Positions 1 to 64,000 of a DNA stretch of 64,000 bases are shown here, in pieces. How positions within the stretch are numbered: the first letter of the stretch is position 1; every line of letters begins with the position of its first letter. The notes under the pieces were generated by a model, which was given only the letters and a program-made list of their open reading frames with translations, searched no databases and was not told where the DNA came from. The position numbers were made by a program, and so were the translations under genes. The stretch is from assembly GCA_965219415.1 (NCBI GenBank), contig CBDCNP010000002.1, positions 4,448,001 to 4,512,000 of the forward strand, given 5' to 3'. The stretch is from Candidatus Marinacidobacterales bacterium. Lineage in GTDB: Bacteria > Acidobacteriota > Vicinamibacteria > Marinacidobacterales > DATDRI01.

Positions 1-1426
1 AGAACATGAAGGCCCGGTAGAAGATCGACTCGATGCGGTTCATCTGGTCGAAACCGACGCCTTTTACCCGGAGGCCGGAGACCCGGTTGGTGCCGCCCAT
101 GACCATCAGGTAGAAGGCGTGGTTTATGATGCTCGAGTTGATGTGCACGCCCCGAGCATCGAATTCTCCGAGATAACGGACGCTATAGTGGTCCGGGTAT
201 ATGGAGTCGGCGCTTCTGGGATTGGGGAATGAACGTCCAAACTTTCCAAGTTTGACGTAGGCGTCTTCGAACAATACCCAGTCGGCCTTCTGGCGTCCCT
301 TCCCGACCGGCTCGAAGAAGAACTCGACGGCCACCGCCATGATGTCCGAGATCGCCTCGTTAAGTGCCCCGGGCTCGCTGTAGTAGATCAGATCCGACGA
401 GAAGAACGTGACTGCATGAGTAACCTCGTGCGCCACGATGTCGAGGGCGGCGGAGTTGTACGTAGATTCGATACCGTCTCCGTCGCCGTAGTTCACTGAG
501 TTATCCAGAGTGTCGTAGAAGGCATTGTCGTATCCCTCCCTCTGGTGGAAAAAATGGACGAAGCTGATGATGCCCCTCCCGCGGTCGTTGACACCTCTCC
601 TCTTGTGGCGCCTGAAGTAGTAGTCGAGGGTATATCCGGTGTACACGTGGGCATCCACGACGGCGCCGTCGTGCCACTCGTTGTCGAGGTCCGTGGCCAG
701 GAACGAGTCTGTCTCAGCCCGGTAGTCTTCCCAGGTGGCGGTGTCGAAATTGATGTCGTAGGTCCTGATATCGAAGGGCCGGAGTGTGTCGACGGCCCGG
801 TAAGTGCCGGCAGCCTGCTCTGAGGTCATCTTCTTCTCATCACCCCAGGTGCCGACTCCCAGGCCCACGCCGTCGTGCTGGCTCGAGCGAAGAGCGTTCC
901 ACGTTAGGAGGATCTCTCCGGAGTGCGCGTCGATGAACACCGCCTCCAGCGTCTTAGCCCCTCGTACCCTGAGGTGGTACGCGAGCACGTAACGGTCATC
1001 GAGCGGCAGGACCACGAGCTCGACGTCACCGCTGACGCGGGCTCCCGCGGCTCTCCCTGCCAGCGCACGATCAGAGGCTTCGCTCTCGGTCAAGGTCGGG
1101 GTGACGTTGACGTCGATCTTGTCGTAAATGTTGCCGGTAACTGAGAGCACCAGCCCGGCCTGTTTTTGCCAGACCACCTGGCCTCCGAAAACTCGAACCC
1201 CTTGGTGGTACTGATTCATCCTCTCGTGGTAGCGGCCCGGGAAGGTGCCATCGGCCTGGACGCGCTCAAGCTGGAGCCGACCAGAAGCCAACATGAGATC
1301 GACCTCGCTTGCGATAGCCGGGACCTCAGCCGAGTCGCTTGCCCACATGGTCCTGGCTGAGCGGATAGATTGTGCACTCAGTGGGCTAACGATGAGGATG
1401 GCAGTAATCGAAATCAGCAGTCTCAT
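1..1426 (-). CDS. M4 (thermolysin-like) secreted metallopeptidase, runs off window start
   Basis: Manual translation: ATG at 1426 after GGGAGG RBS, signal peptide MRLLISITAILIV, motifs DIVAHEVTH (HEXXH), GALNEAISD, GVHINSS. Confidence 0.9.
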   Translation of the reverse strand, partial: MRLLISITAILIVSPLSAQSIRSARTMWASDSAEVPAIASEVDLMLASGRLQLERVQADGTFPGRYHERMNQYHQGVRVFGGQVVWQKQAGLVLSVTGNIYDKIDVNVTPTLTESEASDRALAGRAAGARVSGDVELVVLPLDDRYVLAYHLRVRGAKTLEAVFIDAHSGEILLTWNALRSSQHDGVGLGVGTWGDEKKMTSEQAAGTYRAVDTLRPFDIRTYDINFDTATWEDYRAETDSFLATDLDNEWHDGAVVDAHVYTGYTLDYYFRRHKRRGVNDRGRGIISFVHFFHQREGYDNAFYDTLDNSVNYGDGDGIESTYNSAALDIVAHEVTHAVTFFSSDLIYYSEPGALNEAISDIMAVAVEFFFEPVGKGRQKADWVLFEDAYVKLGKFGRSFPNPRSADSIYPDHYSVRYLGEFDARGVHINSSIINHAFYLMVMGGTNRVSGLRVKGVGFDQMNRIESIFYRAFMF

Positions 1427-1617
1427 CTTCGCTTCCTCCCTAAAAGCGTGGACGGTGGTTGCCGGTGTCAATTTCACGGCGGCTCGGGCTCAATAGTTGC
1501 CCTCCGCTACCTCTTGGGTGCTTCCGCCATCAAGTGATGGAATGGACTCCTCCACTGACATAGACGGCATCGATGTGCCAAAGTCAGTCGAATACGCATC
1601 GAAAAGGAGGAGTCCGA

Positions 1618-2649
1618 ATGAAAGATACGACAATCGCTGTGGATCTTGCAAAGAACGTCTTCGAGATTGCCATCTCGGGAGAAGCGGGGAAGGTGTCCAA
1701 GCAACTCCGTGTGAGTCGACCCAAATTGGTGTCGTTCTTTGCCAAACAGAGCGCTGCCACCGTGCTTCTCGAAGCCTGCGGCTCGGCTCACTTCTGGGCA
1801 AGGACGTTCCGAAGGTTGGGACACGACGTCGTCCTGCTCCCACCTCACCTCGTGAGGCCGTATCGACGCGGGAGCAAGAACGACCGCGCCGACACGAAGG
1901 CGTTGCTCGAGGCCTACAGGAACGAGGAGCTTCTTCCCGTACCCATCAAGTCCGTGCACCAGCACACCCTCGCTGCGCTCCATCGCCTGCGCTCAGGATG
2001 GCTCTCCACACGGACCGCACGCATCAATGCCGTACGCGGGCTCCTGCGCGAACTCGGATTCATCATCCCAAAGGGCGCTCACTTCGTCGTGCCCGCCCTC
2101 TTCGAACTCGTCGAAGACGCTGATTCTGATTTGCCCGACGTGCTCCGTTCGCATCTCCGTGATGCCTGCTCCGAGATTCGAGAACTCAAGGACAAGTGCG
2201 CTAGCATCGAGCACGAGCTCAAGGCGCTCACCAAGCAGCTTCCTGAAGTCCAACGACTTCTCGCCATTCCCGGCATCGGACTTCTGGCCGCGACCGCCAT
2301 CGTGGGCTTCGTCGGCGATCTTCGCCGCTTCCCATCGGGGCGCCGCTTCTCGAGCTACCTCGGCCTAGTTCCCAAGGAAAACTCCAGTGGCGACATTCGC
2401 CGCCTCGGACGCATCACCAAGCGTGGCGACTCCTACCTCCGTATGCTCCTCACCCAGGGCGGGCGCGCCGTGCTCCGCGCGGCGAACGTCAGCAAGAGCC
2501 CGCCCGACAAGCTCCGCGCCTGGGCTCGGAAGGTCCACCGCTCGCGGGGACACAACAAGGCCGTGATTGCTGTCGCCAACAAACTCGCCCGGATCGTCTG
2601 GGCCGTCTCCACCCGCGAGAGTGAATTCCAGTCGCCGGTGGCCGCTTAG
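1618..2649 (+). CDS. IS110 family recombinase/transposase
   Basis: DLAKNVF, LEACG, KNDRAD (DEDD), IPGIG, GLVP..SSG, ANKLARI motifs; AGGAGG RBS before ATG 1618. Confidence 0.95.
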   Translation: MKDTTIAVDLAKNVFEIAISGEAGKVSKQLRVSRPKLVSFFAKQSAATVLLEACGSAHFWARTFRRLGHDVVLLPPHLVRPYRRGSKNDRADTKALLEAYRNEELLPVPIKSVHQHTLAALHRLRSGWLSTRTARINAVRGLLRELGFIIPKGAHFVVPALFELVEDADSDLPDVLRSHLRDACSEIRELKDKCASIEHELKALTKQLPEVQRLLAIPGIGLLAATAIVGFVGDLRRFPSGRRFSSYLGLVPKENSSGDIRRLGRITKRGDSYLRMLLTQGGRAVLRAANVSKSPPDKLRAWARKVHRSRGHNKAVIAVANKLARIVWAVSTRESEFQSPVAA

Positions 2650-2965
2650 ATTTAGAGGCTCCACTTTCGTGTTTTCCTTTTTCCCTTCCAAAAGAGGCTG
2701 CGACGATACCCATCCAACTGATGGCGTACCGGTCGGACCGGCGCGGGGTCAAGCCAATAGCAACACTGGCCCTAAGAGGTCGTTCAAAGTGATTGGCTCC
2801 TCGCGCGCGGATTTTCCATCATGGCCCGGAGCACCCAAGACGCTCCTCACTGAGGCCGAAGATACGTTTGCAGTCTGACCCACTCGTCACGACGCGATGG
2901 ATGCGCAGCTTCGATGGAAGATTTATTAAGAAAGGGGCGTGACTAGAAAGAAAGGGGCTTGACTA
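2650..2965 (+). ncRNA. Predicted bridge/seek RNA region of IS1111
   Basis: TAGCAACACT (2758-2767) is complementary to the target and TTCCATCAT (2814-2822) is complementary to the predicted circle junction; RNA boundaries unknown. Confidence 0.7.
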
Positions 2966-3205
2966 GAGGAGTCCAGATATGTTGCTACGCCGTGTTTGAA
3001 TGCTAGTGTCAGCTGGCCTGCCTGTATCGGCGAACGCCATCAATAAGGATGTCGGCGTGCACACGAAGGTGTCTCTGAACGTCAGGCACCGTGTGGTCAG
3101 CCCAGCCCGCATCGCCGAAAGAACTGCGTCTCTCGAAATCAGGCTCAAACTCTAGCACACGAGCGGGTTACGCGGCAGCTACCAACACTTGATGGCGGAA
3201 GCACC

Positions 3206-3408
3206 TCTACCTCGAGCTCCCCGTATCCCTCTTGCTCCATGACTTCTACTTCACCTAGACGACGCGTCTTCTTGCGTTCCTTGACCCTTCGTAGCAGACT
3301 TCCCATATCGGCTCCTTTCTTGAGCGGCTTGATTTAGCTTTTGACAACGTCATCAAACCACCCGAGAGGGAGCCGTTTCAAATTTCAACTAAGAGTGGCA
3401 CACATTCC
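3206..3408 (-). pseudogene. IS256-like left end with truncated transposase N-terminus
   Basis: GGAATGTGTGCCACTCTTAGTTGAAATTT end; MGSLLRRVKERKK..GYGELEVE cut by the C end at 3205. Confidence 0.5.
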
Positions 3409-3689
3409 TTGCGGAGGCCACGCAGTTCTTCGAGTTCCTCGCTCGTCAGGGTTCCGGGACCGCCTTCACCACGGTCGATCCTGTCCTGCCTCACCCAGGC
3501 ATAAAGCGACGTCTCCGTCACATCGATATCCCGGGCTACCACGCTCACTGCCTTGCCGCTCTCCCGAACCAGCTGCACTGCCTCTGCTCGAAATTCCTTC
3601 GTGAACTGCCGACGTTTCTTTTTCTCTGCCATCTGAACACCCATATACCTCTCCGTTCGTTAGGTGTCCACTGAAACGAAGCAGGCCCA
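3409..3689 (-). pseudogene. IS3 family left end and truncated orfA
   Basis: TG-start IR containing GTGGACAC; MAEKKKRRQFTKEFRAEAVQLV HTH, ELEELRGLRKE. Confidence 0.8.
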
Positions 3690-3709
3690 ACTTGATAGAA
3701 TGCGCGGGT

Positions 3710-4162
3710 ATGGAAAAGCTCGACACCGAAAAGACTGTCAAAATACTAAATACGATCTTGGAGCAGGAGCTCGCGGGGGTTGTTCGCTACACGCACTATG
3801 CGCTCATGGTGACCGGCCCCAATCGGCTGCCGATCGTGGAATTCATGAAGGCACAGGCATCCGAGTCCTTGGACCATGCTCAACAGGTGGGTGAGATTCT
3901 GACCGGCCTTGGTGGCCACCCATCGCTCAGTGTGGCACCTCTCAAGGAGACCTTTCAGCATTCGCTCAAAGCGATTCTCCAGGAAAGCGTGAACCACGAG
4001 AAAAACGCTGTGAAGCTCTATATCGAGCTCCTCGAAGCGGTAGAGAATTCCAGTATCTACCTAGAGGAGTTCGCGCGCACCATGGTCGGGCAAGAGGAGC
4101 TTCACCAGATGGAGCTCAGGAAGATGCTCCGCGACTACAGCGAGGCATCCGGCGCCGACTAG
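3710..4162 (+). CDS. Bacterioferritin/ferritin-like protein
   Basis: LNTILEQELAGVVRY, ESLDHA, EKNAVKLY, EELH diiron-type motifs. Confidence 0.85.
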   Translation: MEKLDTEKTVKILNTILEQELAGVVRYTHYALMVTGPNRLPIVEFMKAQASESLDHAQQVGEILTGLGGHPSLSVAPLKETFQHSLKAILQESVNHEKNAVKLYIELLEAVENSSIYLEEFARTMVGQEELHQMELRKMLRDYSEASGAD

Positions 4163-4380
4163 CCATCTCCGCATTTCGTCGATGTCCCTGGTTCGAAGCC
4201 TTTTCTACGTGTGGGAGAAGCGGCTCGCACGGTCGAGGGCTACACACCAACATCTCCATCGACCAACTTGCCGATCGCGTCGTGTCCAAAAACACAAACA
4301 CACTCAAGACCCACGCGCCGGGACGCATAAGGGGAAGATTTTGTATTGCAGTAGGTTACATCAGATTCTAATATCACCGG

Positions 4381-4641
4381 TGTGCCTTCTATTTATTTAT
4401 CCGCGCGCACCAAACTTGAATAATCTCCGGTCTGCCAGCACCATGCCGGCATGATTTCGTCGTTGGTTCCCGCTCTCATCTCCGCCTTCAAGGCTCGTCG
4501 CGAGCTGGCTCTCGAGAATGTCGCTCTTCGGCAGCAGCTCGCCGTCCTCCGCCGTTCCGTGAAACGGCCACGGCTCTCGAATGTCGACCGCGTGTTTTGG
4601 GTGCTGTTGCGCAGAATCTGGACTGACTGGGAGAGCGTCCT
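4381..4641 (+). pseudogene. Left end B plus N-terminus of rve/IS481-like transposase
   Basis: TGTGCCTTC tip, MISSLVPAL..ENVALRQQLAV..DRVFW, cut by A end at 4642; other copies at 24630-24851, 47472-47600, 49779-49948. Confidence 0.75.
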
Positions 4642-4766
4642 CGTCCTGTGCCAAAACTCGGCCCAGCCGGCATCGACGAAAGAACTGCGCCTCTCGAAAT
4701 CAGGCTCAAACTCTAGCACGCGAACGGGATACACGGCAGGCGCCAACATTTGACTGCGGAAGCACC
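4642..4766 (+). mobile_element. Hybrid A-C MITE (about 125 bp); further copies 10383-10507, 20153-20277, 22963-23088, 47914-48039
   Basis: Near-identical repeats starting CGTCCTGTGCCAAAACTCGGCCCAGCC and ending GCGGAAGCACC. Confidence 0.8.
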
Positions 4767-4880
4767 CGAGTTCCATTCTTCGCCGCTTGTACGCTACTAG
4801 GTGGAGGACCGCGATATGCGTCTCCATCGCGCGCAATCGACCGAGAGAACGACGGCATAGCCTGTGAGAGGTAAGATAAG

Positions 4881-5837
4881 ATGCGACACTTCCCCATTCC
4901 CGTATGGATCGCTGTGCTCGCCACGGGCTCGTGGCACAACCCCGCCACGGCCCAGACGTCGTGGCGGGGCTTGGTGGTTGCCCCCGAATCCCGTTGCTCC
5001 CCGTACGATGCTGACGACTATCGGTATCCGCAGTCTGTGGAGGACCGGGTCATCGCCGAGCTTGGCGGCGTCTATGGTCCCTACACGGGCCGCTGGTTCG
5101 CCAACAAACGGGAGACGGACATTGAACATATCGTCGCCCGCTCCGAGGCACACGACAGCGGACTTTGTGTGGCGGATGAAGCGACCCGCCGACGCTTCGC
5201 AACGGATCTGCTGAATCTGACGCTGGCAAGTCCCGGCGTGAACCGGAACCAGAAGCGCGCTCGGGATGCCGCGGAGTGGTTACCCGACCAGAACCGGTGC
5301 TGGTTCGCAGACCGTAGCGTCGCTGTCCGCCGAAAGTACGGTCTGACGATAGACGAGCGCGAAGCAGACACCCTTGAACGCGTGTTGTCTGGATGCCAGT
5401 CGACCGACCTCGTCATGGTGGCCCGTGGTGCCTCACCGGTCGCTCAGGACATCACCCCGACGGCCGCCGCTGCGCGTGAGATACTCACCCAGTGGGACGA
5501 CAACGACGATGGCCGTATCACGTGCGCCGAGGCTCGCACCCATGGGATCGCCCCGGTGCGCCGCGACCATCCGGCCTACGCCTATATGCGCGATGGTGAC
5601 GGCGACGGGATTGTCTGCGAAGCGGGTGGCGGTGAGGCCAAGGGCGGCACGGCGCGCCAAGGCTCGGCCCCCGCGACCAGCGGCAGTAGCGCGCTCCGTC
5701 AGTACGACGACAACGGCAACGGCCGCATCACTTGCGCTGAAGCACGGCGCCACGGGATCGCGCCAGTGCGCCGCGGCCATCCTGCGTATCCCTACATGCG
5801 AGATGCCGACGGGGACGGAGTTGTCTGCGAGCGCTGA
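4881..5837 (+). CDS. Secreted HNH (DUF1524-like) nuclease with two excalibur-like Ca-binding repeats
   Basis: Signal peptide; DIEHIVARSEAHDSG..NL..VNR.K; duplicated DDN..GRITCAEAR.HGIAPVRR.HPAY.YMRD.DGDG.VCE. Confidence 0.75.
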   Translation: MRHFPIPVWIAVLATGSWHNPATAQTSWRGLVVAPESRCSPYDADDYRYPQSVEDRVIAELGGVYGPYTGRWFANKRETDIEHIVARSEAHDSGLCVADEATRRRFATDLLNLTLASPGVNRNQKRARDAAEWLPDQNRCWFADRSVAVRRKYGLTIDEREADTLERVLSGCQSTDLVMVARGASPVAQDITPTAAAAREILTQWDDNDDGRITCAEARTHGIAPVRRDHPAYAYMRDGDGDGIVCEAGGGEAKGGTARQGSAPATSGSSALRQYDDNGNGRITCAEARRHGIAPVRRGHPAYPYMRDADGDGVVCER

Positions 5838-5839
5838 AC

Positions 5840-6009
5840 GGCGTCCTGTCGATGACAAACGCGACGTAGACGAAACCTTGCCACGTCGCAACGTAGGTGA
5901 GATCTGCCACCTAAAGGGCGTTCGGGCGGGCTGCTCGGAAGTCGCGACCGACCAGGTCCGGTGGTCGCAACGCCGCCTCATCCGGGAGCGTCGTCTTGAA
6001 CTGCTTTCC
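5840..6009 (-). pseudogene. IS3 family integrase internal fragment
   Basis: ADLTYVATWQGFVYVAFVID; ends at A tip 6010. Confidence 0.75.
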
Positions 6010-6107
6010 CGTCCTGTGCTAAAACTCAGCCCTTTTGAAATAGGCCATAAATCAGCAGCTTGGTGTCTGTGTTTGCGACCGGGCCCTTAGCTCCTGGAAA
6101 CAAGATT

Positions 6108-6434
6108 TCAACCCTTGACGAGCTTGAGCGCCCTCTTGGCAAGCACGGTCACGACCCCGGCATAAAGAGAGGTACTGACCTGATCGACGATGGCGTCCAG
6201 GGAACCGCCAATCACTTGGATGTGACTCAGTACGTCCGCACCTGCAGTAGCGCCGACTGCAAGAGTCAATACCAAGTAGGCTGTCGCGTCCTCAGCGTCG
6301 ATCGCCAAACCGCCATACACCAAGCCCAGAACAACCAGTGCGAGGGCCACGATCCCAGCGGGAACTGCCTCAGCGGCCAAGCCCTGCACAATCGCCAATA
6401 GCCAGATGAGGCCAACAATGATTCTGATTGCCAT
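6108..6434 (-). CDS. Small membrane protein
   Basis: 108 aa with multiple hydrophobic segments, AGGAG RBS. Confidence 0.7.
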   Translation of the reverse strand: MAIRIIVGLIWLLAIVQGLAAEAVPAGIVALALVVLGLVYGGLAIDAEDATAYLVLTLAVGATAGADVLSHIQVIGGSLDAIVDQVSTSLYAGVVTVLAKRALKLVKG

Positions 6435-6477
6435 TTTTATCTCCTAGAATAGTTGCGTGTGATGGCCCGCTCCGTCG

Positions 6478-6953
6478 GCCAGCCGTAACAGTCACGGACG
6501 GGGTAACAGGGCCGCCGGAATTGTACCAATACGGGCCCGATGCGTCGCCGATCATCGAATCAAGCACCAACCAGGCCGTGGTCAGCAAGGCCAGCGAATG
6601 GAGCCCGGTGTACCCCCCGACCGAGTTCATCTCGAGCTACCGCGCCCTCCAATTCTTCGTAAACGTATACTACGACTTCGCGAACGACTCCCTTTGGACG
6701 TCCTCCGTGGGCGCGGGCTTCGGTATGGCCCGCACCAACCTCCACTACAGCAGGCGTTTGCTGCGCAAGGCGATCGCCCAAGGGTACCAGGACGTCGAGC
6801 CGCCGCTCACTGTCGCCGACAGGCCGACACGGGCCGCCGGCACGTTAAGCCTGCTGGAAACCACGGCCACCAGCACGCCGCTCGGCTTTCAGGTGCTGGG
6901 CGGTGTGGATTACGCCGTCGACGAACGGACCTCGATTAGAATCAACGCGCACT
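6478..6953 (+). pseudogene. Outer-membrane beta-barrel (opacity/porin-like) fragment
   Basis: FVNVYYDF..VGAGFG..GFQVLGGVDYAVDE pattern; abuts intron fragment. Confidence 0.55.
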
Positions 6954-7426
6954 GGGCCCCTTTGCTCCACGGGCGTTGCCCCGTTTCAACGCTACTACGG
7001 ACCCAGCCGCCACCGTCTCGTCTTCGACCGTTTTCCCGGGGCCTCCGGTTATGCGGTCTACCTTGCTCCGTCGATTTCTCGACGGGACGAGGACGGCTTC
7101 TCCAGTGGCTTGGTATGTCCTTGTCACCGTGCTGTCCCTACCACCCCGCCAGAGGGATGTGCCTCATCAGATAGTCTGACAACACATCCTGTTGCCTTCG
7201 TCCGACACGAGAAAACTCGGCCTCTGGGGTCTATTTTTTTGTCGGGGCCACCTATGGGTTCACTTGTGTTACGGCCCGGTGACTCGCTCACCATCCTCAA
7301 GATGGCTTTGTCAGTCAGCTTCATCCGTCTCGTTTCCTCCACGAACGTGACTCAAGCTACGGGGCGCTAACTTTTTCCCCGGTGGGACTCTCTCCCACTG
7401 AACATGCCAGCCTTCGCTGGACGCAC
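6954..7426 (-). mobile_element. Group II intron 5' fragment (approximately DI-DIII; no RT ORF, no DV/DVI)
   Basis: Minus strand starts GTGCGTCCAG at 7426; EBS-like CAAAAA and TCGTGTC; GGAGCAAAGGG DIII-like motif; second copy 56005-56400. Confidence 0.8.
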
Positions 7427-7497
7427 TCGTGTCCAAAAACACAAACGAACTCAAGACCCGCAACGCCACTCATCGCCGCGGCCTTGCTTCCTTAGGT

Positions 7498-8005
7498 TTA
7501 TTCTTTTACCGTGATTGTGATGGTTTCGCAGAGGCCGGGCTCGTCCAGGGTCCGGTGCTCGCCGTCTCCGAGCTGGAGCGCGAGCGTGTGCTCACCGGGA
7601 GTAAGTTTGCATTTCGATGACCGCAGAACCGTCCCCGAAGTGAACCCAAGGGTCGGCCTCGGGAATGAGCTCGCCAACGGGAAGGCATTCTGTATCGACA
7701 CCGATGTGATGGTGTCCGGCGCCAGGGTGGACGTCGCCCTTCGGCTCGAGAGTGATGTTCTCGGAGCCGAACTCGAAGGCGACCGGTGACGTGACGACTG
7801 CCCCTTGCTCCGGCTGGATGAACCAGACGCGCGGGGCGCCCGAGCCCTCCATATCCATCTCGTGCTCTGCCTCTTCGGTCGCGGCCTCTTCACCGCTTCC
7901 TCCGCCCGAAGAGCAGGCTGCCGCGAAGCCCATCGCGAAAACACAGGCCAATCCGATTGCGCAGGTTCCAAACCAAGTCGCCGGATGGCAGTGATTTTTC
8001 GACAT
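7498..8005 (-). pseudogene. DUF4399-like exported protein, frameshifted near 7605
   Basis: GHHHIGVD, VHFGDG in one frame; LTPGEHTLALQLGDGEH in another. Confidence 0.75.
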
Positions 8006-8102
8006 TTCTAGACTCTCCTAATGGTCAGCGTTGTGCACCGTCCGCCTCCGTGCTGGCAGCGGCGGCTGCGCAAGAAGGTACCATCCTAGGGCCCCACAAG
8101 GT

Positions 8103-8557
8103 CGTCGTGTCCGAAAATTCGAACTGAGCCGAAAGACCGAATCCTGGAGGCGTTGTCGAAATTTGCGGAGACCAGCCGACGCGTCACAAGGTCTGCGATA
8201 GGCCCCCCCGAGCAGACCTCTCCTCCAAACCATCCGTTCCGTCCAGCTCGCGCGCCCGAACTCCTATGCCGCCGCGCGGTGATAATAGCGGAGCAAGCCG
8301 CCCAATCGCTTACGACATCGCACCTTCCCGTGGGGACTGCCGACGCATTCTTCCGCTTCGAGCAACGCGTTCCCGAGCCCTTGATGGTTGCGCTCTCCGT
8401 GATAATGATGGGTAAACTCGGCGACGGCACGGCGCAACGATGGCTCACCGAAGAAGATCATCCGATTCAGACACTCGCTCTTGATCGACAAAACAAACCT
8501 GTCGATATAGGCGTTCAGATTCGGAGAACGGTACGGCAGCCGAATGACATCTGTTCC
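8103..8557 (-). pseudogene. 3' part and right end of rve/IS481-like element
   Basis: SPNLNAY.DRFVLSIKSECL..ERNHQGLGN..RLGGLLRYYHRAAA; tip CGTCGTGTCCGAAAA at 8103; cut by A end. Confidence 0.8.
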
Positions 8558-8705
8558 CGTCCTGTGCCAAAACTCAGCCCTTTTGAAATAGACCATAAAT
8601 CAGCAGCTTAGACGCCGTTGGAATCGGCGCAGAATCCAGGCTATTTCGCGCCGCAGGGCTGACTTCCGACCCATGGGGCTGGCGGATGAATAAATAGAAG
8701 GCACA
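8558..8705 (+). mobile_element. A-B MITE (about 147 bp); full copies also 28576-28722, 38884-39030, 49373-49520, 52794-52941, 55358-55504; partial 28838-28931, 47631-47744
   Basis: Near-identical repeats CGTCCTGTGCCAAAACTC...GGATGAATAAATAGAAGGCACA in both orientations. Confidence 0.9.
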
Positions 8706-9816
8706 GGTCATCGAAACGACGAAAGTCGTGGGCGAGTTCGGGGGAGTCTACGCCAGCCACCAGCGCAACGAGTTCGATCGTGTCCCCGAGGCTACCCGGG
8801 AGACTATTCGCATCGCCGAGGAAGCCGATGTGCGAGTTCTTACGTCTCATCTCAAGGCGTGTCGCAAGAACGCTTGGGGCATGATGAAAGAGGTCGTCGA
8901 CGTCATCAACGATGCCCGGGCAAGAGGAGTCGACATCTTCGCCGACATGTATCCCTACCACTACGCGTCGGGAGGACGGATCATACCGATCGCCAGAAAC
9001 CGCGGCTGGGCCCCTTTTCATCTTCCGAGCGATATGGAGCCGTTCGCGGGGCTCAGAGAGAAGTTGTCCGAACGGGACCTGAAGGACGCAGAGAAGAAGT
9101 CTATCAGAGAACAGTATGTCGCCGAGCTCGCAAAGGCCCTGTCGGATGAGTCGAAACGCCAGCAGATAAGGCAGTCCGTACTGGTCGGCAGCCCTCAACA
9201 CCCGAGCTCGGTGGCCCAGGCGGGTTGGGATAGTTATCTGGTCGTCGTGGCGGAGAAGAATGCGCAGTTAATCGGAAAAATCCTTTCTGACATCGCGGCA
9301 GAACAGGGGAGAGATCCGTTCGATGTCGCGGCAGACCTCGTACTTGAGGAACCCGACCTGTACGTCGCCTGCGGCGTCATGTCGGAAGACGACATGGTGC
9401 ACGCGATGAAGGAAGATTGGCTGATGTTCTCGAGTGATGGCGATGCGTTGCCAATTCCGAAAGACACCGACGACCCCGTAATCGGTCACCCTCGCGCGTT
9501 CGGCAGTCAGGCCAGGGTGCTCCGGAAATTCGTCAGGGAAGACAAGGTTCTGACGCTCGAGGATGCGGTGAAGAAAATGACTTCCCTTCCGGCCGAGTTC
9601 CTCCAATTGAAGGACCGGGGCTTGCTCGCCGAAGGATACAAGGCCGATCTCGTGATATTCGACCCCGAGACCGTTCAGGATACCGGCACTCACACGGATG
9701 CGCGTCAGTACAGCAGGGGGACCGAGGCCGTGATCGTAGGTGGAAAGATAGGCATCGAGAGCGGCGAATATAATGGCGCGCTCGACGGAAAACTTCTGCT
9801 GCTTACGGAGAACTAA
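8706..9816 (+). pseudogene. N-acyl-D-amino-acid deacylase (amidohydrolase), 5'-truncated
   Basis: YASHQR, SHLK, DMYPY, SSDG, HPRAFG, KMTSLPA, RGLL.EG.KADLVIFD; begins at B tip. Confidence 0.85.
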
Positions 9817-11001
9817 AGGATGTCTGGCTGCTCTGGAGAGTCGAAGTACAGTTTCTGGCCAGGGCTCAGTTGCCGTGCTGTTCGCACGATCCTTCTGGAG
9901 TGGAGAGAGCGAACGTTCGACACGTCTGTAAATACCGGGGGCATTCAAGGGGTCCGGCTAGCCAGGTGACTTTCTCCCTGCCATGCTTGGGCATGACGAG
10001 AGCCCTCCGAGTTCGCCAGATCTACGACCATAGGCTGCGCGATGCCATCGCTGCGACGGGTAATGCGGACCTGTTCCGGAACGTTGCGATCCCGGCATCG
10101 ACGCGACGCACGTGAGCGCGTGGCGAGGTGCGGCCCGTGGTCGCTTCGGTGGACGTTGAGCTATCGGATTGCTGGCGCGGCTGTTGAAGCTTCGTGGGCC
10201 AGACGATTGTAAAGCCCACGGCCCTTGGCCCGGTCGCAAACACAGACACTAAGCTGCTGATTTATGGCCTATTTCAAAAGGGCTGAGTTCTGGCACAGGA
10301 CGGGGTAGATCTACGTCAGAGGGTTCACAGCCCTGACGTGGTGAATCAGCAGAAAACCCAGATGCGCGTCCGTCGCGGTTCCCGTCCTGTGCCAAAACTC
10401 GGCCCAGCCGGCATCGACGAAAGAACTGCGCCTCTCGAAATCAGGCTAAAATTCTAGCACGCGAACAGGTTACGCGGCGGCCGCCAACACTTGACTGCGG
10501 AAGCACCCATCGGTGCATCGGTTGCGTGACCTTCATCATTATTGTGGTCGGCACCCTGAGCATCAGCGGGGGAACCGTCCAGCGCAGCGGGCTTCTGGTC
10601 AGGCTCCATCGTTGTCCTCCGCCGTGATTCGGCCACGGGTGCTCCGCGATAGGCGGGGCGGACACGGACTCTATGCCGTCCTGTGCCAAAACTCGGCCCT
10701 TTTGAAAGACCATGGCTGTAATTTAATGCACCGTAAAGTCTCAGTGTCATTTTACCAACACTTAATGGCGGAAGCACCCATGAGGTCTGTGTGAGCGGCA
10801 GGGCTGCCCGATCGAACAACGGTTGCCTGACCAACAGTAGGAATTGCACATGGTACGTCATGATGGACCCGAAGATAACACCCTCGGGCCAGACGATTGT
10901 AAAGCCCACGGCCCTTGGCACCATCGCAAAACACAGACGCTAAGCTGCTGATTTATCGGCTATTTCAAGAGGGCCGAGTTTTGGCACAGGACGGGGTTAA
11001 A

Positions 11002-12048
11002 CTAACGCGGACCTATCTCGACGTTTCGGTAGACCGCACCCACGATCGATTCCCGTCGCTCCTGGATGCCGAGTTCCACGTAAAGCACTGCCGTTTTGTA
11101 GGCGCGTCTGTAATTGATGCGGATCACGCTCTGCCCTTGCAAAAAAACGCGGACCACATGACCATCGCCTTCTTTCCCCCATTCGAGCCGCCAGCGGTAC
11201 ACTGTGTTGGCGTTCCACTCAATGAAATTGAATCCTCGATCAGATTCTTCGCCGTTGGAGATCCAGCGGAGGCGAACGAACGGGGGATTATGCCGCCGGT
11301 CCAGCTTCTGTAGGTGCACCCGAAACGGGTTAGTGCGATACCGTCCCTCGGTCGGATCCCACATTCCTAACAGCATGAACTGATCCGGAGACGCGTTGAG
11401 TGGTTTGAGCCCCAAATTCTCCCACTCCACGAAGCCTTTCACCAAACTCGAGAGTTCGTAGCGGATGAAATCCTCGCTCCTGGTCACTTCCCACCCTCGA
11501 GGGGTGAACTTGCCACCACTCACCTGACCCAACGAGGTGCCGTTGGTGAGGGGGTCCACGATCTCCTCCGTCACCTCTGGCTCGGTTGGTGGCGGGGGCG
11601 GCGTGGCGTTCGGGTTTACGGTGAACCAAGAATTGCTGAACGGTCCCTCTCGATTCTCGAGATGTGCCTGAACCCTCCAATGATAGTCGCCTTCTGGAAG
11701 CGCCGACGGCACACGCCACTGGGCACGCCCATTTCCGCGCGGCTCGACCCTGCCCGAAGCTGCGATCAAACCGTCGAATCGGGAGTTTCGGGACACCTGA
11801 AACGTGTAGACCGCTCCCGGGGCATTGGTCGCGTCGCCAGCGATCAGGGTTGGGCGGATACCCACTTCCTCGCCGGCATCCGGCTTGTAAAGGGTCGGTG
11901 CGCCGAGGACGGGGCCCGGTTGATCGTCACCCGGAGGGGGATCACTGCCAATCGGGGTTTCGCCGCCCAAGCAGGACAACTGAAAGAGCAAAAGAACGAA
12001 AGGCGGGAAAACGTATTTCGGTTGCTGAAGTAAGAAACCTCGTTTCAT
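11002..12048 (-). CDS. Exported/lipoprotein with Fn3-like and Pro-rich segments
   Basis: Signal ..LLFQLSC, YTFQVS..F..YHWRVQA, PPPPP linker. Confidence 0.6.
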   Translation of the reverse strand: MKRGFLLQQPKYVFPPFVLLLFQLSCLGGETPIGSDPPPGDDQPGPVLGAPTLYKPDAGEEVGIRPTLIAGDATNAPGAVYTFQVSRNSRFDGLIAASGRVEPRGNGRAQWRVPSALPEGDYHWRVQAHLENREGPFSNSWFTVNPNATPPPPPTEPEVTEEIVDPLTNGTSLGQVSGGKFTPRGWEVTRSEDFIRYELSSLVKGFVEWENLGLKPLNASPDQFMLLGMWDPTEGRYRTNPFRVHLQKLDRRHNPPFVRLRWISNGEESDRGFNFIEWNANTVYRWRLEWGKEGDGHVVRVFLQGQSVIRINYRRAYKTAVLYVELGIQERRESIVGAVYRNVEIGPR

Positions 12049-12227
12049 GATCGACATCATCCGGCAAACGATGCGCGGCACGCGTGTATCTAGCGCCGAC
12101 AACCTGCTGGCCCTCCACCTGCTCGAATCTCCGAAGCTCGGTAAGCCCATCACCATCCTACATCACTGCACGCATGACGGTCGAGCCTTGCGCCTGCTGA
12201 CGCTAGTCGACGAATACACCAAGGAGT

Positions 12228-13197
12228 CGTGAGGTCAAAATACTCATGCGGCTTCCCGATGGTAGAAACGTAGTAACCCGCCAAGCCGTTCACGGGAGCG
12301 CACCTTGCGCTCGGACTGAGGTAACTGGTCGCTGGCTGGGAACAGCAGCAGATTCTCCTTGCCTTGATGATTCCTCTCGTGGTGATAGTAGACGACGTAC
12401 TCCCTAAGCGCATGACGGAGCGACTTCTCGCCGAACAGGATGAGCTTCGAGAGACATTCCTCTTTGACTGACTTCACCCAGCGCTCCGCGAACGAGTTCA
12501 AATCCGGGCTCCGTGCGGGCAGCTTGACGGGCGCGACGCCAACCGCCTCGATGGTCCGGTGGAACGACTCGCAGAACTTCGTGTCTCGGTCGTGAATGAG
12601 GTATCGGCTCGAGGACAGAAAGCCGACATCCGCCATGGTCACGTTGCGAGCCACTTGAGTCATCCAACTGTTCGTTCGGATGCGGCGTGATGCCGGCAAC
12701 GTGGACTCGACGGGTAGCCAGGTGTATGAAGAACAGAACGTAGTACGTCACCAACCCGCCCTGAGTCCACACTTCCGTGGTGAAAAAATCTGTTGCCGCG
12801 AGGACGTCCATGTGCGAGCGGATGAACTCCCTCCACGTCGTGGTCTTACGACGCTCTGGTGCGAGCGGAATGCCGTGGCGTTTCAGAATGTTACCGACGG
12901 TTTGATCGGCTACTTCATGCCCGAGGTTGGCTAGCGCCCCGGCAATCCGGTCGTAACCCCAGGATTTGTTCTCCTTGGCGAGACGCACCACCAGTTCTTC
13001 GATGTCGGCGTCGACCCGCGGTCGCCCTGGATACTGACGGTTCTTGGAGCCATCGAACTTCTTCGCGACAAGCCTCCGGTGCCAACCTAGGATCGTGTCG
13101 GGGTTCACGATACTCGCGACCTCATCAAGGGCTTGCTTACCCAGACGCTTTCCGAGCTCGGCCAGAGACCGCCGTTCGCCATCGGTCAGAGTCGGGG
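12228..13197 (-). pseudogene. rve/IS481-like transposase, 5'-truncated and frameshifted, with right end E
   Basis: WHRRLVAKK, GRPR, WGY.RI, DFFTTEV, DRD.KF, AERWV, GGLLRFYHREAA; tip CGTGAGGTCAAAATAC at 12228. Confidence 0.85.
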
Positions 13198-13199
13198 CA

Positions 13200-13397
13200 C
13201 CACGTCGAGGGGTTGATGTAGTACGACTGGCCATAGTGTTTCCGGATGTGGTCTACAAGCTTCTGCCCGTCGTCCGCATAACCGCCGTCCACAACGTATA
13301 TACAGTCGCCGCCGTTGTGGCGTCGGCGGACTGCGATGGCGTCTCCACTGCCGCTGTCCCCTGCCTCGATGAAGTCGATTTCGATGAAGTCCGTCAT
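13200..13397 (-). pseudogene. ComEC/MBL-fold hydrolase N-terminal fragment
   Basis: IEIDFIEAG..GDAIAV..VVDGG. Confidence 0.6.
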
Positions 13398-13713
13398 CTC
13401 AAGCGCTCTTGTTGCTCTTCTTGTTGCCCGAACGCGTACCCAGGGACGATCCCTTGCACGACATGACCTTGCCTTCGAAGTCGAGCGAGAGCGCTTCACC
13501 TTGCCACCACTCTCGGTCCACGCCATCGAGGGTGGCAGGTACGACGTGCACGAGGTCTCCAGCGCGATAGCCTTCGGACAGCGCGACTATTGCTGCTGTC
13601 CTACTCATCTCTTGAGGTCAAAATGTTGCGATTCGCGGTCGAGCAGGCATCCAAGTATGCCTCACCGCACGGCTTGATCTGCCAAAGGCACTGTGTCCAT
13701 CCCCGAGACCTGC

Positions 13714-14609
13714 TCAACTGGCCTCGAACGTAAACTGAACTCGATAGATGCCTACGCCCTGTGGTATCCCCCCACCAATCCACACCTCATAGCGCCCAGA
13801 GCGGTTGAGTTTCTTCTTCGTGCGCACGGTCCCTCTGCCCATGTCGCCTTCTATTTTTTTCCCGTCGGGAGCCACGACCGTTGTGTGGAGCAACGCGAGT
13901 CCGCGCTGTTTCTCGACGTTAATAATCAACTCACCTGGCTGCTCGATCTCAAGTAGGTAGCATCGTTGAAGGCACCGGCTGTGCTCTTGTCAAGCGTAGC
14001 GGGCATGAGCACATCACCTGCGCCCAAGCGCCCGGTCGTCGAGAAGCTGTGGCTTTCAATCATCTGGTGTTCGTCACTCTCACGATGGTTCGCGGAACTT
14101 TCTCTTCGGAGGAACTGCGCGTATTCCGTCCACCCACGGGCGCTCTCGATGTATCGGTTCCCGTCTCTCCATTGGTTTATGGCCGCTTGGTAGTCCTGGA
14201 TGGCAAGAGCGAACGCCAGCTTCACATCTGCCCATTCGTCGCCGGTCGACTTGATATAGCTTGTTACCGTAGGCATCGTTTCGACGAGCCTCTCGTTGAA
14301 CTGCTCCCGCAAGAGACCGATCTCAAGTGAAGCTTGAAACTCCTCGATTGCGGCGAAGGCGGATTTGAATTCTGTTGACTCACTCTCAACATCGTCACTG
14401 CCTTCTAGTTTGCCCGCGAAAGAAATGTACTTGACGTTGTCAGTCGGAATGCTGATTTTCTGCCCCGCGATCACAACGGAAACAGAGTCGTTGGTCGCCC
14501 CGCCGAACGTACCCTCAACCGAGTCTCCATCTTTCGTTGCGACAGAAACTTTCCGTTCTTGTGCTATGGCAATCCCTACCGTCGCGCCCAGGACGGCGAC
14601 GAAACACAT
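13714..14609 (-). CDS. Hypothetical exported protein (two overlapping ORFs, possibly one frameshifted gene)
   Basis: ORFs 13926-14609 and 13714-13929; signal peptide. Confidence 0.45.
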
Positions 14610-14993
14610 GAGTGTTTGACTACAGTGCAGAGTACTTTCCCCTCTCAGTGAGTGTGACACAGGTTTGGTTGAGCTTCCAATGCTACCTCGTCCTGTGCCA
14701 AAACTTGATCCACTGGTAACGTTACAAGCGACCAGTTGACGCGGCGTGGACGGTGGGGCCTGCAACAACCATTGAGCGGAGCTACCCTCCTTGGTCCGGT
14801 CGCAAACACAGATACTAAGCTGCTGATTTATAGTCTATTTCAAAAGGGCCGAGTTTTGGCACAGGACGGGGGGGCCATCAGGCCGTGGAAAACTTGACAG
14901 CAATGGCACCGCCCGCGTGGGCGGAGGTCATCGGGGAGTGACCGAAATTCGTTCGTTCACTCGAAAGTACCAAATAACTACTATCTCGTACGA

Positions 14994-15020
14994 TTAGCGC
15001 TCGGGTGTGTAGAGTGCTAA
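14994..15020 (+). promoter_or_regulatory. CIRCE operator (HrcA)
   Basis: TTAGCGCTC-N9-GAGTGCTAA, one mismatch to consensus, upstream of hsp20-groES-groEL. Confidence 0.92.
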
Positions 15021-15044
15021 TATGTCGAGGTTGATGAATTACAC

Positions 15045-15490
15045 ATGCCACTCGCCCATTGGGACCCCGTGCGTGAGCTTCTTGCGCTCCAAGAACGGAT
15101 GAACCGGCTAATCGATCAGACGCTGTCGCGCACGCGCTCCGAGGGGGAGTTCTCGACCACAGGGGCATGGTCCCCCGCCGTGGATCTCTACGAAGCCCAA
15201 AAGAGCCTCGTTCTCAAGGCCGAGCTCGCCGAAGTAGATCAAGACGACATCGAGCTTCACATCGACGACGATCGAGTGACGCTGTAAGGCAAGCGCCCGG
15301 TCAACGAAGCCATCAACGAGAAACGGTTCGTACGATGGAACGTTCCTACGGCCCGTTCCATCGTACGTTCGAGCTCCCGACGAGCATCGAAACGGACAGA
15401 GTAAAGGCCGATTTCAAGAAGGGCATTCTGGCGGTGATCATGCCGAAGAAGGCGAGCGAGAAAAGCCGTCAGATTCCCATCAGTAGTTGA
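15045..15490 (+). pseudogene. Hsp20 small heat-shock protein with internal stop and frameshift
   Basis: WSPAVDLYE..AEL, TAA at 15285-15287, ERSYGPFHRTFELP..FKKGIL in another frame. Confidence 0.85.
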
Positions 15491-15551
15491 CCGCCGTCGG
15501 GAGCTCGACCCCGCCGACAGGTCCTGAAAAACAAGGAGGAGTAATCGAGAG

Positions 15552-15842
15552 ATGAAGATCAAACCGATAAAGGACAACATTGTCGTGAAGCGGATCGAGG
15601 AGATAGACGAGAAGAAAGTCGGATCCATCATCATTCCCGACACGGCGAAGGAAAAGCCGATGACGGCCGAAGTCATAGCTATCGGATCGGGCCGGACTTT
15701 GAATGACGGAAAGAAGGTTGCGCTCGAGGTGAAGGTGGGCGACAGAGTGCTCATCGGCAAGTACTCGGGCTCGGAAGTGAAACTGAACGGAACTGAGTAC
15801 CTCATCCTCAAAGAGGACGAAGTACTCGGCATCGTGGAATAG
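15552..15842 (+). CDS. groES: Co-chaperonin GroES
   Basis: KPIKDNIVVK, IIIPDTAKEKP, KYSGSEVK. Confidence 0.97.
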   Translation: MKIKPIKDNIVVKRIEEIDEKKVGSIIIPDTAKEKPMTAEVIAIGSGRTLNDGKKVALEVKVGDRVLIGKYSGSEVKLNGTEYLILKEDEVLGIVE

Positions 15843-15858
15843 CTTGGAGGTATTGTAA

Positions 15859-17511
<1,653 letters not shown>

Positions 17512-17528
17512 GCTACACACTTCCCGAG

Positions 17529-17561
17529 AGCCCGGGTCGCTCACGCGGCCCGGGCTTTTTT
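17529..17561 (+). terminator. Rho-independent terminator
   Basis: AGCCCGGGTCGC/GCGGCCCGGGCT hairpin plus T run after groEL. Confidence 0.9.
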
Positions 17562-18067
17562 CGTTCCCGGTAGGGTCGAGGGCTGGCGCGGTGCTCCGTA
17601 GGCGCGGCCTATCTGTTTCTCCCCGTTTCCTGTGGGAGTTGTGCTCCGCGAAAAGTCGATCCAGCATCGATTGCGCGGTTTAGATCTGCCATGAGAGGGG
17701 AATACGGTGGCGGCGAAGACCGGACACATACCGGCGCGGGGCCGAGCTGGAGCGGGACAACCGGAAGATCGATGTCAACGTCGCGGTTAGCTATGCGCTC
17801 GACGAGCGGCTGGGGGTGTGGGTCCCCGTCGAGATGAGAGAGGCCTACGGCGACGGGCGACGACCGCTTGATGCACGGCCACCTATCACAACTACCGGCG
17901 TTTCGGTGTCGACGCCCGCGTGCTGACGCCCTGCGACTAGCTATCCCACCGGTGCTTGCGTTGTTTGCTGTTGGTGATGTGTACGTATCCCTTTGCAAAA
18001 AAAGCGCTTACGCTCCATTTACTGTGCGGCGAAGGTCGTGAGCGCTATTTTGGCTGTAATTTAATGC

Positions 18068-19527
18068 GGGGATGTCCCGCCGGATGTTGAATTTGGGGTA
18101 GCGGCGGCTCCTTGGCCGGCCTAAGAATAGGTCTGCCAAACAACCGTCTCCAGAGGGGGACAAGGAGCCACCAATGCCTAGGAAATCAAAGAAGCCAGTA
18201 AGAAAGCAAACGCACTCGCCTACGGGCAAGGTAGTTGGCCAAGTCGGTCAGATACTGCTACCGATGATAGCTGGGATCGCGGCCACGAAGGCGGAACTGA
18301 CGGAATGGGTGTACGAGCAAGGACTGACAGCTCTGCACCTACTGCTCAGAGAGGACGCCGAGGAGATCGCGGGGCTCAAGGGCAAGCACGAGAAGGAGCG
18401 AACTCATAACCACTGGGGGAGCACGAACGGAGAGCTGAGCTTCGGTGGTCGTCGCATCCAAGTGTCGCGACCTCGAGTTCGCTCGAAGTCGGGCGAGGAG
18501 GCGTCGCTTCCACACTTCGAAGCCTTCCGCGAAGAAGACCCGCTTCCAGAGCGAGCGTTGAATCAGATCTTGGTGGGGGTATCGACCCGAAATTACGAAT
18601 CGAGTCTGGACAAACCCGCGGCCAAGTTGAAGTCTCGTGGCACGAGTAAGAGTGCCGCCAGCCGTCACCTCGTGAGCCAGACGACTAAGAAGCTCGAGGA
18701 ATACCTGTCTCGGCGGCTAGAGGAGTTCGAGCTTGCGGCACTGATGCTGGATGGCCTTGAGGTGGCCGGACAGACCGTCGTCGTAACTCTAGGTATCACA
18801 ATAGATGGAACGAAGGTGCCCCTGGGTATATGGCTGGGCTCGACGGAGAACTCTCGGGTGTGCACCGCGATGTTGCAGGACCTTCTCGAGCGGGGCTTGC
18901 GCGTCGATGAGTCGATTCTCTGCGTAGTGGACGGAGGCAAAGGCATCCGCAAGGCACTCGTCGACGTTTTGGGGGACCTCGCGGTCATCCAAAGGTGCCA
19001 GATCCATAAACTCCGGAATCTTCGCTCGTACCTTCCCAAGTCTCGTCACGCCTACGTGCTCCAGACGATGAAGGAAGCCTACAAGTGCAAGAGTGCCGAC
19101 AAGGCGCGCAAGCGACTTCAGGCATTGGTGTCGTGGCTCGAGCGAAACGGCTACGACGAAGCTGCCGGAAGCCTTCGTGAAGGGATGGAAGAGACACTCA
19201 CGGTCGTGAAGCTCGCGCTGCCCGCCTTACTTCGCCAGTCTCTTGCCACGACGAACGCCATTGAGAATCTCAACGGAACCATTCGCAGAGTATCGAGAAA
19301 CCTCAAGCGTTGGAAGAGTCCTTCCATGGTTCGCCGATGGACCGCTCTTGGCGTCGTCACCGCGCAGAAAAAGTTCCGGCGTATCAAAGGCTATCGCCAT
19401 ATGGGCGCTCTCGTTCACGCGCTTAGAAGCAAACAGAAATCTCTTGACAGCGATGAGTTTGCTGCCTAAGAGTATTCACAGGTGCCGCCGCTACCCGACC
19501 AAATTCAACAGCGGCCGGGACATCCCC
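18068..19527 (+). mobile_element. Complete IS256-family element
   Basis: TIR GGGGATGTCCCG; 8-bp TSD TTTAATGC (18060-18067, 19528-19535). Confidence 0.93.
18174..19469 (+). CDS. IS256 family transposase
   Basis: GVSTR, LDG, DGGKG, QRCQIHK, TTNAIENLN. Confidence 0.95.
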   Translation: MPRKSKKPVRKQTHSPTGKVVGQVGQILLPMIAGIAATKAELTEWVYEQGLTALHLLLREDAEEIAGLKGKHEKERTHNHWGSTNGELSFGGRRIQVSRPRVRSKSGEEASLPHFEAFREEDPLPERALNQILVGVSTRNYESSLDKPAAKLKSRGTSKSAASRHLVSQTTKKLEEYLSRRLEEFELAALMLDGLEVAGQTVVVTLGITIDGTKVPLGIWLGSTENSRVCTAMLQDLLERGLRVDESILCVVDGGKGIRKALVDVLGDLAVIQRCQIHKLRNLRSYLPKSRHAYVLQTMKEAYKCKSADKARKRLQALVSWLERNGYDEAAGSLREGMEETLTVVKLALPALLRQSLATTNAIENLNGTIRRVSRNLKRWKSPSMVRRWTALGVVTAQKKFRRIKGYRHMGALVHALRSKQKSLDSDEFAA

Positions 19528-19606
19528 TTTAATGCAGCGTAAAGTCTTAGCGTCATCTCACCAACACTTAATAGCGGAAGCACCCATCACAGCAAAAGGG
19601 TCACTT

Positions 19607-20083
19607 TCAGCTCTTCTGGTCCTTCGTTTTCGATTCCGCGCGCGTAGGAACGACGGAGGGCTCGTAGGTTGAGTTATCAATGATGGATAACCCCAGGAGC
19701 TTCGCGCGTTCGATGATACGGACTCCGGTCTCTTGTCGTTCGGCGACCGCCCGGAACTCAACGGACAGCGCACGAAGAACTCCGCCCTTGATGTTCACAA
19801 GCGCAGCGTCGCCCTCGCGTGTTCGCAATATCTCCGCTTCCATCGAAAGCGCTTTGGAACTGTTGCGTAACGTCAAGCCCGCACCTGTTCGAGCCACGGG
19901 TCGGGAGCGGTCATGCTGGATGGTCAACGAGACATCGGCGCTGTAAACGTCGAAAGCATGAGGCTCAAACTTCTCCTCGCCCCAAGGCAATACGGCGACG
20001 ACGCCATAGGCCAAGACAACTCCCGAGATGCGGCGCCCGTCTTCTGCCTGGAGTTCGATCGCAAAACGCTGCTCAGATTTCAT
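19607..20083 (-). CDS. HK97-family phage prohead protease
   Basis: ISG...Y, E.F...AF, QHD..PVART, LSVEF. Confidence 0.7.
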   Translation of the reverse strand: MKSEQRFAIELQAEDGRRISGVVLAYGVVAVLPWGEEKFEPHAFDVYSADVSLTIQHDRSRPVARTGAGLTLRNSSKALSMEAEILRTREGDAALVNIKGGVLRALSVEFRAVAERQETGVRIIERAKLLGLSIIDNSTYEPSVVPTRAESKTKDQKS

Positions 20084-21049
20084 CTAGACGGTGCTTTCGT
20101 CATCAGGTGTTGTTAAGCGGCTGCCGGCATGGCAGGATGCCGGGAGAGACCGCGTCCTGTGCCAAAACTCGGCCCAGCCGGCATTGACGAAAGAACTGCG
20201 CCTCTCGAAATCAGGCTAAAATTCTAGCACGCGAACAGGTTACGCGGCGGCCGCCAACACTTGACTGCGGAAGCACCCATCGGTGCATCGGTTGCGTGAC
20301 CTTCATCATTATTGTGGTCGGCACCCTGAGCATCAGCGGGGGAACCGTCCAGCGCAGCGGGCTTCTGGTCAGGCTCCATCGTTGTCCTCCGCCGTGATTC
20401 GGCCACGGGTGCTCCGCGATAGGCGGGGCGGACACGGACTCTATGCAGTCGGACGCGGATGCCCGAACTCGTCTACTGGATGACCCGCCGCCAATAGCGC
20501 CTTCTGAATACTCCGCAGAACATCGGGTGCTTTCAGCATTTCGCTACTAAAGTGAGGATTGGAGGGGAGCACCAAGTCGCATACACGTCCATTTTTATCC
20601 AGTTTGTAGAATATGACAGTGGCTTGTCGGTGCTTCCGCCATTAAGTGTTGGTGAGATGACGCTAAGACTTTACGCTGCATTAAATTACAGCCAAAATAG
20701 AGCTCACGACCTTCGCCGCGCGCTAAATGGAGCGTAAGCGTGTTTTTTGCAAAGGGATACGTACATATCACCAACAGCAAACAGCGCAAGCACCGGACGG
20801 TGTTTCCCAGCGCGTACGGGGGAACCCGAATCGCCGCCTGCGGGGCGCACTCAAGAACCTCAAACACAGACACTAAGCTGCTGATTTATGGTCTATTTCA
20901 AAAGGGCCGAGTTTTGGCACAGGACGGGGAACCCGAATCGCCGACATCGCCTCCGACACACCCCAGAACTGGGGCTCGCCACAAGTCGATGACGATCGAA
21001 ACGGCCCGGCGCGCCAGTCTTGAGTTCGTTTGTGTTTTTGGACAGGACG

Positions 21050-21184
21050 GGGATCGGTGGTACAGCCAGACCGCGGCGTGGATGATGATTTCGGGCAGAA
21101 ATCGATATCCGCGGTAGCTCGGCGTGTCCCTTTTCATCCGCCCAGTCTGTCAGACGCCAGCCCCAATTTGACAGCAATGGCACC
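21050..21184 (-). pseudogene. IS6 family left end and transposase N-terminus
   Basis: SYRGYRF.PEII.HAAVWLYHR cut by D tip; end sequence plus about 60 bp flank repeated at about 14894-14971. Confidence 0.7.
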
Positions 21185-21439
21185 GCCCGCGTGGGCGGAG
21201 GTCATCGGGGAGTGACCGAAATCGTTCGTTCACTCGAAAGTACCCAGGTGCGTGGCGGCCGCCACGGTCGGATGACTTTCCGTGGCGTGCTGACGCGCGA
21301 TACTGCCGTGCCGCTCGCTGGTCCGACAGAAATCCTTTAGAGTATTTACGTAACGTCTACTGGGCGAGACTTCACGGGCCGGGATCTGTTGGGGCCGCAT
21401 CGCCTCCCGTAGACCACGCCATCGATCGGAGAACGACAC

Positions 21440-22855
21440 ATGTCAGAGCCGCGCGGCCATTGGAGTTCGAACACCGGCTTAATTCTCGCCGCGACCGGGA
21501 GCGCGATCGGCCTCGGCAACCTGTGGAAGTTTCCGTTCGTCACGTGGGAGAACAACGGCGGGGCCTTCGTCCTCGTGTACCTCGTGTGCATCGCCGCCGT
21601 GGGCCTGCCCATCATGATGGCCGAACTGCTGATCGGGCGAGCGACGCAGAAGAGCGTGGTCGGGGCGCTCAAGCAGGCCATCGGGCCGGCGTGGGGCATC
21701 GTTGGCCTCTGGGGCGTGCTCTGCGGCTTTCTGCTGCTCAGCTACTACACGGTGATTGCGGGCTGGTCGCTCTTCTACTTCGCCAAGTCCGCGGGCTGGT
21801 CGGTCGGTGGATTCCCGGCGGGCGCCTCGATGGGCGAGCTGTTCGGTGCGCAGGCGGCCAATGGCGGCCTGCAGCTTGGCTTGTCTCTCGGGTTCAGTAT
21901 CGCCACGGTCTCGGTCGTCTACTTCGGCGTCCAAAAGGGCATCGAGCGCATCGCGCGTGTCTTTCTGCCGATTCTCTTCGGGATCCTCGTCTTGCTGCTC
22001 GTCTCCGCCTTGGAGATGGCCGGGGCCGGTGAGGCGCTCCGCTTCATCTTCCTGCCGCGCTTCGGCGAGTTGGATGGGGGGAGCGTCCTCGAGGCGCTCG
22101 GCCACGCGTTCTTCACGCTCTCGCTCGGCATGGGCACGATGGTGACGTACGGCTCGTACATCGCAACGCATCAGTCGATCGTGAAAGCCTCGGCGATCAT
22201 CGTCGTGCTCGATACGCTGATCGCACTCGTGGCCACGGTGATCATGTTCTCGGTGATCTTCAGCGTGCCGGGTATGGATGAGCAGGTCAGCGGCACGGGC
22301 ACTGTGGGGATGCTCTTCATCTCGCTGCCGCAGCTGTTCTTCACCGAGGTCCCGTTCGGGGCATTCCTGGGGCCACTCTTCTACGTGCTGGTGGCCCTCG
22401 CGGCGCTCACCTCGACGATGTCGCTACTGGAAGTGGTCGCTGCCTACGTGATCGACGAACACCACATGCCGCGGGCCACGGCGACGCTGCTGTGTGGCGG
22501 TGCGGTGTTTGCCTTCACGGTCCTCGCCGCGTTGTCGTTCGGTGGTGTCGGCGCGATCACCGAGCTCCAACTCGGCGGCGCGCTCGGCCAGATGCTCTTC
22601 GGCGGCAAGGCGAGCTGGTTCGGCATGGTCGACCACTTCGTGTCGAACTGGATGCTCCCGACCGGGGGATTTGCGATCACGATCGCGGCGGGCTGGTTCC
22701 TGACGCGCAAGTACACCGAGCGGGAGCTCGTGGATGGCTCAGAACCCAGGTGGTTCAACTATGGAGCGTGGCGGTTCTTCATTCAGTTCGTGTCGCCGCT
22801 GGCCGTGGCGGCGATCATCATCGCGGTGCTGTTCTTCGGGGTGGACTTCAGCTAG
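21440..22855 (+). CDS. Sodium-dependent transporter (NSS/SNF family)
   Basis: GSAIGLGNLWKFP, GGAFVLVY, FFTLSLGMG, multiple TM helices. Confidence 0.95.
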   Translation: MSEPRGHWSSNTGLILAATGSAIGLGNLWKFPFVTWENNGGAFVLVYLVCIAAVGLPIMMAELLIGRATQKSVVGALKQAIGPAWGIVGLWGVLCGFLLLSYYTVIAGWSLFYFAKSAGWSVGGFPAGASMGELFGAQAANGGLQLGLSLGFSIATVSVVYFGVQKGIERIARVFLPILFGILVLLLVSALEMAGAGEALRFIFLPRFGELDGGSVLEALGHAFFTLSLGMGTMVTYGSYIATHQSIVKASAIIVVLDTLIALVATVIMFSVIFSVPGMDEQVSGTGTVGMLFISLPQLFFTEVPFGAFLGPLFYVLVALAALTSTMSLLEVVAAYVIDEHHMPRATATLLCGGAVFAFTVLAALSFGGVGAITELQLGGALGQMLFGGKASWFGMVDHFVSNWMLPTGGFAITIAAGWFLTRKYTERELVDGSEPRWFNYGAWRFFIQFVSPLAVAAIIIAVLFFGVDFS

Positions 22856-23253
22856 GGCTAGGCAACATCTGATTTTCCGGTATTGACCACGTTGGCCGCT
22901 GGCTGTTGTGATCCGCAAAAAAGAAAACCGGCCAGAAGCAGCCGACTATGGTAGGTCTAACCCGTCCTGTGCCAAAACTCGGCCCAGCCGGCATTGACGA
23001 AAGAACTGCGCCTCTCGAAATCAGGCTAAGACTCTAGCACGCGAACAGGTTACGCGGCGGTCGCCAAACACTTGACTGCGGAAGCACCCTAAATGGATCG
23101 TAAGCGCTTTTTTTGCAAAGGGATACGTACACATCACCAACAGCAAACAGCGCAAGCACCCAGTGGTCTGGGAAAGCCCCGGGCCGCGGCTCCACCCCTA
23201 CCCGGGGGCGTCCACTGGGACAACCCCGGAAGGGGACGAATACAATGTTTCCG

Positions 23254-23913
23254 CTACTTCGGTTGGGGAACGATCCGGATGTAGGGTAGCGGCGACTGCC
23301 AACCGGCAGGATACTTCTTCTTGGCCTCGTCGTCGGACACGGCTGGAACAATGATCACGTCGTTGCCCTGTTTCCAATTGACCGGTGTTGCCACCTTGTG
23401 GGTCGCTGTGAGTTGGCAGGAGTCTAGGAGGCGGAGGATCTCATCGAAGTTGCGGCCCGTGCTCATCGGGTAAGTCAAGGTCGCCTTGATCTTCTTATCG
23501 GGACCGATGATAAACACGGACCGGGCCGTCGCGTTGTCCGCCGCCGTCCTTCCGGTGGAGGTGTCGCCCTCGTCCGCCGGCAGCATGTCGTAGAGCTTGA
23601 CGACCTTCAGTTCTGGATCCCCGATCAGCGGATAGTTGATCGCGTGTCCCTGGGATGCCTCGATTTCCTTCGACCACCTCTTGTGGTCGCTGACCCCATC
23701 GACGCTGATGCCGAGAACCTTGCAGTTGCGCTTTTCGAACTCAGGCTTGAGCCCCGCCATATAGCCGAGTTCCGTCGTGCAGACCGGCGTGAAGTCCTTT
23801 GGATGCGAGAACAAGATGGCCCAACCTTCGCCAATCCAATCATGAAAGTTGACCGTCCCTTCTGTCGTTTCTGCGTTAAAGTTCGGCGCTTCGTCATTGA
23901 TTCTGAGCGTCAT
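23254..23913 (-). CDS. 1-Cys peroxiredoxin (Prx6)
   Basis: FSHPKDFTPVCTTE, YPMSTGRNFDEILR; likely start MTLRINDEAP. Confidence 0.95.
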   Translation of the reverse strand: MTLRINDEAPNFNAETTEGTVNFHDWIGEGWAILFSHPKDFTPVCTTELGYMAGLKPEFEKRNCKVLGISVDGVSDHKRWSKEIEASQGHAINYPLIGDPELKVVKLYDMLPADEGDTSTGRTAADNATARSVFIIGPDKKIKATLTYPMSTGRNFDEILRLLDSCQLTATHKVATPVNWKQGNDVIIVPAVSDDEAKKKYPAGWQSPLPYIRIVPQPK

Positions 23914-24210
23914 AATTCCCTCCAGAGCATGTGAACGACCCGTTAACCGGTTTGAATGTGAAAAATCTAAGGCGATGACCGTTGTTGAAATACTCGATTC
24001 AACTCGGCTCCCAAGACAGTTCCCTTCTGAAGACTCGACAGACCTGGGTAGCCCGGAACTGCCAAGAGAGAGTTCGTCCCCAAGGTGCTTAGTCTCAGAT
24101 CCCAAACGCTATGAAGTACGGTTGCACGCTTAAATGCTACTCAGTTTCAACGGGTCGGACAAGTGCAATCGCGCGTCGGGTGCAGAAGGAGCACACTTTC
24201 TTAATTATTG

Positions 24211-24608
24211 GGATGTGTCCCGAGGTCCGTGGAAAAAGAACGGCACCCTCCACTCCGTCATCAGAGTATCATATCAGGCGGCAACCTCCGCGTGTTCGAG
24301 AACCTCGCTCAGACGTTGGTAGCCGTCGATGCGTCGTAGTTGAATCTGGCCAGAGGCGATAAGCCCAAACAGCAAAGCGACCGCAGACTCCTCGCTGGAG
24401 AACGACGCTTGGGTTTTCGTCCGGCGTCGAAACTCGCGGTTGAGATTCTCCAGAGCTTTGGTCGTTCGAAACGGTTTCCACATGGCACGAGGGAATTCGT
24501 AGAAGGTCAGCAGCTGATTACCGGCCTCCTCTAGGCTTCGGACGACGGCCGGCGCGAGAGGCGTCCACTTGGCGACGAGCTCGTCATAGGCTTTGCGAGC
24601 ATCGATCC
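24211..24608 (-). pseudogene. IS256 family 3' fragment with right end
   Basis: LENLNREFRRRTK; near-identical to part of 57843-58424; cut by A tip. Confidence 0.85.
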
Positions 24609-25010
24609 CGTCCTGTGCCAAAACCCGGCTGTGCCTTCTATTTATTCATCCGGGCGCCCCAAACTTGATTAGTCTCCGGTCTGCCGGCACCATGCCTGCT
24701 TGATTTCGTCGTTTGTTCGCGCTCTCATCTCCGCCTTCAAGGCTCGTCGCGAGCTGGCTCTCGACAATGTCGCTATTCGGCAACAGCTCGCCGTCCTCCG
24801 CCGTTCGGTGAAACGGCCGCGGCTCTCGAACGTCGACCGCGGGTTTTGGGTAACTGTAGAGCCTAAGGGCCCTTGGCCCAGTCGCTAAGCTGCTGATTTA
24901 TGGTCTATTTCAAAAGGGCCGAGTTTTGGCACAGGACTGGGTGAACCCCGACGCCCTGAAAGACGATGTCCGTCCCGTCACCCACTGGGACAAGCGGTGA
25001 GACATTCACC

Positions 25011-27635
25011 TCATCTGGAGTGCGGCGCCTCAGGCGGTGCGAGGATCGTGTTGAACAATAGGTCAAACGTGCCGACGCTCAGCCAACGGTGAACGGGGTT
25101 GAACGCGAACATCACGAGTTTGCCTCGTCCGATGGGCGCTTCGATGATCGCCGGCGCGCCTCGAAGTGGCACGGCATTGTCGGCAAGCCCAGATAACCAC
25201 GTTTCGTTTTCCGCGAAGCGGAGCAGCACAGAGGCGCTGCCGCCTTCCATCACCGAGAACACCGGGGCCTTGGCGAAAAAAACTGCCAGCTCTCGAGAGT
25301 AGCCGTCCGTCGTCGGCCGGCGGTCGTCGACAACCTCCGCGCTCAATATCGATCCGGGGACGAGAAGCCCCGGTGGGTCGACGATCGCGACATCGGGTAC
25401 CAACCCATAGTCCACCGGAACTCGACACGCCGATCCAATGGTAACGAGAGTCCCGCCGTCTCTCACAAACGTCTCGAGATTCTCCACTCCCACCAGACCC
25501 ATCCCGCCCGTGATGTCTTCGGAGGAATCGTAGTCGCCCATGAAACGAAACCGCGCCGTCCTAGCGTAGGCGAGCGGTCCGTACTTTCGGTCCAACCCGG
25601 CCACGATGGCTTCGCCATCGCCTCTCCCGGCGGGACTCGCCGGAGCGAAAACGAGCGCGTCGAAGTCTTTCGCCAATCCTCCGCGTCGCAATCTCTCTTC
25701 GTTGACTAGCTCATAGCGAACCCCCAGTGTATCCAGCGTGAACCGGAGCCAACCGGTGTCCTGTGTATATCTCCAGGTGTAGACGAGTCCGACACGCGGT
25801 GAGCCAGCTTCTTCGAAGCGACGCTTCAAGGCCTTCGTCTCCGTGTAGCCGTTCGGTACCTCCGTCACCACCGGCTCCATCGCGGCGTTCAAAATGGCTT
25901 GGTCCCGCACTTCCATCGTGCGGACGCCGTACATGAGGCCAAGTGTCCAGGCGGTGTCGTCATAGGAAGGGGGGGCGTTCTTCGGATATTTCTGAATCTC
26001 GAACAGGGTCTGGATGAAGTTCCGGTAAGGCTGGTCCATGCGGACGACGTAGGAACCCCGAGGCAAGCGTGCCTCACCCGCGCCGACCGCTTCCACGCTC
26101 GCTCCGCCATCGACGCCGCTCGTATCCACTACCGACGCCAACGTCATTTCGGCAGTCAGTCGGTGGACCTCGATCCCGTGGCGACGAACGAGGTTGACCA
26201 GCGAGGTGGCCCGTGCGTCAGCGTCTCGATGCCCAACGCTCCCCTGCCCCGAGGGGACTACCCATGCGTAAGGTGGCTCGGTCCTCCCCCGATGAAGGGA
26301 GTTGGAGCTCTTTTTCCAGAAGTTCTCGAGTAGCGTCTCGGGGTGACGGGCAACCAGATCCAATGCGCTCAACACCGCAGTCTGTTGGTAATTGATACTG
26401 TTCCGATGGGACCATTCGACTTCCCGGTAGGGTGGGACCGGCCGAAACCACTCCCGACTGAGACGGTTCGCGTACGTCCGGGTGTGATTGAAAATAGATA
26501 GAATCGGCTCGGTGAGCTCGCGTCTCATCGTGCTGGCCCCCGCATTGCCGAAGGATTGATGGAAGCGGCCTGCCGCATTTCGATTGACCGCGATCCAAGC
26601 TACGTACCCCGGGTACCAAGCCTGCGCGAAGTCATACACCCAAACGCCGGGCATACCCCAGCGATTCATTTGAGCTAGCTCGTAATGAGCCAACCACGAT
26701 AGCTCCGTTTCGTAGATGGGGCCGTAGTTAGGATAGTTCGGTCCGGTTCCGGTGAAGATGTAGAGAAACGGCAAGGACTCGTGGAAGTCGTCTATCACCT
26801 GAGGGTGGAAACTGTCGAAGAGCTCGAGCAAGGCACGGGTCGCCGGCTGGGAAAGAACGATGCCGTCCCGGTTCGTGTCGTGGTAGAGATACTTGCTCCA
26901 GTAGGGCGAGGCCGGTTTCCACTGCGTCTGATCGGTAATGTCGATCAGGTGACGCGAGTACCAATCGGCATATCGATCGCGCCCGTCGGGCTCGAAGACT
27001 GGCAGAATGAGAACGATCACTTCGTGACGAATCCGCTCGAGTGTCGGATCATCGCTGACCGCCAAGCGGTACGCCAGCTCCATCATCATTTCGGGGCTCG
27101 CGGTCTCCGCCCCCTGAACCGCTCCCATCACCGCGTAGATGGGTTTTCCTTCTCGAACGATGTCCGCGGACCGTGCCTCGGAGGTTAGTCTAGGGTCTGC
27201 GAGCGCGGCGGTCATGGATTTGTATTTCTCGATTTGCCGGATGTTCTCTTCCGAGCTGACGGCGAGCGCGATGATGCGGCGTCCTTCGCTCGATGTCCCG
27301 ATGAAGAATGAATCGACTCGCGCAGATTTTTCAGCCAGCGCTTCCATATAACGAACGATGTCCGCGTAGTAGGTCATCTTGCCAGGCTGACCTACGGTGT
27401 AACCGAGAACCTCTCGCGGCGGTGGTACGCCATCGATGGACGCGGGCAAGGGATCGACGAGCGGAGAGAGGAACTCCGGGCGCGTCGTATAGCTACGAAT
27501 CGCCCTCGTCCCCTCCTCGTCGACGCCCGCACGTTGGGAGGGCGCGGACTCTGCGGTCAAACCCGAAATCACCGAGACCAGGCATGCGATTGTAGTGCAA
27601 CGCGGCAGGGTTCCCATGTCCCAACCGTATATCAT
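25011..27635 (-). CDS. M14 zinc-carboxypeptidase-like secreted protein
   Basis: PDGRD, HDTNRD, DFHES motifs; C-terminal GATase-like region. Confidence 0.8.
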   Translation of the reverse strand: MIYGWDMGTLPRCTTIACLVSVISGLTAESAPSQRAGVDEEGTRAIRSYTTRPEFLSPLVDPLPASIDGVPPPREVLGYTVGQPGKMTYYADIVRYMEALAEKSARVDSFFIGTSSEGRRIIALAVSSEENIRQIEKYKSMTAALADPRLTSEARSADIVREGKPIYAVMGAVQGAETASPEMMMELAYRLAVSDDPTLERIRHEVIVLILPVFEPDGRDRYADWYSRHLIDITDQTQWKPASPYWSKYLYHDTNRDGIVLSQPATRALLELFDSFHPQVIDDFHESLPFLYIFTGTGPNYPNYGPIYETELSWLAHYELAQMNRWGMPGVWVYDFAQAWYPGYVAWIAVNRNAAGRFHQSFGNAGASTMRRELTEPILSIFNHTRTYANRLSREWFRPVPPYREVEWSHRNSINYQQTAVLSALDLVARHPETLLENFWKKSSNSLHRGRTEPPYAWVVPSGQGSVGHRDADARATSLVNLVRRHGIEVHRLTAEMTLASVVDTSGVDGGASVEAVGAGEARLPRGSYVVRMDQPYRNFIQTLFEIQKYPKNAPPSYDDTAWTLGLMYGVRTMEVRDQAILNAAMEPVVTEVPNGYTETKALKRRFEEAGSPRVGLVYTWRYTQDTGWLRFTLDTLGVRYELVNEERLRRGGLAKDFDALVFAPASPAGRGDGEAIVAGLDRKYGPLAYARTARFRFMGDYDSSEDITGGMGLVGVENLETFVRDGGTLVTIGSACRVPVDYGLVPDVAIVDPPGLLVPGSILSAEVVDDRRPTTDGYSRELAVFFAKAPVFSVMEGGSASVLLRFAENETWLSGLADNAVPLRGAPAIIEAPIGRGKLVMFAFNPVHRWLSVGTFDLLFNTILAPPEAPHSR

Positions 27636-27708
27636 GGCGGCGAGCAGCTTGCGATTGCAGGAGCTCCGTTGGCAAAAAGCCGTCGAATTAAGGTAGATTC
27701 TCGCGGAG

Positions 27709-28422
27709 ATGAAAACAGCAAAATCAACGCTTCATATCGCGGAGGGAGGCTTCCTCGCTCGCCCCGAAAAAAAGGCCGACTCGGACCAGCGGGATGCAGA
27801 GATAAGGCCCTACGCCGCCCAGCAGCCCGGCTTCGTCGAAACCTATGGCGGTTCCATTACCGGTACCGACTGGGGCTTTTTCACTGCCAAGTTTCGGAGT
27901 CTGCAAGACATGGAACACTGGCAAGCGGACCGAACACATAACGATGTGCAAGACGAAGCGAGGGATTCGTTTTGGTACGCCTACTACGTTCGCAAAGGAC
28001 GCTTGCTATCAGCGGCCGAGACCGCCGAGGGGAAGCTCCTGTGCGAGGCGGTGTTGCTCCGCGACCAGCCGCTGAGTCCCGAGGAACATAACGTTGCCAA
28101 CGCGGCGGCCGTGGAGACTTCTCGATTCGGCGTTCTGCCGTACGAGACGCTGAGAGGTTCCCCCATCCCCACGCCCTACGTATTCACCGGCCCGGTGGGC
28201 GTCTTACCCCAGGCCGCGCCGGTGCAATACGTCTTGCTTACCTACTGGGAGAAAACCGAGGCCAGTGCCGCATGGCAAGAGTCCCCGGCGTTCCAACACT
28301 TCGAACAGCTCGGCCAAGTCTCAACCTCGCTTTACGTGCTAATTCCAGAAAGACAACCTCGCATGGGACTTCTTCCCGACCGTTTGCAGCGGGAGTGGGT
28401 CGCACCGGATGCGCCCATTTGA
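27709..28422 (+). CDS. Hypothetical protein, ABM-monooxygenase-like
   Basis: QPGFV..F.SL..MEHW....H...Q pattern. Confidence 0.55.
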   Translation: MKTAKSTLHIAEGGFLARPEKKADSDQRDAEIRPYAAQQPGFVETYGGSITGTDWGFFTAKFRSLQDMEHWQADRTHNDVQDEARDSFWYAYYVRKGRLLSAAETAEGKLLCEAVLLRDQPLSPEEHNVANAAAVETSRFGVLPYETLRGSPIPTPYVFTGPVGVLPQAAPVQYVLLTYWEKTEASAAWQESPAFQHFEQLGQVSTSLYVLIPERQPRMGLLPDRLQREWVAPDAPI

Positions 28423-28458
28423 TGCCCGAAGGACGCCGGGCTAGCCCCGTCACCAGAA

Positions 28459-28575
28459 ATGTCCAGCCAGCCCCGCAAGCCCCGTAAGATTGTCGGCGTC
28501 GACGTGGGCGGTACGTTTACCGATCTCGTGTGGATGGAAGAGGCGGGAGAGGACGTACGCGTGGCGAAGGTACCC
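28459..28575 (+). pseudogene. Hydantoinase/oxoprolinase N-terminus, truncated
   Basis: IVGVDVGGTFTDLV..VAKVP then A tip. Confidence 0.8.
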
Positions 28576-29024
28576 CGTCCTGTGCCAAAACTCGGCCTTT
28601 TAGAAATAGACCACAAATCAGCAGCTTAGACGCCCTTGGAATCCGCGCAGAATCCAGGGTATTTCGCGCCGCAGGGCTGACTTCCGACCCATGGGCTGAC
28701 GGATGAATAAATAGAAGGCACAGCGCGAGGATGGGGGGACCGCCTAATGGAATAACTAAATTATGTCTAAACATAAAAAATAATGTGTTTACAGTAGTTT
28801 AACTGGACACTATAATTCAGCGTTGCGCGGGTTCCTACGCCCTTGGGAATCCGCGCAGAATCCAGGGTATTTCGCGCCGCAGGGCTGACTTCCGACCCAT
28901 GGGGCTGGCGGATGAATAAATAGAAGGCACAACCGCTTCCATTGGCCAACCAAGCGTAGACACCTCTAATCCGAAACGTCCCGGCGCTACGGTCTTGAGT
29001 TCGTTTGTGTTTTTGGACACGACG

Positions 29025-29232
29025 GCCTTCGGTGCCAAGTCAGCAGGGTTTCCGGTGTGACGATACCGGCGACTTCTGCTAACAGTTTCGGGACATTGTT
29101 GTGATTTCCTACGCGGACGGATCGATCGACCAGCAGGAAATGGATTGCCTCGTTTGGCTCTGCGAGAACGTCGGAGTCAACCCGCGGTTTATCCAGCAGA
29201 TCCTCACTAGCGCGGCCCGCGGCGTGGATTAG
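29025..29232 (+). pseudogene. TerB-like C-terminal fragment
   Basis: ISYADGSIDQQE..LCENVGV, starts at D tip. Confidence 0.45.
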
Positions 29233-29398
29233 TGTTCTTCGACTCGGATCTTCAGGACGGCGAGCGTTGTGGCCGATCCGTCGGGCCCTTGTGATGATGC
29301 TAAGATCATCCCGTTATGCCCAGTGCGCTGGTAGACGCGGCTGCGGGGAAAGCCGTCTGAAAGCCACCTTATCGGTTCAAGGTAGGATGGCGTGACCG

Positions 29399-31031
29399 AT
29401 GACGAACGTTCCTACAGTCGTTGCCCATGCGGACTGGAGCATTTTACCGGTGAAGCGCTGGGTAGCGACAGCGCACCTCCGGGGCGACGGCTACGTCGCC
29501 GATGCGCCCCGCTCCGTCGGCGACGCCCGGCGATTGATCGCGTCCTTGGTGCCCTCGCCCTCAGCGACCATCCTCGCGGGATTTGATTTTCCCATTGGCG
29601 TACCCACCGCTTATGCACGGGTAGCCGGTGTCCGACACTTCCGCGCTCTCCTCGACGGCCTCGGCGCACCGCCGTGGGATGAGTTCGCCAAGCCGGCCCG
29701 CGTCGCTGCCGAGATCTCCCTCCTCCGCCCCTTCTACCCAGAGGGTAACGGCAGGGGGGCCCGCAAGGATGACCTCGTCGAGGCCTTCCGCGCGACCCGC
29801 TGGAAGGACCTGCTGCGAGAGTGTGACCGTGGTCAGTTGGGCCGTCCGGCAGCCGAATGCCTGTTCTGGACCCTCGGTCCCAAGCAGGTCGGGCGCGCCA
29901 CTCTGTCGGGATGGACGGAGGTGCTGCGACCCGCCCTCGCCGAAGGCGCGAGGCTCTGGCCGTTCGATGGTGCCCTTGAGAAGCTGCTGCAAGAAGCTGG
30001 CTGCGTGGTCGCTGAGACGTACCCCGCCGACGCCGTTCGACTCCTTAACTTGGAGCTACCTAGCCCGAGGGGCGGAAAGCGGGACTCGAGGTACCGACAG
30101 CGAGTCGGGCGCTCGCTCGTCACGACCGCGGAAACCGACAAAGCCGTCCGCCTATCCCCGGCGTTGCGCGAGGTGTTGCTCGACGGTTTCGGTCCGGACC
30201 CGAACGGTGAGGATCCGTTCGATGCGGTCATTGGCCTGCTGGCGATGTTGGAGGTTGTCCTCGAAAGACGCCCCGACGGGGCACCCTTGTCGGCAGCCGT
30301 GCGTGAGGTCGAGGGATGGATGCTCGGCTACGTCGTTCCGGAATCGGCGCATGCAACCGACAAGACCAGCGTGCCGCCGGAACCGGCGTCCCGCGACTGG
30401 CCGCTCCCGGAGCTCTTACCCGCGCGTCTAACCGGCGCCGAGCCCGTCATCGACGATGGCCGCCCGGTGCCTAGGCTCACCGTGCTCGACTTCTGGCGAT
30501 GGGCCGCATCGGATCTCGCAGACAACGTCGTGCGGGGTTGGTTCGCCGAGTTCATCGTGGGCTGCGGCCCTTGGCACCCACGACGGCGTTCGGCAGTCCT
30601 GGGACACCGTCGACGTGAAAACGAAAGCAGGCAAGACGATCCAGGTCAAGTGCTCCGCGTATCTGCAGTCGTGGGCCCAGAAGGAACTTTCCCAAGTTAA
30701 CTTCTCCGTCAAGCCTACCCGCGCCTGGGATCAAGAGACCGGCACCAGGGAGGATCGGGCGGGCAGGCACGCGGACGTCTACGTCTTCGTGCACCAGAAG
30801 CACATGGACAAGGCAACGCTCGACCCCCTTGACCTCACCCAGTTGGACTTCTATGTTGTCCCGACGGCGGTCGTCGAGGCGCGCTGGCCCCGGGCGGCTG
30901 CGCGTGTCGCTGGCCGCCGTGCGCGAGGCGGCCTGTCCAATCCGATACGCCGAGCTCCGGCGTGGGATAGAAGCACTCTAGGTCGACACTTGTTCGAACG
31001 ACGAAACGCCAAAATGCCCTGGGAAGGGTGA
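29399..31031 (+). pseudogene. DUF429-like (RNase H-like) domain fused to a PD-(D/E)xK-like domain, frameshifted near 30565
   Basis: ADWS, GFDFPIG, ETYPA, DPFDA, EGW; then DFWRWA.SDL..RG..AEFIV / D...IQVKCSAYLQSW. Confidence 0.6.
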
Positions 31032-31319
31032 CAACCTCCTGAACGCGGCGCGCATCGAGACGGGCATGCTGTCGGTGCCCGTCGTGTCCAAATAAACAAA
31101 CGAACTCAAGGCCCTTGCGCCGCCTTGGCCCGGTCGCAAACATAGACACTAAGCTGCTGATTTATGGTCTATTTCAAAGGGGCCGAGTTTTGGCACAGGA
31201 CGGGGGAGACATTTCCGATCGGCTCCAAGAGTCGTTGCGTGTGGTGCTTCCGCCATTAAGTGTTGTGGACTTGACCCGCTTTCGTGGACACCTAATCCTT
31301 TGGGAGACAGGAGTCCACG

Positions 31320-31634
31320 ATGTCAAAGCAGGGAAACAGATACGCGGCCGAATTCCGGCGCCAAATGGTAGAGCTGGTGCGAGCTGGCCGCGGCTCCGAA
31401 GAGCTGGCGCGAGAGTTTGAGCCCTCGGGCCAGACGATCCGGAACTGGGTGAACCAGGCGGATCTCGACGAGGGTCGCAGGCAGGACGGTCTGACGAGTG
31501 AGGAGCGTGCGGAGCTCCGCCGCCTGCGACGGGAGAACCGTCAACTACGGTTGGAGCGGGAGATCCTCTCAAAAGCCGCGGCCTGGTTCGCTCGGGAGAC
31601 CGAGTCGGTACCACCGAAGCCTTCCGATTCGTGA
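31320..31634 (+). CDS. IS3 OrfA
   Basis: RYAAEFRRQMVELV, ELRRLRREN..EREILSKAAAWFA. Confidence 0.92.
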   Translation: MSKQGNRYAAEFRRQMVELVRAGRGSEELAREFEPSGQTIRNWVNQADLDEGRRQDGLTSEERAELRRLRRENRQLRLEREILSKAAAWFARETESVPPKPSDS

Positions 31635-32482
31635 GGGCGAACCAGGATTCACTACCGGTTGCCACGATGTGCCGACTGCTGGACGTCTCCGCCAGCGGCT
31701 ACTATGCGTGGCTTGAGCGTGCCCCGTCGGCCCGCGCGGTGTCGGATGCGGAGTTGCTTGAGAAGATCCGGGCGATTCACACCGCGTCGCGGAGCACGTA
31801 CGGCGCGCCGAGGATCCTCCACGAGCTACGAGAGACACACGAGCTCCACGTCTCACACAAGCGTGTAGCGCGGCTAATGCGCGAGGCTGGCATTCAAGGT
31901 GTTCACCGGCGCAAGAGGGCGCACACTACGATTCGCTGTGACGACGCCCGTCCCGCCCCCGATCTCGTCGACAGGAATTTCGAGGTGGACCGGCCCGACC
32001 GCCTGTGGGTCGCCGATATCACCTACGTGCCCACGTGGTCGGGCTTCTTGTTCCTCGCCGTCGTGCTGGACGCCTTCAGCCGACGCATCGTCGGATGGGC
32101 AATGGCTACCCACCTGCGGACGTCGCTCGTCTTGAGCGCCCTCGACATGGCGCTGTTCCAACGCAAGCCCGGCGACGTCATCCATCACTCGGACCAGGGC
32201 ACGCAGTACACGTCACTAGCGTTCGGCCAGCGATGCCGGGAGGCCGGGGTGCGACCGTCGATGGGTTCGGTCGGGGACTGTTACGACAATGCGATGTGCG
32301 AGAGCTTCTTCGCGACGCTCGAGTGCGAGCTGATCGAGCGCCGGTCGTTTCGCTACCACGCTGAGGCGCGCATGGCGACCTTCGATTTCATCGAAGGCTG
32401 GTACAACCCGCGACGACGACACTCCGCCATCGACTATTGCTCGCCTATCCAATTCGAAAGGAGGTACTATCGCGACGCTTGA
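31631..32482 (+). CDS. IS3 OrfB integrase
   Basis: WVADITY, HSDQG.QY, DNAMCESFF, YNPRRRHS. Confidence 0.93.
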   Translation: MRANQDSLPVATMCRLLDVSASGYYAWLERAPSARAVSDAELLEKIRAIHTASRSTYGAPRILHELRETHELHVSHKRVARLMREAGIQGVHRRKRAHTTIRCDDARPAPDLVDRNFEVDRPDRLWVADITYVPTWSGFLFLAVVLDAFSRRIVGWAMATHLRTSLVLSALDMALFQRKPGDVIHHSDQGTQYTSLAFGQRCREAGVRPSMGSVGDCYDNAMCESFFATLECELIERRSFRYHAEARMATFDFIEGWYNPRRRHSAIDYCSPIQFERRYYRDA

Positions 32483-32900
32483 TCCCTAACTCTTAACCTG
32501 TCCACGAAAGCGGGGTCACTTCAGTTGGTGAGATGACGCTAAGACTTTACGCTGCGTTAAATTACAGCCAGAATAGCGCTCGCGACCTTCGCCGCGCGCT
32601 AAATGGAGCGTAAGCGCTGTTTTTGCAAAGGGATACGTACACATCACCAACAGCAAACAGCGCAAGCACCCGGCTATTTCAAGAGGGCCGAGTTTTGGCA
32701 CAGGACGGGGTACCGCCGCGCACCTACTTGTCGCGCGTCACATCGCGTCTTGCTGCCGCCGAGCGCCCTCGGGTGTGGTAGGTTCAGCATGGGTATGGTC
32801 GTTCTCCCTCTATTCTCCGTCTGTAGCCTCGTTTTCGTTCTCCTTGTTTTGGATAGATTCCAGGTTAAAATGTTGCCAAGTTCGAGCGTTATTTCCCTCT

Positions 32901-33695
32901 GTGAAAGATAAAGCGCCTCAGCACGCACGGCCGAGCGATGCGACCGAACCCACCGCACCCGAGCCCACCTACGCCGAAAGAGCGCGAACCCTGGTGCACG
33001 TCGGTCGGGTGGGAACCCTGTCGACGCTGTCGCAGAAAGTGGCTGAGTTCCCGTTCGGCTCGGTTGCGCCTTACGGCCTCGATGAGCGCGGTTGCCCGAC
33101 GTTTCTCATTAGCACCATGGCAATGCACACCCAAAACGTGCTCGCGAACGATCGCGCCAGCCTTCTCGTTACCGAAGCCGGCGCAGCCGAGGATCCTCTG
33201 GGCGCGGGACGTGTCACCCTCGTCGGCCACGTGGCGAAAACACCCGAGTCCGCGCTCGCGCACGTACGCCAAGAGTACTTGGTGCGTTACCAAAACGCGT
33301 CTTATTGGGTCGACTTCAAAGACTTCGCTTTTTTCCAAATGGACATCGTCGACGTGTACTTCGTCGGTGGATTCGGGGTCATGGGATGGGTGGGCGCCGA
33401 TGACTATCGTACTGCCGAGCCCGATCCGCTCGCAGATGCTGCGTTTGGCATCATCGAGCACATGAACGAAGATCACGTGGACGCGATGCTGTTGCTCGCG
33501 CGCGCTGTCGCCGGCATCGAAGCTGAAGACGCGAAGATGACTGCCGTCGACCGTCTCGGCTTCCACGTGCGCTTGACCACCGACGACGAGATGAAAGGGA
33601 TACGCGTGCCATTCACGCGCGAGGTGCGTAGCAGGGAGGAAGTCCGAACCGTTATCGTGGAGATGGTACGTCGGGAGGGAGGCGCCGCCGGCTAG
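32901..33695 (+). CDS. HugZ-family heme utilisation / PNPOx-like protein with DUF2470
   Basis: ARTL, FPFGS, HTQN..RASLL, FVGGFG, IIEHMNEDH; start uncertain. Confidence 0.85.
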   Translation: MKDKAPQHARPSDATEPTAPEPTYAERARTLVHVGRVGTLSTLSQKVAEFPFGSVAPYGLDERGCPTFLISTMAMHTQNVLANDRASLLVTEAGAAEDPLGAGRVTLVGHVAKTPESALAHVRQEYLVRYQNASYWVDFKDFAFFQMDIVDVYFVGGFGVMGWVGADDYRTAEPDPLADAAFGIIEHMNEDHVDAMLLLARAVAGIEAEDAKMTAVDRLGFHVRLTTDDEMKGIRVPFTREVRSREEVRTVIVEMVRREGGAAG

Positions 33696-33989
33696 AGCAG
33701 CGTATCAAGGTTGCATACGAGAGCTGATAGTACGGGCATTTTTTCCCGAAGGCTCGACATCAGCTCAGTCGTACTTGACGAGAAAAAGTGATTTCATGAC
33801 CAAGGATGACTACTGCTTCGCCGACTCGATCAACCGACCGGTGCTTACTCCGTTTACTGTTGCCGGCTCGTCCATGTCGTCGTGTGAGGACGGCGCTTAT
33901 GCACGGTTTGGCGCAAGCTGAAGTCCAGTGACGTTAAAATCTGATGTAATCTACTGCACTAAAAAGCCTTCCCCGTATGCTAGCAACAG

Positions 33990-34303
33990 TCAATGACGAA
34001 AGCATCGCCCAAAGCCTGGGCCGATCGTCCTCAGAGAGCTTGAGACGCTTGCCCCGAAGCCCGGCTCGGAGCACGCGGTTCTCCTCTTGCAGGTGGTCGA
34101 TCACATCCTGCTGCTGGCGGTTGACCCAGCCAGCCAGAACGAGCACTAGGAATTACACGTGGTACGTCATCATGGAGCTGAAAGATAACACCCTCGGGGC
34201 CAGACGATTGTAAAGCCTACGGCCCTTGGCCCGGTCGCAAACACAGACACTAAGCTGCTGATTTATGGTCTATTTCAAAAGGGCCGAGTTTTGGCACAGG
34301 ACG
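33990..34303 (-). pseudogene. Left end A with N-terminus of its rve transposase
   Basis: Reading in from A tip: MTYHV*FL.LVLAGWVNRQQQDVIDHLQEENRVL; same start at about 10840-10860. Confidence 0.75.
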
Positions 34304-34343
34304 CCGTCGGGAATCGCTCCCGATCCAAGGAAGAGGCGTATCG

Positions 34344-34682
34344 ATGAACATTGAAGTTGTTGAAGAACGAGACAACGACGTCTTGGTACTGTTGCCGGTC
34401 GGCCGGCTCGACAGCACGAACGCACGCGCATTCGAATCCATCGTCATGGATCACATCAGCAAAGGCGAACAGCGCTTGATCGTCGATTTCAGCCGTCTGA
34501 ACTTCATCAGTAGTTTCGGCCTGAGGGTGCTTCTCATCACGGCCAAGAAGCTCAGCGCAACCCAGGGGAAGCTCGTCCTGTGCGACATGCATGAGCACAT
34601 CCATGAAGTTTTCATGATCAGCGGCTTCGATCAGCTCATCCCGATCCAGAACTCCCGTAAGGCTTCCATGAATTTGTTCTGA
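34344..34682 (+). CDS. STAS anti-sigma-factor antagonist
   Basis: GRLDS, IVDFSRLNFISSFGLRVLL, VFMISG. Confidence 0.92.
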   Translation: MNIEVVEERDNDVLVLLPVGRLDSTNARAFESIVMDHISKGEQRLIVDFSRLNFISSFGLRVLLITAKKLSATQGKLVLCDMHEHIHEVFMISGFDQLIPIQNSRKASMNLF

Positions 34683-34710
34683 CCGCACCCCGATCCTTGC
34701 ACAGTGCGGC

Positions 34711-35996
34711 TGTCCATCATCATTATTAATCCGGGACTGGACTCTAGGGCCCGGACCGCCCTCGAGCACATGCTGGAGAGCGTGGTCAGCGCGCGAGGGA
34801 AGGTGCTGAGGACGAACTTCTCGGCGACCAGCCGAGTAACGCGAGCGACCAAGCTGACTCAGGCTGCCTCTCGCCACTCGTATCGATGGTGCAGTCCACC
34901 GACTCGCGGCAGTGCGACTACTTTCGCCGTAGGAGACGGTCGGTGCGTGACCGTTCTCAAGCTCGGTGTGTCCTTGTTCAGCCCCAAGTGGCAACGGTCC
35001 TCATGATAGTAGCTGATGTAAGCTCGCACGAGCCGGATGAGATGACATGCACCGAGAACCACGACGTGCTCAAGGAGCTCGCGACGGCAGCTGCCGACCC
35101 ACCGCTCCGCGGTTCCGTTTTGCCATGGGCTGCGAAACGAAGTGCGAACGGGTTTTGTGCCCGTTGCCTTGATGAACTCGATGACCGCAGCGTTAAAGAT
35201 GAAGTCGCGATCGAAGATGAGATATCTCGGAGCGGTGTCGTAGGGAAACGCCTCGCGTAGTTGCTGAATAACCCAAGCAGACGTCGGGTGGAACGTGGCG
35301 TTGAAGTGAACGATGTGCCGGCGACCGTGCTCGATGACGAAGAAGCCGTACAGCAGCCGGAGCGACGCGGTGGGCACGGTGAACAGATCCATGGCGGCGA
35401 TATCGTCTTTATGGTTGCGCAAGAAAGCCATCCATCGTTTCAGCTGGTCGGGCTCCGCGGGACGCCGCGGCAGGTATCGCGACACCGTGCTCTCGGAGAT
35501 GATGAAACCGAGCTTGGTGAGCTCAGCATGGATGCGTGGCGCCCCCCAGCCGTCTTGCGCCATCGTGCGGACGAGGCGACGAATCTCAGCATCAATCCGA
35601 GGCCGACCGGGATGGCAGCGCTGCGAGATATTTGCCCAGTACCGTCGGAATCGGTCGCGATGCCAACGGGCTACGGTGTCCGCGTGGACGATGAGCAGGC
35701 GGCTCGCCCACACGGGCCACGAACCTCGAAGGGCAACCCAGAAAGCCCGTTCCGTGTCGTCGAGCGGTGGGCGTGGGCGCTCTTTCTTCAGCGCCGTCAC
35801 TTGCTGCCGCAAAGCGACGTTCTCCAACACCAGGTCGGCGCGGCGCCGACACATCGCCCGAATGGCACGGACGCCAAGTGAGACGAGGAAGACAACAACG
35901 TTGAGCATAGCGGCGGAGTTTCGCCGTCTTCGGCCCGGAATTCAAGCGGAGCGTAAGTCCTTGATTTCGTGGGCGGAGCAGTTTTGACGATGCACA
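34711..35996 (-). mobile_element. 1286-bp IS481-like element F, copy 1 (CDS 34859-35908)
   Basis: TGT..ACA ends, 349-aa rve DDE protein (MDLF, DRD, AERW, GGLHHRY). Confidence 0.88.
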
Positions 35997-36745
35997 AGTC
36001 CACGGGCCGCTGGATCCACCCGACCGGCACACGGACCTGTACCGTGGCGCACCGGTTCCCTGCTCGCCCGGGTGCCAGGATACGCTAAAGGGCAAGCCAG
36101 CCCTGACGCTGACCAAGCCCCCGAGTCCCGGAGACGGACTCTCTGATGAAGCTATCCGCAAAAAATTGAGACTTCTGAAGTCGGTCGACGAGGGTGTGGG
36201 ACGGATTCTCAGGACGCTGGCGCAGGAAGGAGTCCTAGACCAAACAGCCGTCATTCTCACGAGCGACAACGGGTTCTTCTTGCGGGAGCACGGTCTGCGT
36301 GACAAGCGCTGGGCATACGAGGAAGCGATCCGCATTCCACTCCTCGTGCGTTACCCTCCGCTCACACGTCCAGGGGCGAGAATCGACCAGATCGTCCTGA
36401 ACGTGGACTTGGCCCCTACGCTGCTTGAACTTGGGGGTGTGCCCGTTCCTGCCGAGGTGCACGGTCGTTCGTTTTTGCCGCTCCTGAAAGGAAAGAAGGA
36501 AGGGTGGAGGGACATGTTCGCGGCCGAGTATTTCAGAGAGAGCCGTTTCCCACGCACCCCTACATGGGAAGCGCTCCGAACGGAGCGCTGGAAATACATT
36601 CGATACCCTGAGTTGGGTATGGAATACGATGAACTCTACAATCTACGGAGCGATCCCTACGAACTCCGGAACGTGGTGAACGATATGAGATTGACAGACC
36701 TGCTGGAAAGACTTCGGAAAAGGCTGACTCGGCTTCTAACATTTC
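35997..36745 (+). pseudogene. Sulfatase C-terminal fragment
   Basis: VDEGVGRI, TSDNG, DKRWAYEE.IRIPL, NVDLAPT, ELYNL..DP.E. Confidence 0.85.
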
Positions 36746-37052
36746 CTCCGCGTGCTGCCTTCGACGATTCAGCCCTCAGCAGCAGCTCACCGGTGCTTCT
36801 GCTATCAAGTGTTGCACTGACGGCTTCGACTACTCTACTCGCTGAAAGTTCTGGCCATGGCCAAGACCGCTGTGAGGCCGTCTCCGGTTGTACTCTCGTG
36901 TCTCGAGTTGGTCGTGAGGTCAAAATATTCATGCGGCTTCCCGATGGTAGAAACGTAGCAACCCCGTGAGGTATCAGCCCTTGTCAGCACCGAACGACTG
37001 AGATACAACGTGGTACTAACCATGGGGTCAGGTCACCTTTCACGGACAGGAG

Positions 37053-38053
37053 GGTGCTTCCGCCATCAAGTGTTGCTACGCGGCCGCGGGCAGTGGTACA
37101 GGTGCGGAAGAGAGCGGGTTGCGCGCCCCAGTGAGCACGAAAACCTCGATCCGCGACCACAAAGGAATCGTCGTCACCAAGAAGATGTCTCGAAAGGTGA
37201 GCCGTCGCGTGGTCAGACCGGCCTGCATAGCCGGAGTTCGGATCTCACGTCCGAACTTCAGAGCTCCGTGCGGTCGGACGAAGTTGTAATAGCAACGGAG
37301 CAACTCCAGGTGCTCATTGAGCCTCTCCGTCGAGCGAGCGTGAGAAAGTATTCGTCTCGAAAGGTATGCCGAGCTTTGCCGGATGGTCAGATTCAACCGC
37401 TCGATGAACGACGTGTTCAATGTCGAGGAGTCCTCGGAGTTATTGAGCGCGTCTTCAAATCGCCACGCGGCTCCGTGCAGCGCTCTCCGTTCGACCTTGA
37501 TGATGCGATCGTTCCTGCGCGTTTTTAGGACCTGGCCGTAGAGACACGCTGGACCGAAGAAGCGACGGATGACTTTCTGGTAGAATTCGAATCCATCCGT
37601 GACGATCAGGGGAAGACGTCCGAAATTCATCCGTCTCGAAAGGTCGCAAAACAGAGCGTGAGTGTTCCGGTAGCTTCGCCTTCCCGTCACCGTCGATGGC
37701 CAGAGCCGAGACCAGACTTCGATTGTAACGAAGACCCAACTCGGTGTCTTCTTGTTGCCCGCGAACGTGCGAATCTCGTCGGCTTGAAGCTCTTCGGCAG
37801 CGAAGCCAGCGATCCTTCTGTGATTGAATCGACGACACACTTGGGCTGCCTTCTCGAGCCAGCGGGCGACGGTGTTCCAGGCAATCCCTTTGATCCGGGA
37901 AATCGAGGAAATGCTGACACCCTCGACTCTGAGAGCGATGACCCCATCGAAAATAGCTCTTCGATGTTGGAGACGGTAGTAGGGCGTGCCTTTCGTCGAG
38001 GAGAACGTCTTTCCGCACTCGCCGCACCGGTATCGAAGGCGTTTCCCGGACCT
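37053..38053 (-). mobile_element. IS1-type element, 5'-truncated
   Basis: YRCGECGKTF, ELQADE, TDG, IERLN, YNFVRPH; right end C at 37053. Confidence 0.8.
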
Positions 38054-38063
38054 CGTCCTGTGC

Positions 38064-38883
38064 GGTGCTTCCGCCATCAAGTGTTGCTACGCGGCTGCGG
38101 GCAGTGGTACAGGTGCGGAAGAGACCGGGTTGCGCGCCCTACTGAGCACGAAAACCTCGATCCGCGACCACAAAGGAATCGTCATCGCCAAGAAGATGTC
38201 TCGAAAGGTGAGCCGTCGCGTGGTCAGACCAGCCTGCATAGCCGGAGTTCGGATCTCACGTCCGAACTTCAGAGCTCCGTGCGGTCGGACGAAGTTGTAA
38301 TAGCAACGGAGCAACTCCAGGTGCTCATCGAGCCTCTCCGTCGAGCGAGCGTGGGAAAGCGTTCGTCTCGAAAGGTATGCCGAGCTTTGCCGGATGGTCA
38401 GATTCAACCGCTCGATGAACGACGTGTTCAATGTCGAGGAGTCCTCGGAGTTATTGAGCGCGTCTTCGAATCGCCACGCGGCTCCGTGCAGCGCTCTGCG
38501 TTCGACCTTGATGATACGATCGTTCCTGCGCGTCTTGAGGACCTGGCCGTAGAGACACGCTGGACCGAAGAAGCGACGGATGACCTTCTGGTAGAATTCG
38601 AATCCATCCGTGACGATCAAGGGAAGACGCTCGAAATTCATCCGCCTCGAAAGGTCGCGAAACAGAGCGTGAGTGTTCCGGTAGCTTCGCCTTCCCGTCA
38701 CCGTCGATGGCCAGAGCCGAGACCAGACCTCGATCGTAACGAAGACCCAACTCGGCGTCTTCTTGTTGCCCGCGAACGTGCGAATCTCGTCGGCTTGAAG
38801 CTCTTCGGCAGCGAAGCCGGCGATCCTTCTGTGATTGAATCGACGACACACTTGGGCTGCCTTCTCGAGCCAACGGGCGACGG
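38064..38883 (-). mobile_element. IS1-type element, tandem copy cut by A-B MITE
   Basis: Near-identical to preceding copy. Confidence 0.8.
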
Positions 38884-39030
38884 CGTCCTGTGCCAAAACT
38901 CGGCCCTTTTGAAATAGACCACAAATCAGCAGCTTAGACGCCCTTGGAATCCGCGCAGAATCCAGGGTATTTCGCGCCGCAGGGCTGACTTCCGACCCAT
39001 GGGCTGGCGGATGAATAAATAGAAGGCACA

Positions 39031-39693
39031 CCCGGGTCCTGCGCCTGATGCGGGACGCGCAGCTGCTGGCGCCCCAGCGGCAAGCGGCGCCCGTCGTCGA
39101 GAAGGCGCATACCGGAACCATCGTGACCGAGCGCCCGAATCAGATGTGGGGCATTGACGCCACGGCCACCGTGACGATCGAGGCGGGCCAGGTCACCGTG
39201 TTCGCCGCGGTCGATCATTGCACTGCGGAGTGTGTCGGCATCCATGCGGTCAAACGGGCGACTCGTTTTCAGGCCCTGGATCCGATCCGGCAAGGCGTTA
39301 ACGAGCACTTCGGCGGCTTTCACGCCCATGGCGCGACAGGACTCCAGCTTCGCCACGATCAACGGATCGCAGTTCATGAGAGATGACTTTCAGAACGAAA
39401 TCCGGTTCCTCGGGATCGAGTCCTCGCCCGCCTTTGTCCGTGAACCCGAGGGCAACGGCTGCATCGAACGTCTTTTCAAAACGCTCAAGGAACAATTGCT
39501 CTGGGTTCGCCACTTCCGTTCCATACCGGAACTGTTTCACGCCCTTCAGGAGTTCCGCGCTCTCTACAACCGATCCTGGTTGATCGAGCGCCTTGGATTT
39601 CAATCTCCGGTTCAGGCGCGAGAACGTCTTGCGCTCGAACCGGCTGCTTGATTATAGTGGGCTTATTCTGTCCAAGAAATCAGGGGCGCAACA
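39031..39693 (+). pseudogene. IS3/IS481-like integrase 3' fragment with right end
   Basis: PNQMWGIDAT, NGCIERLFKTLKE; frameshift near 39360. Confidence 0.75.
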
Positions 39694-39844
39694 GACTTAC
39701 GCTCCATTTAGCGCGCAGCGAAGGTCACCAGCGCTATTTTGGCTGTAATTTAATGCACCGTAAGGGTCTTAGCGCTATCTCACCAACACTTAATTGCGGG
39801 AGCAACCTTAGAGTCCGATGGGTTCCGACCGATGTGCCGATTCC

Positions 39845-40534
39845 TTACCGGCGGATCAATTCGTCGAGCCAGTCTCGCAATAGATCGGTCTGAAATTCCT
39901 TGCCGAAGCGACGAAACAACTCCTGGCTGGCACAAATCGCAAGGCTCCTTGGTTCTGCGACCAGCTCGCCGCTCGGTACGTCGAACTTCTTTGAAAACTC
40001 TCGAATGCGAGCCCTTTGCGTATCAATAAAATCGCGCGTGATACTGCTAACGACCAAATCCCTGCCCTTTAGACCTCCAAACGTGATGTCGACATGCATC
40101 CGGTCATCACCCGCGCCGGTATTGGAAAGTCTGGCAGCGAATTCGAAGATCTCCACTAACGTCAAGAGAGTGTCTTCAATTACCAGAAGATCACCGCGGC
40201 GCCAGTTCTTATCCGCTGGCCAGAGATCAGATTGATCTCGCCAGTCGTGACAGATGCCACGCAGGGATAGGAACAGTCCTGACTGGTACAGGCGCCACCA
40301 TTCGAGATGGTGCCTCCACTCGCTCTCCTGTTCCACGAAGTCGATGTCGGGAACAGGATCGGGTGTACTGGGGTCTATATGAGGATAATCCCAGCCACGC
40401 AACAAGACCTTGCACCTTTGAACAATTTGAAACAGTGATGTGATCGGCTGAACCCGATCGACCACGAAGCAACCGGGGTGAATGCTCACCTCGACGTATC
40501 CCGCCGTCTTGATCTTTTGCGTTAGATCACTCAT
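39845..40534 (-). CDS. Hypothetical protein coupled to AlbA_2 gene
   Basis: Start overlaps upstream stop; LRGWDYPH, EWWRLYQSG. Confidence 0.7.
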   Translation of the reverse strand: MSDLTQKIKTAGYVEVSIHPGCFVVDRVQPITSLFQIVQRCKVLLRGWDYPHIDPSTPDPVPDIDFVEQESEWRHHLEWWRLYQSGLFLSLRGICHDWRDQSDLWPADKNWRRGDLLVIEDTLLTLVEIFEFAARLSNTGAGDDRMHVDITFGGLKGRDLVVSSITRDFIDTQRARIREFSKKFDVPSGELVAEPRSLAICASQELFRRFGKEFQTDLLRDWLDELIRR

Positions 40535-41156
40535 TGAGGGCCTGAGCCTTCTGAGCTGCGAAGCGCTCAGCATCGGTAGCGAGCGCGGCTCCGGTCGCTT
40601 CGATCCCAGCTCCTCTCACGCGTATCAAGAACTCCCGTACTCCCTTTTCGACCGCTAGATCCAACAACTCTCTGAAATGGACGTAGTCGGCAACTGCCGT
40701 GGTAGCAGGGAGCTGATTGCTTCGGACATAACAGGCGCCCGCGCGCAGGATCTCGGCACCCCCAGGCGCGAGAACTGGTTTTCTACAAAGTACCGGCACG
40801 GTCTCGAATTCGTGGATCGTCAGGATTGCTATTGTTCGACCCTGGCTAGGTCCCGCCGCAATGACCATGACTTCTGTATCGACTCGAACAAACGGATCGG
40901 CGTAGCTAGCAAGAGAAGCCCGAACAGCATCTGCGTTCCGCCAGGTGTCTGCCTGGGCCGGAGTCAACCCTTGTATTTGATGGTTGTCCGAAACACCAAT
41001 GAGCACAAGGCCGCCGTCACGCTTATTCGTCATCCCTAGAACCGCGCGCGCGACTTCAGCTAATTGATGGCGATTCGTTCGAGATCTCGGTCCCTTGAAC
41101 TCCACACCACGCCGTTCACCAATGGCGACAAGCTCGATGAGTTCTTGGTCTGTCAT
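40527..41156 (-). CDS. AlbA_2/Schlafen-domain protein
   Basis: E...VEFK, AV.GMTN..GG.VLIGV.D, YVRS. Confidence 0.85.
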   Translation of the reverse strand: MTDQELIELVAIGERRGVEFKGPRSRTNRHQLAEVARAVLGMTNKRDGGLVLIGVSDNHQIQGLTPAQADTWRNADAVRASLASYADPFVRVDTEVMVIAAGPSQGRTIAILTIHEFETVPVLCRKPVLAPGGAEILRAGACYVRSNQLPATTAVADYVHFRELLDLAVEKGVREFLIRVRGAGIEATGAALATDAERFAAQKAQALNE

Positions 41157-41217
41157 CGTTGGGAATATTGCTCTGGCAGATAATATAACCCGAACATTTT
41201 TACTTGCTAAAGTGAAC

Positions 41218-41333
41218 TGAACCGCCCCGGGTTTTCCGGAGACTGTTTTAGTTGAGTCTCGCCATCTCTAGCGAGCCTTCCTGCGACCGATAGTAGTTCA
41301 TCTCGTACTCGACGGGGGAGACATTTCCGATCG
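41218..41333 (-). mobile_element. IS3-family right-end fragment
   Basis: TGAACCGCCCCGGG end; IGNVSPVEYE..YY. Confidence 0.7.
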
Positions 41334-42618
41334 TGTCCATCATCATTATCTGTCCGGGACTGGACTCTAGGCCCGGACTGCCCTCGAGCACATGCTGGAG
41401 AGCGTGGTCAGCGCGCGAGGGAAGGTGCTGAGGACGAACTTCTCGGCGACCAGCCGAATAACGCGAGCGACCAAGCTGACTCAGGCTGCCTCTCGCCACT
41501 CGTATCGATGGTGCAATCCACCGACTCGCGGCAGTGCGACTACTTTCGCCGTAGGAGATGGTCGGTGCGTGACCGCTCTCAAGCTCGGTGTGTCCTTGTT
41601 CAGCCCCAAGTGGCAACGGTCCTCGTGATAGTAGCTGATGTAAGCTTGCACGAGCCGGATGAGATGACATGCGCCGAGAACCACGACGTGCTCAAGGAGC
41701 TCGTGACGGCAGCTGCCGACCCACCGCTCCGCAGTTCCGTTTTGCCATGGGCTGCGAAACGAAGTGCGAACGGGTTTTGTGCCCGTTGCTTTGATGAACT
41801 CGATGACCGCAGCGCTAAAGATGAAGTCGCGATCGAAGATGAGATATTTCGGAGCAGTGTCGTAGGGAAACGCCTCACGCAGTTGCTGAATAACCCAAGC
41901 AGACGTCGGGTGGAACGTGGCGTTGAAGTGAACGATGTGCCGACGGCCGTGCTCGATGACGAAGAAGCCATACAGCAACCGGAGCGAAGCAGTGGGCACG
42001 GTGAACAGATCCATGGCGGCGATATCGTCTTTATGGTTGCGCAAGAAAGCCATCCATCGCTTCAGCTGGTCGGGCTCCGCAGGATGCCGCGGTAGGTATC
42101 GCGACACCGTAATCTCGGAGATGATGAAACCGAGCTTGGTGAGCTCAGCATGGATGCGTGGCGCCCCCCAGCCGTCTTGCGCCATCGTGCGGACGAGGCG
42201 GCGAATCTCGGCATCAATCCGAGGCCGACCGGGATGGCGGCGCTGCGACATCTTTGCCCAGTACCGTCGGAATCGGTCGCGATGCCAACGGGCCACGGTG
42301 TCCGCGTGGACGATGAGCAGGCGGCTCGCCCACACGGGCCACGAACCTCGAAGAGCAACCCAGAAAGCCCGTTCCGTGTCTCCGAGCGGTGGGCGTGGGC
42401 GCTCTTTCTTCAGCGCCGCCACTTGCTGCCGCAAAGCGACGTTCTCCAACACCAGGTCGGCGCGGCGCCGACACATCGCCCGAATGGCACGGACACCAAG
42501 TGAGACGAGGAAGACAACAACGTTGAGCATAGCGGCGGAGTTTCGCCGTCTTCGGCCCGGAATTCAAGCGGAGCGTAAGTCCTTGATTTCGTGGGCGGAG
42601 CAGTTTTGACGATGCACA
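41334..42618 (-). mobile_element. Element F copy 2 (CDS 41481-42530)
   Basis: Near-identical to 34711-35996. Confidence 0.88.
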
Positions 42619-42961
42619 GGTAGAGAATTCCAGTATCTACCTAGAGGAGTTCGCGCGCACCATGGTCGGGCAAGAGGAGCTTCACCAGATGGAGCTCAAG
42701 AAGATGCTCCGCGACTACAGCGAGGCGTCCGGCACCGACTAGCCATCTCCGCATTTCGTCGATGTCCCTGGTTCGAAGCTTTTTCTACGTGTGGGAGAAG
42801 CGGCTCGCGCGGTCGAGGGCTACACACCAACATCTCCATCGACCAACTTGCCGATCGCGTCGTGTCCAAAAACACAAACATACTCAAGACCCACGCGCCG
42901 GGGACGCATAAGGGGAAGATTTTGTATTGCAGTAGGTTACATCAGATTCTAATATCACCGG
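42619..42961 (+). repeat. Duplicate of 4039-4380 (bacterioferritin 3' end plus D end)
   Basis: Near-identical direct repeat. Confidence 0.9.
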
Positions 42962-43049
42962 GCTTCAGCTTGCGCCAAGCTGTGCATAAGTGCCGTCCTC
43001 GCACGACGACGTGGACGAGCCCGCAACAGTAAATGGAGCAAGCACCCCT

Positions 43050-43304
43050 GGAGTTGCTCCGTTGCTATTACAACTTCGTCCGACCGCACGGAGCTCTGAA
43101 GTTCGGACGTGAGATCCGAACTCCGGCTATGCAGGCCGGTCTCACCACGCGACGGCTCACCTTTCGAGACATCTTCTTGGCGACGACGATTCCTTTGTGG
43201 TCGCGGATCGAGGTTTTCCTGCTCAGTAGGGCGCGCAACCCGGTCTCTTCCGCACCTGTACCACTGCCCGCAGCCGCGTAGCAACACTTGATGGCGGAAG
43301 CACC
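43050..43304 (+). mobile_element. IS1-type 3' fragment with C end
   Basis: LELLRCYYNFVRPH..PAAA. Confidence 0.8.
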
Positions 43305-43404
43305 GGTTGTGCTCTGCGAAAAGTCGATCCAGCGTTGATTGCGAGGTTTAGACCTGCTATGGTCGGCTGATTCTGGCTGATCTTCTTTTTTGTGGATCAC
43401 AACC
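43305..43404. mobile_element. About 100-bp MITE with GGTTGTG..CACAACC ends
   Basis: Imperfect IR; related half copies near 17638-17693 and 22905-22962. Confidence 0.55.
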
Positions 43405-43473
43405 AATCCACGTCGTCCTCAACTGGTTCGAAGAGCTCAAGCGACTCGTCCCCACCAATTAGCCTAAACAAAG

Positions 43474-43803
43474 TCAGCTTGCACATCCTGTAGCTATGTT
43501 GAGGGCCTGGCAAACCGCAGTCATCTTCTCTGGCCCGACGCTGCCGATAAAGCGTTTGAGGCGCGCTTTGTCCACGGTCTGCACGTGATCAAGGTTTATC
43601 GCCGATTCTCTCTTCAAGCCTTCGTCGGTCCCAACGATGACTTCACTGGGGGCTCCATGCATCGTCGAGGTGATTGGGGCGACCATGACGGTCCGCAGCA
43701 TTTCAATAACTTCTTGTCGGGTGAGCACCAAAACCGGGCGTCGTTTGTCCGGCGGCGCGAACGTGAACATCCAAATCTCACCGCGATTCAGTCGAGAGGC
43801 CAT
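43474..43803 (-). CDS. PemK/MazF family toxin
   Basis: RGEIW, KRRPVLVLT, VAPITS, NLDHVQTV. Confidence 0.93.
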   Translation of the reverse strand: MASRLNRGEIWMFTFAPPDKRRPVLVLTRQEVIEMLRTVMVAPITSTMHGAPSEVIVGTDEGLKRESAINLDHVQTVDKARLKRFIGSVGPEKMTAVCQALNIATGCAS

Positions 43804-44021
43804 TCGCCCTGCTCCTCCCAACCCTTGTATTCCTCGCCGAGACCACCTTCCTTGCCATAGGCTTGGCGGTACTGATCTGCGATGGAGCGTCGCCGTCGCC
43901 GCCGGATGTACTCCTTGACGGCACGGCGCAGTACGGCGGACCGTCCCTCACGCGTCACTTCTTCGCTGTTGTCGAGCTCCGCGAGCAACTGCTCGTCGAA
44001 AGTCACCTGTATAGCTTTCAT
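43788..44021 (-). CDS. CopG/RHH antitoxin
   Basis: KAIQVTFDE.LL.ELD..RSAVLRRAV; overlaps toxin. Confidence 0.88.
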   Translation of the reverse strand: MKAIQVTFDEQLLAELDNSEEVTREGRSAVLRRAVKEYIRRRRRRSIADQYRQAYGKEGGLGEEYKGWEEQGEWPLD

Positions 44022-44250
44022 GTGGGTATTCTATATTGTATATAGATGTTGGTCAATTGCTTGCTGGAAGCAAGCGATACGCGTCTGGTCAAAATAATCG
44101 AACGCCCAGCGGGTCAGCAGTTTGCACCTTTCCAAAGGCCGCTTGAATCAGCCATTGCGGTCGGATACGTATTCCAGTTCAGCGGGAAGAATCATCAAAG
44201 CAAGGAGAATCTGCTGCTGTTCCCAGCTAGCGACCAGTTACCTCAGTCCG

Positions 44251-45205
44251 GGTGCTTCCGCCATCAAGTGTTGCTACGCGGCTGCGGGCAGTGGTACAGG
44301 TGCGGAAGAGACCGGGTTGCGCACCCTAGTGAGCCAGAAAACCTCGATCCGCAACCACAAAGGAATCGTCGTCGCCAAGAAGATGTCTCGAAAGGTGAGC
44401 CGTCGCGTGGTCAGACCAGCCTGCATAGCCGGAGTTCGGATCTCACGTCCGAACTTCAGAGCTCCGTGCGGTCGGACGAAGTTGTAATAGCAACGGAGCA
44501 ACTCCAGGTGCTCATCGAGCCTCTCCGTCGAGCGAGCGTGGGAAAGTGTTCGTCTCGAAAGGTATGCCGAGCTTTGCCGGATGATCAGATTCAACCGCTC
44601 GATGAACGACGTGTTCAATGTCGAGGAGTCCTCGGAGTTATTGAGCGCGTCTTCGAATCGCCACGCGGCTCCGTGCAGCGCTCTCCGTTCGACCTTGATG
44701 ATACGATCGTTCCTGCGCGTTTTTAGGACCTGGCCGTAGAGACACGCTGGACCGAAGAAGCGACGGATGACCTTCTGGTAGAATTCGAATCCATCCGTGA
44801 CGATCAAGGGAAGACGCTCGAAATTCATCCGCCTCGAAAGGTCGCGAAACAGAGCGTGAGTGTTCCGGTAGCTTCGCCTTCCCGTCACCGTCGATGGCCA
44901 GAGCCGAGACCAGACCTCGATTGTAACGAAGACCCAACTCGGCGTCTTCTTGTTGCCCGCGAACGTGCGAATCTCGTCGGCTTGAAGCTCTTCGGCAGCG
45001 AAGCCGGCGATCCTTCTGTGATTGAATCGACGACACACTTGGGCTGCCTTCTCAAGCCAGCGGGCGACGGTGTTCCAGGCAATCCCTTTGATCCGGGAAA
45101 TCGCAGCAATGCTGACACCCTCGACTCTGAGAGCGATGACCCCATCGAAAGTAGCTCTTCGATGTTGGAGACGGTAGTAGGGCGTGCCTTTCGTCGAAGA
45201 GAACG
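44251..45205 (-). mobile_element. IS1-type element cut at its 5' side by element F
   Basis: Same transposase as 37076; C end at 44251. Confidence 0.8.
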
Positions 45206-46491
45206 TGTGCATCGTCAAAACTGCTCCGCCCACGAAATCAAGGACTTACGCTCCGCTTGAATTCCGGGCCGAAGACGGCGAAACTCCGCCGCTATGCTCA
45301 ACGTTGTTGTCTTCCTCGTCTCACTTGGCGTCCGTGCCATTCGGGCGATGTGTCGGCGCCGCGCCGACCTGGTGTTGGAGAACGTCGCTTTGCGGCAGCA
45401 AGTGACGGCGCTGAAGAAAGAGCGCCCACGCCCACCGCTCGACGACACGGAACGGGTTTTCTGGGTTGCCCTTCGAGGTTCGTGGCCCGTGTGGGCGAGC
45501 CGCCTGCTCATCGTCCACGCGGACACCGTAGCCCGTTGGCATCGCGATCGATTCCGACGGTACTGGGCAAATATCTCGCAGCGCCGCCATCCCGGTCGGC
45601 CTCGGATTGATGCCGAGATTCGTCGCCTCGTCCGCACGATGGCGCAAGACGGCTGGGGGGCGCCACGCATCCATGCTGAGCTCACCAAGCTCGGTTTCAT
45701 CATCTCCGAGATCACGGTGTCGCGATACCTGCCGCGGCGTCCCGCGGAGCCCGACCAGCTGAAACGATGGATGGCTTTCTTGCGCAACCATAAAGACGAT
45801 ATCGCCGCCATGGATCTGTTCACCGTGCCCACCGCGTCGCTCCGGCTGCTGTACGGCTTCTTCGTCATCGAGCACGGTCGCCGGCACATCGTTCACTTCA
45901 ACGCCACGTTCCACCCGACGTCTGCTTGGGTTATTCAGCAACTCCGCGAGGCGTTTCCCTACGACACCGCTCCGAGATATCTCATCTTCGATCGCGACTT
46001 CATCTTTAACACTGCGGTCATCGAGTTCATCAAGGCAACGGGCACAAAACCCGTTCGCACTTCGTTTCGCAGCCCATGGCAAAACGGAACCGCGGAGCGG
46101 TGGGTCGGCAGCTGCCGTCGCGAGCTCCTTGAGCACGTCGTGGTTCTCGGTGCATGTCATCTCATCCGGCTCGTGCGAGCTTACATCAGCTACTATCATG
46201 AGGACCGTTGCCACTTGGGGCTGAACAAGGACACACCGAGCTTGAGGACGGTCACGCACCGACCGTCTCCTACGGCGAAAGTCGTCGCACTGCCGCGAGT
46301 CGGTGGACTGCACCATCGATACGAGTGGCGAGAGGCAGCCTGAGTCAGCTTGGTCGCTCGCGTTACTCGGCTGGTCGCCGAGAAGTTCGTCCTCAGCACC
46401 TTCCCTCGCGCGCTGACCACGCTCTCCAGCATGTGCTCGAGGGCGGTCCGGGCCCTAGAGTCCAGTCCCGGATTAATAATGATGATGGACA
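45206..46491 (+). mobile_element. Element F copy 3 (CDS 45294-46343)
   Basis: 1286 bp, intact ORF. Confidence 0.88.
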
Positions 46492-46847
46492 ACTGGTTCT
46501 CGGTGAGCGATGAAGAACAGGAGCGTCGGTTCAAACAGCGCATCAAGGACCCCATGCGCCGCTGGAAGATCAGCGAGATGGACTTGAAATCGCGCGGGAA
46601 ATGGGTCGAGTACTCGATGGCCAAGGACGAGATGTTCAAATACACCGACATCAAGCAAGCGCCCTGGTTCGTCGTGCGTGCGGACGACAAGAAGCGGGCC
46701 CGACTCAATGTAATCGCTCACTTGCTAGATCAGATTCCCTACAATGAGCTCAAGGACCCCAAGATCAAATTGCCGGATCGCCAGGAGAACGTCGGTTACG
46801 TTCGGCCGCCGATCACCGAACAGACTTTTGTTCCCGAAGTGTACTAG
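46492..46847 (+). pseudogene. ppk2: Polyphosphate kinase 2 C-terminal fragment
   Basis: WFSVSDEEQ..RF, RWKIS.MD, APWFVV.ADDKKRARLN. Confidence 0.88.
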
Positions 46848-47229
46848 GAAGAAGAGACCATCTTAGAGGAGACCGGATGTCCCAATTGAAAAATTTGCGC
46901 ACTTCCCTTGTTCTCGTAGCCCTGCTTGCCGCCACGCCTTCCTTCGCCGGCGACGGCGAAATCACCGGCGGTGCTTGCGCCATTTACTGTTGGTGATGTG
47001 TGCGCATCCCTTTGCAAAAGAGGCGCTTACGCTCCATTTAGCGCGCAGCGAAGGTCACGAGCGCTATTTGGGCTGTAATTTAATGCACCATATAGCCTTA
47101 GCGTCATCTCACCAACACTTGATGGCGGAAGCACCGAAGTTGGCGCAAATAGAGTGCTGGATGATTTCGAGGTTTGGTCAATTCGAATTCCGCTGTGCCT
47201 TCTATTCATTCATCCGCGCGCACCGAACT

Positions 47230-47399
47230 TGATTAGTCTCCGGTCTGCTGCCTTGGTGCACAACTCCGATAGAGGCCGAGAGCTCGCTTGGCCCCGACTC
47301 CCATCATCCGATCATCTCGCTATCAGGCATCCCGAGCGCCGTCATGGTGTTGAGAATCTTGCACCCGATCCTTGCCTCACCTCTCTGTGCCGCCAACCC
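47230..47399 (-). pseudogene. IS5/IS903-like 3' fragment
   Basis: CKILNTMTALGMPDS; cut by A tip. Confidence 0.55.
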
Positions 47400-48563
47400 C
47401 GTCCTGTGCCAAAACTCGGCCCTTTTGAAATAGACCATAAATCAGCAGCTTAGCGACTGGGCCAAGGGCCCTGTGCCTTCTATTTTATTCATCCGCGCGC
47501 CCCGAACTTGATTAGTCTTCGGTCTACCGGCACCATACCTACATGATTTCGTCGTTTGTTCTTACTCTCATCTCTGCCTTCAAGGCTCGTCGCGAGCTGG
47601 TGCCCGCGGATGAATAAAATAGAAGGCACAGGTCGGAAGACAGCCCTGCGGCGCGAAATACCCTCGATTCTGAGCGGATTCCAAGGGCGTCTAAGCTGCT
47701 GATTTATGGTCTATTTCAAAAGGGCCGAGTTTTGGCACAGGACGGCATAGAGTCCGTGTCCGCCCCGCCTATCGCGGAGCACCCGTGGCCGAATCACGGC
47801 GGAGGACAACGATGGAGCCTGACCAGAAGCCCGCTGCGCTGGACGGTTCCCCCGCTGATGCTCAGGGTGCCGACCATAATGATGATGAAGGTCACGCAAC
47901 CGATGCACCGATGGGTGCTTCCGCAGTCAAGTGTTGGCGGGCCGCCGCGTAACCTGTTCGCGTGCTAGAATTTTAGCCTGATTTCGAGAGGCGCAGTTCT
48001 TTCGTCGATGCCGGCTGGGCCGAGTTTTGGCACAGGACGACGTCGTTTACTATCACCACGAGAGGAATCATCAAGGCAAGGAGAATCTGCTGCTGTTCCC
48101 AGCCAGCGACCCGTTACCTCAGTCCGAGCGCAAGGTGCGCTCCCGTGAACGGCTTGGCGGGTTGCTACGTTTCTACCATCGGGAAGCCGCATGAGTATTT
48201 TGACCTCACGACTAAGCTGCTGATTTATGGGCTATTTCAAAAAGGCCGAGTTTTGGCACAGGACGGGCTCAATTCCTTAGAAGTTTGACAAGAGCGGGAG
48301 GGAAAAAATGAGTCGCAAGATGGTTTGTAGCGAGTGCGAGTGCGGGGTCGATATCTGCGACACGCTTTCCGACACCAAGCGGCTGTGCTGCGTCTGTTGG
48401 GCGCTTGAGCAGGAAACCGAGACGCCCTACGAGTCCATGTGCTCGAAGTGCTCCGAGCGCGTGAAAGAATGGAACGGACTATGAGGCTTGAGGTCGAAAA
48501 CCTGATGGGAATCGAGAAGGTTGAGTTCGACCTTCTCCCGGGCCGGGTGGTCGAATTCGTGGG

Positions 48564-48625
48564 CGTCCGGTCAAAATACTCGAACGCCCAGCATCGGGAA
48601 GCCGCATGAGTATTTTGACCTCACG
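48564..48625. mobile_element. 62-bp minimal E-family element
   Basis: CGTCCGGTCAAAATACTC ... GAGTATTTTGACCTCACG inverted ends. Confidence 0.7.
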
Positions 48626-48897
48626 GCCACAATCGCCTCGGCAATGGTGACGTTTTGATGCATGGTCACCTCGCCAGGCTCTGCGCCGATGATCCCTCCG
48701 ATGAGGTTGCCGACTTCCACCGGCATGTCCCACCAACCCTCCGCCCACGCGCGAACCCCGCGAGTCGCCCATGTCTCGGAGTACTCCCTCATGCGGTCGT
48801 GGACATCGCGCGGCATGGCACCCAATGAGTTGCTAATCATGTAGACGGTGTTCTTAAGGATGGGAAATTCGGTTCGCCAAGCTACAAGCTCGTCCAT
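48626..48897 (-). pseudogene. Kynureninase/class V aminotransferase N-terminus, truncated
   Basis: EFPIL..YMISNSLGAMP..W..RGVRAW..GWW. Confidence 0.8.
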
Positions 48898-49230
48898 GCT
48901 CTTGTCCTTAATACAGCGCGTCGGCCCTCACCTCCCCAGAAGCGCGGGATCGTAACAATCATTCGATGTTCTCAGCCAGACGGTCTAACGCCGTCCTGAG
49001 AGTTCAGCAGTTTGGTCTTTCCCCCGAGCGGTGCTGTCGGTTGAGAGGAAGCTGATGTGCTCTGTCAAACTGGTCGAGGCCTGGTTCCTCCGAACCGGGA
49101 AGGGGCAATCGTCCCGAGAGAACGTCGAATCAGAATGCTCTAACACGTCGCGAGTCTTTTCGTCTCTCGTTTCGAGCCGCTTCGTCGAGAAATTGTAACG
49201 GCTTGTGGCGTTGAGGGCAAACGAAAAACG

Positions 49231-49372
49231 GGTCTACGCGGATTCGTGTGGGTTGAAAACTGCATTTCTGGGTAATGGCGGAAGGAAAGCCGCCACGATC
49301 TTCAGCTTGAGATATTCCTCGTCGCGATAGCCGTAGGCGCGTCGTTGCAGAACACGGATTTTGTTGTTGACC
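49231..49372 (-). pseudogene. ISL3 3' end fragment
   Basis: NNKIRVLQRRAYGYRDEEYLKLKI. Confidence 0.8.
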
Positions 49373-50045
49373 TGTGCCTTCTATTTATTCATCCGTCAGC
49401 CCAATGGGTCGGAAGTCAGCCCTGCGGCGCGAAATACCCTGGATTCTGCGCGGATTCCAAGGGCGTCTAAGCTGCTGATTTGTGGTCTATTTCAAAAGGG
49501 CCGAGTTTTGGCACAGGACGGGATGATTCAGGCGGACGTGAATCGAGACCGTCGGCAGTACGAGGAGACGGATGACGACAGGGACGCGCGATTGATTTCG
49601 TACCTGATTGACGTGCTGTTGCTTGGCAGACACGCGGAATTCCCACATGCTGGTTCGTCCGCTGGAGAATCGGTGATCGCGAACTGGAGTCTGGTTGGCA
49701 GGGCCATGACGGGACGACTTCGACCCGACTGAGATATCGGCTTCAAACGGGAAGCCGCATGAGTATTTTGACCTCACGGGAGGACGGCGAGCTGCTCCCG
49801 AAGAGTGACATTCTCGAGAGCTAGCTCGCGACGAACCTTGAAGGCAGAGATGAGAGCGGGAACCAACGACGAAATCATGCCGGCATGGTGCTGGTAGACC
49901 GAAGATCAATCAAGTTCGAAACGCGCGGATGAATAAATAGAAGGCACAGGCGGAAGCTGGAAGGCAATTTCACGTTCCTGCTGATGACTGACAACGCAGC
50001 CTGAGCATTCTACGATCTACAACATCTTGGGCATAACTCCGCAAA

Positions 50046-51452
50046 CTATGGCCTTGCGTTGCGAAGCCTCAGGGACATCTGTCGATACGTCTCACAGTTC
50101 TTGACACAGGCCACAGTCTCTCTTTGCGTAAACCCCATCGCCCTCATAAAGCACGCCTCAAGCAAAAGACGCAGGACCCAATTGTAACGCACTGCGCGCT
50201 CTGACGACTGCGAGTTACCCTCATCGGCCGCTTGTACAGGAAAATGGGTGAAGGCATTGCGAAGCTCCACTATTCTTCCAACCCACTGCTCCGGATCCTC
50301 CACCAATACTTCTAACGTCTCCCTGTGCTCGCAGACCAACTCTCCCAGCCGGTGACGCAGAGAATACTCATTCGCAAACTTGAGCCTGGAGTCGATCGCC
50401 CGGCGTAGCCGGGCTTCCACCGTAGCGGGGATCGCTGCAATCAAGGGCTTGAGAACTTCGGTCTCGAACTTCTCCTTTCCCGTCATATAAAGTCCCTGAT
50501 AGTACCGCCGATGGAGTGCTTCCGCGGCCTGTGTAAGAAACAGGAACTTCTGTTCAACAAAGCCTCTACCGTGGACGCCCTCGAAATACAAAGCCCGCAC
50601 GTAACGCAGATCTTCCGACTGCGACAACCATGCGCCGATCACCCGTGAAACGTCACCTTGAATATCAGCCAAACGAAACAGCCAGAATGATGCTTCCCGC
50701 TCACGTGCCTTGTAGATAGGAACTGCATGATAAGTCCCGTATTCCTGAAAATCTCCATCTTGTGACCGCAACAACGACGTCTCAGTCCTTTCACAACGAC
50801 TCAGGCTGGCTATAGACAGAAAATCGATCCAGGCGTGTATGAGGTCGTCAAACCTCGACAAAGCGCGCGGCTCTTTGGCCTCAACCTCGAAGCGAATTTC
50901 TTCGTGTATAGACAAGTCGTGCCGGGCATGGGAGTATGAACATGTGGGCCTAAGCGACACGCGGAAGCAGCCATCATCATGCACAACATGTGGCGCCTGA
51001 GCAGTGTAATGTACCGCAATGTTCGGAAACTCCACGCTATGATCATCCTTGATGCCCGAGTGTCCCCACCACTCGTTGAGAGACCTTAGCGACACAGAAA
51101 CCGTATCCAACAAAGGATCCTGGTCACAATGAAATCCCTGGATCACCGCGTTGGCGTAGACTTCGACCGAACGTGGTCCGCCTTGTAGGTTGAGGTTCGA
51201 TGACTTGTGGTAGCATCCTATAAGCGTAACCAATTTGGCCTTCGTCGTAACGCCGACAATAGTGGAGTCTTCTGAAATCAGACGCTGTTTTAACCGTGGA
51301 GGTCCCTGGACGACCATCGGTACAGTAAGGCGAAGAGTGCCACCTTCACGGTCATCGAAGCGGAGAGTGCCGCTCCATTTCTGACCCGGGTTTGTTGGAT
51401 CCCACCAATCTCCATCATGCTCAAAAGCCGCGGTCTCCTGTTTTGGGTTCAT
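50046..51452 (-). CDS. ApeA-like HEPN protein (putative anti-phage)
   Basis: G.WW.P..GTL.F N-terminus, FL.LTQAAE.LHR, RNAFTH (RxxxxH). Confidence 0.8.
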   Translation of the reverse strand: MNPKQETAAFEHDGDWWDPTNPGQKWSGTLRFDDREGGTLRLTVPMVVQGPPRLKQRLISEDSTIVGVTTKAKLVTLIGCYHKSSNLNLQGGPRSVEVYANAVIQGFHCDQDPLLDTVSVSLRSLNEWWGHSGIKDDHSVEFPNIAVHYTAQAPHVVHDDGCFRVSLRPTCSYSHARHDLSIHEEIRFEVEAKEPRALSRFDDLIHAWIDFLSIASLSRCERTETSLLRSQDGDFQEYGTYHAVPIYKAREREASFWLFRLADIQGDVSRVIGAWLSQSEDLRYVRALYFEGVHGRGFVEQKFLFLTQAAEALHRRYYQGLYMTGKEKFETEVLKPLIAAIPATVEARLRRAIDSRLKFANEYSLRHRLGELVCEHRETLEVLVEDPEQWVGRIVELRNAFTHFPVQAADEGNSQSSERAVRYNWVLRLLLEACFMRAMGFTQRETVACVKNCETYRQMSLRLRNARP

Positions 51453-51773
51453 CTGAGATTCGCCAAACGCTACGAGCTTCTCAAGATTCGCAGAAAGATC
51501 ATCTCGGGGACGCCTATCCGCCCGCTCTCACACTCCAATTCGCGCGTGTGTCACCGAAGCAGGGGGACCACCTGTCCACGGTCACCAGTTAGATGCTCCG
51601 ACCAACCCAACTATCTTACCGCATCACCAGCTCTCCGACACCGACGGCTTCGCACGACAGCCGCCCGGATCGGCACACCGCTCAGCCGAGTTCGGTAACA
51701 ACCGGCGCTGTCGAATACGACATCGGCCCACGAACTGGTAATATATGGCTAAGCTATTCTCAATTGTGATGTT

Positions 51774-52793
51774 ATGGTTGAGTCAACTTATGTTTCGGAT
51801 CACCCGATCAGGCGTGGAGACGAAGACCGGCTCGATCGCCAACCGTTCGCTGAACGGCTCGCCAAAACTCTCGTAGAGCGACAAGATCTAAGTAGCCTCG
51901 TGGTTGGGATCTACGGGCCTTGGGGCGATGGCAAAACCTCTGTTTTGCACATGATGGAGGAGGTTCTCCAGCAGTCGACCGATGTCGTTATCGTTTGGTT
52001 CAATCCATGGTATTACGAATCTGAACATCAACTGATCGACATTTTTTTCTCCAATCTCGCCGATGCAGTCCAAAAGAAGCTGAAAACCCAGCCCGAAGAA
52101 TTCGGCGAACTATTGAGGACATATAGCTGTTTCCTATCCATTGCGAGCCGCTCTGTCGGCCAAGCGGCAGAACAAATGGGAGAAAAATTGTCGGCAGTCA
52201 CGCTTGAGGATTGCAGGGACCGCATTGCGAAGACTCTGTCAGACCTCGACGGCCGAGTGGTCGTCCTCATCGATGATATCGACAGACTTGAACGACGGGA
52301 AATTCAAGCGGTCTTCAAGCTCGTAAAACTGTCCGCGGGATTCTCAAACATATCCTACGTACTAGCTTTCGACGACAATGTCGTTACGGATTCGCTAGCA
52401 GAGCGATACGGTGGAGGCGACTCTGACGCTGGCCGCGCATTTCTTGAAAAAAATTGTTCACATGCCTTTGCATTTACCACCCGCAGATGAACTGTCACTT
52501 CGTAAAATAACGTTCGAGGGCGTCGATCGGGTTCTGAAGACGGCAGAAATCGATTTGAACGATGAGGAAGTTCAACATTTTGTGAACAATTTCATTCGTG
52601 GAGTACAGTTGCGTCTGACGACACCTCGTCTAGCCAAACGCTATGTGAATGCTTTGACATTCGGCATCCCGATCTTGAAGGGAGAAGTGAATATAGTGGA
52701 TCAAATGCTAGTTGAGGCTGTTAGGATATTTTATCCGAAACTGCACGTCGCTATTCGGACACATCCGGACGTATTTTTGGGCGAGAGGCAGCC
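51774..52793 (+). pseudogene. KAP family P-loop NTPase, frameshifted in an A run and truncated by MITE
   Basis: GPWGDGKTS, FNPW, IDDIDR, FLEK, TPR..KR.VN. Confidence 0.88.
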
Positions 52794-52989
52794 TGTGCCT
52801 TCTATTTATTCATCCGCCAGCCCCATGGGTCGGAAGTCAGCCCTGCGGCGCGAAATACCCTGGATTCTGCGCGGATTCCAAGGGCGTCTAGGCTGCTGAT
52901 TTGTGGTCTATTTCTAAAGGGCCGAGTTTTGGCACAGGACGCGGTGGCCTCCAGGCCGTGGAAAACTTGACAATACCGTTGGGAACAGG

Positions 52990-55281
52990 TCAGGAAGCAG
53001 CATCTTCACGGCGGCCCCGAACGGACCATCCTGTCGTCAGTCCTACGACGAACCAGCCCATTGCCAGCATCCCGGCTGCGAATATCGTGTCTCCGACTAC
53101 ACGCAGCCAACGGAAGGTCTCAAGCAAGGGGGTCTGAAGGAAATCGGCGGATCGTGCGTACCACATGCCGTATTCCACGCTAGCCCAGGTCTGCGCGAGT
53201 CCTACCGGTAGCAGGCTCAGGACAACCATAAGTGCCAGCCCGATGTTCATAGCCCAGAAGGCAAAGGCGAGAACTCCGGTGCGCCATGCCTGACGCATCG
53301 TGAGAACACGAAGGCTCAGAAGCGTCAGCCCGATGCCCAGCATTCCATACACGCCGAACAGCGCTGTGTGCGCGTGAACGGGCGTCGTATTGAGACCTTG
53401 CATGTAGTACAGGGCGATGGGAGGGTTGATCAGAAACCCGAACAGGCCGGCTCCTACCAGATTCCAGAAGGCCACCGCCACGAAGAAATAGATCGGCCAC
53501 TTGTAGTTTCGGACCCACCCGGTGAGATGCGCCATCGCCCAGTTGTCGTAGCCCTCGTAGCCGATCATCACAAGCGGCATGAGCTCAAGGGCACTGAAGG
53601 TCCCGCCGAGAGCGAGGATGACAGGCGTCGTCCCGGTGAAATACAGATGGTGGAACATTCCCAGCACACCGCCTGTCAGATACAGAATAGTGGTGAAGAG
53701 AACCGCCATTGTCGCGGACCGGACTCGCACCAGCCCGAGCCGGGTGAACGCCAACGCGATGACGGTGACCGCGAAGACCTCGAAAAATCCCTCGACCCAG
53801 AGGTGCACAACCCACCAGCGCCAGTACTCAGCAATGGCCAGGTTCGTCTCCCGTCCCCACATCAGACCCGCGCCGTAGAACAGAGCGATCGCGGCAACCG
53901 AAAGCGTGAAGACAAGGAGTAGTTGCCGGTCCACGCCGCGAGCTCTCCGCAGGGCCGGCCAGAGGGCACGGAACATCAGCGTCAGCCACAGAAGCAGGCC
54001 GATAAAGAGCAGGATCTGCCATAATCGGCCGAGGTCGACATACTCGAAACCCTGATGCCCAATCCAGAAGTTCAGAACATCTTCGAGCTGCTGATGGATT
54101 GCGAAGGCCTGACCGGCCATTGAGCCTCCGACCACGAGGATCAGAGCGACAAAAAGGACGTTGACGCCGACGCGCTGAAATTGTGGCTCGTGCCGGGCAA
54201 TGATGGGTGCCAGACATAGACCGGTCGCAAGCCAGGACGTCGCAATCCAGAAGATACCCAGTTGCACGTGCCAGGTGCGAGCCAGTGAATAGGGCACCCA
54301 GTCTGCCAGGGGGATCCCATAGAATGCCGTGCCCTCTACTCCATAGTGGGCGGCGGCCACGCCGGACGCCATCTGTACAAGGAGCAGTCCGCCAACAAGC
54401 CAGAAATACTTGGCCGTCGCTTGCATCGACGGTGTGGGCTGGATACCAATCAGCGGATCTTCCGGCACCGCCGCGTGTGCGCTGGCCCATGCGCCCCGGG
54501 TTGCTGCATAGAACCAGGCCAGCGCACCGATCCCGCCCAAAAGCAGGACGAAACTGCCGACCGACACCACGACGATCAGGCCAGTCGGCCGGTTCCCAAT
54601 AAGCTCTTCCGGCGGCCAGTTGTTCGTGTACGTAATGTCGCGGCCGGGTCGGTTGGTCCCGCAGGCCCATGTCGCCCAGAAAACGAAAGCCGTGAGATTG
54701 CTCCGGCGCGTGTCGCCCTGTACGGTGTCGGTCGTCATCGCATAGCTCTCGCGAAGCGTATCCAGCTCGGGGTCACTGCCAAAGAGGCCCGTATAGTGGC
54801 GTTGAACCGTGCGGATGGCCTCCGCCCGAAGTGTCGACACCTCAATTGTCTGCGTAGTGGGATCGTACGTGTTGGTTCTGAACTCAGTCTCCAGTCGTGC
54901 CCGAAGCGCAGCCTGCCGTTCCCGGTCCAGTTCCTCATAAGCCTGATCGAATTCGCGCGTCGCCCACTCGTTCAGAATCCATGTGGCCTCACGATGGAGC
55001 CAGTCGGCCGTCCAGTCGGGTGCCGTGTAGGCGCCATGGCCCCAGATCGAACCCAGCTCCTGCCCTCCTATCGATCTCCAGACGTCCTGACCGGCTAGAA
55101 TCTGCTCACCCGTGAAGAGCAACTGCCCGTCGGTTGCAACAATCCGGTCGGGTATCGGAGGCGCCTCCTGGTAAATCTCACCTCCGTAGTAAAGCAAGGC
55201 TCCGAAAGAGCCGGCAACGACGATGGCCAGGACAAGCCACAGCTGACGGAGGTGCAGGTCTGCCAAGCGTTCATCCGACAT
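52990..55281 (-). CDS. norB: Quinol-dependent nitric oxide reductase (qNor)
   Basis: GSIWGHGAY.APDW, WWVVHLWVEGFFE, HHLY, HAHTALFGVYG. Confidence 0.95.
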   Translation of the reverse strand: MSDERLADLHLRQLWLVLAIVVAGSFGALLYYGGEIYQEAPPIPDRIVATDGQLLFTGEQILAGQDVWRSIGGQELGSIWGHGAYTAPDWTADWLHREATWILNEWATREFDQAYEELDRERQAALRARLETEFRTNTYDPTTQTIEVSTLRAEAIRTVQRHYTGLFGSDPELDTLRESYAMTTDTVQGDTRRSNLTAFVFWATWACGTNRPGRDITYTNNWPPEELIGNRPTGLIVVVSVGSFVLLLGGIGALAWFYAATRGAWASAHAAVPEDPLIGIQPTPSMQATAKYFWLVGGLLLVQMASGVAAAHYGVEGTAFYGIPLADWVPYSLARTWHVQLGIFWIATSWLATGLCLAPIIARHEPQFQRVGVNVLFVALILVVGGSMAGQAFAIHQQLEDVLNFWIGHQGFEYVDLGRLWQILLFIGLLLWLTLMFRALWPALRRARGVDRQLLLVFTLSVAAIALFYGAGLMWGRETNLAIAEYWRWWVVHLWVEGFFEVFAVTVIALAFTRLGLVRVRSATMAVLFTTILYLTGGVLGMFHHLYFTGTTPVILALGGTFSALELMPLVMIGYEGYDNWAMAHLTGWVRNYKWPIYFFVAVAFWNLVGAGLFGFLINPPIALYYMQGLNTTPVHAHTALFGVYGMLGIGLTLLSLRVLTMRQAWRTGVLAFAFWAMNIGLALMVVLSLLPVGLAQTWASVEYGMWYARSADFLQTPLLETFRWLRVVGDTIFAAGMLAMGWFVVGLTTGWSVRGRREDAAS

Positions 55282-55504
55282 CAGGCACTCCTTACAATCA
55301 GAAGGTTAAGCAACATAATATGACAGGTGCTTCCGCAATTAAGTGTTGGCGGCCAGCTGTGCCTTCTATTTATTCATCCGCCAGCCCATGGGTCGGAAGT
55401 CAGCCCTGCGGCGCGAAATACCCTGGATTCTGCGCGGATTCCAAGGGCGTCTAAGCTGCTGATTTGTGGTTTATTTCAAAAGGGCCGAGTTTTGGCACAG
55501 GACG

Positions 55505-55644
55505 GGTACGAGTTGCTCCAACACCCTGGCCGCCAGCGGAGTTCCCTGGCCGATCGGTAGCCGCGCATACTCGTCCACCAACTGCCGAACCGCCTCGGCA
55601 TGCTTGAAGTTGTTCAAGTCAGCTTCGAGGACCTCGAGATTCAT
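55505..55644 (-). pseudogene. GNAT-like N-terminal fragment
   Basis: EADL....HA.A..LVDEYA..P.G.G.PL; ends at A tip. Confidence 0.55.
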
Positions 55645-56004
55645 CGTTTTTTTGAAGTCCTTACCCTTGGGGCGGGACTTATCATGGCAGGATGACCTGA
55701 CCCCACGGTTAGTACCACGTTGTATCTCAGTCATTCGGTGCTGACAAGGGCTGGTTGAAGCCGGCGTGGCAAAGCCGGTTTCAACCAAATCGTTTCAAGT
55801 TTTGTGTCTGTCTTTCCCCTGAAATGGGATGTTGTTAGGTCTGGTCGCCACCCTTGCCTATGGCGCCGTGGGGCGCTTCTTAGTTTATGGAAGGGACAGC
55901 CGAGTTTTGGCACAGGACGGGGGCGGAAGGCAAAGGCAGAGGACCCGAAGCTCAAGGAACTCGAGCGTGAGAATGCGCGCCTGAAGCCGTCGTCTCGCTC
56001 GGGT

Positions 56005-56400
56005 GGAAACGAGACGGATGAAGCTGACTGACAAAGCCATCTTGAGGATGGTGAGCGAGTCACCGGGCCGTAACACAAGTGAACCCATAGGTGGCCCCGA
56101 CAAAAAAATAGACCCCAGAGGCCGAGTTTTCTCGTGTCGGACAAAGGCAACAGGATGTGTCGCCAGACTATCTGATGAGGCACATCCCTCTGGCGGGGTG
56201 GTAGGGACAGCACGGTGACAAGGACATGCCAAGCAACTGGAGAAGCCGTCCTCGTCCCGTCGAGAAATCGACGGAGCAAGGTAGACCGCATAACCGGAGG
56301 CCCCGGGAAAACGGTCGAAGACGAGACGGTGGCGGCTGGGTCCGTAGTAGCGTTGAAACGGGGCAACGCCCGTGGAGCAAAGGGGCCCTGCTGCACACAA
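56005..56400 (+). mobile_element. Second group II intron fragment
   Basis: Near-identical to reverse complement of about 6954-7340. Confidence 0.8.
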
Positions 56401-56566
56401 CTCAAGTTCGGTGCGCGCGGATGAATAAATAGAAGGCACAACCCTCTTGATGGTGTTGCGTCCGAGTTCATGTCCGAGGCTCTTGACTGCGCCCCGCAGG
56501 CGCGTATATCCCCACGTCGGGTTCTCCCGTTCGGACACGACGGCAAAGCAGGTATAATCAAAGTTT

Positions 56567-57229
56567 GTGAAGCGGACTTTCCCCACAATCCTGCTTTGCT
56601 CTTTTGTCGCGGCCTGTGCCAGCCGCGGACCGTCGGCGACGACACCCTCCGGCACGCCAGCCCCGGCTCCGCTTCGCGGAACCACTTTCGAGGGCCTTGC
56701 TTCCTGGTACGGGCTGGAAGAAGAAGGTCGGGCCACCGCGAGCGGAGAGCCGATGGACCCTGAACGGTTCACTGCAGCCCATCGGACCTTTCCCTTCGGC
56801 ACCGTGTTGCGGGTCACCGACCCCGATAACGGGCGCAGCGTGGTGGTGGTGGTCAACGACCGGGGCCCTTTTATCGACGGACGGGTCCTGGATCTTTCCT
56901 ACGGCGCGGCGAAGGCGATCGACATGGTCCAAAAGGGCGTAGCGCCGGTCCAGATTGAAGTCATCCAAGTAGATCAAAGTCGTCTGGCCACCCGTTGGAG
57001 AGTCCAGCTCGGCTCGTTCCGCGACGAGTCGGCCGCCAAAGAGCTCGCCGATGAGATCAAGCGGGAAGGACATCGTCCGGTCGAGATCTCTGGATTCCGG
57101 GCGAGCGGTCGGCTCTACTATCGTGTTTGGGTCGGAGAATTCGTTTATCGGGCGGATGCCGAAGATCTAGCTCGTGAGTTTCGCCGGGAAGGGCGTGAAA
57201 CAGTTGTGATGCAAACCCCCTTTCGGTGA
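56567..57229 (+). CDS. rlpA: Septal ring lytic transglycosylase RlpA with SPOR domain
   Basis: Lipobox VAAC, GLASWYG, TAAHRT.PFG, VNDRGPF, DLS, VQLGSF. Confidence 0.92.
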   Translation: MKRTFPTILLCSFVAACASRGPSATTPSGTPAPAPLRGTTFEGLASWYGLEEEGRATASGEPMDPERFTAAHRTFPFGTVLRVTDPDNGRSVVVVVNDRGPFIDGRVLDLSYGAAKAIDMVQKGVAPVQIEVIQVDQSRLATRWRVQLGSFRDESAAKELADEIKREGHRPVEISGFRASGRLYYRVWVGEFVYRADAEDLAREFRREGRETVVMQTPFR

Positions 57230-57646
57230 CGCCCGCTAGATCCCGACTTGTCCCTTCCATCAACTTGAGCTGCATGAGATTGGCGAACTGCCTGCAACCA
57301 GGATGCTTTGGTCGTCTTCATGTAGGACGTTTTGAGAGCCGGCGTCGGCTCTACTCAGGGGTAGAGGTGTAAGCTGGTGCGAAGTCCCGGTGCTTCCGCC
57401 ATTAAGTGTTGGTGAGATGACGCTAAGACTTTACGCTGCATTAAATTACAGCCAAAATGGCGCTCGCGACCTTCGCCGCGCGCTAAATGGAGCGTAAGCG
57501 CTTTTTTTGCAAAGGGATACGTACACATCACCAACAGCAAACAGTGCAAGCACCTCAGTCCGAGCGCAAGGTGCGCTCCCGTGAACGGCTTGGCGGGTTG
57601 CTACGTTTCTACCATCGGGAAGCCGCATGCGTATTTTGACCTCACG

Positions 57647-58424
57647 GGTAGCCGTCGATACGACGTAGCTTGATCTGACCGGAAGCTACGAGTCCGAAAA
57701 GCAAAGCGCCGGCGGACTCCTCGGTGGTGAACGACGCCTGGGTCTTGGTCCGGCGGCGAAACTCGCGGTTCAAGTTTTCCAAGGCGTTGGTTGTACGGAT
57801 CGACTTCCACATTGCACGCGGGAACTCGTAGAACGTGAGGAGGTGGCCACCTGCCTCCTGATCAGCGACGGCCACAAGGGGCTGACGAAAGCGCTGGAGA
57901 AGTGGCCGGGGTGCCGGTGGCAGCGATGTACCGAGCACAAGCGCGCCAACTTGCTCCAACATTGCCCGGCGCACGCACGCCGTGAGCTCCGGCGTGACTA
58001 CAACCGGATCGTCTACGCCAAGAACGGGTTCGATGCTCGCAAAGCCTATGACGAGCTCGTCGCCAAGTGGACGCCTCTCGCGCCGGCCGTCGTCCGAAGC
58101 CTAGAGGAGGCCGGCAATCAGCTGCTGACCTTCTACGAATTCCCTCGTGCCATGTGGAAATCGATTCGAACGACCAATGCTCTGGAGAATCTCAACCGCG
58201 AGTTTCGACGCCGGACGAAAACCCAAGCGTCGTTCTCCAGCGAGGAGTCTGCGGTCGCTTTGCTGTTTGGGCTTATCGCCTCTGGCCAGATTCAACTACG
58301 ACGCATCGACGGCTACCAACGTCTGAGCGAGGTTCTCGAACACGCGGAGGTTGCCGCCTGATATGATACTCTGATGACGGAGTGGAGGGCGCCGTTCTTT
58401 TTCCACGGACCTCGGGACACATCC
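57647..58424. pseudogene. Two divergently fused IS256 fragments (57647-57842 minus; 57843-58424 plus with right end)
   Basis: Both encode RTTNALENLNREFRRRTK. Confidence 0.8.
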
Positions 58425-58571
58425 GATCCTCATGTTTCCGGAGATTGAAGGGACCGAGTCGTTCTGGAAGGCTCACACGCCTCCGAACCTCCTTGAGCGA
58501 ATCGGGGTCTAGGGTTTGAACAAATACAGGAAAATGATATGTGTCGAATACGGGATTATGCATTTCACTAA

Positions 58572-59081
58572 ATGCGCCCACAGTGGCAGGCTCCGGGGGT
58601 GGTTAAGGCCAAATTCGCTTGGAACTCGCTGTTCATCGCCGGAGATATTTTCGCGGTCGTGCGTTGGATTTTCAAGGACGGGCTCACAGTGAACATCCAG
58701 CTTGGGTACCCAGAATACGCAGCTATTCTTGCGTTTTGCACCTCGATGCTTATCTTGACCAATTGGAAATGGATAAATAGGCTGAGGCCGTCGGTACAAT
58801 TTTCTGGGTTGCATCCAGAGATTGTAAGGTGTCGAGACGAAGCGGCAAAGCTAATGCAGCTCAAATCCTTCGAGCCAGAAAAGTTCGCGTTGATCCTGGA
58901 GTTACAGTACGAATTTGAGCGATTGGAAATTCCAACGCCCATGAAAGATTTGAGGGGATTGAAGACACCTGTCCAGTTTGCAGCTTGGAAAGATGCCCTG
59001 TTTGTGTTTTTTCAAAAAATGGTACCCCTCGCAAAGCATCGTGAATTGAAGAAGGCTCGTGCGTATTGGAAATCAGCCTAG
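58572..59081 (+). CDS. Hypothetical membrane protein
   Basis: Lower-GC ORF with hydrophobic N-terminal half. Confidence 0.45.
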   Translation: MRPQWQAPGVVKAKFAWNSLFIAGDIFAVVRWIFKDGLTVNIQLGYPEYAAILAFCTSMLILTNWKWINRLRPSVQFSGLHPEIVRCRDEAAKLMQLKSFEPEKFALILELQYEFERLEIPTPMKDLRGLKTPVQFAAWKDALFVFFQKMVPLAKHRELKKARAYWKSA

Positions 59082-59158
59082 ATGGGCATTTGACTAAATC
59101 CTAGGCCTCGCCCTATAGTCCCACCTGCCAAACAACTGCGGTAGGTCCATCCCATCGG

Positions 59159-60438
59159 TGTGCATCGTCAAAACTGCTCCGCCCACGAAATCGAGGACTT
59201 ACGCTCCGCTTGAATTCCGGGCCGAAGACGGCGAAACTCCGCCGCTATGCTCAACGTTGTTGTCTTCCTCGTCTCACTTGGCGTCCGTGCCATTCGGGCG
59301 ATGTGTCGGCGCCGCGCCGACCTGGTGTTGGAGAACGTCGCTTTGCGGCAGCAAGTGACGGAAGAAAGAGCGCCCACGCGCACCGCTCGAAGACACGGAA
59401 CGGGCTTTCTGGGTTGCCCTTCGAGGTTCGTGGCCCGTGTGGGCGAGCCGCCTGCTCACCGTCCACGCGGACACCGTGGCCCGTTGGCATCGCGACCGAT
59501 TCCGACGGTACTGGGCAAAGATCTCGCAGCGCCGCCATCCCGGTCGACCTCGGATTGATGCCGAGATTCGTCGCCTCGTCCGCACGATGGCGCAAGACGG
59601 CTGGGGGGCGCCACGCATCCATGCTGAGCTCACCAAGCTCGGTTTCATCATCTCCGAGAGCACGGTGTCGCGATACCTGCCGCGGCGTCCCGCGGAGCCC
59701 GACCAGCTGAAGCGATGGATGGCTTTCTTGCGCAACCATAAAGATGATATCGCCGCCATGGATCTGTTCACCGTGCCCACCGCGTCGCTCAGGCTGCTGT
59801 ACGGCATCTTCGTCATCGAACACGGTCGTCGGCACATCGTTCACTTCAACGCCACGTTCCACCCGACGTCTGCTTGGGTTATTCAGCAACTGCGTGAGGC
59901 GTTTCCCTACGACACCGCTCCGAGATATCTCATCTTCGATCGCGACTTCATCTTTAACGCTGCGGTCATCGAGTTCATCAAGGCAACGGGCACAAAACCC
60001 GTTCGCACTTCGTTTCGCAGCCCATGGCAAAACGGAACCGCGGAGCGGTGGGTCGGCAGCTGCCGTCGCGAGCTCCTTGAGCACGTCGTGGTTCTCGGCG
60101 CATGTCATCTCATCCGGCTCGTGCAAGCTTACATCAGCTACTATCATGAGGACCGTTGCCACTTGGGGCTGAACAAGGACACACCGAGCTTGAGAGCGGT
60201 CACGCACCGACCGTCTCCTACGGTGAAAGTAGTCGCACTGCCGCGAGTCGGTGGACTGCACCATCGATACGAGTGGCGAGAGGCAGCCTGAGTCAGCTTG
60301 GTCGCTCGCGTTACTCGGCTGGTCGCCGAGAAGTTCGTCCTCAGCACCTTCCCTCGCGCGCTGACCACGCTCTCCAGCATGGACTCGAGGGCTGTCCTGG
60401 CCTGGAGTCCAGTCCCGGACTAATAATGATGATGGACA
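59159..60438 (+). mobile_element. Element F copy 4, frameshifted near 59360
   Basis: Small deletion relative to the other copies. Confidence 0.85.
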
Positions 60439-60459
60439 GGATCCACGAGTGATACGGAG

Positions 60460-62289
60460 ATGCCAACAAAACACGCAATTCTCGCCGAGCTGACAGCGAA
60501 CGAGCTGCGCGCCAGCATCGACTTCTATGAGCTGGCGGTTGCGGATCGCCGCGTCAAGCCGCAACTCGTTGATACGCTTGCCCGCTCGCGGAAGGCGCGG
60601 CTCTATGAGATTCTGCAAGACCTCTCTAGAGAGCGCCTGAAGGAGCTGTGTCGAACGTTCGACCTCGATGATTCCGGCAGGAAAAAGGAGGATCTCGTAG
60701 CCCGTCTTATCCGACCGGCCGCTGCGTCGAAGAACAACACCGGGAACGTGCCCGCGCCAACCCGTTCCGTGGCAGAGGCGCCAGAACCGCGGAGTGAAGA
60801 GCTGAGCGTCGCGCAGCTCGAGCAGTATCTCTGGTCCGCCGCCGACATCCTGCGCGGCTCCATCGACAGCAGCGACTACAAAACCTACATCTTCGGTCTG
60901 CTCTTTCTGAAACGGCTATCGGACCGCTTCGAGGAGGAAGCGGAGAAGCTCATCGCTAAGGGTTTCTCCGAGACGGTGGCATGGAGGGACCCGGACGAGC
61001 ACGAGTTCTTCGTACCGGACCGGGCGCGGTGGGGCACGATCCAAAAACGGGCGACCAACATCGGGGAGACGCTGAACAAGGCGTGTGTCGCGCTAGAGGA
61101 ACAGAACGGCGGACTGGAAGGGGTGCTTGCCGGCATCGACTACAACGACGAACACAAGCTCGGCGACACCCGGAACCGCGACACCGTGCTCGTACGTCTG
61201 GTGCAGCACTTCTCCCAAATTTCCCTCCGCAACGACCGCATGGCCGAGCCCGATCTTCTCGGTCGCGCCTACGAGTATCTGATCGAGCAGTTCGCCGACG
61301 ACGCGGGCAAGAAAGGCGGCGAGTTCTACACGCCGCGGATGGTGGTTAAGCTCATCGTCGCGCTGCTGGCGCCCACCGAACGGATGCGTATCTGCGACCC
61401 GACGGCCGGTTCCGGCGGCATGTTGATCGAGTGCGCCCATTACATCGAGCACAAAGGTGGCAACCCGCGCGACCTGACGCTGCACGGCCAGGAGAAGAAT
61501 CTGAGCACCTGGGCCATTTGCAAGATGAACATGCTGCTACACGGGCTGCCGGACGCCCGAATCGAGAAGGGCGACACGATTCGGGACCCGAAGCTCGTGG
61601 ATGAAGGAGAGCTTCTGCTGTATGACCGGGTGATCGCCAATCCGCCGTTCAGCCTCGACGAGTGGGGCCGCGACGTGGCCGAGAACGACGGCTACGGGCG
61701 GTTCCGGTTCGGCGTGCCGCCGAAGACGAAGGGTGATCTGGCGTTTGTCCAGCACATGGTGGCTGTGCTGAACACTTCGGGCCGACTCGGCGTCGTGATG
61801 CCGCACGGCGTTCTGTTCCGCGGCAGTGCGGAGGGGAAGATCCGCCAGGGCTTGCTGGAGGAGGATCTCTTCGAGGCAGTCATCGGCTTGGCCCCGAACC
61901 TCTTCTACGGCACCGGCATCCCGGCGTCCATCCTGGTGCTGAATCGGGACAAGCCGGCGACAAGGAAGGGCAAGGCGCTGTTCATCGACGCGTCCGGCGA
62001 GTTCGAAGAGGGGAGCAACCAGAACCGCCTGCAGGACCAGGACATCGAGCACATCTCCAAAACGTTCCATGCGTACGCCGACGTAGAAAAATATGCGCGG
62101 GTCGTGCCGCTTGCCGAGATCGAACAAAACGACTGGAACCTTAACATCAGCCGCTACGTGGACACTTCAGAAGAAGAGGAGCGAATCGATGTGGCAGAGG
62201 CCGTGCGGAAGGTGAGGGAGCTAGAACGGGAGCGCGCGGCGGCCGAGACGACGATGAACCGATACCTGGCGGAGTTGGGATATGAGTAA
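60460..62289 (+). CDS. hsdM: Type I R-M methyltransferase
   Basis: LWSAADILRG, GEFYTP, DPTAGSGG, NPPF, PHGVLFRG. Confidence 0.96.
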   Translation: MPTKHAILAELTANELRASIDFYELAVADRRVKPQLVDTLARSRKARLYEILQDLSRERLKELCRTFDLDDSGRKKEDLVARLIRPAAASKNNTGNVPAPTRSVAEAPEPRSEELSVAQLEQYLWSAADILRGSIDSSDYKTYIFGLLFLKRLSDRFEEEAEKLIAKGFSETVAWRDPDEHEFFVPDRARWGTIQKRATNIGETLNKACVALEEQNGGLEGVLAGIDYNDEHKLGDTRNRDTVLVRLVQHFSQISLRNDRMAEPDLLGRAYEYLIEQFADDAGKKGGEFYTPRMVVKLIVALLAPTERMRICDPTAGSGGMLIECAHYIEHKGGNPRDLTLHGQEKNLSTWAICKMNMLLHGLPDARIEKGDTIRDPKLVDEGELLLYDRVIANPPFSLDEWGRDVAENDGYGRFRFGVPPKTKGDLAFVQHMVAVLNTSGRLGVVMPHGVLFRGSAEGKIRQGLLEEDLFEAVIGLAPNLFYGTGIPASILVLNRDKPATRKGKALFIDASGEFEEGSNQNRLQDQDIEHISKTFHAYADVEKYARVVPLAEIEQNDWNLNISRYVDTSEEEERIDVAEAVRKVRELERERAAAETTMNRYLAELGYE

Positions 62290-63562
62290 TACGAAAACTG
62301 CACCTCCTGGTTGGTGGTCCTCTGCCATCGGTGACATTTGCATTTTCAGCCGCGGCGTTTCCTGGAAGAAATCACAGGAGCGTCGTTCTCCCACGGTCGG
62401 TGCCGTTCCCGTGCTGCGTATTCCGAATGTCCAACGGACCCTTGAGTTGACAAATTTGATGTACATCGATGGCTTGACAAGGGCCCAGCAAACTAAGGCG
62501 CGAGTGAAAGAGGGGTGGACGCTTCTGGTAGGTTCCAATGGCAACCCAAAGCGCGTCGGGAATTGCGTATTCGTAGCTGAGCCACGGGATTTTCTTTTTG
62601 CGAGCTTCCTTATCGGTGCTAAGCCGAACGACCCGGATCGGGTGGATAGCGAGTTCCTCTATAGGTTGCTCAGCTCAGGGTCGGTACAAAATGACATTTG
62701 GCAGAGTGTCCAGGGTTCAACGGGACTTTGCAATATAGACCTGAACATGTTGAAAGCTCTGCATGTTCCGATACCCCCTCTCCCCGAGCAGCGCAAGATT
62801 GCCGCCATCCTGTCGTCGGTGGACGATGTCATCGAGAAGACCCAAGCGGTCATCGACCAGGTGCAGGTCGTCAAGCGCGGCCTGATGCAGGAGCTGCTAA
62901 CTAGGGGCCTGCCAGGACGGCACACGCGGTTCAAGCAAACGGAGATTGGACGGATACCGGAAGAGTGGGAGGTAGTCGAGTTGGCTTCAGTCGCCTCCGT
63001 TGAAAGAGGCAAGTTTGCGCACCGACCGAGAAACGACCCCCAATTCTATGGTGGACAGTACCCGTTCATTCAGACGGGAGATGTAGTAGCCTGTGATGGT
63101 CTTATAAGCAAATATAGCCAAACCCTCAACGAGGATGGGCTCGCAATCAGTAGACTATTTCCTAGCGGTACCATTGTCGTCACGATTGCGGCAAACATTG
63201 GCTCAACTGGCATTACAGTCTTTGATGTTGCCTTTCCCGACAGTCTTGTCGGTGTCCAGGCAGGCCCACGAGTCGATACGCGTTTTCTTGAACTCGTTCT
63301 TCGAAACCGCAAGCGTGAACTGGACAAATTCGCGCCTGAGAGTGCGCAAAAGAACATAAATCTGAACACTTTGAAACCACTCAAGATCCCGTTACCCGCC
63401 ATGTTGGAGCAAACAAAGATAGCCGAGAGTGTGTGGTCCATCATCATGCGCCTGAAGAAGGAAAGCGATCACTATGATGGCCTCACGCGAATCAAGTCCG
63501 CTCTCATGTCTGTCCTCCTCACCGGTGAGATCCGCGTCACCCCTGATCCTGAGGTTGCATGA
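62282..63562 (+). CDS. hsdS: Type I R-M specificity subunit
   Basis: PPLPEQRKIAAIL, GLMQELLT, two TRDs. Confidence 0.95.
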   Translation: MSNTKTAPPGWWSSAIGDICIFSRGVSWKKSQERRSPTVGAVPVLRIPNVQRTLELTNLMYIDGLTRAQQTKARVKEGWTLLVGSNGNPKRVGNCVFVAEPRDFLFASFLIGAKPNDPDRVDSEFLYRLLSSGSVQNDIWQSVQGSTGLCNIDLNMLKALHVPIPPLPEQRKIAAILSSVDDVIEKTQAVIDQVQVVKRGLMQELLTRGLPGRHTRFKQTEIGRIPEEWEVVELASVASVERGKFAHRPRNDPQFYGGQYPFIQTGDVVACDGLISKYSQTLNEDGLAISRLFPSGTIVVTIAANIGSTGITVFDVAFPDSLVGVQAGPRVDTRFLELVLRNRKRELDKFAPESAQKNINLNTLKPLKIPLPAMLEQTKIAESVWSIIMRLKKESDHYDGLTRIKSALMSVLLTGEIRVTPDPEVA

Positions 63563-64000
63563 GTCCGAAGACGACGGGATGGGACGAGCTGCACTTGGCA
63601 GAGAATCCCGCAGTCGAGCTAATCGGTTCCCTCGGCTACACCTACGTTCCACCGGAAGACCTTGAAAGCGAACGCCAGAATTTCAAGGAAACTATTCTGA
63701 CTGGACGCCTCGCGGAAGCTCTTAAGCAACTGAATCCTTGGCTCTCCGAGACCAACGTCACCAAGGCGGTGAAGTCGGTGACGCACATCGCTGCAGCCAG
63801 TCTCGCGGAGGCGAACGAGAAGGTCTACACGTCGCTCACCTACGGCATCGCGCTGGAGCAGGACCGGGGTGACGGACGGAAGAGCCACACGGTCCGGTTC
63901 TTCGACTTCGATCGGCCTGACCGCAACGAATGGATCGTTACCCGACAGTACAAGGTGCTCGGGTCGAAGAAGCACATCGTTCCGGATGTCGTGGTGTTCG
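63559..64000 (+). CDS. hsdR: Type I R-M restriction subunit, partial
   Basis: E...ENPA..LGY, LNPWL, DFD.P..N.W.V..Q, PDVV; start overlaps hsdS stop. Confidence 0.9.
   Translation, partial: MSPKTTGWDELHLAENPAVELIGSLGYTYVPPEDLESERQNFKETILTGRLAEALKQLNPWLSETNVTKAVKSVTHIAAASLAEANEKVYTSLTYGIALEQDRGDGRKSHTVRFFDFDRPDRNEWIVTRQYKVLGSKKHIVPDVVVF

Follow-up and report, generated by a model that had tools for sequence, protein, structure and literature searches.

Content of the window

The window, i.e. the whole stretch of 64,000 nucleotides analysed here, holds transposon ends and gene pieces between an M4 peptidase gene on the left and hsdM and hsdS genes of a type I restriction-modification system on the right (Table 1). 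Region 1-1514, which forms the peptidase flank, has no second copy in the genome, and the array begins 40 nt beyond the gene. The hsdM/hsdS stretch has matches of 93% identity at two sites in a genome of another genus (G003, contig C2); it was not found in the closed genome of the same genus, G001.

A scan of the window with 14 tip motifs gave 97 distinct transposon tips, all within 1517-60438. These are 27 m1, 23 m2, 6 m2b (one common to m2), 12 m3, 6 m4, 6 m5, 4 m6a, 4 m6b, two each of m7, m7b, m8 and m9, and one each of IS3 and m11. Reversed patterns gave 0-2 matches each across the whole 8.05-Mb genome. The 59-kb stretch is confirmed as a genuine pile-up of about 100 transposon ends interspersed with scraps of genes. 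A preliminary description had counted about 90 stacked ends; its 27 "A" termini agree in number with the m1 tips found here, and the 8 "F" termini with the ends of the four 1.28-kb IS copies. Sequence present in at least five copies adjoins 32 of the 97 tips, about a third.

Table 1. Features of the window, in window positions
Feature	Position	Strand	Remarks
M4 (thermolysin-type) peptidase, left flank	2-1477	-	Pfam Peptidase_M4 and M4_C
244-nt MITE, m2 inverted ends, with IS1111-type IS110 inside	1517-3205	+	
IS1111-type IS110 element	about 1537-2979		transposase 1573-2649; within left terminal repeat of MITE, TG on each side
124-nt unit, m1 tip at one end, m2 tip at the other	4643-4766	+	
Further 124-nt units	10384-10507, 20154-20277, 22964-23088, 47914-48038		
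Group II intron domain D1-D4 piece	7264-7400	-	Rfam RF02003, 120 bits
147-nt MITE, m1 and m3 tips	8559-8705	+	
Further 147-nt MITEs	28577-28722, 38885-39030, 49373-49519, 52794-52940, 55358-55503		
Amidohydrolase ("deacylase"), C-terminal 362 codons	8706-9820	+	begins at m3 tip 8705
groEL, intact	15862-17511 (segment 14881-17561)	+	Pfam Cpn60_TCP1
174-nt MITE (m2b and m2 tips) with IS256 inside	17951-19584	+	
IS256 element	18068-19527		transposase 18174-19469; 8-bp duplication TTTAATGC
3.6-kb piece: M14 peptidase, ABM-domain ORF, first 51 hydantoinase codons	24938-28576	+	
Hydantoinase, first 153 nt (51 codons) only	up to m1 tip at 28577		
MITE (m2 and m2b tips) with IS3-family element inside	31243-32670	+	
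IS3-family element	31266-32523		transposase 31631-32482; 4-bp duplication GTTG
1.28-kb IS481/IS3-like element	34711-35996	-	349-aa rve_3 protein; below both family cut-offs
Further 1.28-kb IS481/IS3-like copies	41334-42618, 45206-46491, 59159-60438	-, +, +	
Sulfatase fragment	35997-36904	+	profile positions 208-301 and SGSH_C, without 1-207; m6 tip 35996
Two truncated IS1-like elements in tandem	37053-38884 (37053-38056, 38064-38884)	-	
Further partial IS1-like copies	43047-43304, 44251-45206		
PPK2 fragment	46492-46957	+	profile positions 135-227 of 229, without 1-134; m6 tip 46491
Defence-type genes	50046-52793		stretch unique in genome
ApeA-like HEPN	50046-51452	-	
KAP NTPase, frameshifted	51774-52899	+	gene stops at m3 tip 52794
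Quinol-type nitric oxide reductase NorB, intact	52990-55281	-	763 aa; between m1 tip 52940 and m2 tip 55326
Group II intron piece, weaker	55961-56078	+	Rfam RF02003, 53 bits
Type I restriction-modification hsdM and hsdS, right flank	60460-63562	+	

Part of the end stacking is ordinary nesting, with target duplications in several stacks. The transposases of the nested elements score well above the NCBIfam cut-offs: 302.6 bits against 140 for IS110 (NF033542), 220.7 against 150 for IS256 (NF033543) and 341 against 160 for IS3 (NF033516). The IS110 element has subterminal repeats GGACTCCTC/GAGGAGTCC and sits inside the MITE repeat at CAAG[TG]TTGC, leaving a 2-bp signature; window positions 2980-3205 correspond to positions 19-244 of an empty MITE (223 of 226 identical). 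Duplications of 3-4 bp are preserved at 27 of the 36 IS3 copies in the genome, which share 99.7% identity. Misassembly is therefore unlikely as a general cause of the array.

The body of the 124-nt unit, found 61 times genome-wide, is the 3' part of the 244-nt MITE. The IS1-like elements reach 40 bits with the IS1 model, under its cut-off. Both group II intron pieces exceed the gathering score of RF02003 (49); the weaker one lies within an inverted repeat pair (6954-7340 and 56002-56388).

Junctions of the IS481-like ends

While the IS3, IS256 and IS110 copies in the window carry clean insertion signatures (4-bp, 8-bp and 2-bp, respectively), the IS481-like ends do not. No target duplication was found at any of the four 1.28-kb copies in the window, and a convincing direct repeat is absent from all 69 units of the 147-nt MITE type genome-wide. 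A comparison of any left end with any right end across the genome gave no direct repeat at any offset, so that the lack of an IS481-like end pair with a target duplication, already remarked on for the window, extends to the whole genome. The left and right flanks of m6 gave 13 matches as direct 4-mers, compared with 14 in a shifted control, and 34 as inverted 4-mers; the direct-repeat comparison for m1 gave 26 matches against 65 in the control. Identity among the m1, m2 and m6 elements is 95-97.5%, lower than among the IS3 copies and in line with a greater age, and none keeps duplications. The two flanks of complete elements resemble different loci, and in a set of 252 facing tip pairs there was not one whose two flanks map to a single empty site.

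Each end of the IS481-like families (m1, m6 and their MITEs) adjoins its own (G)ACCC(C) word, a preferred target that is often followed by GT; the base counts for m1 are A47 C41 C70 C60 C73 of 74. The word is also found in uninterrupted second copies of m1 flanks, and homology to such copies stops between -1 and +3 of the m1 tip in 70 of 88 cases; for m2, in contrast, the end of homology coincides with the tip in 44 of 77. Since complete copies (G000, G001) carry the word in inverted orientation on either side, part of it could be terminal-repeat sequence. A word at each end and no duplication fits end-by-end transposition with deletions and inversions.

Gene fragments and their second copies

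At least ten unrelated genes had been described as cut exactly at a tip. We verified five of the eight host genes named; kynureninase, GNAT and TerB-like had no Pfam recognition at E<=0.05 among the window ORFs. The missing parts are, as had been stated, not across the element, and they were found nowhere else in the window. Many of the fragments have longer, intact and near-identical copies elsewhere in the genome, the hydantoinase gene being one example. Part of an intact gene at C3:2.56 Mb, which encodes 782 aa, matches the amidohydrolase fragment at 99.9% identity. The sulfatase is 99.8% identical to a 456-aa copy at C3:4.167 Mb, and the PPK2 99.4% identical to full 283-aa copies at C3:4.222 and 3.142 Mb. 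Genome-wide, low-copy duplicates (n=339) have a median length of 830 bp and a median identity of 98.2% (range 85-100%). Most of the host cargo is dead fragments; the host-gene pieces that could be checked are truncated and non-functional.

The surroundings of the second copy were compared with the window for 17 pieces: 2 kb past each of its ends had no match there except IS repeats, with one exception that matched another scattered piece. The source places of neighbouring pieces are not themselves neighbours elsewhere, and for this reason simple attrition of one ancestral region does not fit.

The intact groEL looks foreign in origin. Its best match outside the genome is 94%, in a genome of another family (G018), against 78-80% to its own genus and 80% to the groEL on contig C1. 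There are four copies in IS-rich zones, 97-100% identical.

The 3.6-kb piece lies between m1 tips whose IS bodies are directed outwards. An identical stretch, C1:675982-679621, has the genes continuing intact, and the left junction of the piece is also present at 99.5% in G002:C8, in a different neighbourhood. The read depth of the piece compared with neighbouring single-copy sequence is 24.5 vs 25-26, 19 vs 18.3 and 13.9 vs 12.3-13.1 in three public runs (X9, X10 and X1); at single-copy depth in all three, its duplication is unproven. A contig from X10 begins exactly at 24936 and continues past 28575 into sequence unlike the window, a contig from X9 is its mirror image, and one from X1 spans the right junction only.

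Distribution in the genome and in related genomes

The two commonest tips, m1 (541 in the genome) and m2 (518), lie nearly all in C3 between 1.8 and 5.7 Mb and at the beginning of C2. At slightly stricter settings contig C1 (2.07 Mb) has 1 m1 and 2 m2 tips, and C3 4.1-5.7 Mb has 15-36 per 100 kb. In the latter region 23-39% of 16-mers are present at least 5 times and approximately 20% more 2-4 times. The window has 50 m1 and m2 tips, twofold the zone median of 26, and ranks 4th of 983 64-kb windows, 564 of which have none. The platform that had been proposed is not a discrete one, since the same architecture spans well over a megabase; the window is one dense patch of a megabase-scale transposon-saturated zone and no discrete locus.

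In G001, the closed sister genome, tips and flank word are the same, and 27 of 30 tips lie within one island of roughly 0.12-0.15 Mb. Tips of m1 are present in 8 of 21 related genomes searched. The host is a sponge-associated acidobacterium, with relatives labelled Candidatus Marinacidobacterales.

Origin of the array

We consider it fairly probable that the segment is a nest of IS and MITEs within an accessory compartment of the chromosome that is saturated with IS on the megabase scale, where it forms one of the densest patches, and that three processes built it, with the cargo as a by-product. In the first, younger IS3, IS256 and IS1111-type IS110 elements land inside short MITEs with normal signatures and stack ends, as seen in the window. 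In the second, the older IS481-like families (m1, m6 and the MITEs) most likely underwent repeated end-by-end events; the pattern is present at the junctions, and the mechanism suggested by the junction statistics would be intramolecular or one-ended transposition together with use of tip-like pseudo-sites. Such events would delete or invert adjacent DNA and leave genes cut exactly at the tip. Because neither deletion nor inversion makes extra copies, the scheme also needs a duplicative step. The probable source of the pieces of native and foreign genes that the assembly has as extra truncated, near-identical copies is IS-mediated segmental duplication, fusion of replicons or exchange among strains living together; the copies would then have been whittled down. 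The weak point of this step is that its best case, the 3.6-kb piece, has single-copy depth. In this view the cargo is incidental and no maintained cassette array. Elements of the IS481 family make duplications of 4-15 bp, and the lack of these in the IS481-like families here speaks against our explanation.

The preliminary description had invoked one-ended or intramolecular transposition that concatenates pieces. This stands insofar as the ends behave as if joined singly, with no direct repeats, a word per end, unrelated flanks and truncated copies of intact genes. It does not account for the third of tips that only abut repeats, or for the several stacks that are nested insertions with duplications.

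A mixed population or assembly is an unlikely alternative, in which the extra copies are alternative strain arrangements laid in series by the assembler and the mosaic is real in some cells; the DNA would then have been rearranged and have decayed, with nothing duplicated or captured. In favour are the quality scores of the genome, completeness 96.3% and contamination 8.45%, and its size, 8.05 Mb where the closed sister has 6.3 Mb. The depth of the 3.6-kb piece, the X10 and X9 contigs that depart from the window on opposite sides of this piece and the X1 contig that spans one junction also agree with a mixture, as do the ends of contigs C2 and C3, which repeat an inner C3 stretch at 99.8-99.95%. 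However, the duplicates are short, scattered and of varied identity, without long collinear haplotypes, and no facing tip pair is a simple filled-versus-empty allele. Several parent copies share a contig with the window, the four groEL copies diverge by up to 3%, and the IS3 duplications indicate that local assembly is sound.

Genuine fragment capture, in which single IS481-like ends act at tip-like targets and copy pieces of core and foreign genes into the compartment, we regard as improbable. If true, it would be a bacterial counterpart of transduplication and would provide an integron-like reserve of sequence. In line with capture are the truncated copies that are bounded exactly by tips and share 99.4-100% identity with intact genes elsewhere, the target word per end without duplication, the same m1-cargo junction in another neighbourhood in G002:C8 and the amplification of a foreign groEL. 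Against these stand the lack of a discrete platform and the position of the cargo, which is outside the elements, with IS bodies facing away, and not between inward-facing ends. Most duplicates take in adjacent IS or MITE sequence, as segmental duplication predicts, and the key example is the 3.6-kb piece with its single-copy depth. The Pfam scan of the window ORFs revealed no tyrosine recombinase or integrase, and no common promoter was found. No evidence was found for the integron-like capture platform suggested earlier.

Homologous recombination only, i.e. normal insertions with duplications whose flanks were later shuffled by crossing-over with deletion of intervening DNA, is very improbable: it agrees with the hundreds of copies at 95-99% identity, with the flanks that resemble different loci and with the IS-bounded rearrangements familiar from IS-rich symbionts (PMC3914690), but separated duplications should recur as direct repeats, which neither m6 nor m1 flanks do above control, the same word is inverted at both ends, even the 147-nt MITEs lack duplications, and crossing-over would not set tips on a conserved target word found in uninterrupted copies.

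Comparison with known systems

On our preferred reading, a nest built by nesting, end-by-end events and duplication, the window belongs to a known kind, the IS nest of an IS-expanded symbiont. The weevil symbiont Candidatus Sodalis pierantonius (SOPE) has 804 IS that make up 18% of the chromosome, with IS-dense clusters, IS-bounded rearrangements and duplications (PMC3914690). The likeness extends to hundreds of copies of a few families in dense patches, IS-bounded blocks, and IS-catalysed duplications and deletions. In contrast to SOPE, the genome described here has more than 10 tip families including many MITEs and solo ends, a contiguous megabase-scale compartment beside the 2-Mb C1 that is nearly free of these families, and dominant IS481-like families without target duplications.

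Arrays of IS26 (pseudo-compound transposons, translocatable units) occur in resistance regions and are made by one IS6-family element in direct orientation. Like these, the window strings together short unrelated segments cut exactly at IS tips and without target duplications; unlike these, its tips come from many families and lie in both orientations. There is no IS6-family transposase here, the sole IS6 match being a weak secondary one of 20 bits against a cut-off of 125. Integrons share the string of short unrelated gene-bearing segments with repeats between them. However, the window ORFs include no integrase by Pfam scan, the repeats are ends of transposons whose parent elements bear a transposase, and the cargo is mostly truncated, in both orientations and at more than one locus. 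In Pack-MULE transduplication in plants a fragment lies between two inward-facing terminal repeats of one element. Host gene fragments as extra copies beside transposon ends are common to both, but the tips here face the cargo from outside, and the extra copy number is unconfirmed, given the single-copy depth of the 3.6-kb piece.

IS1111-family elements target transposon terminal repeats, IS4321/IS5075 in the ends of Tn21-family transposons being an example (PMC11187229 and its reference 1). The IS110 element of the window is similar: a DEDD (IS110-family) element with subterminal inverted repeats, at a fixed position in the terminal repeat of another element. The target differs: here it is one end of the 244-nt MITE, which is related to an IS1-like element, and not a Tn3-family transposon.

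Distribution of transposon ends

The window contains 97 distinct transposon tips of 14 motif types, all of them within 1517-60438, which bears out the pile-up of ends reported in the preliminary description. Its 27 A ends correspond to our m1 tips, also counted at 27. The tip motifs were derived from the sharp boundaries at which BLAST alignment ends pile up, and the reversed patterns, used as a control, gave 0-2 matches each across the whole genome. A repeat search of the window returned terminal sequence families of 25-60 nt with 10-15 occurrences each. When the window was compared with the genome by BLAST, only 15,710 of its 64,000 bases were unique, and short terminal blocks recurred 100-400 times. 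Of the 97 tips, 32 adjoin sequence present in at least five copies, 28 adjoin sequence present in 2-4 copies and 37 adjoin unique sequence.

At wider settings the source genome, G000, has 541 m1 and 518 m2 tips. At slightly stricter settings, contig C1 carries one m1 and two m2 tips, contig C3 has a handful before 1.8 Mb, and 15-36 of each are found per 100 kb between 4.1 and 5.7 Mb of C3. In this last interval, 16-mers occurring at least five times make up 23-39% of the total, and those occurring 2-4 times a further 20% or so. With 50 m1 and m2 tips, against a zone median of 26, the window ranks fourth among 983 overlapping 64-kb windows, 564 of which hold none. End density is thus uneven; an equal density genome-wide was the outcome named beforehand as speaking against a special segment. 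The window is the crest of a megabase-scale compartment and no discrete locus. We found no strand bias of tips in G000, the mean same-strand run being 2.1.

Element families and nested insertions

The m1 tip (GTCCTGTGCC...) terminates a 1.43-kb element encoding a 381-aa rve-type transposase, with 16 complete copies. It also terminates MITEs, short elements with tips and without a transposase: 69 copies of about 147 nt run from m1 to m3, and 61 copies of 124 nt from m1 to m2. The m2 tip (GGTGCTTCCGCC...) is the end of a 1.2-kb IS1-like element, complete in 31 copies, and of MITEs that measure 170-244 nt; m6 terminates a 1.28-kb IS481/IS3-like element (49 complete copies, four within the window). 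The m1 protein matches rve_3, HTH_32 and HTH_21 in Pfam. For the m6 protein, NF033577 gives 80 bits, short of its cut-off of 224, and the IS3 model gives 83 bits where 160 are required. The m1 and m6 transposases are predicted to be related to the IS481 family, yet they fall below the curated thresholds. Terminal inverted repeats of the IS481 family begin with TGT, and so do those of the m1 and m6 elements: the m6 ends read TGTCCATC.../TGTGCATC... and the m1 end (C)GTCCTGTGCC..., and m3, m7 and m11 likewise open with TGT. The protein of the 1.2-kb m2 element reaches 40 bits on NF033558 (cut-off 100) and 22 bits on Pfam DDE_Tnp_IS1 against 24.1.

The IS3, IS256 and IS110-family transposases exceed the NCBI curated cut-offs. 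The IS1111-type element, whose 3' part includes 556 nt of non-coding sequence, has subterminal inverted repeats, GGACTCCTC / GAGGAGTCC, near its ends, and nine 1.69-kb units genome-wide share the outer ends of the unit at 1517-3205. Group II introns are a further class of mobile element in the nest; the two pieces sit within a 98% inverted repeat pair (6954-7340 / 56002-56388). They were the only matches in an Rfam search of the window, and ARAGORN found no tRNA in it.

Mobile elements, cargo genes and copies of cargo (window positions unless a contig is named)
Feature	Location	Details
IS110/IS1111 element	in 1517-3205	NF033542 302.6 bits, cut-off 140; Pfam DEDD_Tnp_IS110 and Transposase_20
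IS3 family	31266-32523	NF033516 341 bits, cut-off 160; ends TGGACTTG...CACTTCA
IS256 family	18068-19527	NF033543 220.7 bits, cut-off 150; Mutator-type transposase
Group II intron D1-D4 pieces	7264-7400 (-), 55961-56078 (+)	Rfam RF02003, 120 and 53 bits
Defence-type genes	4881-5837, 40527-41156, 50046-52899, 60460-63562	within and beside the array
ORFs without Pfam/NCBIfam family	11002-12156 (-), 29399-30700 (+), 13926-14768 (-)	384, 433 and 280 aa
Amidohydrolase parent	C3, 2.56 Mb	intact 782-aa gene in unique surroundings, 99.9%
Sulfatase copy	C3, 4.167 Mb	456 aa, 99.8%
PPK2 full copies	C3, 4.222 and 3.142 Mb	283 aa, 99.4%
Counterpart of the 3.6-kb piece	C1:675982-679621	essentially identical; hydantoinase continues 696 codons there

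Ordinary nesting accounts for part of the stacked ends. The IS3 copy lies inside a MITE with GTTG duplicated, and the IS256 copy lies inside another MITE with TTTAATGC duplicated. The unit at 1517-3205 is a 244-nt MITE with the IS1111-type element within its left terminal repeat: window positions 2980-3205 match MITE positions 19-244 at 223 of 226 bases, TG is present on both sides, and the insertion point falls between MITE positions 18-20. IS1111-family members that target transposon ends have been documented (PMC11187229).

Target duplications and junctions

Copies of IS3 are 99.7% alike, those of m1, m2 and m6 95.1%, 96.0% and 97.5%, respectively. Target-site duplications measure 4-15 bp in the IS481 family and 8-9 bp in the IS1 family. 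In the older classes we found none when seven element classes were examined at 81 offset combinations and lengths of 2-9; at the best of the 81 offsets a 4-bp direct repeat flanks 1 of 16 m1, 3 of 49 m6 and 2 of 69 m1-m3 MITE complete copies. The earlier remark that no IS481-like end pair has a duplication therefore holds for complete copies genome-wide, and no concealed pairing was found either. For m6, combining any left with any right end gave 13 direct 4-mer matches against 14 in a shifted control, and inverted matches were enriched (34 versus 14). The sole duplication candidate is a palindromic CG that flanks m1 on both sides in 16 of 16 copies and is inseparable from the inverted repeat. 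We also considered a 12-bp palindromic duplication, which did not fit the flanks that complete copies have in G001, a closed sister genome of the same genus, and rejected it.

In both G000 and G001, the sequence flanking m1 outward is (G)ACCC(C), and the two sides carry it in inverted orientation. In 70 of 88 cases, homology between m1 flanks and uninterrupted second copies passes through this word and ends at -1 to +3 relative to the tip, so the word probably comes from the target. In the uninterrupted copies the base after the word is G in 44 of 74 and the second base after it is T in 46 of 74; these are also the first bases of the tip itself. As an example, the m1 end at 24610 lies within an IS256-like element; at the corresponding position, the intact copy of that element has ...GAACCCGTTCT... 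as its sequence. We rejected the GT after the word as an excision footprint, there being no inverted word behind it.

The m2 flanks behave differently: they show no word, and for 44 of 77 the homology breaks off right at the tip. None of the 31 complete copies of the m2 element has a duplication. Genome-wide, 8-mers adjacent to m2 form 20 direct repeats between any two ends, against 4 in a shifted control. There are hints that the IS1-like m2 family makes 8-bp duplications that are separated afterwards.

Among 252 facing tip pairs at most 2 kb apart, none has both flanks on one site elsewhere (within 50 nt), and simple filled versus empty alleles were rejected on this ground. The left and right flanks of complete elements match different loci. 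We suggest that single IS481-like ends would have been joined one after another to sites resembling a tip, in the manner of one-ended or intramolecular transposition. The mechanism proposed in the preliminary description is partly supported, in that duplications are lacking and ends lie at tip-like words; its integron-like platform is the part that is not supported.

Cargo genes and their copies

Eight host genes had been named as cut at tips. Five of them, encoding an amidohydrolase, a hydantoinase, a sulfatase, PPK2 and a KAP NTPase, are truncated exactly at a tip; this could not be upheld for the kynureninase, GNAT and TerB-like fragments, which Pfam did not recognize. The missing gene parts occur nowhere else in the window, as had been stated of the halves across the element. 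The proposed search for intact parents showed that most low-copy pieces have 1-4 near-identical copies across the IS-rich zones (C3 1.8-5.7 Mb and the start of C2). Genome-wide there are 339 low-copy duplicates of at least 200 bp, with a median length of 830 bp and a median identity of 98.2%, most of which connect IS-rich zones with one another. The window also holds intact genes, encoding GroEL, an M14 peptidase, a 1-Cys peroxiredoxin, NorB, ferritin and ApeA-HEPN, and cargo genes are located on both strands.

The cargo has a mixed origin. The 3.6-kb piece at 24938-28576 is native, since its orthologues in G001 and in the related genome G002 are 84-85% identical and syntenic. The groEL gene (15862-17511) is one of four copies, 97-100% identical and all in IS-rich zones, the others being at 2.528, 2.586 and 5.430 Mb of C3. 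Its best outside match, at 94%, comes from G018, which belongs to a different family, and its identity to groEL of its own genus, including the one on C1, is 78-80%. From these identities, groEL is probably foreign, a horizontally acquired and amplified cargo. When the M14 peptidase was searched against metagenome contigs at JGI, no close relative appeared; the best match was 45%.

Part of the stretch is present in 14 of 18 listed public runs from seven studies, sponge metagenomes among them; the sponge association is taken from the labels of these runs. To check the depth of the 3.6-kb piece, we used Logan contigs from four public runs, each of a different study. The depth is close to that of the unique stretch at 29.9-31.0 kb: 24.5 versus 25.4-36 in run X9, 19 versus 18.3 in X10 and 13.9 versus 12.3-13.1 in X1. 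An 8,412-nt contig from X10 starts exactly at 24936 and continues beyond 28575 into sequence that does not resemble the window, and a 4,430-nt contig from X9 is its mirror case; such contigs cannot prove absence, and parts uncovered in the four runs, like window-type junctions unseen in X9 and X10, are not taken as missing. A contig from X1, with 15 differences, spans the right junction and reaches 22 nt into the m1 tip. In G002, contig C8 has the same left junction between m1 and cargo at 99.5%, with a different right boundary and different neighbours. From the run contigs and this genome it follows that tip-cargo junctions exist in nature and that their arrangement differs between samples. 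Two copies of the 3.6-kb piece per genome are not confirmed, which is the weak point of the duplication claim.

Some further cargo deserves mention. The SNF transporter and peroxiredoxin pieces (21165-22904 and 23172-24208) have two copies in the assembly, and in public runs they reach about 4-20 times single-copy depth at a likeness of at least 95%; it seems, therefore, that mobile DNA carries them through the community. Defence-type genes in or beside the array encode GmrSD-like, Schlafen AlbA_2, ApeA-HEPN and KAP NTPase proteins and type I restriction-modification hsdM/hsdS. The 384-aa ORF lies directly beside an m1 tip, and C2 carries a copy of it at 99.2%.

Origin of the array

With slightly better than even confidence, we read the window as a nest of IS and MITEs in an IS-saturated accessory compartment. 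In brief, nested insertion built part of the nest, end-by-end IS481-like events would delete and invert DNA, and some duplicative input would add to it.

That the assembler set out a mixture of strains serially is unlikely, and is the first alternative to consider. The G000 assembly comprises 8,046,490 bases in three contigs (C1 2.07 Mb, C2 0.28 Mb, C3 5.69 Mb), all with a G+C of about 59%, and has a completeness of 96.3% and a contamination of 8.45%. The window occupies C3:4448001-4512000. A 3-4 bp direct repeat is kept at 27 of the 36 complete IS3 copies genome-wide, 25 of the 36 being in the IS-rich part of C3. Because wrong passage through repeats would destroy these direct repeats, we consider the assembly locally trustworthy. 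The ends of C3 (5681915-5693529) and C2 (273651-284250) repeat C3:2937410-2953345 at 99.8-99.95% over 6-11.6 kb, and may be the place where the assembly graph stayed unsolved.

Somewhat less probable is a process in which IS481-like ends each act alone, choose tip-like targets (ACCCCGT) and join without duplication, copying core and foreign gene pieces into the megabase compartment. Such a process, if true, would parallel in bacteria both transduplication and the repeat-rich 'second speed' compartments found in eukaryotic genomes. The absent duplications together with the tip-like word are the one feature that could indicate new transposition chemistry.

We hold a genuine fragment-capturing process to be more doubtful again. 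Its integron-like version is not supported: there is no integrase match, most of the host cargo is truncated and there is no discrete locus. The longer window ORFs scanned with Pfam gave no match to an integrase (Phage_integrase-type, IntI). In an integron, cassettes are whole genes that lack promoters and share one orientation, whereas here the amidohydrolase, sulfatase, PPK2, hydantoinase and KAP genes are truncated, and genes lie on both strands. The repeats between cargo are ends of IS and MITEs for which full-length parents exist. An integron-like reading would be of greater consequence, but it is not supported. Homologous recombination alone as the shuffler of flanks is very improbable, as there are no hidden direct repeats.

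Comparison with known systems

In an IS26-type array one IS6-family element stands in direct orientation between all segments, whereas here there are 14 tip types in both orientations; no IS6-family transposase was matched above threshold in the window. As in the IS-dense clusters of IS-expanded, host-associated bacteria, IS copies from several families number in the hundreds in this genome, where they are nested within one another, lie in clusters and bound rearrangements. The weevil symbiont SOPE has 804 IS making up 18% of its chromosome, with IS-dense clusters, IS-bounded rearrangements and IS-catalysed duplications (PMC3914690), and transposases are abundant in sponge symbionts (PMC11410982). 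What is unusual here is the sharp split between a nearly clean 2 Mb and a saturated compartment, and IS481-like families with no duplications and a tip-like target word. A non-exhaustive search of the literature on sponge symbionts and adjacent deletion found no description of the IS architecture of this lineage.

If the assembly is right, about a third of the chromosome is a churning store with more than 1000 transposon ends that duplicates, cuts and reshuffles pieces of native and foreign genes, and another 2 Mb is almost free of these families. For an animal-associated microbe, such an IS expansion would be extreme and cleanly divided into compartments. The hundreds of junctions, each with an uninterrupted copy, form a natural data set on IS481-like target choice and deletions.

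Related genomes

Of 21 related genomes searched, 8 contain the m1 tip, and in G003, G014 and G018 its copies number in the hundreds. In G003, of a related genus, m1 is on the + strand in 78 of 78 cases among the matches listed for contig C2 (0-446 kb), a skew that could be an effect of the listing or a true orientation bias. The left flank of the window was not found in G001-G003. In G001, 27 of the 30 m1 tips lie in one island spanning the sequence start (the last 0.12 Mb or so and the first 24 kb). This points to a small island as the state from which the megabase compartment of G000 expanded.

Follow-up and report, generated by a model that had tools for sequence, protein, structure and literature searches.

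Insertion sequences of the IS1111 group usually carry subterminal inverted repeats of 11-13 bp and short terminal extensions, and are further characterised by a circular intermediate with abutting ends and a promoter at the junction; some of them insert in other mobile DNA. The closest precedents for the element described here are IS4321/IS5075, which occupy repeats of the Tn21 family, and IS1111 inserted in the MITE QMITE2; as reported in the text of PMC5896051, 20 of the 21 Coxiella burnetii IS1111 copies lie in QMITE2. The closest named transposases belong to the attC-targeting IS1111-group elements ISPa25, ISKpn4 and ISPst6 (45.9% identity for the ISPa25 family). According to the text of PMC11187229, the seekRNAs of IS1111 elements derive from non-coding DNA downstream; in them the match to the top strand precedes that to the bottom strand, and the two overlap. 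Reprogramming experiments have been published for IS1111 and IS110 members. The architecture of bridge RNAs is described in PMC11208160. Both the mechanism and the habit of aiming at another mobile element's end are already known, and the present element is a clear new example; given the family precedents IS4321/IS5075 and IS1111 in QMITE2, its novelty is lower than an earlier note on this DNA had held.

The window, that is, the whole 64,000-nucleotide stretch of DNA that was analysed, comes from an uncultured acidobacterial lineage. Its positions 1537-2979 are an element of the IS1111 group (IS110 family), which encodes a DEDD transposase, bears subterminal inverted repeats, has a long non-coding stretch on its 3' side and lies within the terminal repeat of an IS1-like host. 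The features of the element, the host and the related sites are the following.

1517-1536, + strand: outer 20 bp of the host terminal inverted repeat, GGTGCTTCCGCCATCAAGTG, ending in TG, the crossover dinucleotide
1537-2979, + strand: IS1111-group insertion sequence, 1443 bp between two copies of TG
1537-1542, + strand: left terminal extension, ATGGAA
1543-1556, + strand: left subterminal inverted repeat, TGGACTCCTC(CACT), pairing with 2962-2975
1618-2649, + strand: transposase gene, 343 aa, with a DEDD/RuvC-like N-terminal domain and a C-terminal Tnp domain
2930-2969, + strand: two 20-bp direct repeats, GAAAGGGGC(G/T)TGACTAGA(AA/GG)
2962-2975, + strand: right subterminal inverted repeat
2976-2979, + strand: right terminal extension, GATA
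2980-3205, + strand: TG and the remainder of the MITE-like host element of about 244 bp
3183-3205, - strand: other terminal repeat of the MITE-like host (GGTGCTTCCGCCATCAAGTGTTGGTAG), unoccupied
37053-37081, + strand: empty cognate target, repeat end of an IS1-like element
38064-38092, + strand: empty cognate target; TTGCTA includes the host transposase stop codon
43276-43304, - strand: empty cognate target
44251-44279, + strand: empty cognate target
47113-47135, - strand: near-cognate repeat, left half identical, right half TTGGTG, unoccupied

With one TG counted in, the net inserted DNA amounts to 1445 bp. The subterminal repeats TGGACTCCTC and GAGGAGTCCA, perfect over 10 bp and matching at 12 of 14 positions overall, are common to relatives and, together with the short extensions, are those of the IS1111 group; the extension lengths are 6 + 4 + 2 here, against the 7/3 or 6/3 given in the text of PMC11187229. 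The transposase matched PF01548 and PF02371 in Pfam, scored 302.9 bits against NF033542 (cutoff 140), and has invariant D9, E52 and D92, a near-invariant D89 and the GLxPxxxSSG motif in the form GLVPKENSSG (family form GL-P----S(T)G). Its C-terminal part matched the transposases of IS621 (E = 9e-8) and ISCro4. Between its stop codon (2649) and the element end (2979) lie 330 nt of non-coding DNA, a long downstream region as in the group.

The host consists of an IS1-like insertion sequence of about 1.2 kb (about 1201 bp; L061, 101-1301) and its MITE derivative of about 245 bp. The host ends share GGTGCTTCCGC(C/A)AT(C/T)AAGTGTTG, and IS1 repeats begin with GGTG. The label IS1-type, which had been given to the host, holds as far as a short insertion sequence with terminal inverted repeats of about 23 bp is concerned, but the profile scores of the host transposase fall under the cutoffs (40-61 bits against 100 for NF033558, 20-22 bits against 24.1 for PF03400), and its identity to annotated plasmid IS1 family transposases is 25-31%. 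To the right of the element the sequence reads TG-TTGCTACGC, and excision of 1537-2979 with one TG restores an intact repeat end. The uninterrupted 26-mer GCTTCCGCCATCAAGTGTTGCTACGC occurred four times in the window (37056, 38067 and 44254 on the + strand; 43276-43301 on the - strand), and no match to it appeared in any of 100 shuffles. The excision and the four empty targets thus bore out the earlier note, all of whose coordinates and strings were present in the sequence, including TAGCAACACT (2758-2767), AAGTG (2787-2791), TTCCATCAT (2814-2822) and AGATACG (2860-2866). The cognate target sequence is GGTGCTTCCGCCATCAAGTGTTGCTACG, with the natural variants TTGGTG and TTGGCG; at the second empty target, the stop codon of the host transposase ORF (38087-39121), TAG on the - strand, lies within TTGCTA. 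The shorter AGTGTTGCTA was found five times in the window against 0.05 expected, namely in the four repeats and, on the - strand, in the guide at 2758-2767.

The genome contains 30 complete copies of the element with 99.4-100% identity. The same 20-bp repeat segment adjoins all 33 left ends, with three one-base variants and the consensus GGTGCTTC(C/T)GC(C/T)ATCAAGTG, and the right flank of the complete copies is TGTTGCTA in 29 and TGTTGGCG in one. Insertion was thus specific for site and orientation and made no target duplication, only the shared TG being ambiguous: 29 of the 30 complete copies have the same orientation and the same site (CATCAAG-TG-TTGCTA), 20 bp into the host terminal repeat. 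Other copies in unrelated targets, the case named beforehand as speaking against a programmed site, did not occur in this genome. Occupation followed the right half of the site, with 29 of 113 repeats occupied where it is TTGCTA versus 1 of 348 with other right halves (Fisher p = 2e-18), and 29 of 104 versus 1 of 53 when only repeats with an identical left half were counted (p = 2.5e-5). The right flanks are mutually different in 16 of 16 IS-type and 11 of 11 MITE-type copies, upstream sequences are distinct in 29 of the 30 copies (two copies have one upstream flank in common), and at least four host body types are occupied. Since the 24 copies of 1443 bp comprise only two sequences and the element copies are 99.97% identical, yet have distinct flanks, these insertions were independent and recent events.

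The 3' non-coding region contains a predicted seek/bridge RNA with the following parts.

2696-2875, + strand: predicted scaffold (consensus structure, covariation), closed by helix P0 (2696-2701 with 2870-2875)
2752-2798, + strand: target-binding domain, with P4 (2752-2758 with 2792-2798), an internal loop and hairpin P5 (2767-2771 with 2778-2782)
2758-2767, + strand: right target guide UAGCAACACU (loop 2759-2766), complement of top strand AG-TG-TTGCTA
2783-2791, + strand: left target guide UUCAAAGUG, its AAGUG in the same sense as top strand AAG-TG; abuts P4, as in relatives
2814-2822, + strand: right donor guide candidate UUCCAUCAU, complement of TG-ATGGAA (core and left end)
2823-2857, + strand: hairpin P6/P7 (2823-2826 with 2854-2857; 2828-2832 with 2842-2846), between the two donor-matching segments
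2860-2866, + strand: left donor guide candidate AGAUACG, in the same sense as right end AGATA plus dinucleotide; unpaired in the consensus

The structure is supported by covariation. Among 12 relatives aligned without the model, 91% of cells were paired and 9 pairs were compensatory, versus 2.8 in shuffles (0 of 500). When 90 distinct sequences were aligned to the model, 89% were paired and 36 of 43 pairs were compensatory (slid controls, 27-44%); because two of the alignments (A3 and A5) were themselves fitted to the model and the relatives are not independent, the shuffle and permutation counts overstate the support. The target-binding domain was recovered in the consensus as well as in the minimum-energy fold of the single sequence. 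As a whole, however, the consensus structure is not the lowest-energy fold of this sequence: its energy was -52.6 kcal/mol as drawn and -59.7 enforced, against a minimum of -71.9, and the 185-nt fold exceeded shuffles by a modest margin only (z = -2.2; 8 of 200). A long-range closure of a 332-nt fold was dropped in favour of the conserved 185-nt scaffold. The covariance model also matched downstream of the transposase genes of relatives, including ISPa25 (95 bits) and the IS5075 family (32.5 bits, E = 8e-9), and downstream of a Klebsiella IS110-family transposase (62 bits). An Rfam search of 1400-3300 (evalue mode) returned only a sub-threshold microRNA match and no bridge/seek RNA family, and the contigs of public runs gave fragmented cover with no usable RNA ends. 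Contigs from RNA-labelled libraries contain pieces of related copies, which is not a sign of transcription.

The two target guides, AGCAACAC and UUCAAAGUG, face each other across the P4/P5 internal loop, an arrangement known from published seek/bridge RNAs. The earlier note had named as a check that the guides lie in two internal loops; the two target-matching segments indeed stand on the two sides of one covariation-supported loop. The top-strand match comes first, as in seekRNAs, with UAGCAACACU (2758-2767) 5' of AAGUG (2787-2791) and an overlap on AGTG. A 10-nt complement covering the core appeared in 3 of 2000 dinucleotide shuffles of the non-coding region; the 5-nt AAGTG match, present in 348 of 2000, is weak alone, and both target matches together occurred in 1 of 2000. 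Overall, the observed matches between element, target and guide are real and far beyond chance.

The guides also followed the target across relatives. In elements with amino-acid identities of 46-62%, the 5' loop complements the right flank (9/9 in L032, L040 and L041; 8 in L036/L038; 8/9 in L034 and L039), and the 3' loop repeats the left flank at 5-6 nt in L034, L036 and L041; the exception is L047, whose right flank is unmatched. Among 73 distinct guide pairs, an element's own flank matched better than those of other elements in 5000 of 5000 permutations for each guide. The guides thus change with the target while the scaffold is kept. By our own reading of the alignments, the loop position facing the crossover dinucleotide shifts by 1-3 nt among relatives, and an attempt to place the right target guide against the crossover in one common register across relatives fixed none. 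In a second genome, G401, all 13 distinct copies lie in the same host repeat. In a third, G402, which has the same right target guide, six of the nine complete copies lie outside any repeat; (A/G)AGTG stands on the left of all nine, including these six, and TTGCT on the right of four of the six. The non-repeat G402 sites share little beyond part or all of the guide-matched motif.

Compared with the described systems, the element resembles IS4321/IS5075 in its group, its subterminal repeats and its insertion at one position and orientation inside another transposon's terminal repeat; moreover, in an IS5075 copy the same loop position is complementary over 9 nt to its right flank, and 8 nt of the right end recur in the donor segment. 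However, the IS4321/IS5075 transposase is only 33-34% identical to the present one, and their target is a Tn3-family transposon on enterobacterial plasmids, whereas here it is the repeat of an IS1-like insertion sequence and MITE in an acidobacterial lineage. The founding member of the family in C. burnetii is likewise found in a repeated non-autonomous mobile element, but there, by the text on QMITE2, the target is a REP-like palindrome within the MITE, whereas the present element uses the terminal repeat, which the autonomous insertion sequence and the MITE have in common. ISPa25 has a homologous RNA, with the same loop positions matching its own flanks and right end, and ISPa25, ISKpn4 and ISPst6 have the guide order seen here, with the top-strand match first, according to the text of PMC11187229; their target differs, and the seekRNAs of ISKpn4 and ISPst6 were sequenced or purified and that of ISPa25 was predicted; the present RNA is a prediction from the sequence. 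IS621, an IS110-group element, shares the two-sided guides flanking a hairpin in an internal loop, the crossover dinucleotide within the guides, and the separate target and donor modules described in the text of PMC11208160. In contrast to IS621, the present element has its RNA on the 3' side of the gene, its guides stand in the opposite order, and its donor segments are in a multi-branch junction, one of them partly inside a helix; these differences agree with a remark on IS1111 orthologues in PMC11208160. A narrow literature search, covering material other than the supplementary target tables of PMC11187229 and PMC11208160, found no IS110/IS1111 element aimed at IS1-family repeats.

The donor-matching segments do not form a simple second internal loop: AGAUACG is unpaired in a junction, and six of the nine nucleotides of UUCCAUCAU lie in helix P1, in which 2816-2821 form the 3' strand with 2719-2724 (UGAUGG) as partner. 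P1 is 93% paired with compensatory changes in four of six pairs, and UUCCAUCAU as a free loop was rejected because this helix covaries. The 9-nt donor complement occurred in 10 of 2000 shuffles. AGAUACG has one mismatch to the element's own TG junction (C where the junction has T); it is invariant in 12 relatives with GATACG at the right junction, and is AGAUAUG in the G402 variant. Across subfamilies the left donor segment varies along with the right end. The dinucleotide in relatives is CG at the empty site, TG at the left junction (35 of 35 copies) and CG at the right junction (25 of 27), and each of the two donor segments would specify a different one, CA (read as TG) and CG. These differing dinucleotides would suggest an exchange of one strand pair completed by replication, or a true overlap of a single base. 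We raise, tentatively and with the odds against it, the idea that donor and target in this IS1111 clade need not share the crossover dinucleotide. A separate and equally doubtful suggestion is that the element may ride along with its IS1-like host, since the outer junction rebuilds 22 of 23 host-repeat positions; if true, it would be a tolerated parasite of a parasite, leaving the host IS1-like element not disabled.

Taken together, we consider it highly likely (a probability of roughly 0.85) that this is an IS1111-group element with an RNA-guided DEDD transposase, whose own 3' non-coding RNA specifies the site in the host repeat. The copy flanks and the covarying loop structure support what had been proposed from the window, a natural guide aimed at another transposon's terminal repeat. 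We propose that the transposase would be guided by an RNA made from the element's own 3' non-coding region, in which one internal loop with two short guides would specify CATCAAG-TG-TTGCTA. Because this site exists in the genome mainly as positions 12-26 of one host terminal inverted repeat, at the end downstream of the transposase gene, insertion would take place at a single position and in a single orientation, 20 bp in from the outer end and 3 bp beyond the stop codon of the host transposase. UUCCAUCAU and AGAUACG, which flank the second hairpin and match the left and right ends, would probably hold the donor, either a circle junction or the ends. That the RNA is made and bound, and that a circular intermediate forms, is likewise presumed from the sequence features.

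It might instead be supposed that one or a few insertions took place and that the composites were then transposed by the IS1-like transposase, with shared flanks reflecting common descent. The outer junction GGTGCTTCCGCCATCAAGTG-ATG keeps 22 of the 23 repeat positions common to host ends, so that a composite might be mobilised, and the MITE census counted, beside 11 empty members of 240-250 bp, nine composites of about 1690 bp with the element; the two copies with an identical upstream flank also fit. We consider this improbable, because the host parts beside near-identical elements all differ and span at least four body types, the G402 copies outside repeats stand at part or all of the guide-matched motif, and guide loops track flanks family-wide. 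Still less likely is recognition of the site by the transposase protein, or by a host factor bound to the repeat, with incidental RNA complementarity: although the RNA is predicted and the left guide match is short, the scaffold is kept, with loops and targets varying in concert, the 10-nt complement is rare in shuffles, and the reprogramming described in the text of PMC11187229 argues for the RNA. The pattern could also be the fossil of past targeting by an element that is now inactive, as the mismatch of AGAUACG to the present junction and the lack of any right-end-to-left-end (circle) joint in the contigs of public runs might suggest. This reading, too, has very little probability: the near-identical sequences of the 30 copies, their intact ORFs and 84 cognate sites that are still empty point to very recent activity.

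The proposed RNA-guided insertion by the element's own 3' RNA leaves the known mechanism unchanged, but provides a clean natural data set on such transposition in the less studied IS1111 branch. One genome offers 30 fresh insertions beside the 84 empty cognate and about 350 near-cognate sites, a sister genome shows this habit too, and the variant at partial matches in a third genome represents a natural specificity and off-target profile. The element is also an example of transposons parasitising transposons in an uncultured acidobacterial lineage. In the length variants of 1423 and 1463 bp, one 20-bp direct-repeat unit is missing or added. A scan of the linear element copy for sigma-70-type promoters returned none; TTGACT at 2959-2964, 17 nt from the element end, may be the -35 box of a circle-junction promoter, and relatives have TTGAC(A/G) similarly far from their end.

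The element occupies 1443 bp of the window (1537-2979) and has a TG on either side. As the earlier note had claimed, its removal restores an uninterrupted site: the flanks (1517-1536 and from 2982) join to GGTGCTTCCGCCATCAAG-TG-TTGCTACGC, and the 26-mer core of this sequence occurs intact four more times in the window and in none of 100 shuffles. The features of the element and its surroundings are as follows.

1517-3205: MITE carrying the window's copy of the element
1543-1556 and 2962-2975: subterminal inverted repeats of the element
1618-2649, + strand: transposase gene, encoding a 343-aa protein with PF01548 and PF02371
2696-2701 with 2870-2875: helix P0 of the consensus fold of the predicted guide RNA, closing its junction

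The transposase scored 302.9 bits against NCBIfam NF033542 ("IS110 family RNA-guided transposase"; cutoff 140), kept D9, E52, D89/D92 and the GLxPxxxSSG motif in an alignment with 14 relatives, and matched the solved IS621 and ISCro4 transposases in its C-terminal domain; the closest named plasmid transposases were those of the ISPa25 family (45.9% identity) and of IS4321/IS5075 (33-34%). Subterminal inverted repeats and a long non-coding region after the gene are marks of the IS1111 group (PMC11187229); thus the element, with such repeats and 330 nt of non-coding DNA 3' of its gene, was placed in this group. Beside the right subterminal repeat, a 20-bp direct repeat (2930-2969) is present in one, two or three units depending on the copy, as seen in the 1423- and 1463-bp copies of the window's genome; the (G/T)TGACT in each unit could be the -35 box of a junction promoter.

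The window's genome (8.05 Mb, three contigs) contains 30 complete copies, together with a small number of fragments. When these copies were collected with their flanks, as the earlier note had suggested, all 33 left ends abutted the same repeat segment, GGTGCTTC(C/T)GC(C/T)ATCAAGTG, and the right flank of the complete copies was TGTTGCTA in 29 of 30 and TGTTGGCG in the remaining one. Only two distinct sequences were found among the 24 standard-length copies, whereas the adjoining host DNA was different in every case (16/16 and 11/11) and 29 of the 30 upstream sequences were distinct, indicating recent, separate insertions. Of 511 repeat-like sites in the genome, 478 were empty. Occupancy was 29/113 at sites with TTGCTA versus 1/348 where the right half differed (p = 2e-18), mostly as TTGGTG or TTGGCG, and 29/104 versus 1/53 among sites with identical left halves (p = 2.5e-5).

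This target is one terminal inverted repeat of an IS of about 1.2 kb (for example, positions 101-1301 of locus L061); the targeted end lies just beyond the transposase stop codon, the TAG of which is the CTA of TTGCTA, and the other end (TTGGCGGC) is essentially unused by the element. A MITE of about 245 bp ends in the same terminal repeat. The host transposase resembled IS1-family proteins below curated thresholds, with 25-31% identity to annotated members; because of these values, "IS1-like" is a fair label from sequence comparison, whereas the "IS1" implied by the earlier "IS1-type" is not proven. After insertion, the outer junction (1517-1539) reads GGTGCTTCCGCCATCAAGTG-ATG and keeps 22 of the 23 positions common to the host's two terminal repeats; a host IS or MITE with the element inside might still be mobile. 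With 25 repeat-like ends from the IS1-like superfamily, the window is an IS-dense region. Two IS1-like copies are interrupted by an inverted pair of another IS (41370-42621 and 45203-46454, 97% complementary), whose 349-aa ORFs carry an rve_3 integrase core that is IS3/IS481-like, below cutoffs. On the - strand, a long ORF (2-1477) extends beyond the start of the window; it is separated from the MITE by about 40 bp and contains HEVTH, an HExxH motif typical of zinc metalloproteases. Immediately to the right of the MITE, an 88-aa ORF (3378-3644, - strand) carries an HTH_Tnp_1 domain (E = 1.7e-15); a small first ORF of this kind is typical of IS3-type elements.

A search of 400 other genomes from the same phylum provided 12 relatives (46-62% amino-acid identity), whose non-coding regions we aligned to derive a consensus fold of the predicted guide RNA. 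In this fold, P3 and P4 open into an internal loop that is capped by hairpin P5, and a second hairpin, P6/P7, comes next. In a model-free alignment of the 12 relatives, 91% of cells paired (33-47% in slid controls), and compensatory changes were found in 9 pairs versus 2.8 in shuffles (0/500). A covariance model built from the 12-relative alignment matched the predicted RNA 3' of the gene in all relatives tested, with protein identities as low as 33%; with 90 distinct sequences, 89% were paired and 36 of 43 pairs were compensatory, counts biased towards structure because this alignment was fitted to the model and comprises related sequences. In the window copy, AGCAACAC forms the 5' strand of the P4/P5 loop and UUCAAAGUG the 3' strand, in the minimum-energy fold as well as in the consensus; the whole consensus differs from that fold (-52.6 vs -71.9 kcal/mol), and the discrepancy falls outside the target loop. 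Some copies carry additional tandem units of the RNA-bearing 3' part. In G401, a genome with a close variant, four RNA modules lie in tandem (L062:2580-3848), and the right end is joined to internal target-like sites such as G-TG-ATTGCTG. In the window's genome, an additional 285 bp (G000:C3:3315127-3315411) follow one copy and begin near the start of the RNA scaffold.

The earlier note had expected the guides in two internal loops. This held for the target guides, which lie on both sides of the P4/P5 loop: UAGCAACACU in the right guide (2758-2767) is complementary to AG-TG-TTGCTA, and AAGUG in the left guide (2783-2791) is the same as AAG-TG. The complement of the top strand comes first, and both matches overlap at the crossover; the same arrangement is reported for IS1111 seekRNAs (PMC11187229) and, in a different order, for the bridge RNA of IS621 (PMC11208160). 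The same loop positions match the flanks of the relatives. Among 73 distinct guide pairs, each guide fitted its own flank better than those of other elements in 5000/5000 permutations, and the right guide matched at 8 or 9 of 9 positions in 29/73 (3.5% of unrelated pairings). A copy of IS5075 and one of ISPa25 served as positive controls; the covariance model matched their non-coding regions, and their flanks and right ends were matched at these same positions of the loop and junction. With 29 of 30 copies at the site and guides that track flanks, the central proposal of a guide aimed at another transposon's terminal repeat was supported. The element is a well-documented further case of a known type of targeting, as described for IS4321/IS5075 in Tn21-family repeats and IS1111 in QMITE2 (PMC5896051), and it supplies useful natural specificity data.

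The donor side agreed in part. UUCCAUCAU (2814-2822) is complementary to TG-ATGGAA as noted earlier, but 2816-2821 also pair with UGAUGG (2719-2724) in the covarying helix P1 and are thus not in a loop; this segment shifts together with the left end in L036/L038 and L042, but not in the L032 group, L045/L048 or L047. AGAUACG (2860-2866) is unpaired and has a one-base mismatch to the window junction. All 12 relatives share it without change and have GATACG as their right junction; in more distant subfamilies, it varies along with the right end. Its counterpart in G402, another genome with a close variant, is AGAUAUG, an exact fit to the TG junction; thus, the mismatch is an inherited family feature. 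The two segments lie on either side of P6/P7, ordered as the target guides are around P5, in agreement with the location of IS1111 donor-binding bases in a multi-branch loop (PMC11208160). Contigs of public runs gave no direct sign of the RNA, a circle or activity.

The G401 element is 98% identical, and all 13 of its distinct copies are inserted in the same host repeat. The G402 element is 93% identical with an unchanged right target guide; three of its nine complete copies lie in the repeat and six in unrelated DNA, the latter with (A/G)AGTG on the left in 6/6 and TTGCT on the right in 4/6, which indicates that the short guide-matched motif, rather than the repeat as such, draws the element. 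Site choice is looser in this variant (odd-numbered loci L143-L171, and L063), in which AGAUAUG and UCCGUCAU replace AGAUACG and UCCAUCAU. Three congeneric genomes (G309, G385 and G393) contain a related element with 57% amino-acid identity, whose repeated target reads TTCACCA-CG-GGCTGCT at empty sites. Its left junction was TG in 35/35 copies and its right junction CG in 25/27, indicating that the left TG arrives with the element, whereas the right CG belongs to the target, and therefore that donor and target dinucleotides differ. CG is present in its guides for the target and for the right end, and the complement of TG in its guide for the left end.

Follow-up and report, generated by a model that had tools for sequence, protein, structure and literature searches.

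The window analysed here is the whole 64,000-nt stretch of DNA (G000:C3:4448001-4512000) from a source genome, G000, of 8.05 Mb in 3 contigs, and on its minus strand a GTGCG that runs from 7426 lies immediately 3' of GTTTTTGGACACGA (7440→7427). What kind of element begins at this point, and how did it come to be set against the end of an insertion sequence (IS)? An earlier note on this DNA had read it as a group II intron specialised on transposon termini, and every one of the minus-strand coordinates that it gave (7426, 7204-7210, 7236-7241) matches the sequence. We conclude, with a probability of roughly 90%, that this is the 5'-terminal 473 nt of a decayed mobile group II intron, a member of a family that retrohomes into the end of an IS repeat by EBS pairing. 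The window contains the following pieces of this intron:

6954..7426, minus strand: intron nt 1-473 (domains I to ~III), 99.4% identical to a complete 898-nt copy and starting GTGCG
7264..7400, minus strand: conserved core of domain I (Rfam RF02003 group-II-D1D4-4, 120 bits, E 2.6e-26, full model 1-138)
55992..56403, plus strand: a second dead copy, intron nt 76-488, 98.1% identity, with other repeat sequence at both ends
17570..17639, minus strand: a third remnant, the last 70 nt (intron nt 829-898, ending ...CCCUAC), 100% identity

Both a GUGYG 5' end and the conserved domain I fold of group II introns are found in the window copy, and the assignment to this group made in the earlier note is supported by the GTGCG start together with an RF02003 score far above the gathering score of 49 bits; the second copy is also matched by this model (55961-56078(+), 53 bits). 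The coordinate 6954 is the break point of the window copy, at intron nt 473 of 898, and the copy is without domains V and VI, so that this truncation leaves it catalytically dead. All three intron remnants in the window are dead, and the copy at 6954-7426 is a fossil. In the second copy, the EBS-like segments TCGTGTC (56132-56138) and CAAAAA (56101-56106) lie where they had been reported. At 55940-56001(+), nt 76 of this copy is joined to a fragment whose translation, by eye, resembles the leucine zipper of an IS3 OrfA (..KELERENARLK..); the fragment follows another IS end, and the same composite is present at C3:4763003-4763414. The third remnant (17570-17639(-)) has CG after its 3' end and the end of another IS directly before it.

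A blastn search of the source genome identified 34 pieces of the intron family, and the sole complete copy (C3:4235463-4236360(-)) is 898 nt long and reads GTGCG...CCCTAC. Its frame is a 66-codon fusion of both ends of an RT/maturase gene, and copies of this mini-intron match the protein of a relative at residues 1-27 and 398-435 only; the window copy descends from this 898-nt, ORF-deleted derivative, from which ~370 codons of the intron ORF are gone. The 3' part of the complete copy contains a long stem resembling domain VI and a hairpin resembling domain V, the latter with a 2-nt bulge, and these helices are conserved and covary across six relatives, one of which has an intact ORF. The Rfam model of domain V (RF00029, gathering score 40) gives 24.1 bits in the complete copy and 31.2 bits in a relative from genome G008, and an Rfam search of the source genome yielded no RF00029 match that reaches the threshold. 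A reading of a catalytic 'CGC triad' in domain V, taken from an Infernal alignment, was dropped, as its register is ambiguous.

The sequence that precedes the intron is the end of an abundant repeat, which is also present in the window as unfilled targets:

7427..7459, minus strand: solo terminal inverted repeat ('D end', consensus of 128 ends), with its last 2 nt (CG) missing
4278..4293, minus strand: unfilled target, an intact IS end with CG tip (14-mer 4280-4293, tip 4278)
29009..29024, plus strand: unfilled target, an intact IS end with CG tip (14-mer 29009-29022, tip 29024)
42858..42873, minus strand: unfilled target, an intact IS end with CG tip (14-mer 42860-42873, tip 42858)

The 5' exon of the window copy, TTTTTGGACACGA, has 152 exact occurrences in the source genome, and within the window this 14-mer is found 5 times with at most one mismatch, against 0.05 expected and with 0 of 100 shuffles reaching 5. 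Intact, unfilled ends were found at all three positions (4278, 29024 and 42858) that had been listed as empty perfect sites. Beside the window copy, ~33 nt of the repeat are left with no IS body behind them, and next to this solo end is a fragment of a DUF4399 gene that ends at 7498 (a neighbouring ORF matches Pfam DUF4399). Across the 128 de-duplicated ends the repeat is conserved ~35-45 nt inward, the next two bases are C in 119/128 and G in 123/128, and conservation then drops; in addition, at three types of junction where an IS end abuts internal intron positions, the end stops at ...ACG. Therefore, the tip of the IS is CG, which puts the intron exactly 2 nt inward, in agreement with the earlier placing of the end 2 nt short of its tip. 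The outer CGACGG was considered as a palindromic target in duplicate, outside the repeat itself; that reading was rejected, since ~600 ends share CGACGG beside unrelated flanks, and it is also contradicted by the ends that stop at ...ACG against intron sequence.

An intact IS of ~1.35 kb (~C3:5128245-5129595), located through its transposase, carries these repeats on either side of a 375-aa open frame; its left repeat is perfect and its right repeat is a variant, and other right ends are perfect targets. No inverted pairs of the exact end turned up at a fixed distance, and right ends often differ in their core. The element has the inverted repeats around a transposase gene and the many copies by which a DDE (rve) IS is recognized, and no clear target-site duplication was seen at one intact IS copy. 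The best NCBIfam match of the 375-aa transposase is IS481 (NF033577, 93.1 bits), followed by IS3 (NF033516, 79.9 bits), and related transposases in this genome contain Pfam rve_3 and HTH_21. The label 'IS481-like' holds in that IS481 is the top match, but the NF033577 scores (93.1-95.6 bits) are below the family cut-off of 224 and IS3 comes second, itself at ~80 bits against a cut-off of 160; the accurate name for this IS is IS481/IS3-like. A related end, CGTCCTGTGCCAAAAC... (470 copies), pairs with the repeat in MITE-like elements of 67-450 nt, and the same two ends also bound a 1014-nt element with a truncated transposase.

The window as a whole is an IS graveyard, with 14 copies of one 61-nt IS end, several further end families and repeats of 1.0-1.3 kb, and the related end TCCTGTGCCAAAACT has 470 occurrences in the genome. 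A repeat of ~2.5 kb at ~15 loci of the source genome (for example L077, C3:3482288-3484782) has a 560-aa open frame that resembles a large serine recombinase when the sequence is read by eye, and it holds the IS end internally, with conserved sequence on either side.

The pairing segments of the intron and of its 5' exon are:

7204..7210, minus strand: EBS1 UCGUGUC (TCGTGTC 7210→7204), in the terminal loop of a domain I hairpin in the consensus fold
7236..7241, minus strand: EBS2 CAAAAA, within a run of 7 A (7241→7236), in an internal loop 5' of the EBS1 hairpin
7427..7433, minus strand: IBS1 GACACGA, the final 7 nt of the 5' exon
7434..7439, minus strand: IBS2 UUUUUG, its complementarity read straight from the sequence

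In the window copy, both segments pair with the 5' exon, EBS1 with IBS1 over 7 bp and EBS2 with IBS2 over 6 bp. A consensus fold built on eight relatives contains 11 pairs with double changes, and in it one arm of domain I has an internal loop with the A-run (EBS2) and then a three-way junction bearing a short hairpin, whose 9-nt loop contains UCGUGUC (EBS1) and whose closing stem shows a compensatory change from GUUU/GGAC to GCCC/GGGU. The folding of domain I that the earlier note had proposed as a check thus places TCGTGTC in the terminal loop of a covarying hairpin and CAAAAA upstream of it, in an internal loop of the same arm. Four types of 5' exon were found among the relatives, and EBS1 is altered with each:

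5' exon ...GACACGA, EBS1 UCGUGUC
5' exon ...GACAGUA, EBS1 UGCUGUC
5' exon ...GAAGGGA, EBS1 UCCUUUC
5' exon ...CCCAUGC, EBS1 GUUUGGG

Over 7 lineages, 47 of 49 EBS1-IBS1 cells are paired and all 7 pairs are double-changed; 0 of 500 shuffles reach any of the measures, and slid registers give 27-63% pairing. EBS2 covaries in alignments that were read by eye and not counted column-wise, with register shifts among lineages: it is CAAAAA/UUUUUG here, AUUUA/UAAAU in a sister lineage and GAAGUC/GACUUC in a third lineage. The proposed identities of EBS1 and EBS2 are borne out by the pairing of EBS1 across the lineages and by the way in which EBS2 shifts in step.

Relatives were sought in 61 genomes, of which 16 gave matches, with at most 8 candidates per genome scored, and the 898-nt form was found at 98-99% identity in genomes of two families. 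Within the close family (at least 97% identity, six genomes), 13 of the 14 fetched 5' junctions consist of the IS repeat, exact or with 1-2 mismatches. The exception is a G003 copy with an unrelated 5' exon; full copies with non-D exons had been named in advance as counter-evidence, and the count that came back is one non-D junction to 13 D junctions. This copy (L050, G003:C3:2013520-2014419) is a complete mini-intron whose exon pairs at 4/7 EBS1 positions and whose 3' exon starts CGGG, and it is an ectopic insertion or the outcome of a later rearrangement.

Complete copies have the form ...GGACACGA + intron + CG, followed by differing flanks, such that the repeat is restored as ...GA-intron-CG. 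At the 3' junctions in the source genome, where the genome-wide frequency of the CG dinucleotide is 0.104, CG follows the intron at 21 of 24 (one via a 2-nt extrapolation) and CA at 3 of 24. These junctions bear on the order of events, since the juxtaposition of the two elements could in principle reflect IS target choice, with ISs inserting beside or into introns. ISs do enter the intron, and their ends abut its internal positions 788, 826, 854 and others, but the 2 nt missing at the 5' junction reappear at the 3' junction of complete copies, which means that the intron splits a pre-existing repeat, and EBS-IBS pairing is a property of intron homing; an origin of the 5' junctions by IS insertion is accordingly given next to no weight.

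A second alternative is a single chance insertion into one IS end, after which the intron spread as a passenger when the IS or its surroundings were duplicated, with no site-specific homing. Some flanks have this appearance: four of the five 5' junctions in the source genome are IS repeat (the fifth belongs to the sister lineage), and 3 of the 4 D-type junctions have ~670-690 nt of upstream sequence in common, so that these three may be one event that was later duplicated; some copies in relatives also have 3' flanks in common. However, the 24 3' junctions in the source genome have 22 distinct flanks, the 5' exons represent different repeat subtypes and both left and right ends, both EBS segments are complementary to the site and change along with it, and an IS with a split end should not transpose, all of which makes passenger spread a very unlikely account. 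The intron family has made many independent insertions.

A search for the exon-intron junction in the genomes of 185,579 species gave 20 stretches, nearly all in MAG records of Candidatus Marinacidobacterales and one in a Vicinamibacteria record. A stretch from a Paludibacteraceae MAG contains no intron (about one chance match is expected, by estimate), and a match on a short contig titled Paceibacteria is a 53-nt fragment only; neither of these two was used. Among the public runs that hold L013:5300-6520, several are labelled sponge metagenome.

RNA libraries contain pieces of the intron, as found by comparing their contigs with the complete copy and its flanks. In 3 metatranscriptome runs and 1 DNA run, no contig joins the exons at the intron boundaries, and contigs of this kind cannot decide splicing. 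A long joint from 5353 to 6362 (side 22, depth 2.1, 6 extra letters) was considered as a spliced product and proved to be a further copy of the IS end. At three loci and in one variant, an identical AT-rich stretch of ~80 nt is followed by a 115-nt internal segment of the intron (nt 229-343); all four pieces are outside the window:

G000:C3:3297943-3298057, 115-nt intron piece
G000:C3:4523670-4523784, 115-nt intron piece
G000:C3:4938938-4939052, 115-nt intron piece
G000:C3:4166193-4166286, 115-nt intron piece

One metatranscriptome has contigs over the 115-nt piece at very high depth, and this piece may be a separately transcribed repeat.

The intron-encoded RT/maturase is missing from the window copy and from every copy in the source genome. 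A GIIM maturase domain has no match anywhere in this genome, and its single RVT_1 match (C3:3294405-3294785(-)) is weak, 31.3 bits, in a 269-aa open frame without GIIM; one of the 115-nt intron pieces is 3 kb away. The source genome has no cognate RT for the mini-intron. Five mini-intron genomes contain only fragments of the close RT. The earlier note had called for full-length copies with an RT gene, and this was answered in part: a Vicinamibacteria-titled copy of ~2.2 kb has the same 5' exon, the same EBS segments and an RT gene, but this gene is frameshifted, with frames of 181 and 253 codons. Among the genomes searched, the D-targeting lineage yielded no intact RT.

An RT/maturase is present in a sister lineage, whose introns (in G008, G022 and G016) are 81-85% identical to the mini-intron in the 5' part and follow ...GGATGAATAAATGGAAGGGA, with the insertion site in these three genomes directly after ...AAAUGGAAGGGA. 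The G008 intron spans 2010 nt, and its intact 436-aa protein contains RVT_1 and GIIM (TIGR04416, 343.7 bits against a cut-off of 300); across 55 genomes of the order, no other close RT is intact. An endonuclease domain is absent from this protein, and its nearest solved relatives are IIC reverse transcriptases (6ar1, E 1.6e-49). The inner sequence is conserved in each of 15 unfilled sister-type ends examined in G008, G022 and G016, and 13 of them continue CAG, after which the flanks diverge; the site is therefore the terminus of a second IS, with the sister intron 3 nt from its tip. In G008 the end that holds the intron lies a short way upstream of an inward-reading transposase gene, so the intron points outward. 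The claim of specialisation on transposon termini is strengthened by this sister lineage in the terminus of a second IS family, and the target was switched between IS families through changes in EBS1 and EBS2. A third lineage (L096, G016:C11, intron from 986) is 71.5% identical, and its 5' exon cannot be recognised as an IS end; the EBS2 loop of this lineage, GAAGUC, faces the exon sequence GACUUC, with a 1-nt spacer before IBS1. The non-IS exon of this lineage indicates that IS-end targeting is not universal in the clade.

In the source genome, 3' stubs of the intron outnumber pieces of its 5' part, 24 to 7 (5 with nt 1, and 2 with nt 76-488). Many 3' stubs start straight after complete ends of different IS families, with recurrent starts at intron positions 788-795, 826-829, 840 and 854-861, and the genome lacks the 5' halves that would match those stubs. 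Insertion of ISs into the intron is thus evident, and the loss is one-sided, affecting its 5' parts.

Taken together, the homing site of this family is formed by the 13 outermost nt of the inverted repeat that ends the abundant IS481/IS3-like IS; the intron enters between ...GGACACGA and the final CG, and the site is specified by EBS1 (7 bp) and EBS2 (5-6 bp), which pair with the repeat. An IS offers this site in both of its repeats, and the intron is always directed outward from the IS. The intron RNA presumably reverse-splices into DNA, and endonuclease-independent reverse transcription would follow. In endonuclease-less group II introns, cDNA synthesis is primed from nascent DNA at replication forks, and the same step may have served here. 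The ORF-less form would have been moved in trans by the RT of a full-length copy that has since been lost from the source genome. The insertion would cripple the IS end, because the transposase-binding part is split from the tip and RNA splicing cannot mend DNA. Points that weigh against this explanation are the non-D exon in G003, the common upstream sequence of three junctions in the source genome, the sub-threshold score of domain V, the lack of an intact D-lineage RT and the existence of a third lineage outside IS ends.

The insertions could also have been kept for a benefit to the host or to the IS, for example as a brake on transposition, as opposed to simple parasitism of a multi-copy site that is safe to enter. 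Some 20 or more ends belonging to one IS family were struck in one genome, and two lineages entered two IS families at nearly equal distance from the tip, which would suit such a role; on the other hand, all copies in the source genome are decayed and the RT was not retained, nothing points to selection, and the pattern is the one left by a selfish element with a neutral and abundant target. We consider a retained benefit very improbable.

What homing to IS ends implies for this clade can be stated more tentatively. It is possible, at odds somewhat short of even, that the endonuclease-less clade is a specialist hyperparasite of IS termini that was retargeted to two IS families (2-3 nt from the tip), spread as an RT-less mini-intron, and became engaged with ISs in mutual attack. 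Sister lineages would have moved to the repeats of two IS families by compensatory change in EBS1 and EBS2, and the 898-nt non-autonomous form would have spread through two bacterial families that are now without its RT. ISs would in turn enter the 3' region of the intron and leave 3' stubs, so that each type of element attacks the functional ends of the other.

No new kind of biology is opened by this system; its interest lies in a natural covariation series, in the parallel targeting of two IS tips and in the wide spread of a mini-intron without an RT. It provides a second, independent and unusually well-documented natural case of group II intron homing to IS inverted repeats, with a record of dozens of junctions and of natural compensatory changes over four exon types, and it shows that targets can be switched between IS families via few EBS changes. 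In addition, it raises the testable possibility that introns can disable the ends of transposons at the level of DNA, and for annotation it accounts for a class of repeat junctions in very IS-rich genomes.

The intron would be placed provisionally as IIB-like, and it has both EBS1 and EBS2. Group IIC introns are described as having no EBS2 and a short domain I (PMC3753933, available text), so the covarying EBS2 argues that this is not a group IIC intron. The ribozyme of IIE/IIF introns is given as 450-700 nt without the ORF, and the intron resembles them in its small ribozyme, ~700 nt here, and in having EBS1 and EBS2 in domain Id, where they pair with the exon directly upstream; size and EBS layout are the only points that agree with the description of IIE/IIF in the available text of PMC3753933. 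The literature searched yielded no link from RF02003 to an intron class and no paper on this intron family. The class D motif LX3AX3PXLF[V/A]HW, as quoted in PMC4615759, is not visible by eye in the 436-aa protein, and judged by this quoted motif the intron would not be of class D.

Homing into IS inverted repeats is already known, since RmInt2 in ISRm17 has been published: in Sinorhizobium meliloti GR4, all copies of RmInt2 are described as lying inside the inverted repeats of ISRm17 (PMC4615759, available text). ORF-less copies and the targeting of mobile DNA are likewise known traits of group II introns in the available texts of PMC2882425, PMC3001079 and PMC7923331. The ORF-less introns of Thermosynechococcus, which are mobilised in trans (PMC2882425, available text), are similar in that non-autonomous copies proliferate within a genome, but the mini-intron genomes examined here are without a cognate RT, and mobilisation in trans would apply to the past only. 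Group IIC-attC introns likewise specialise on a site at which another mobile system recombines (PMC3001079, PMC7923331, available texts), whereas the present intron has EBS2, which IIC introns are described as lacking (PMC3753933, available text), and targets a transposon end instead of attC. The colonisation of a genome by way of an abundant IS that serves as homing site is shared with RmInt1 and ISRm2011-2 (PMC4615759, PMC3035460, PMC5894124, available texts), although the available text of PMC4615759, in which ISRm2011-2 supplies the targets, does not place the RmInt1 site in an inverted repeat.

The closest likeness in targeting is to RmInt2, which is also endonuclease-less, finds its site in both IS repeats and is directed by EBS/IBS pairing (PMC4615759, available text). 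The two differ in that RmInt2 belongs to ORF class D, the motif of which is not visible in the protein of the present family, and in the host phylum and the IS concerned, as far as the available text of PMC4615759 describes them. The site of the present family lies at exactly 2 nt from the IS tip. Its prevalent form is an ORF-deleted mini-intron, in distinction to RmInt2 as presented in the available text of PMC4615759.
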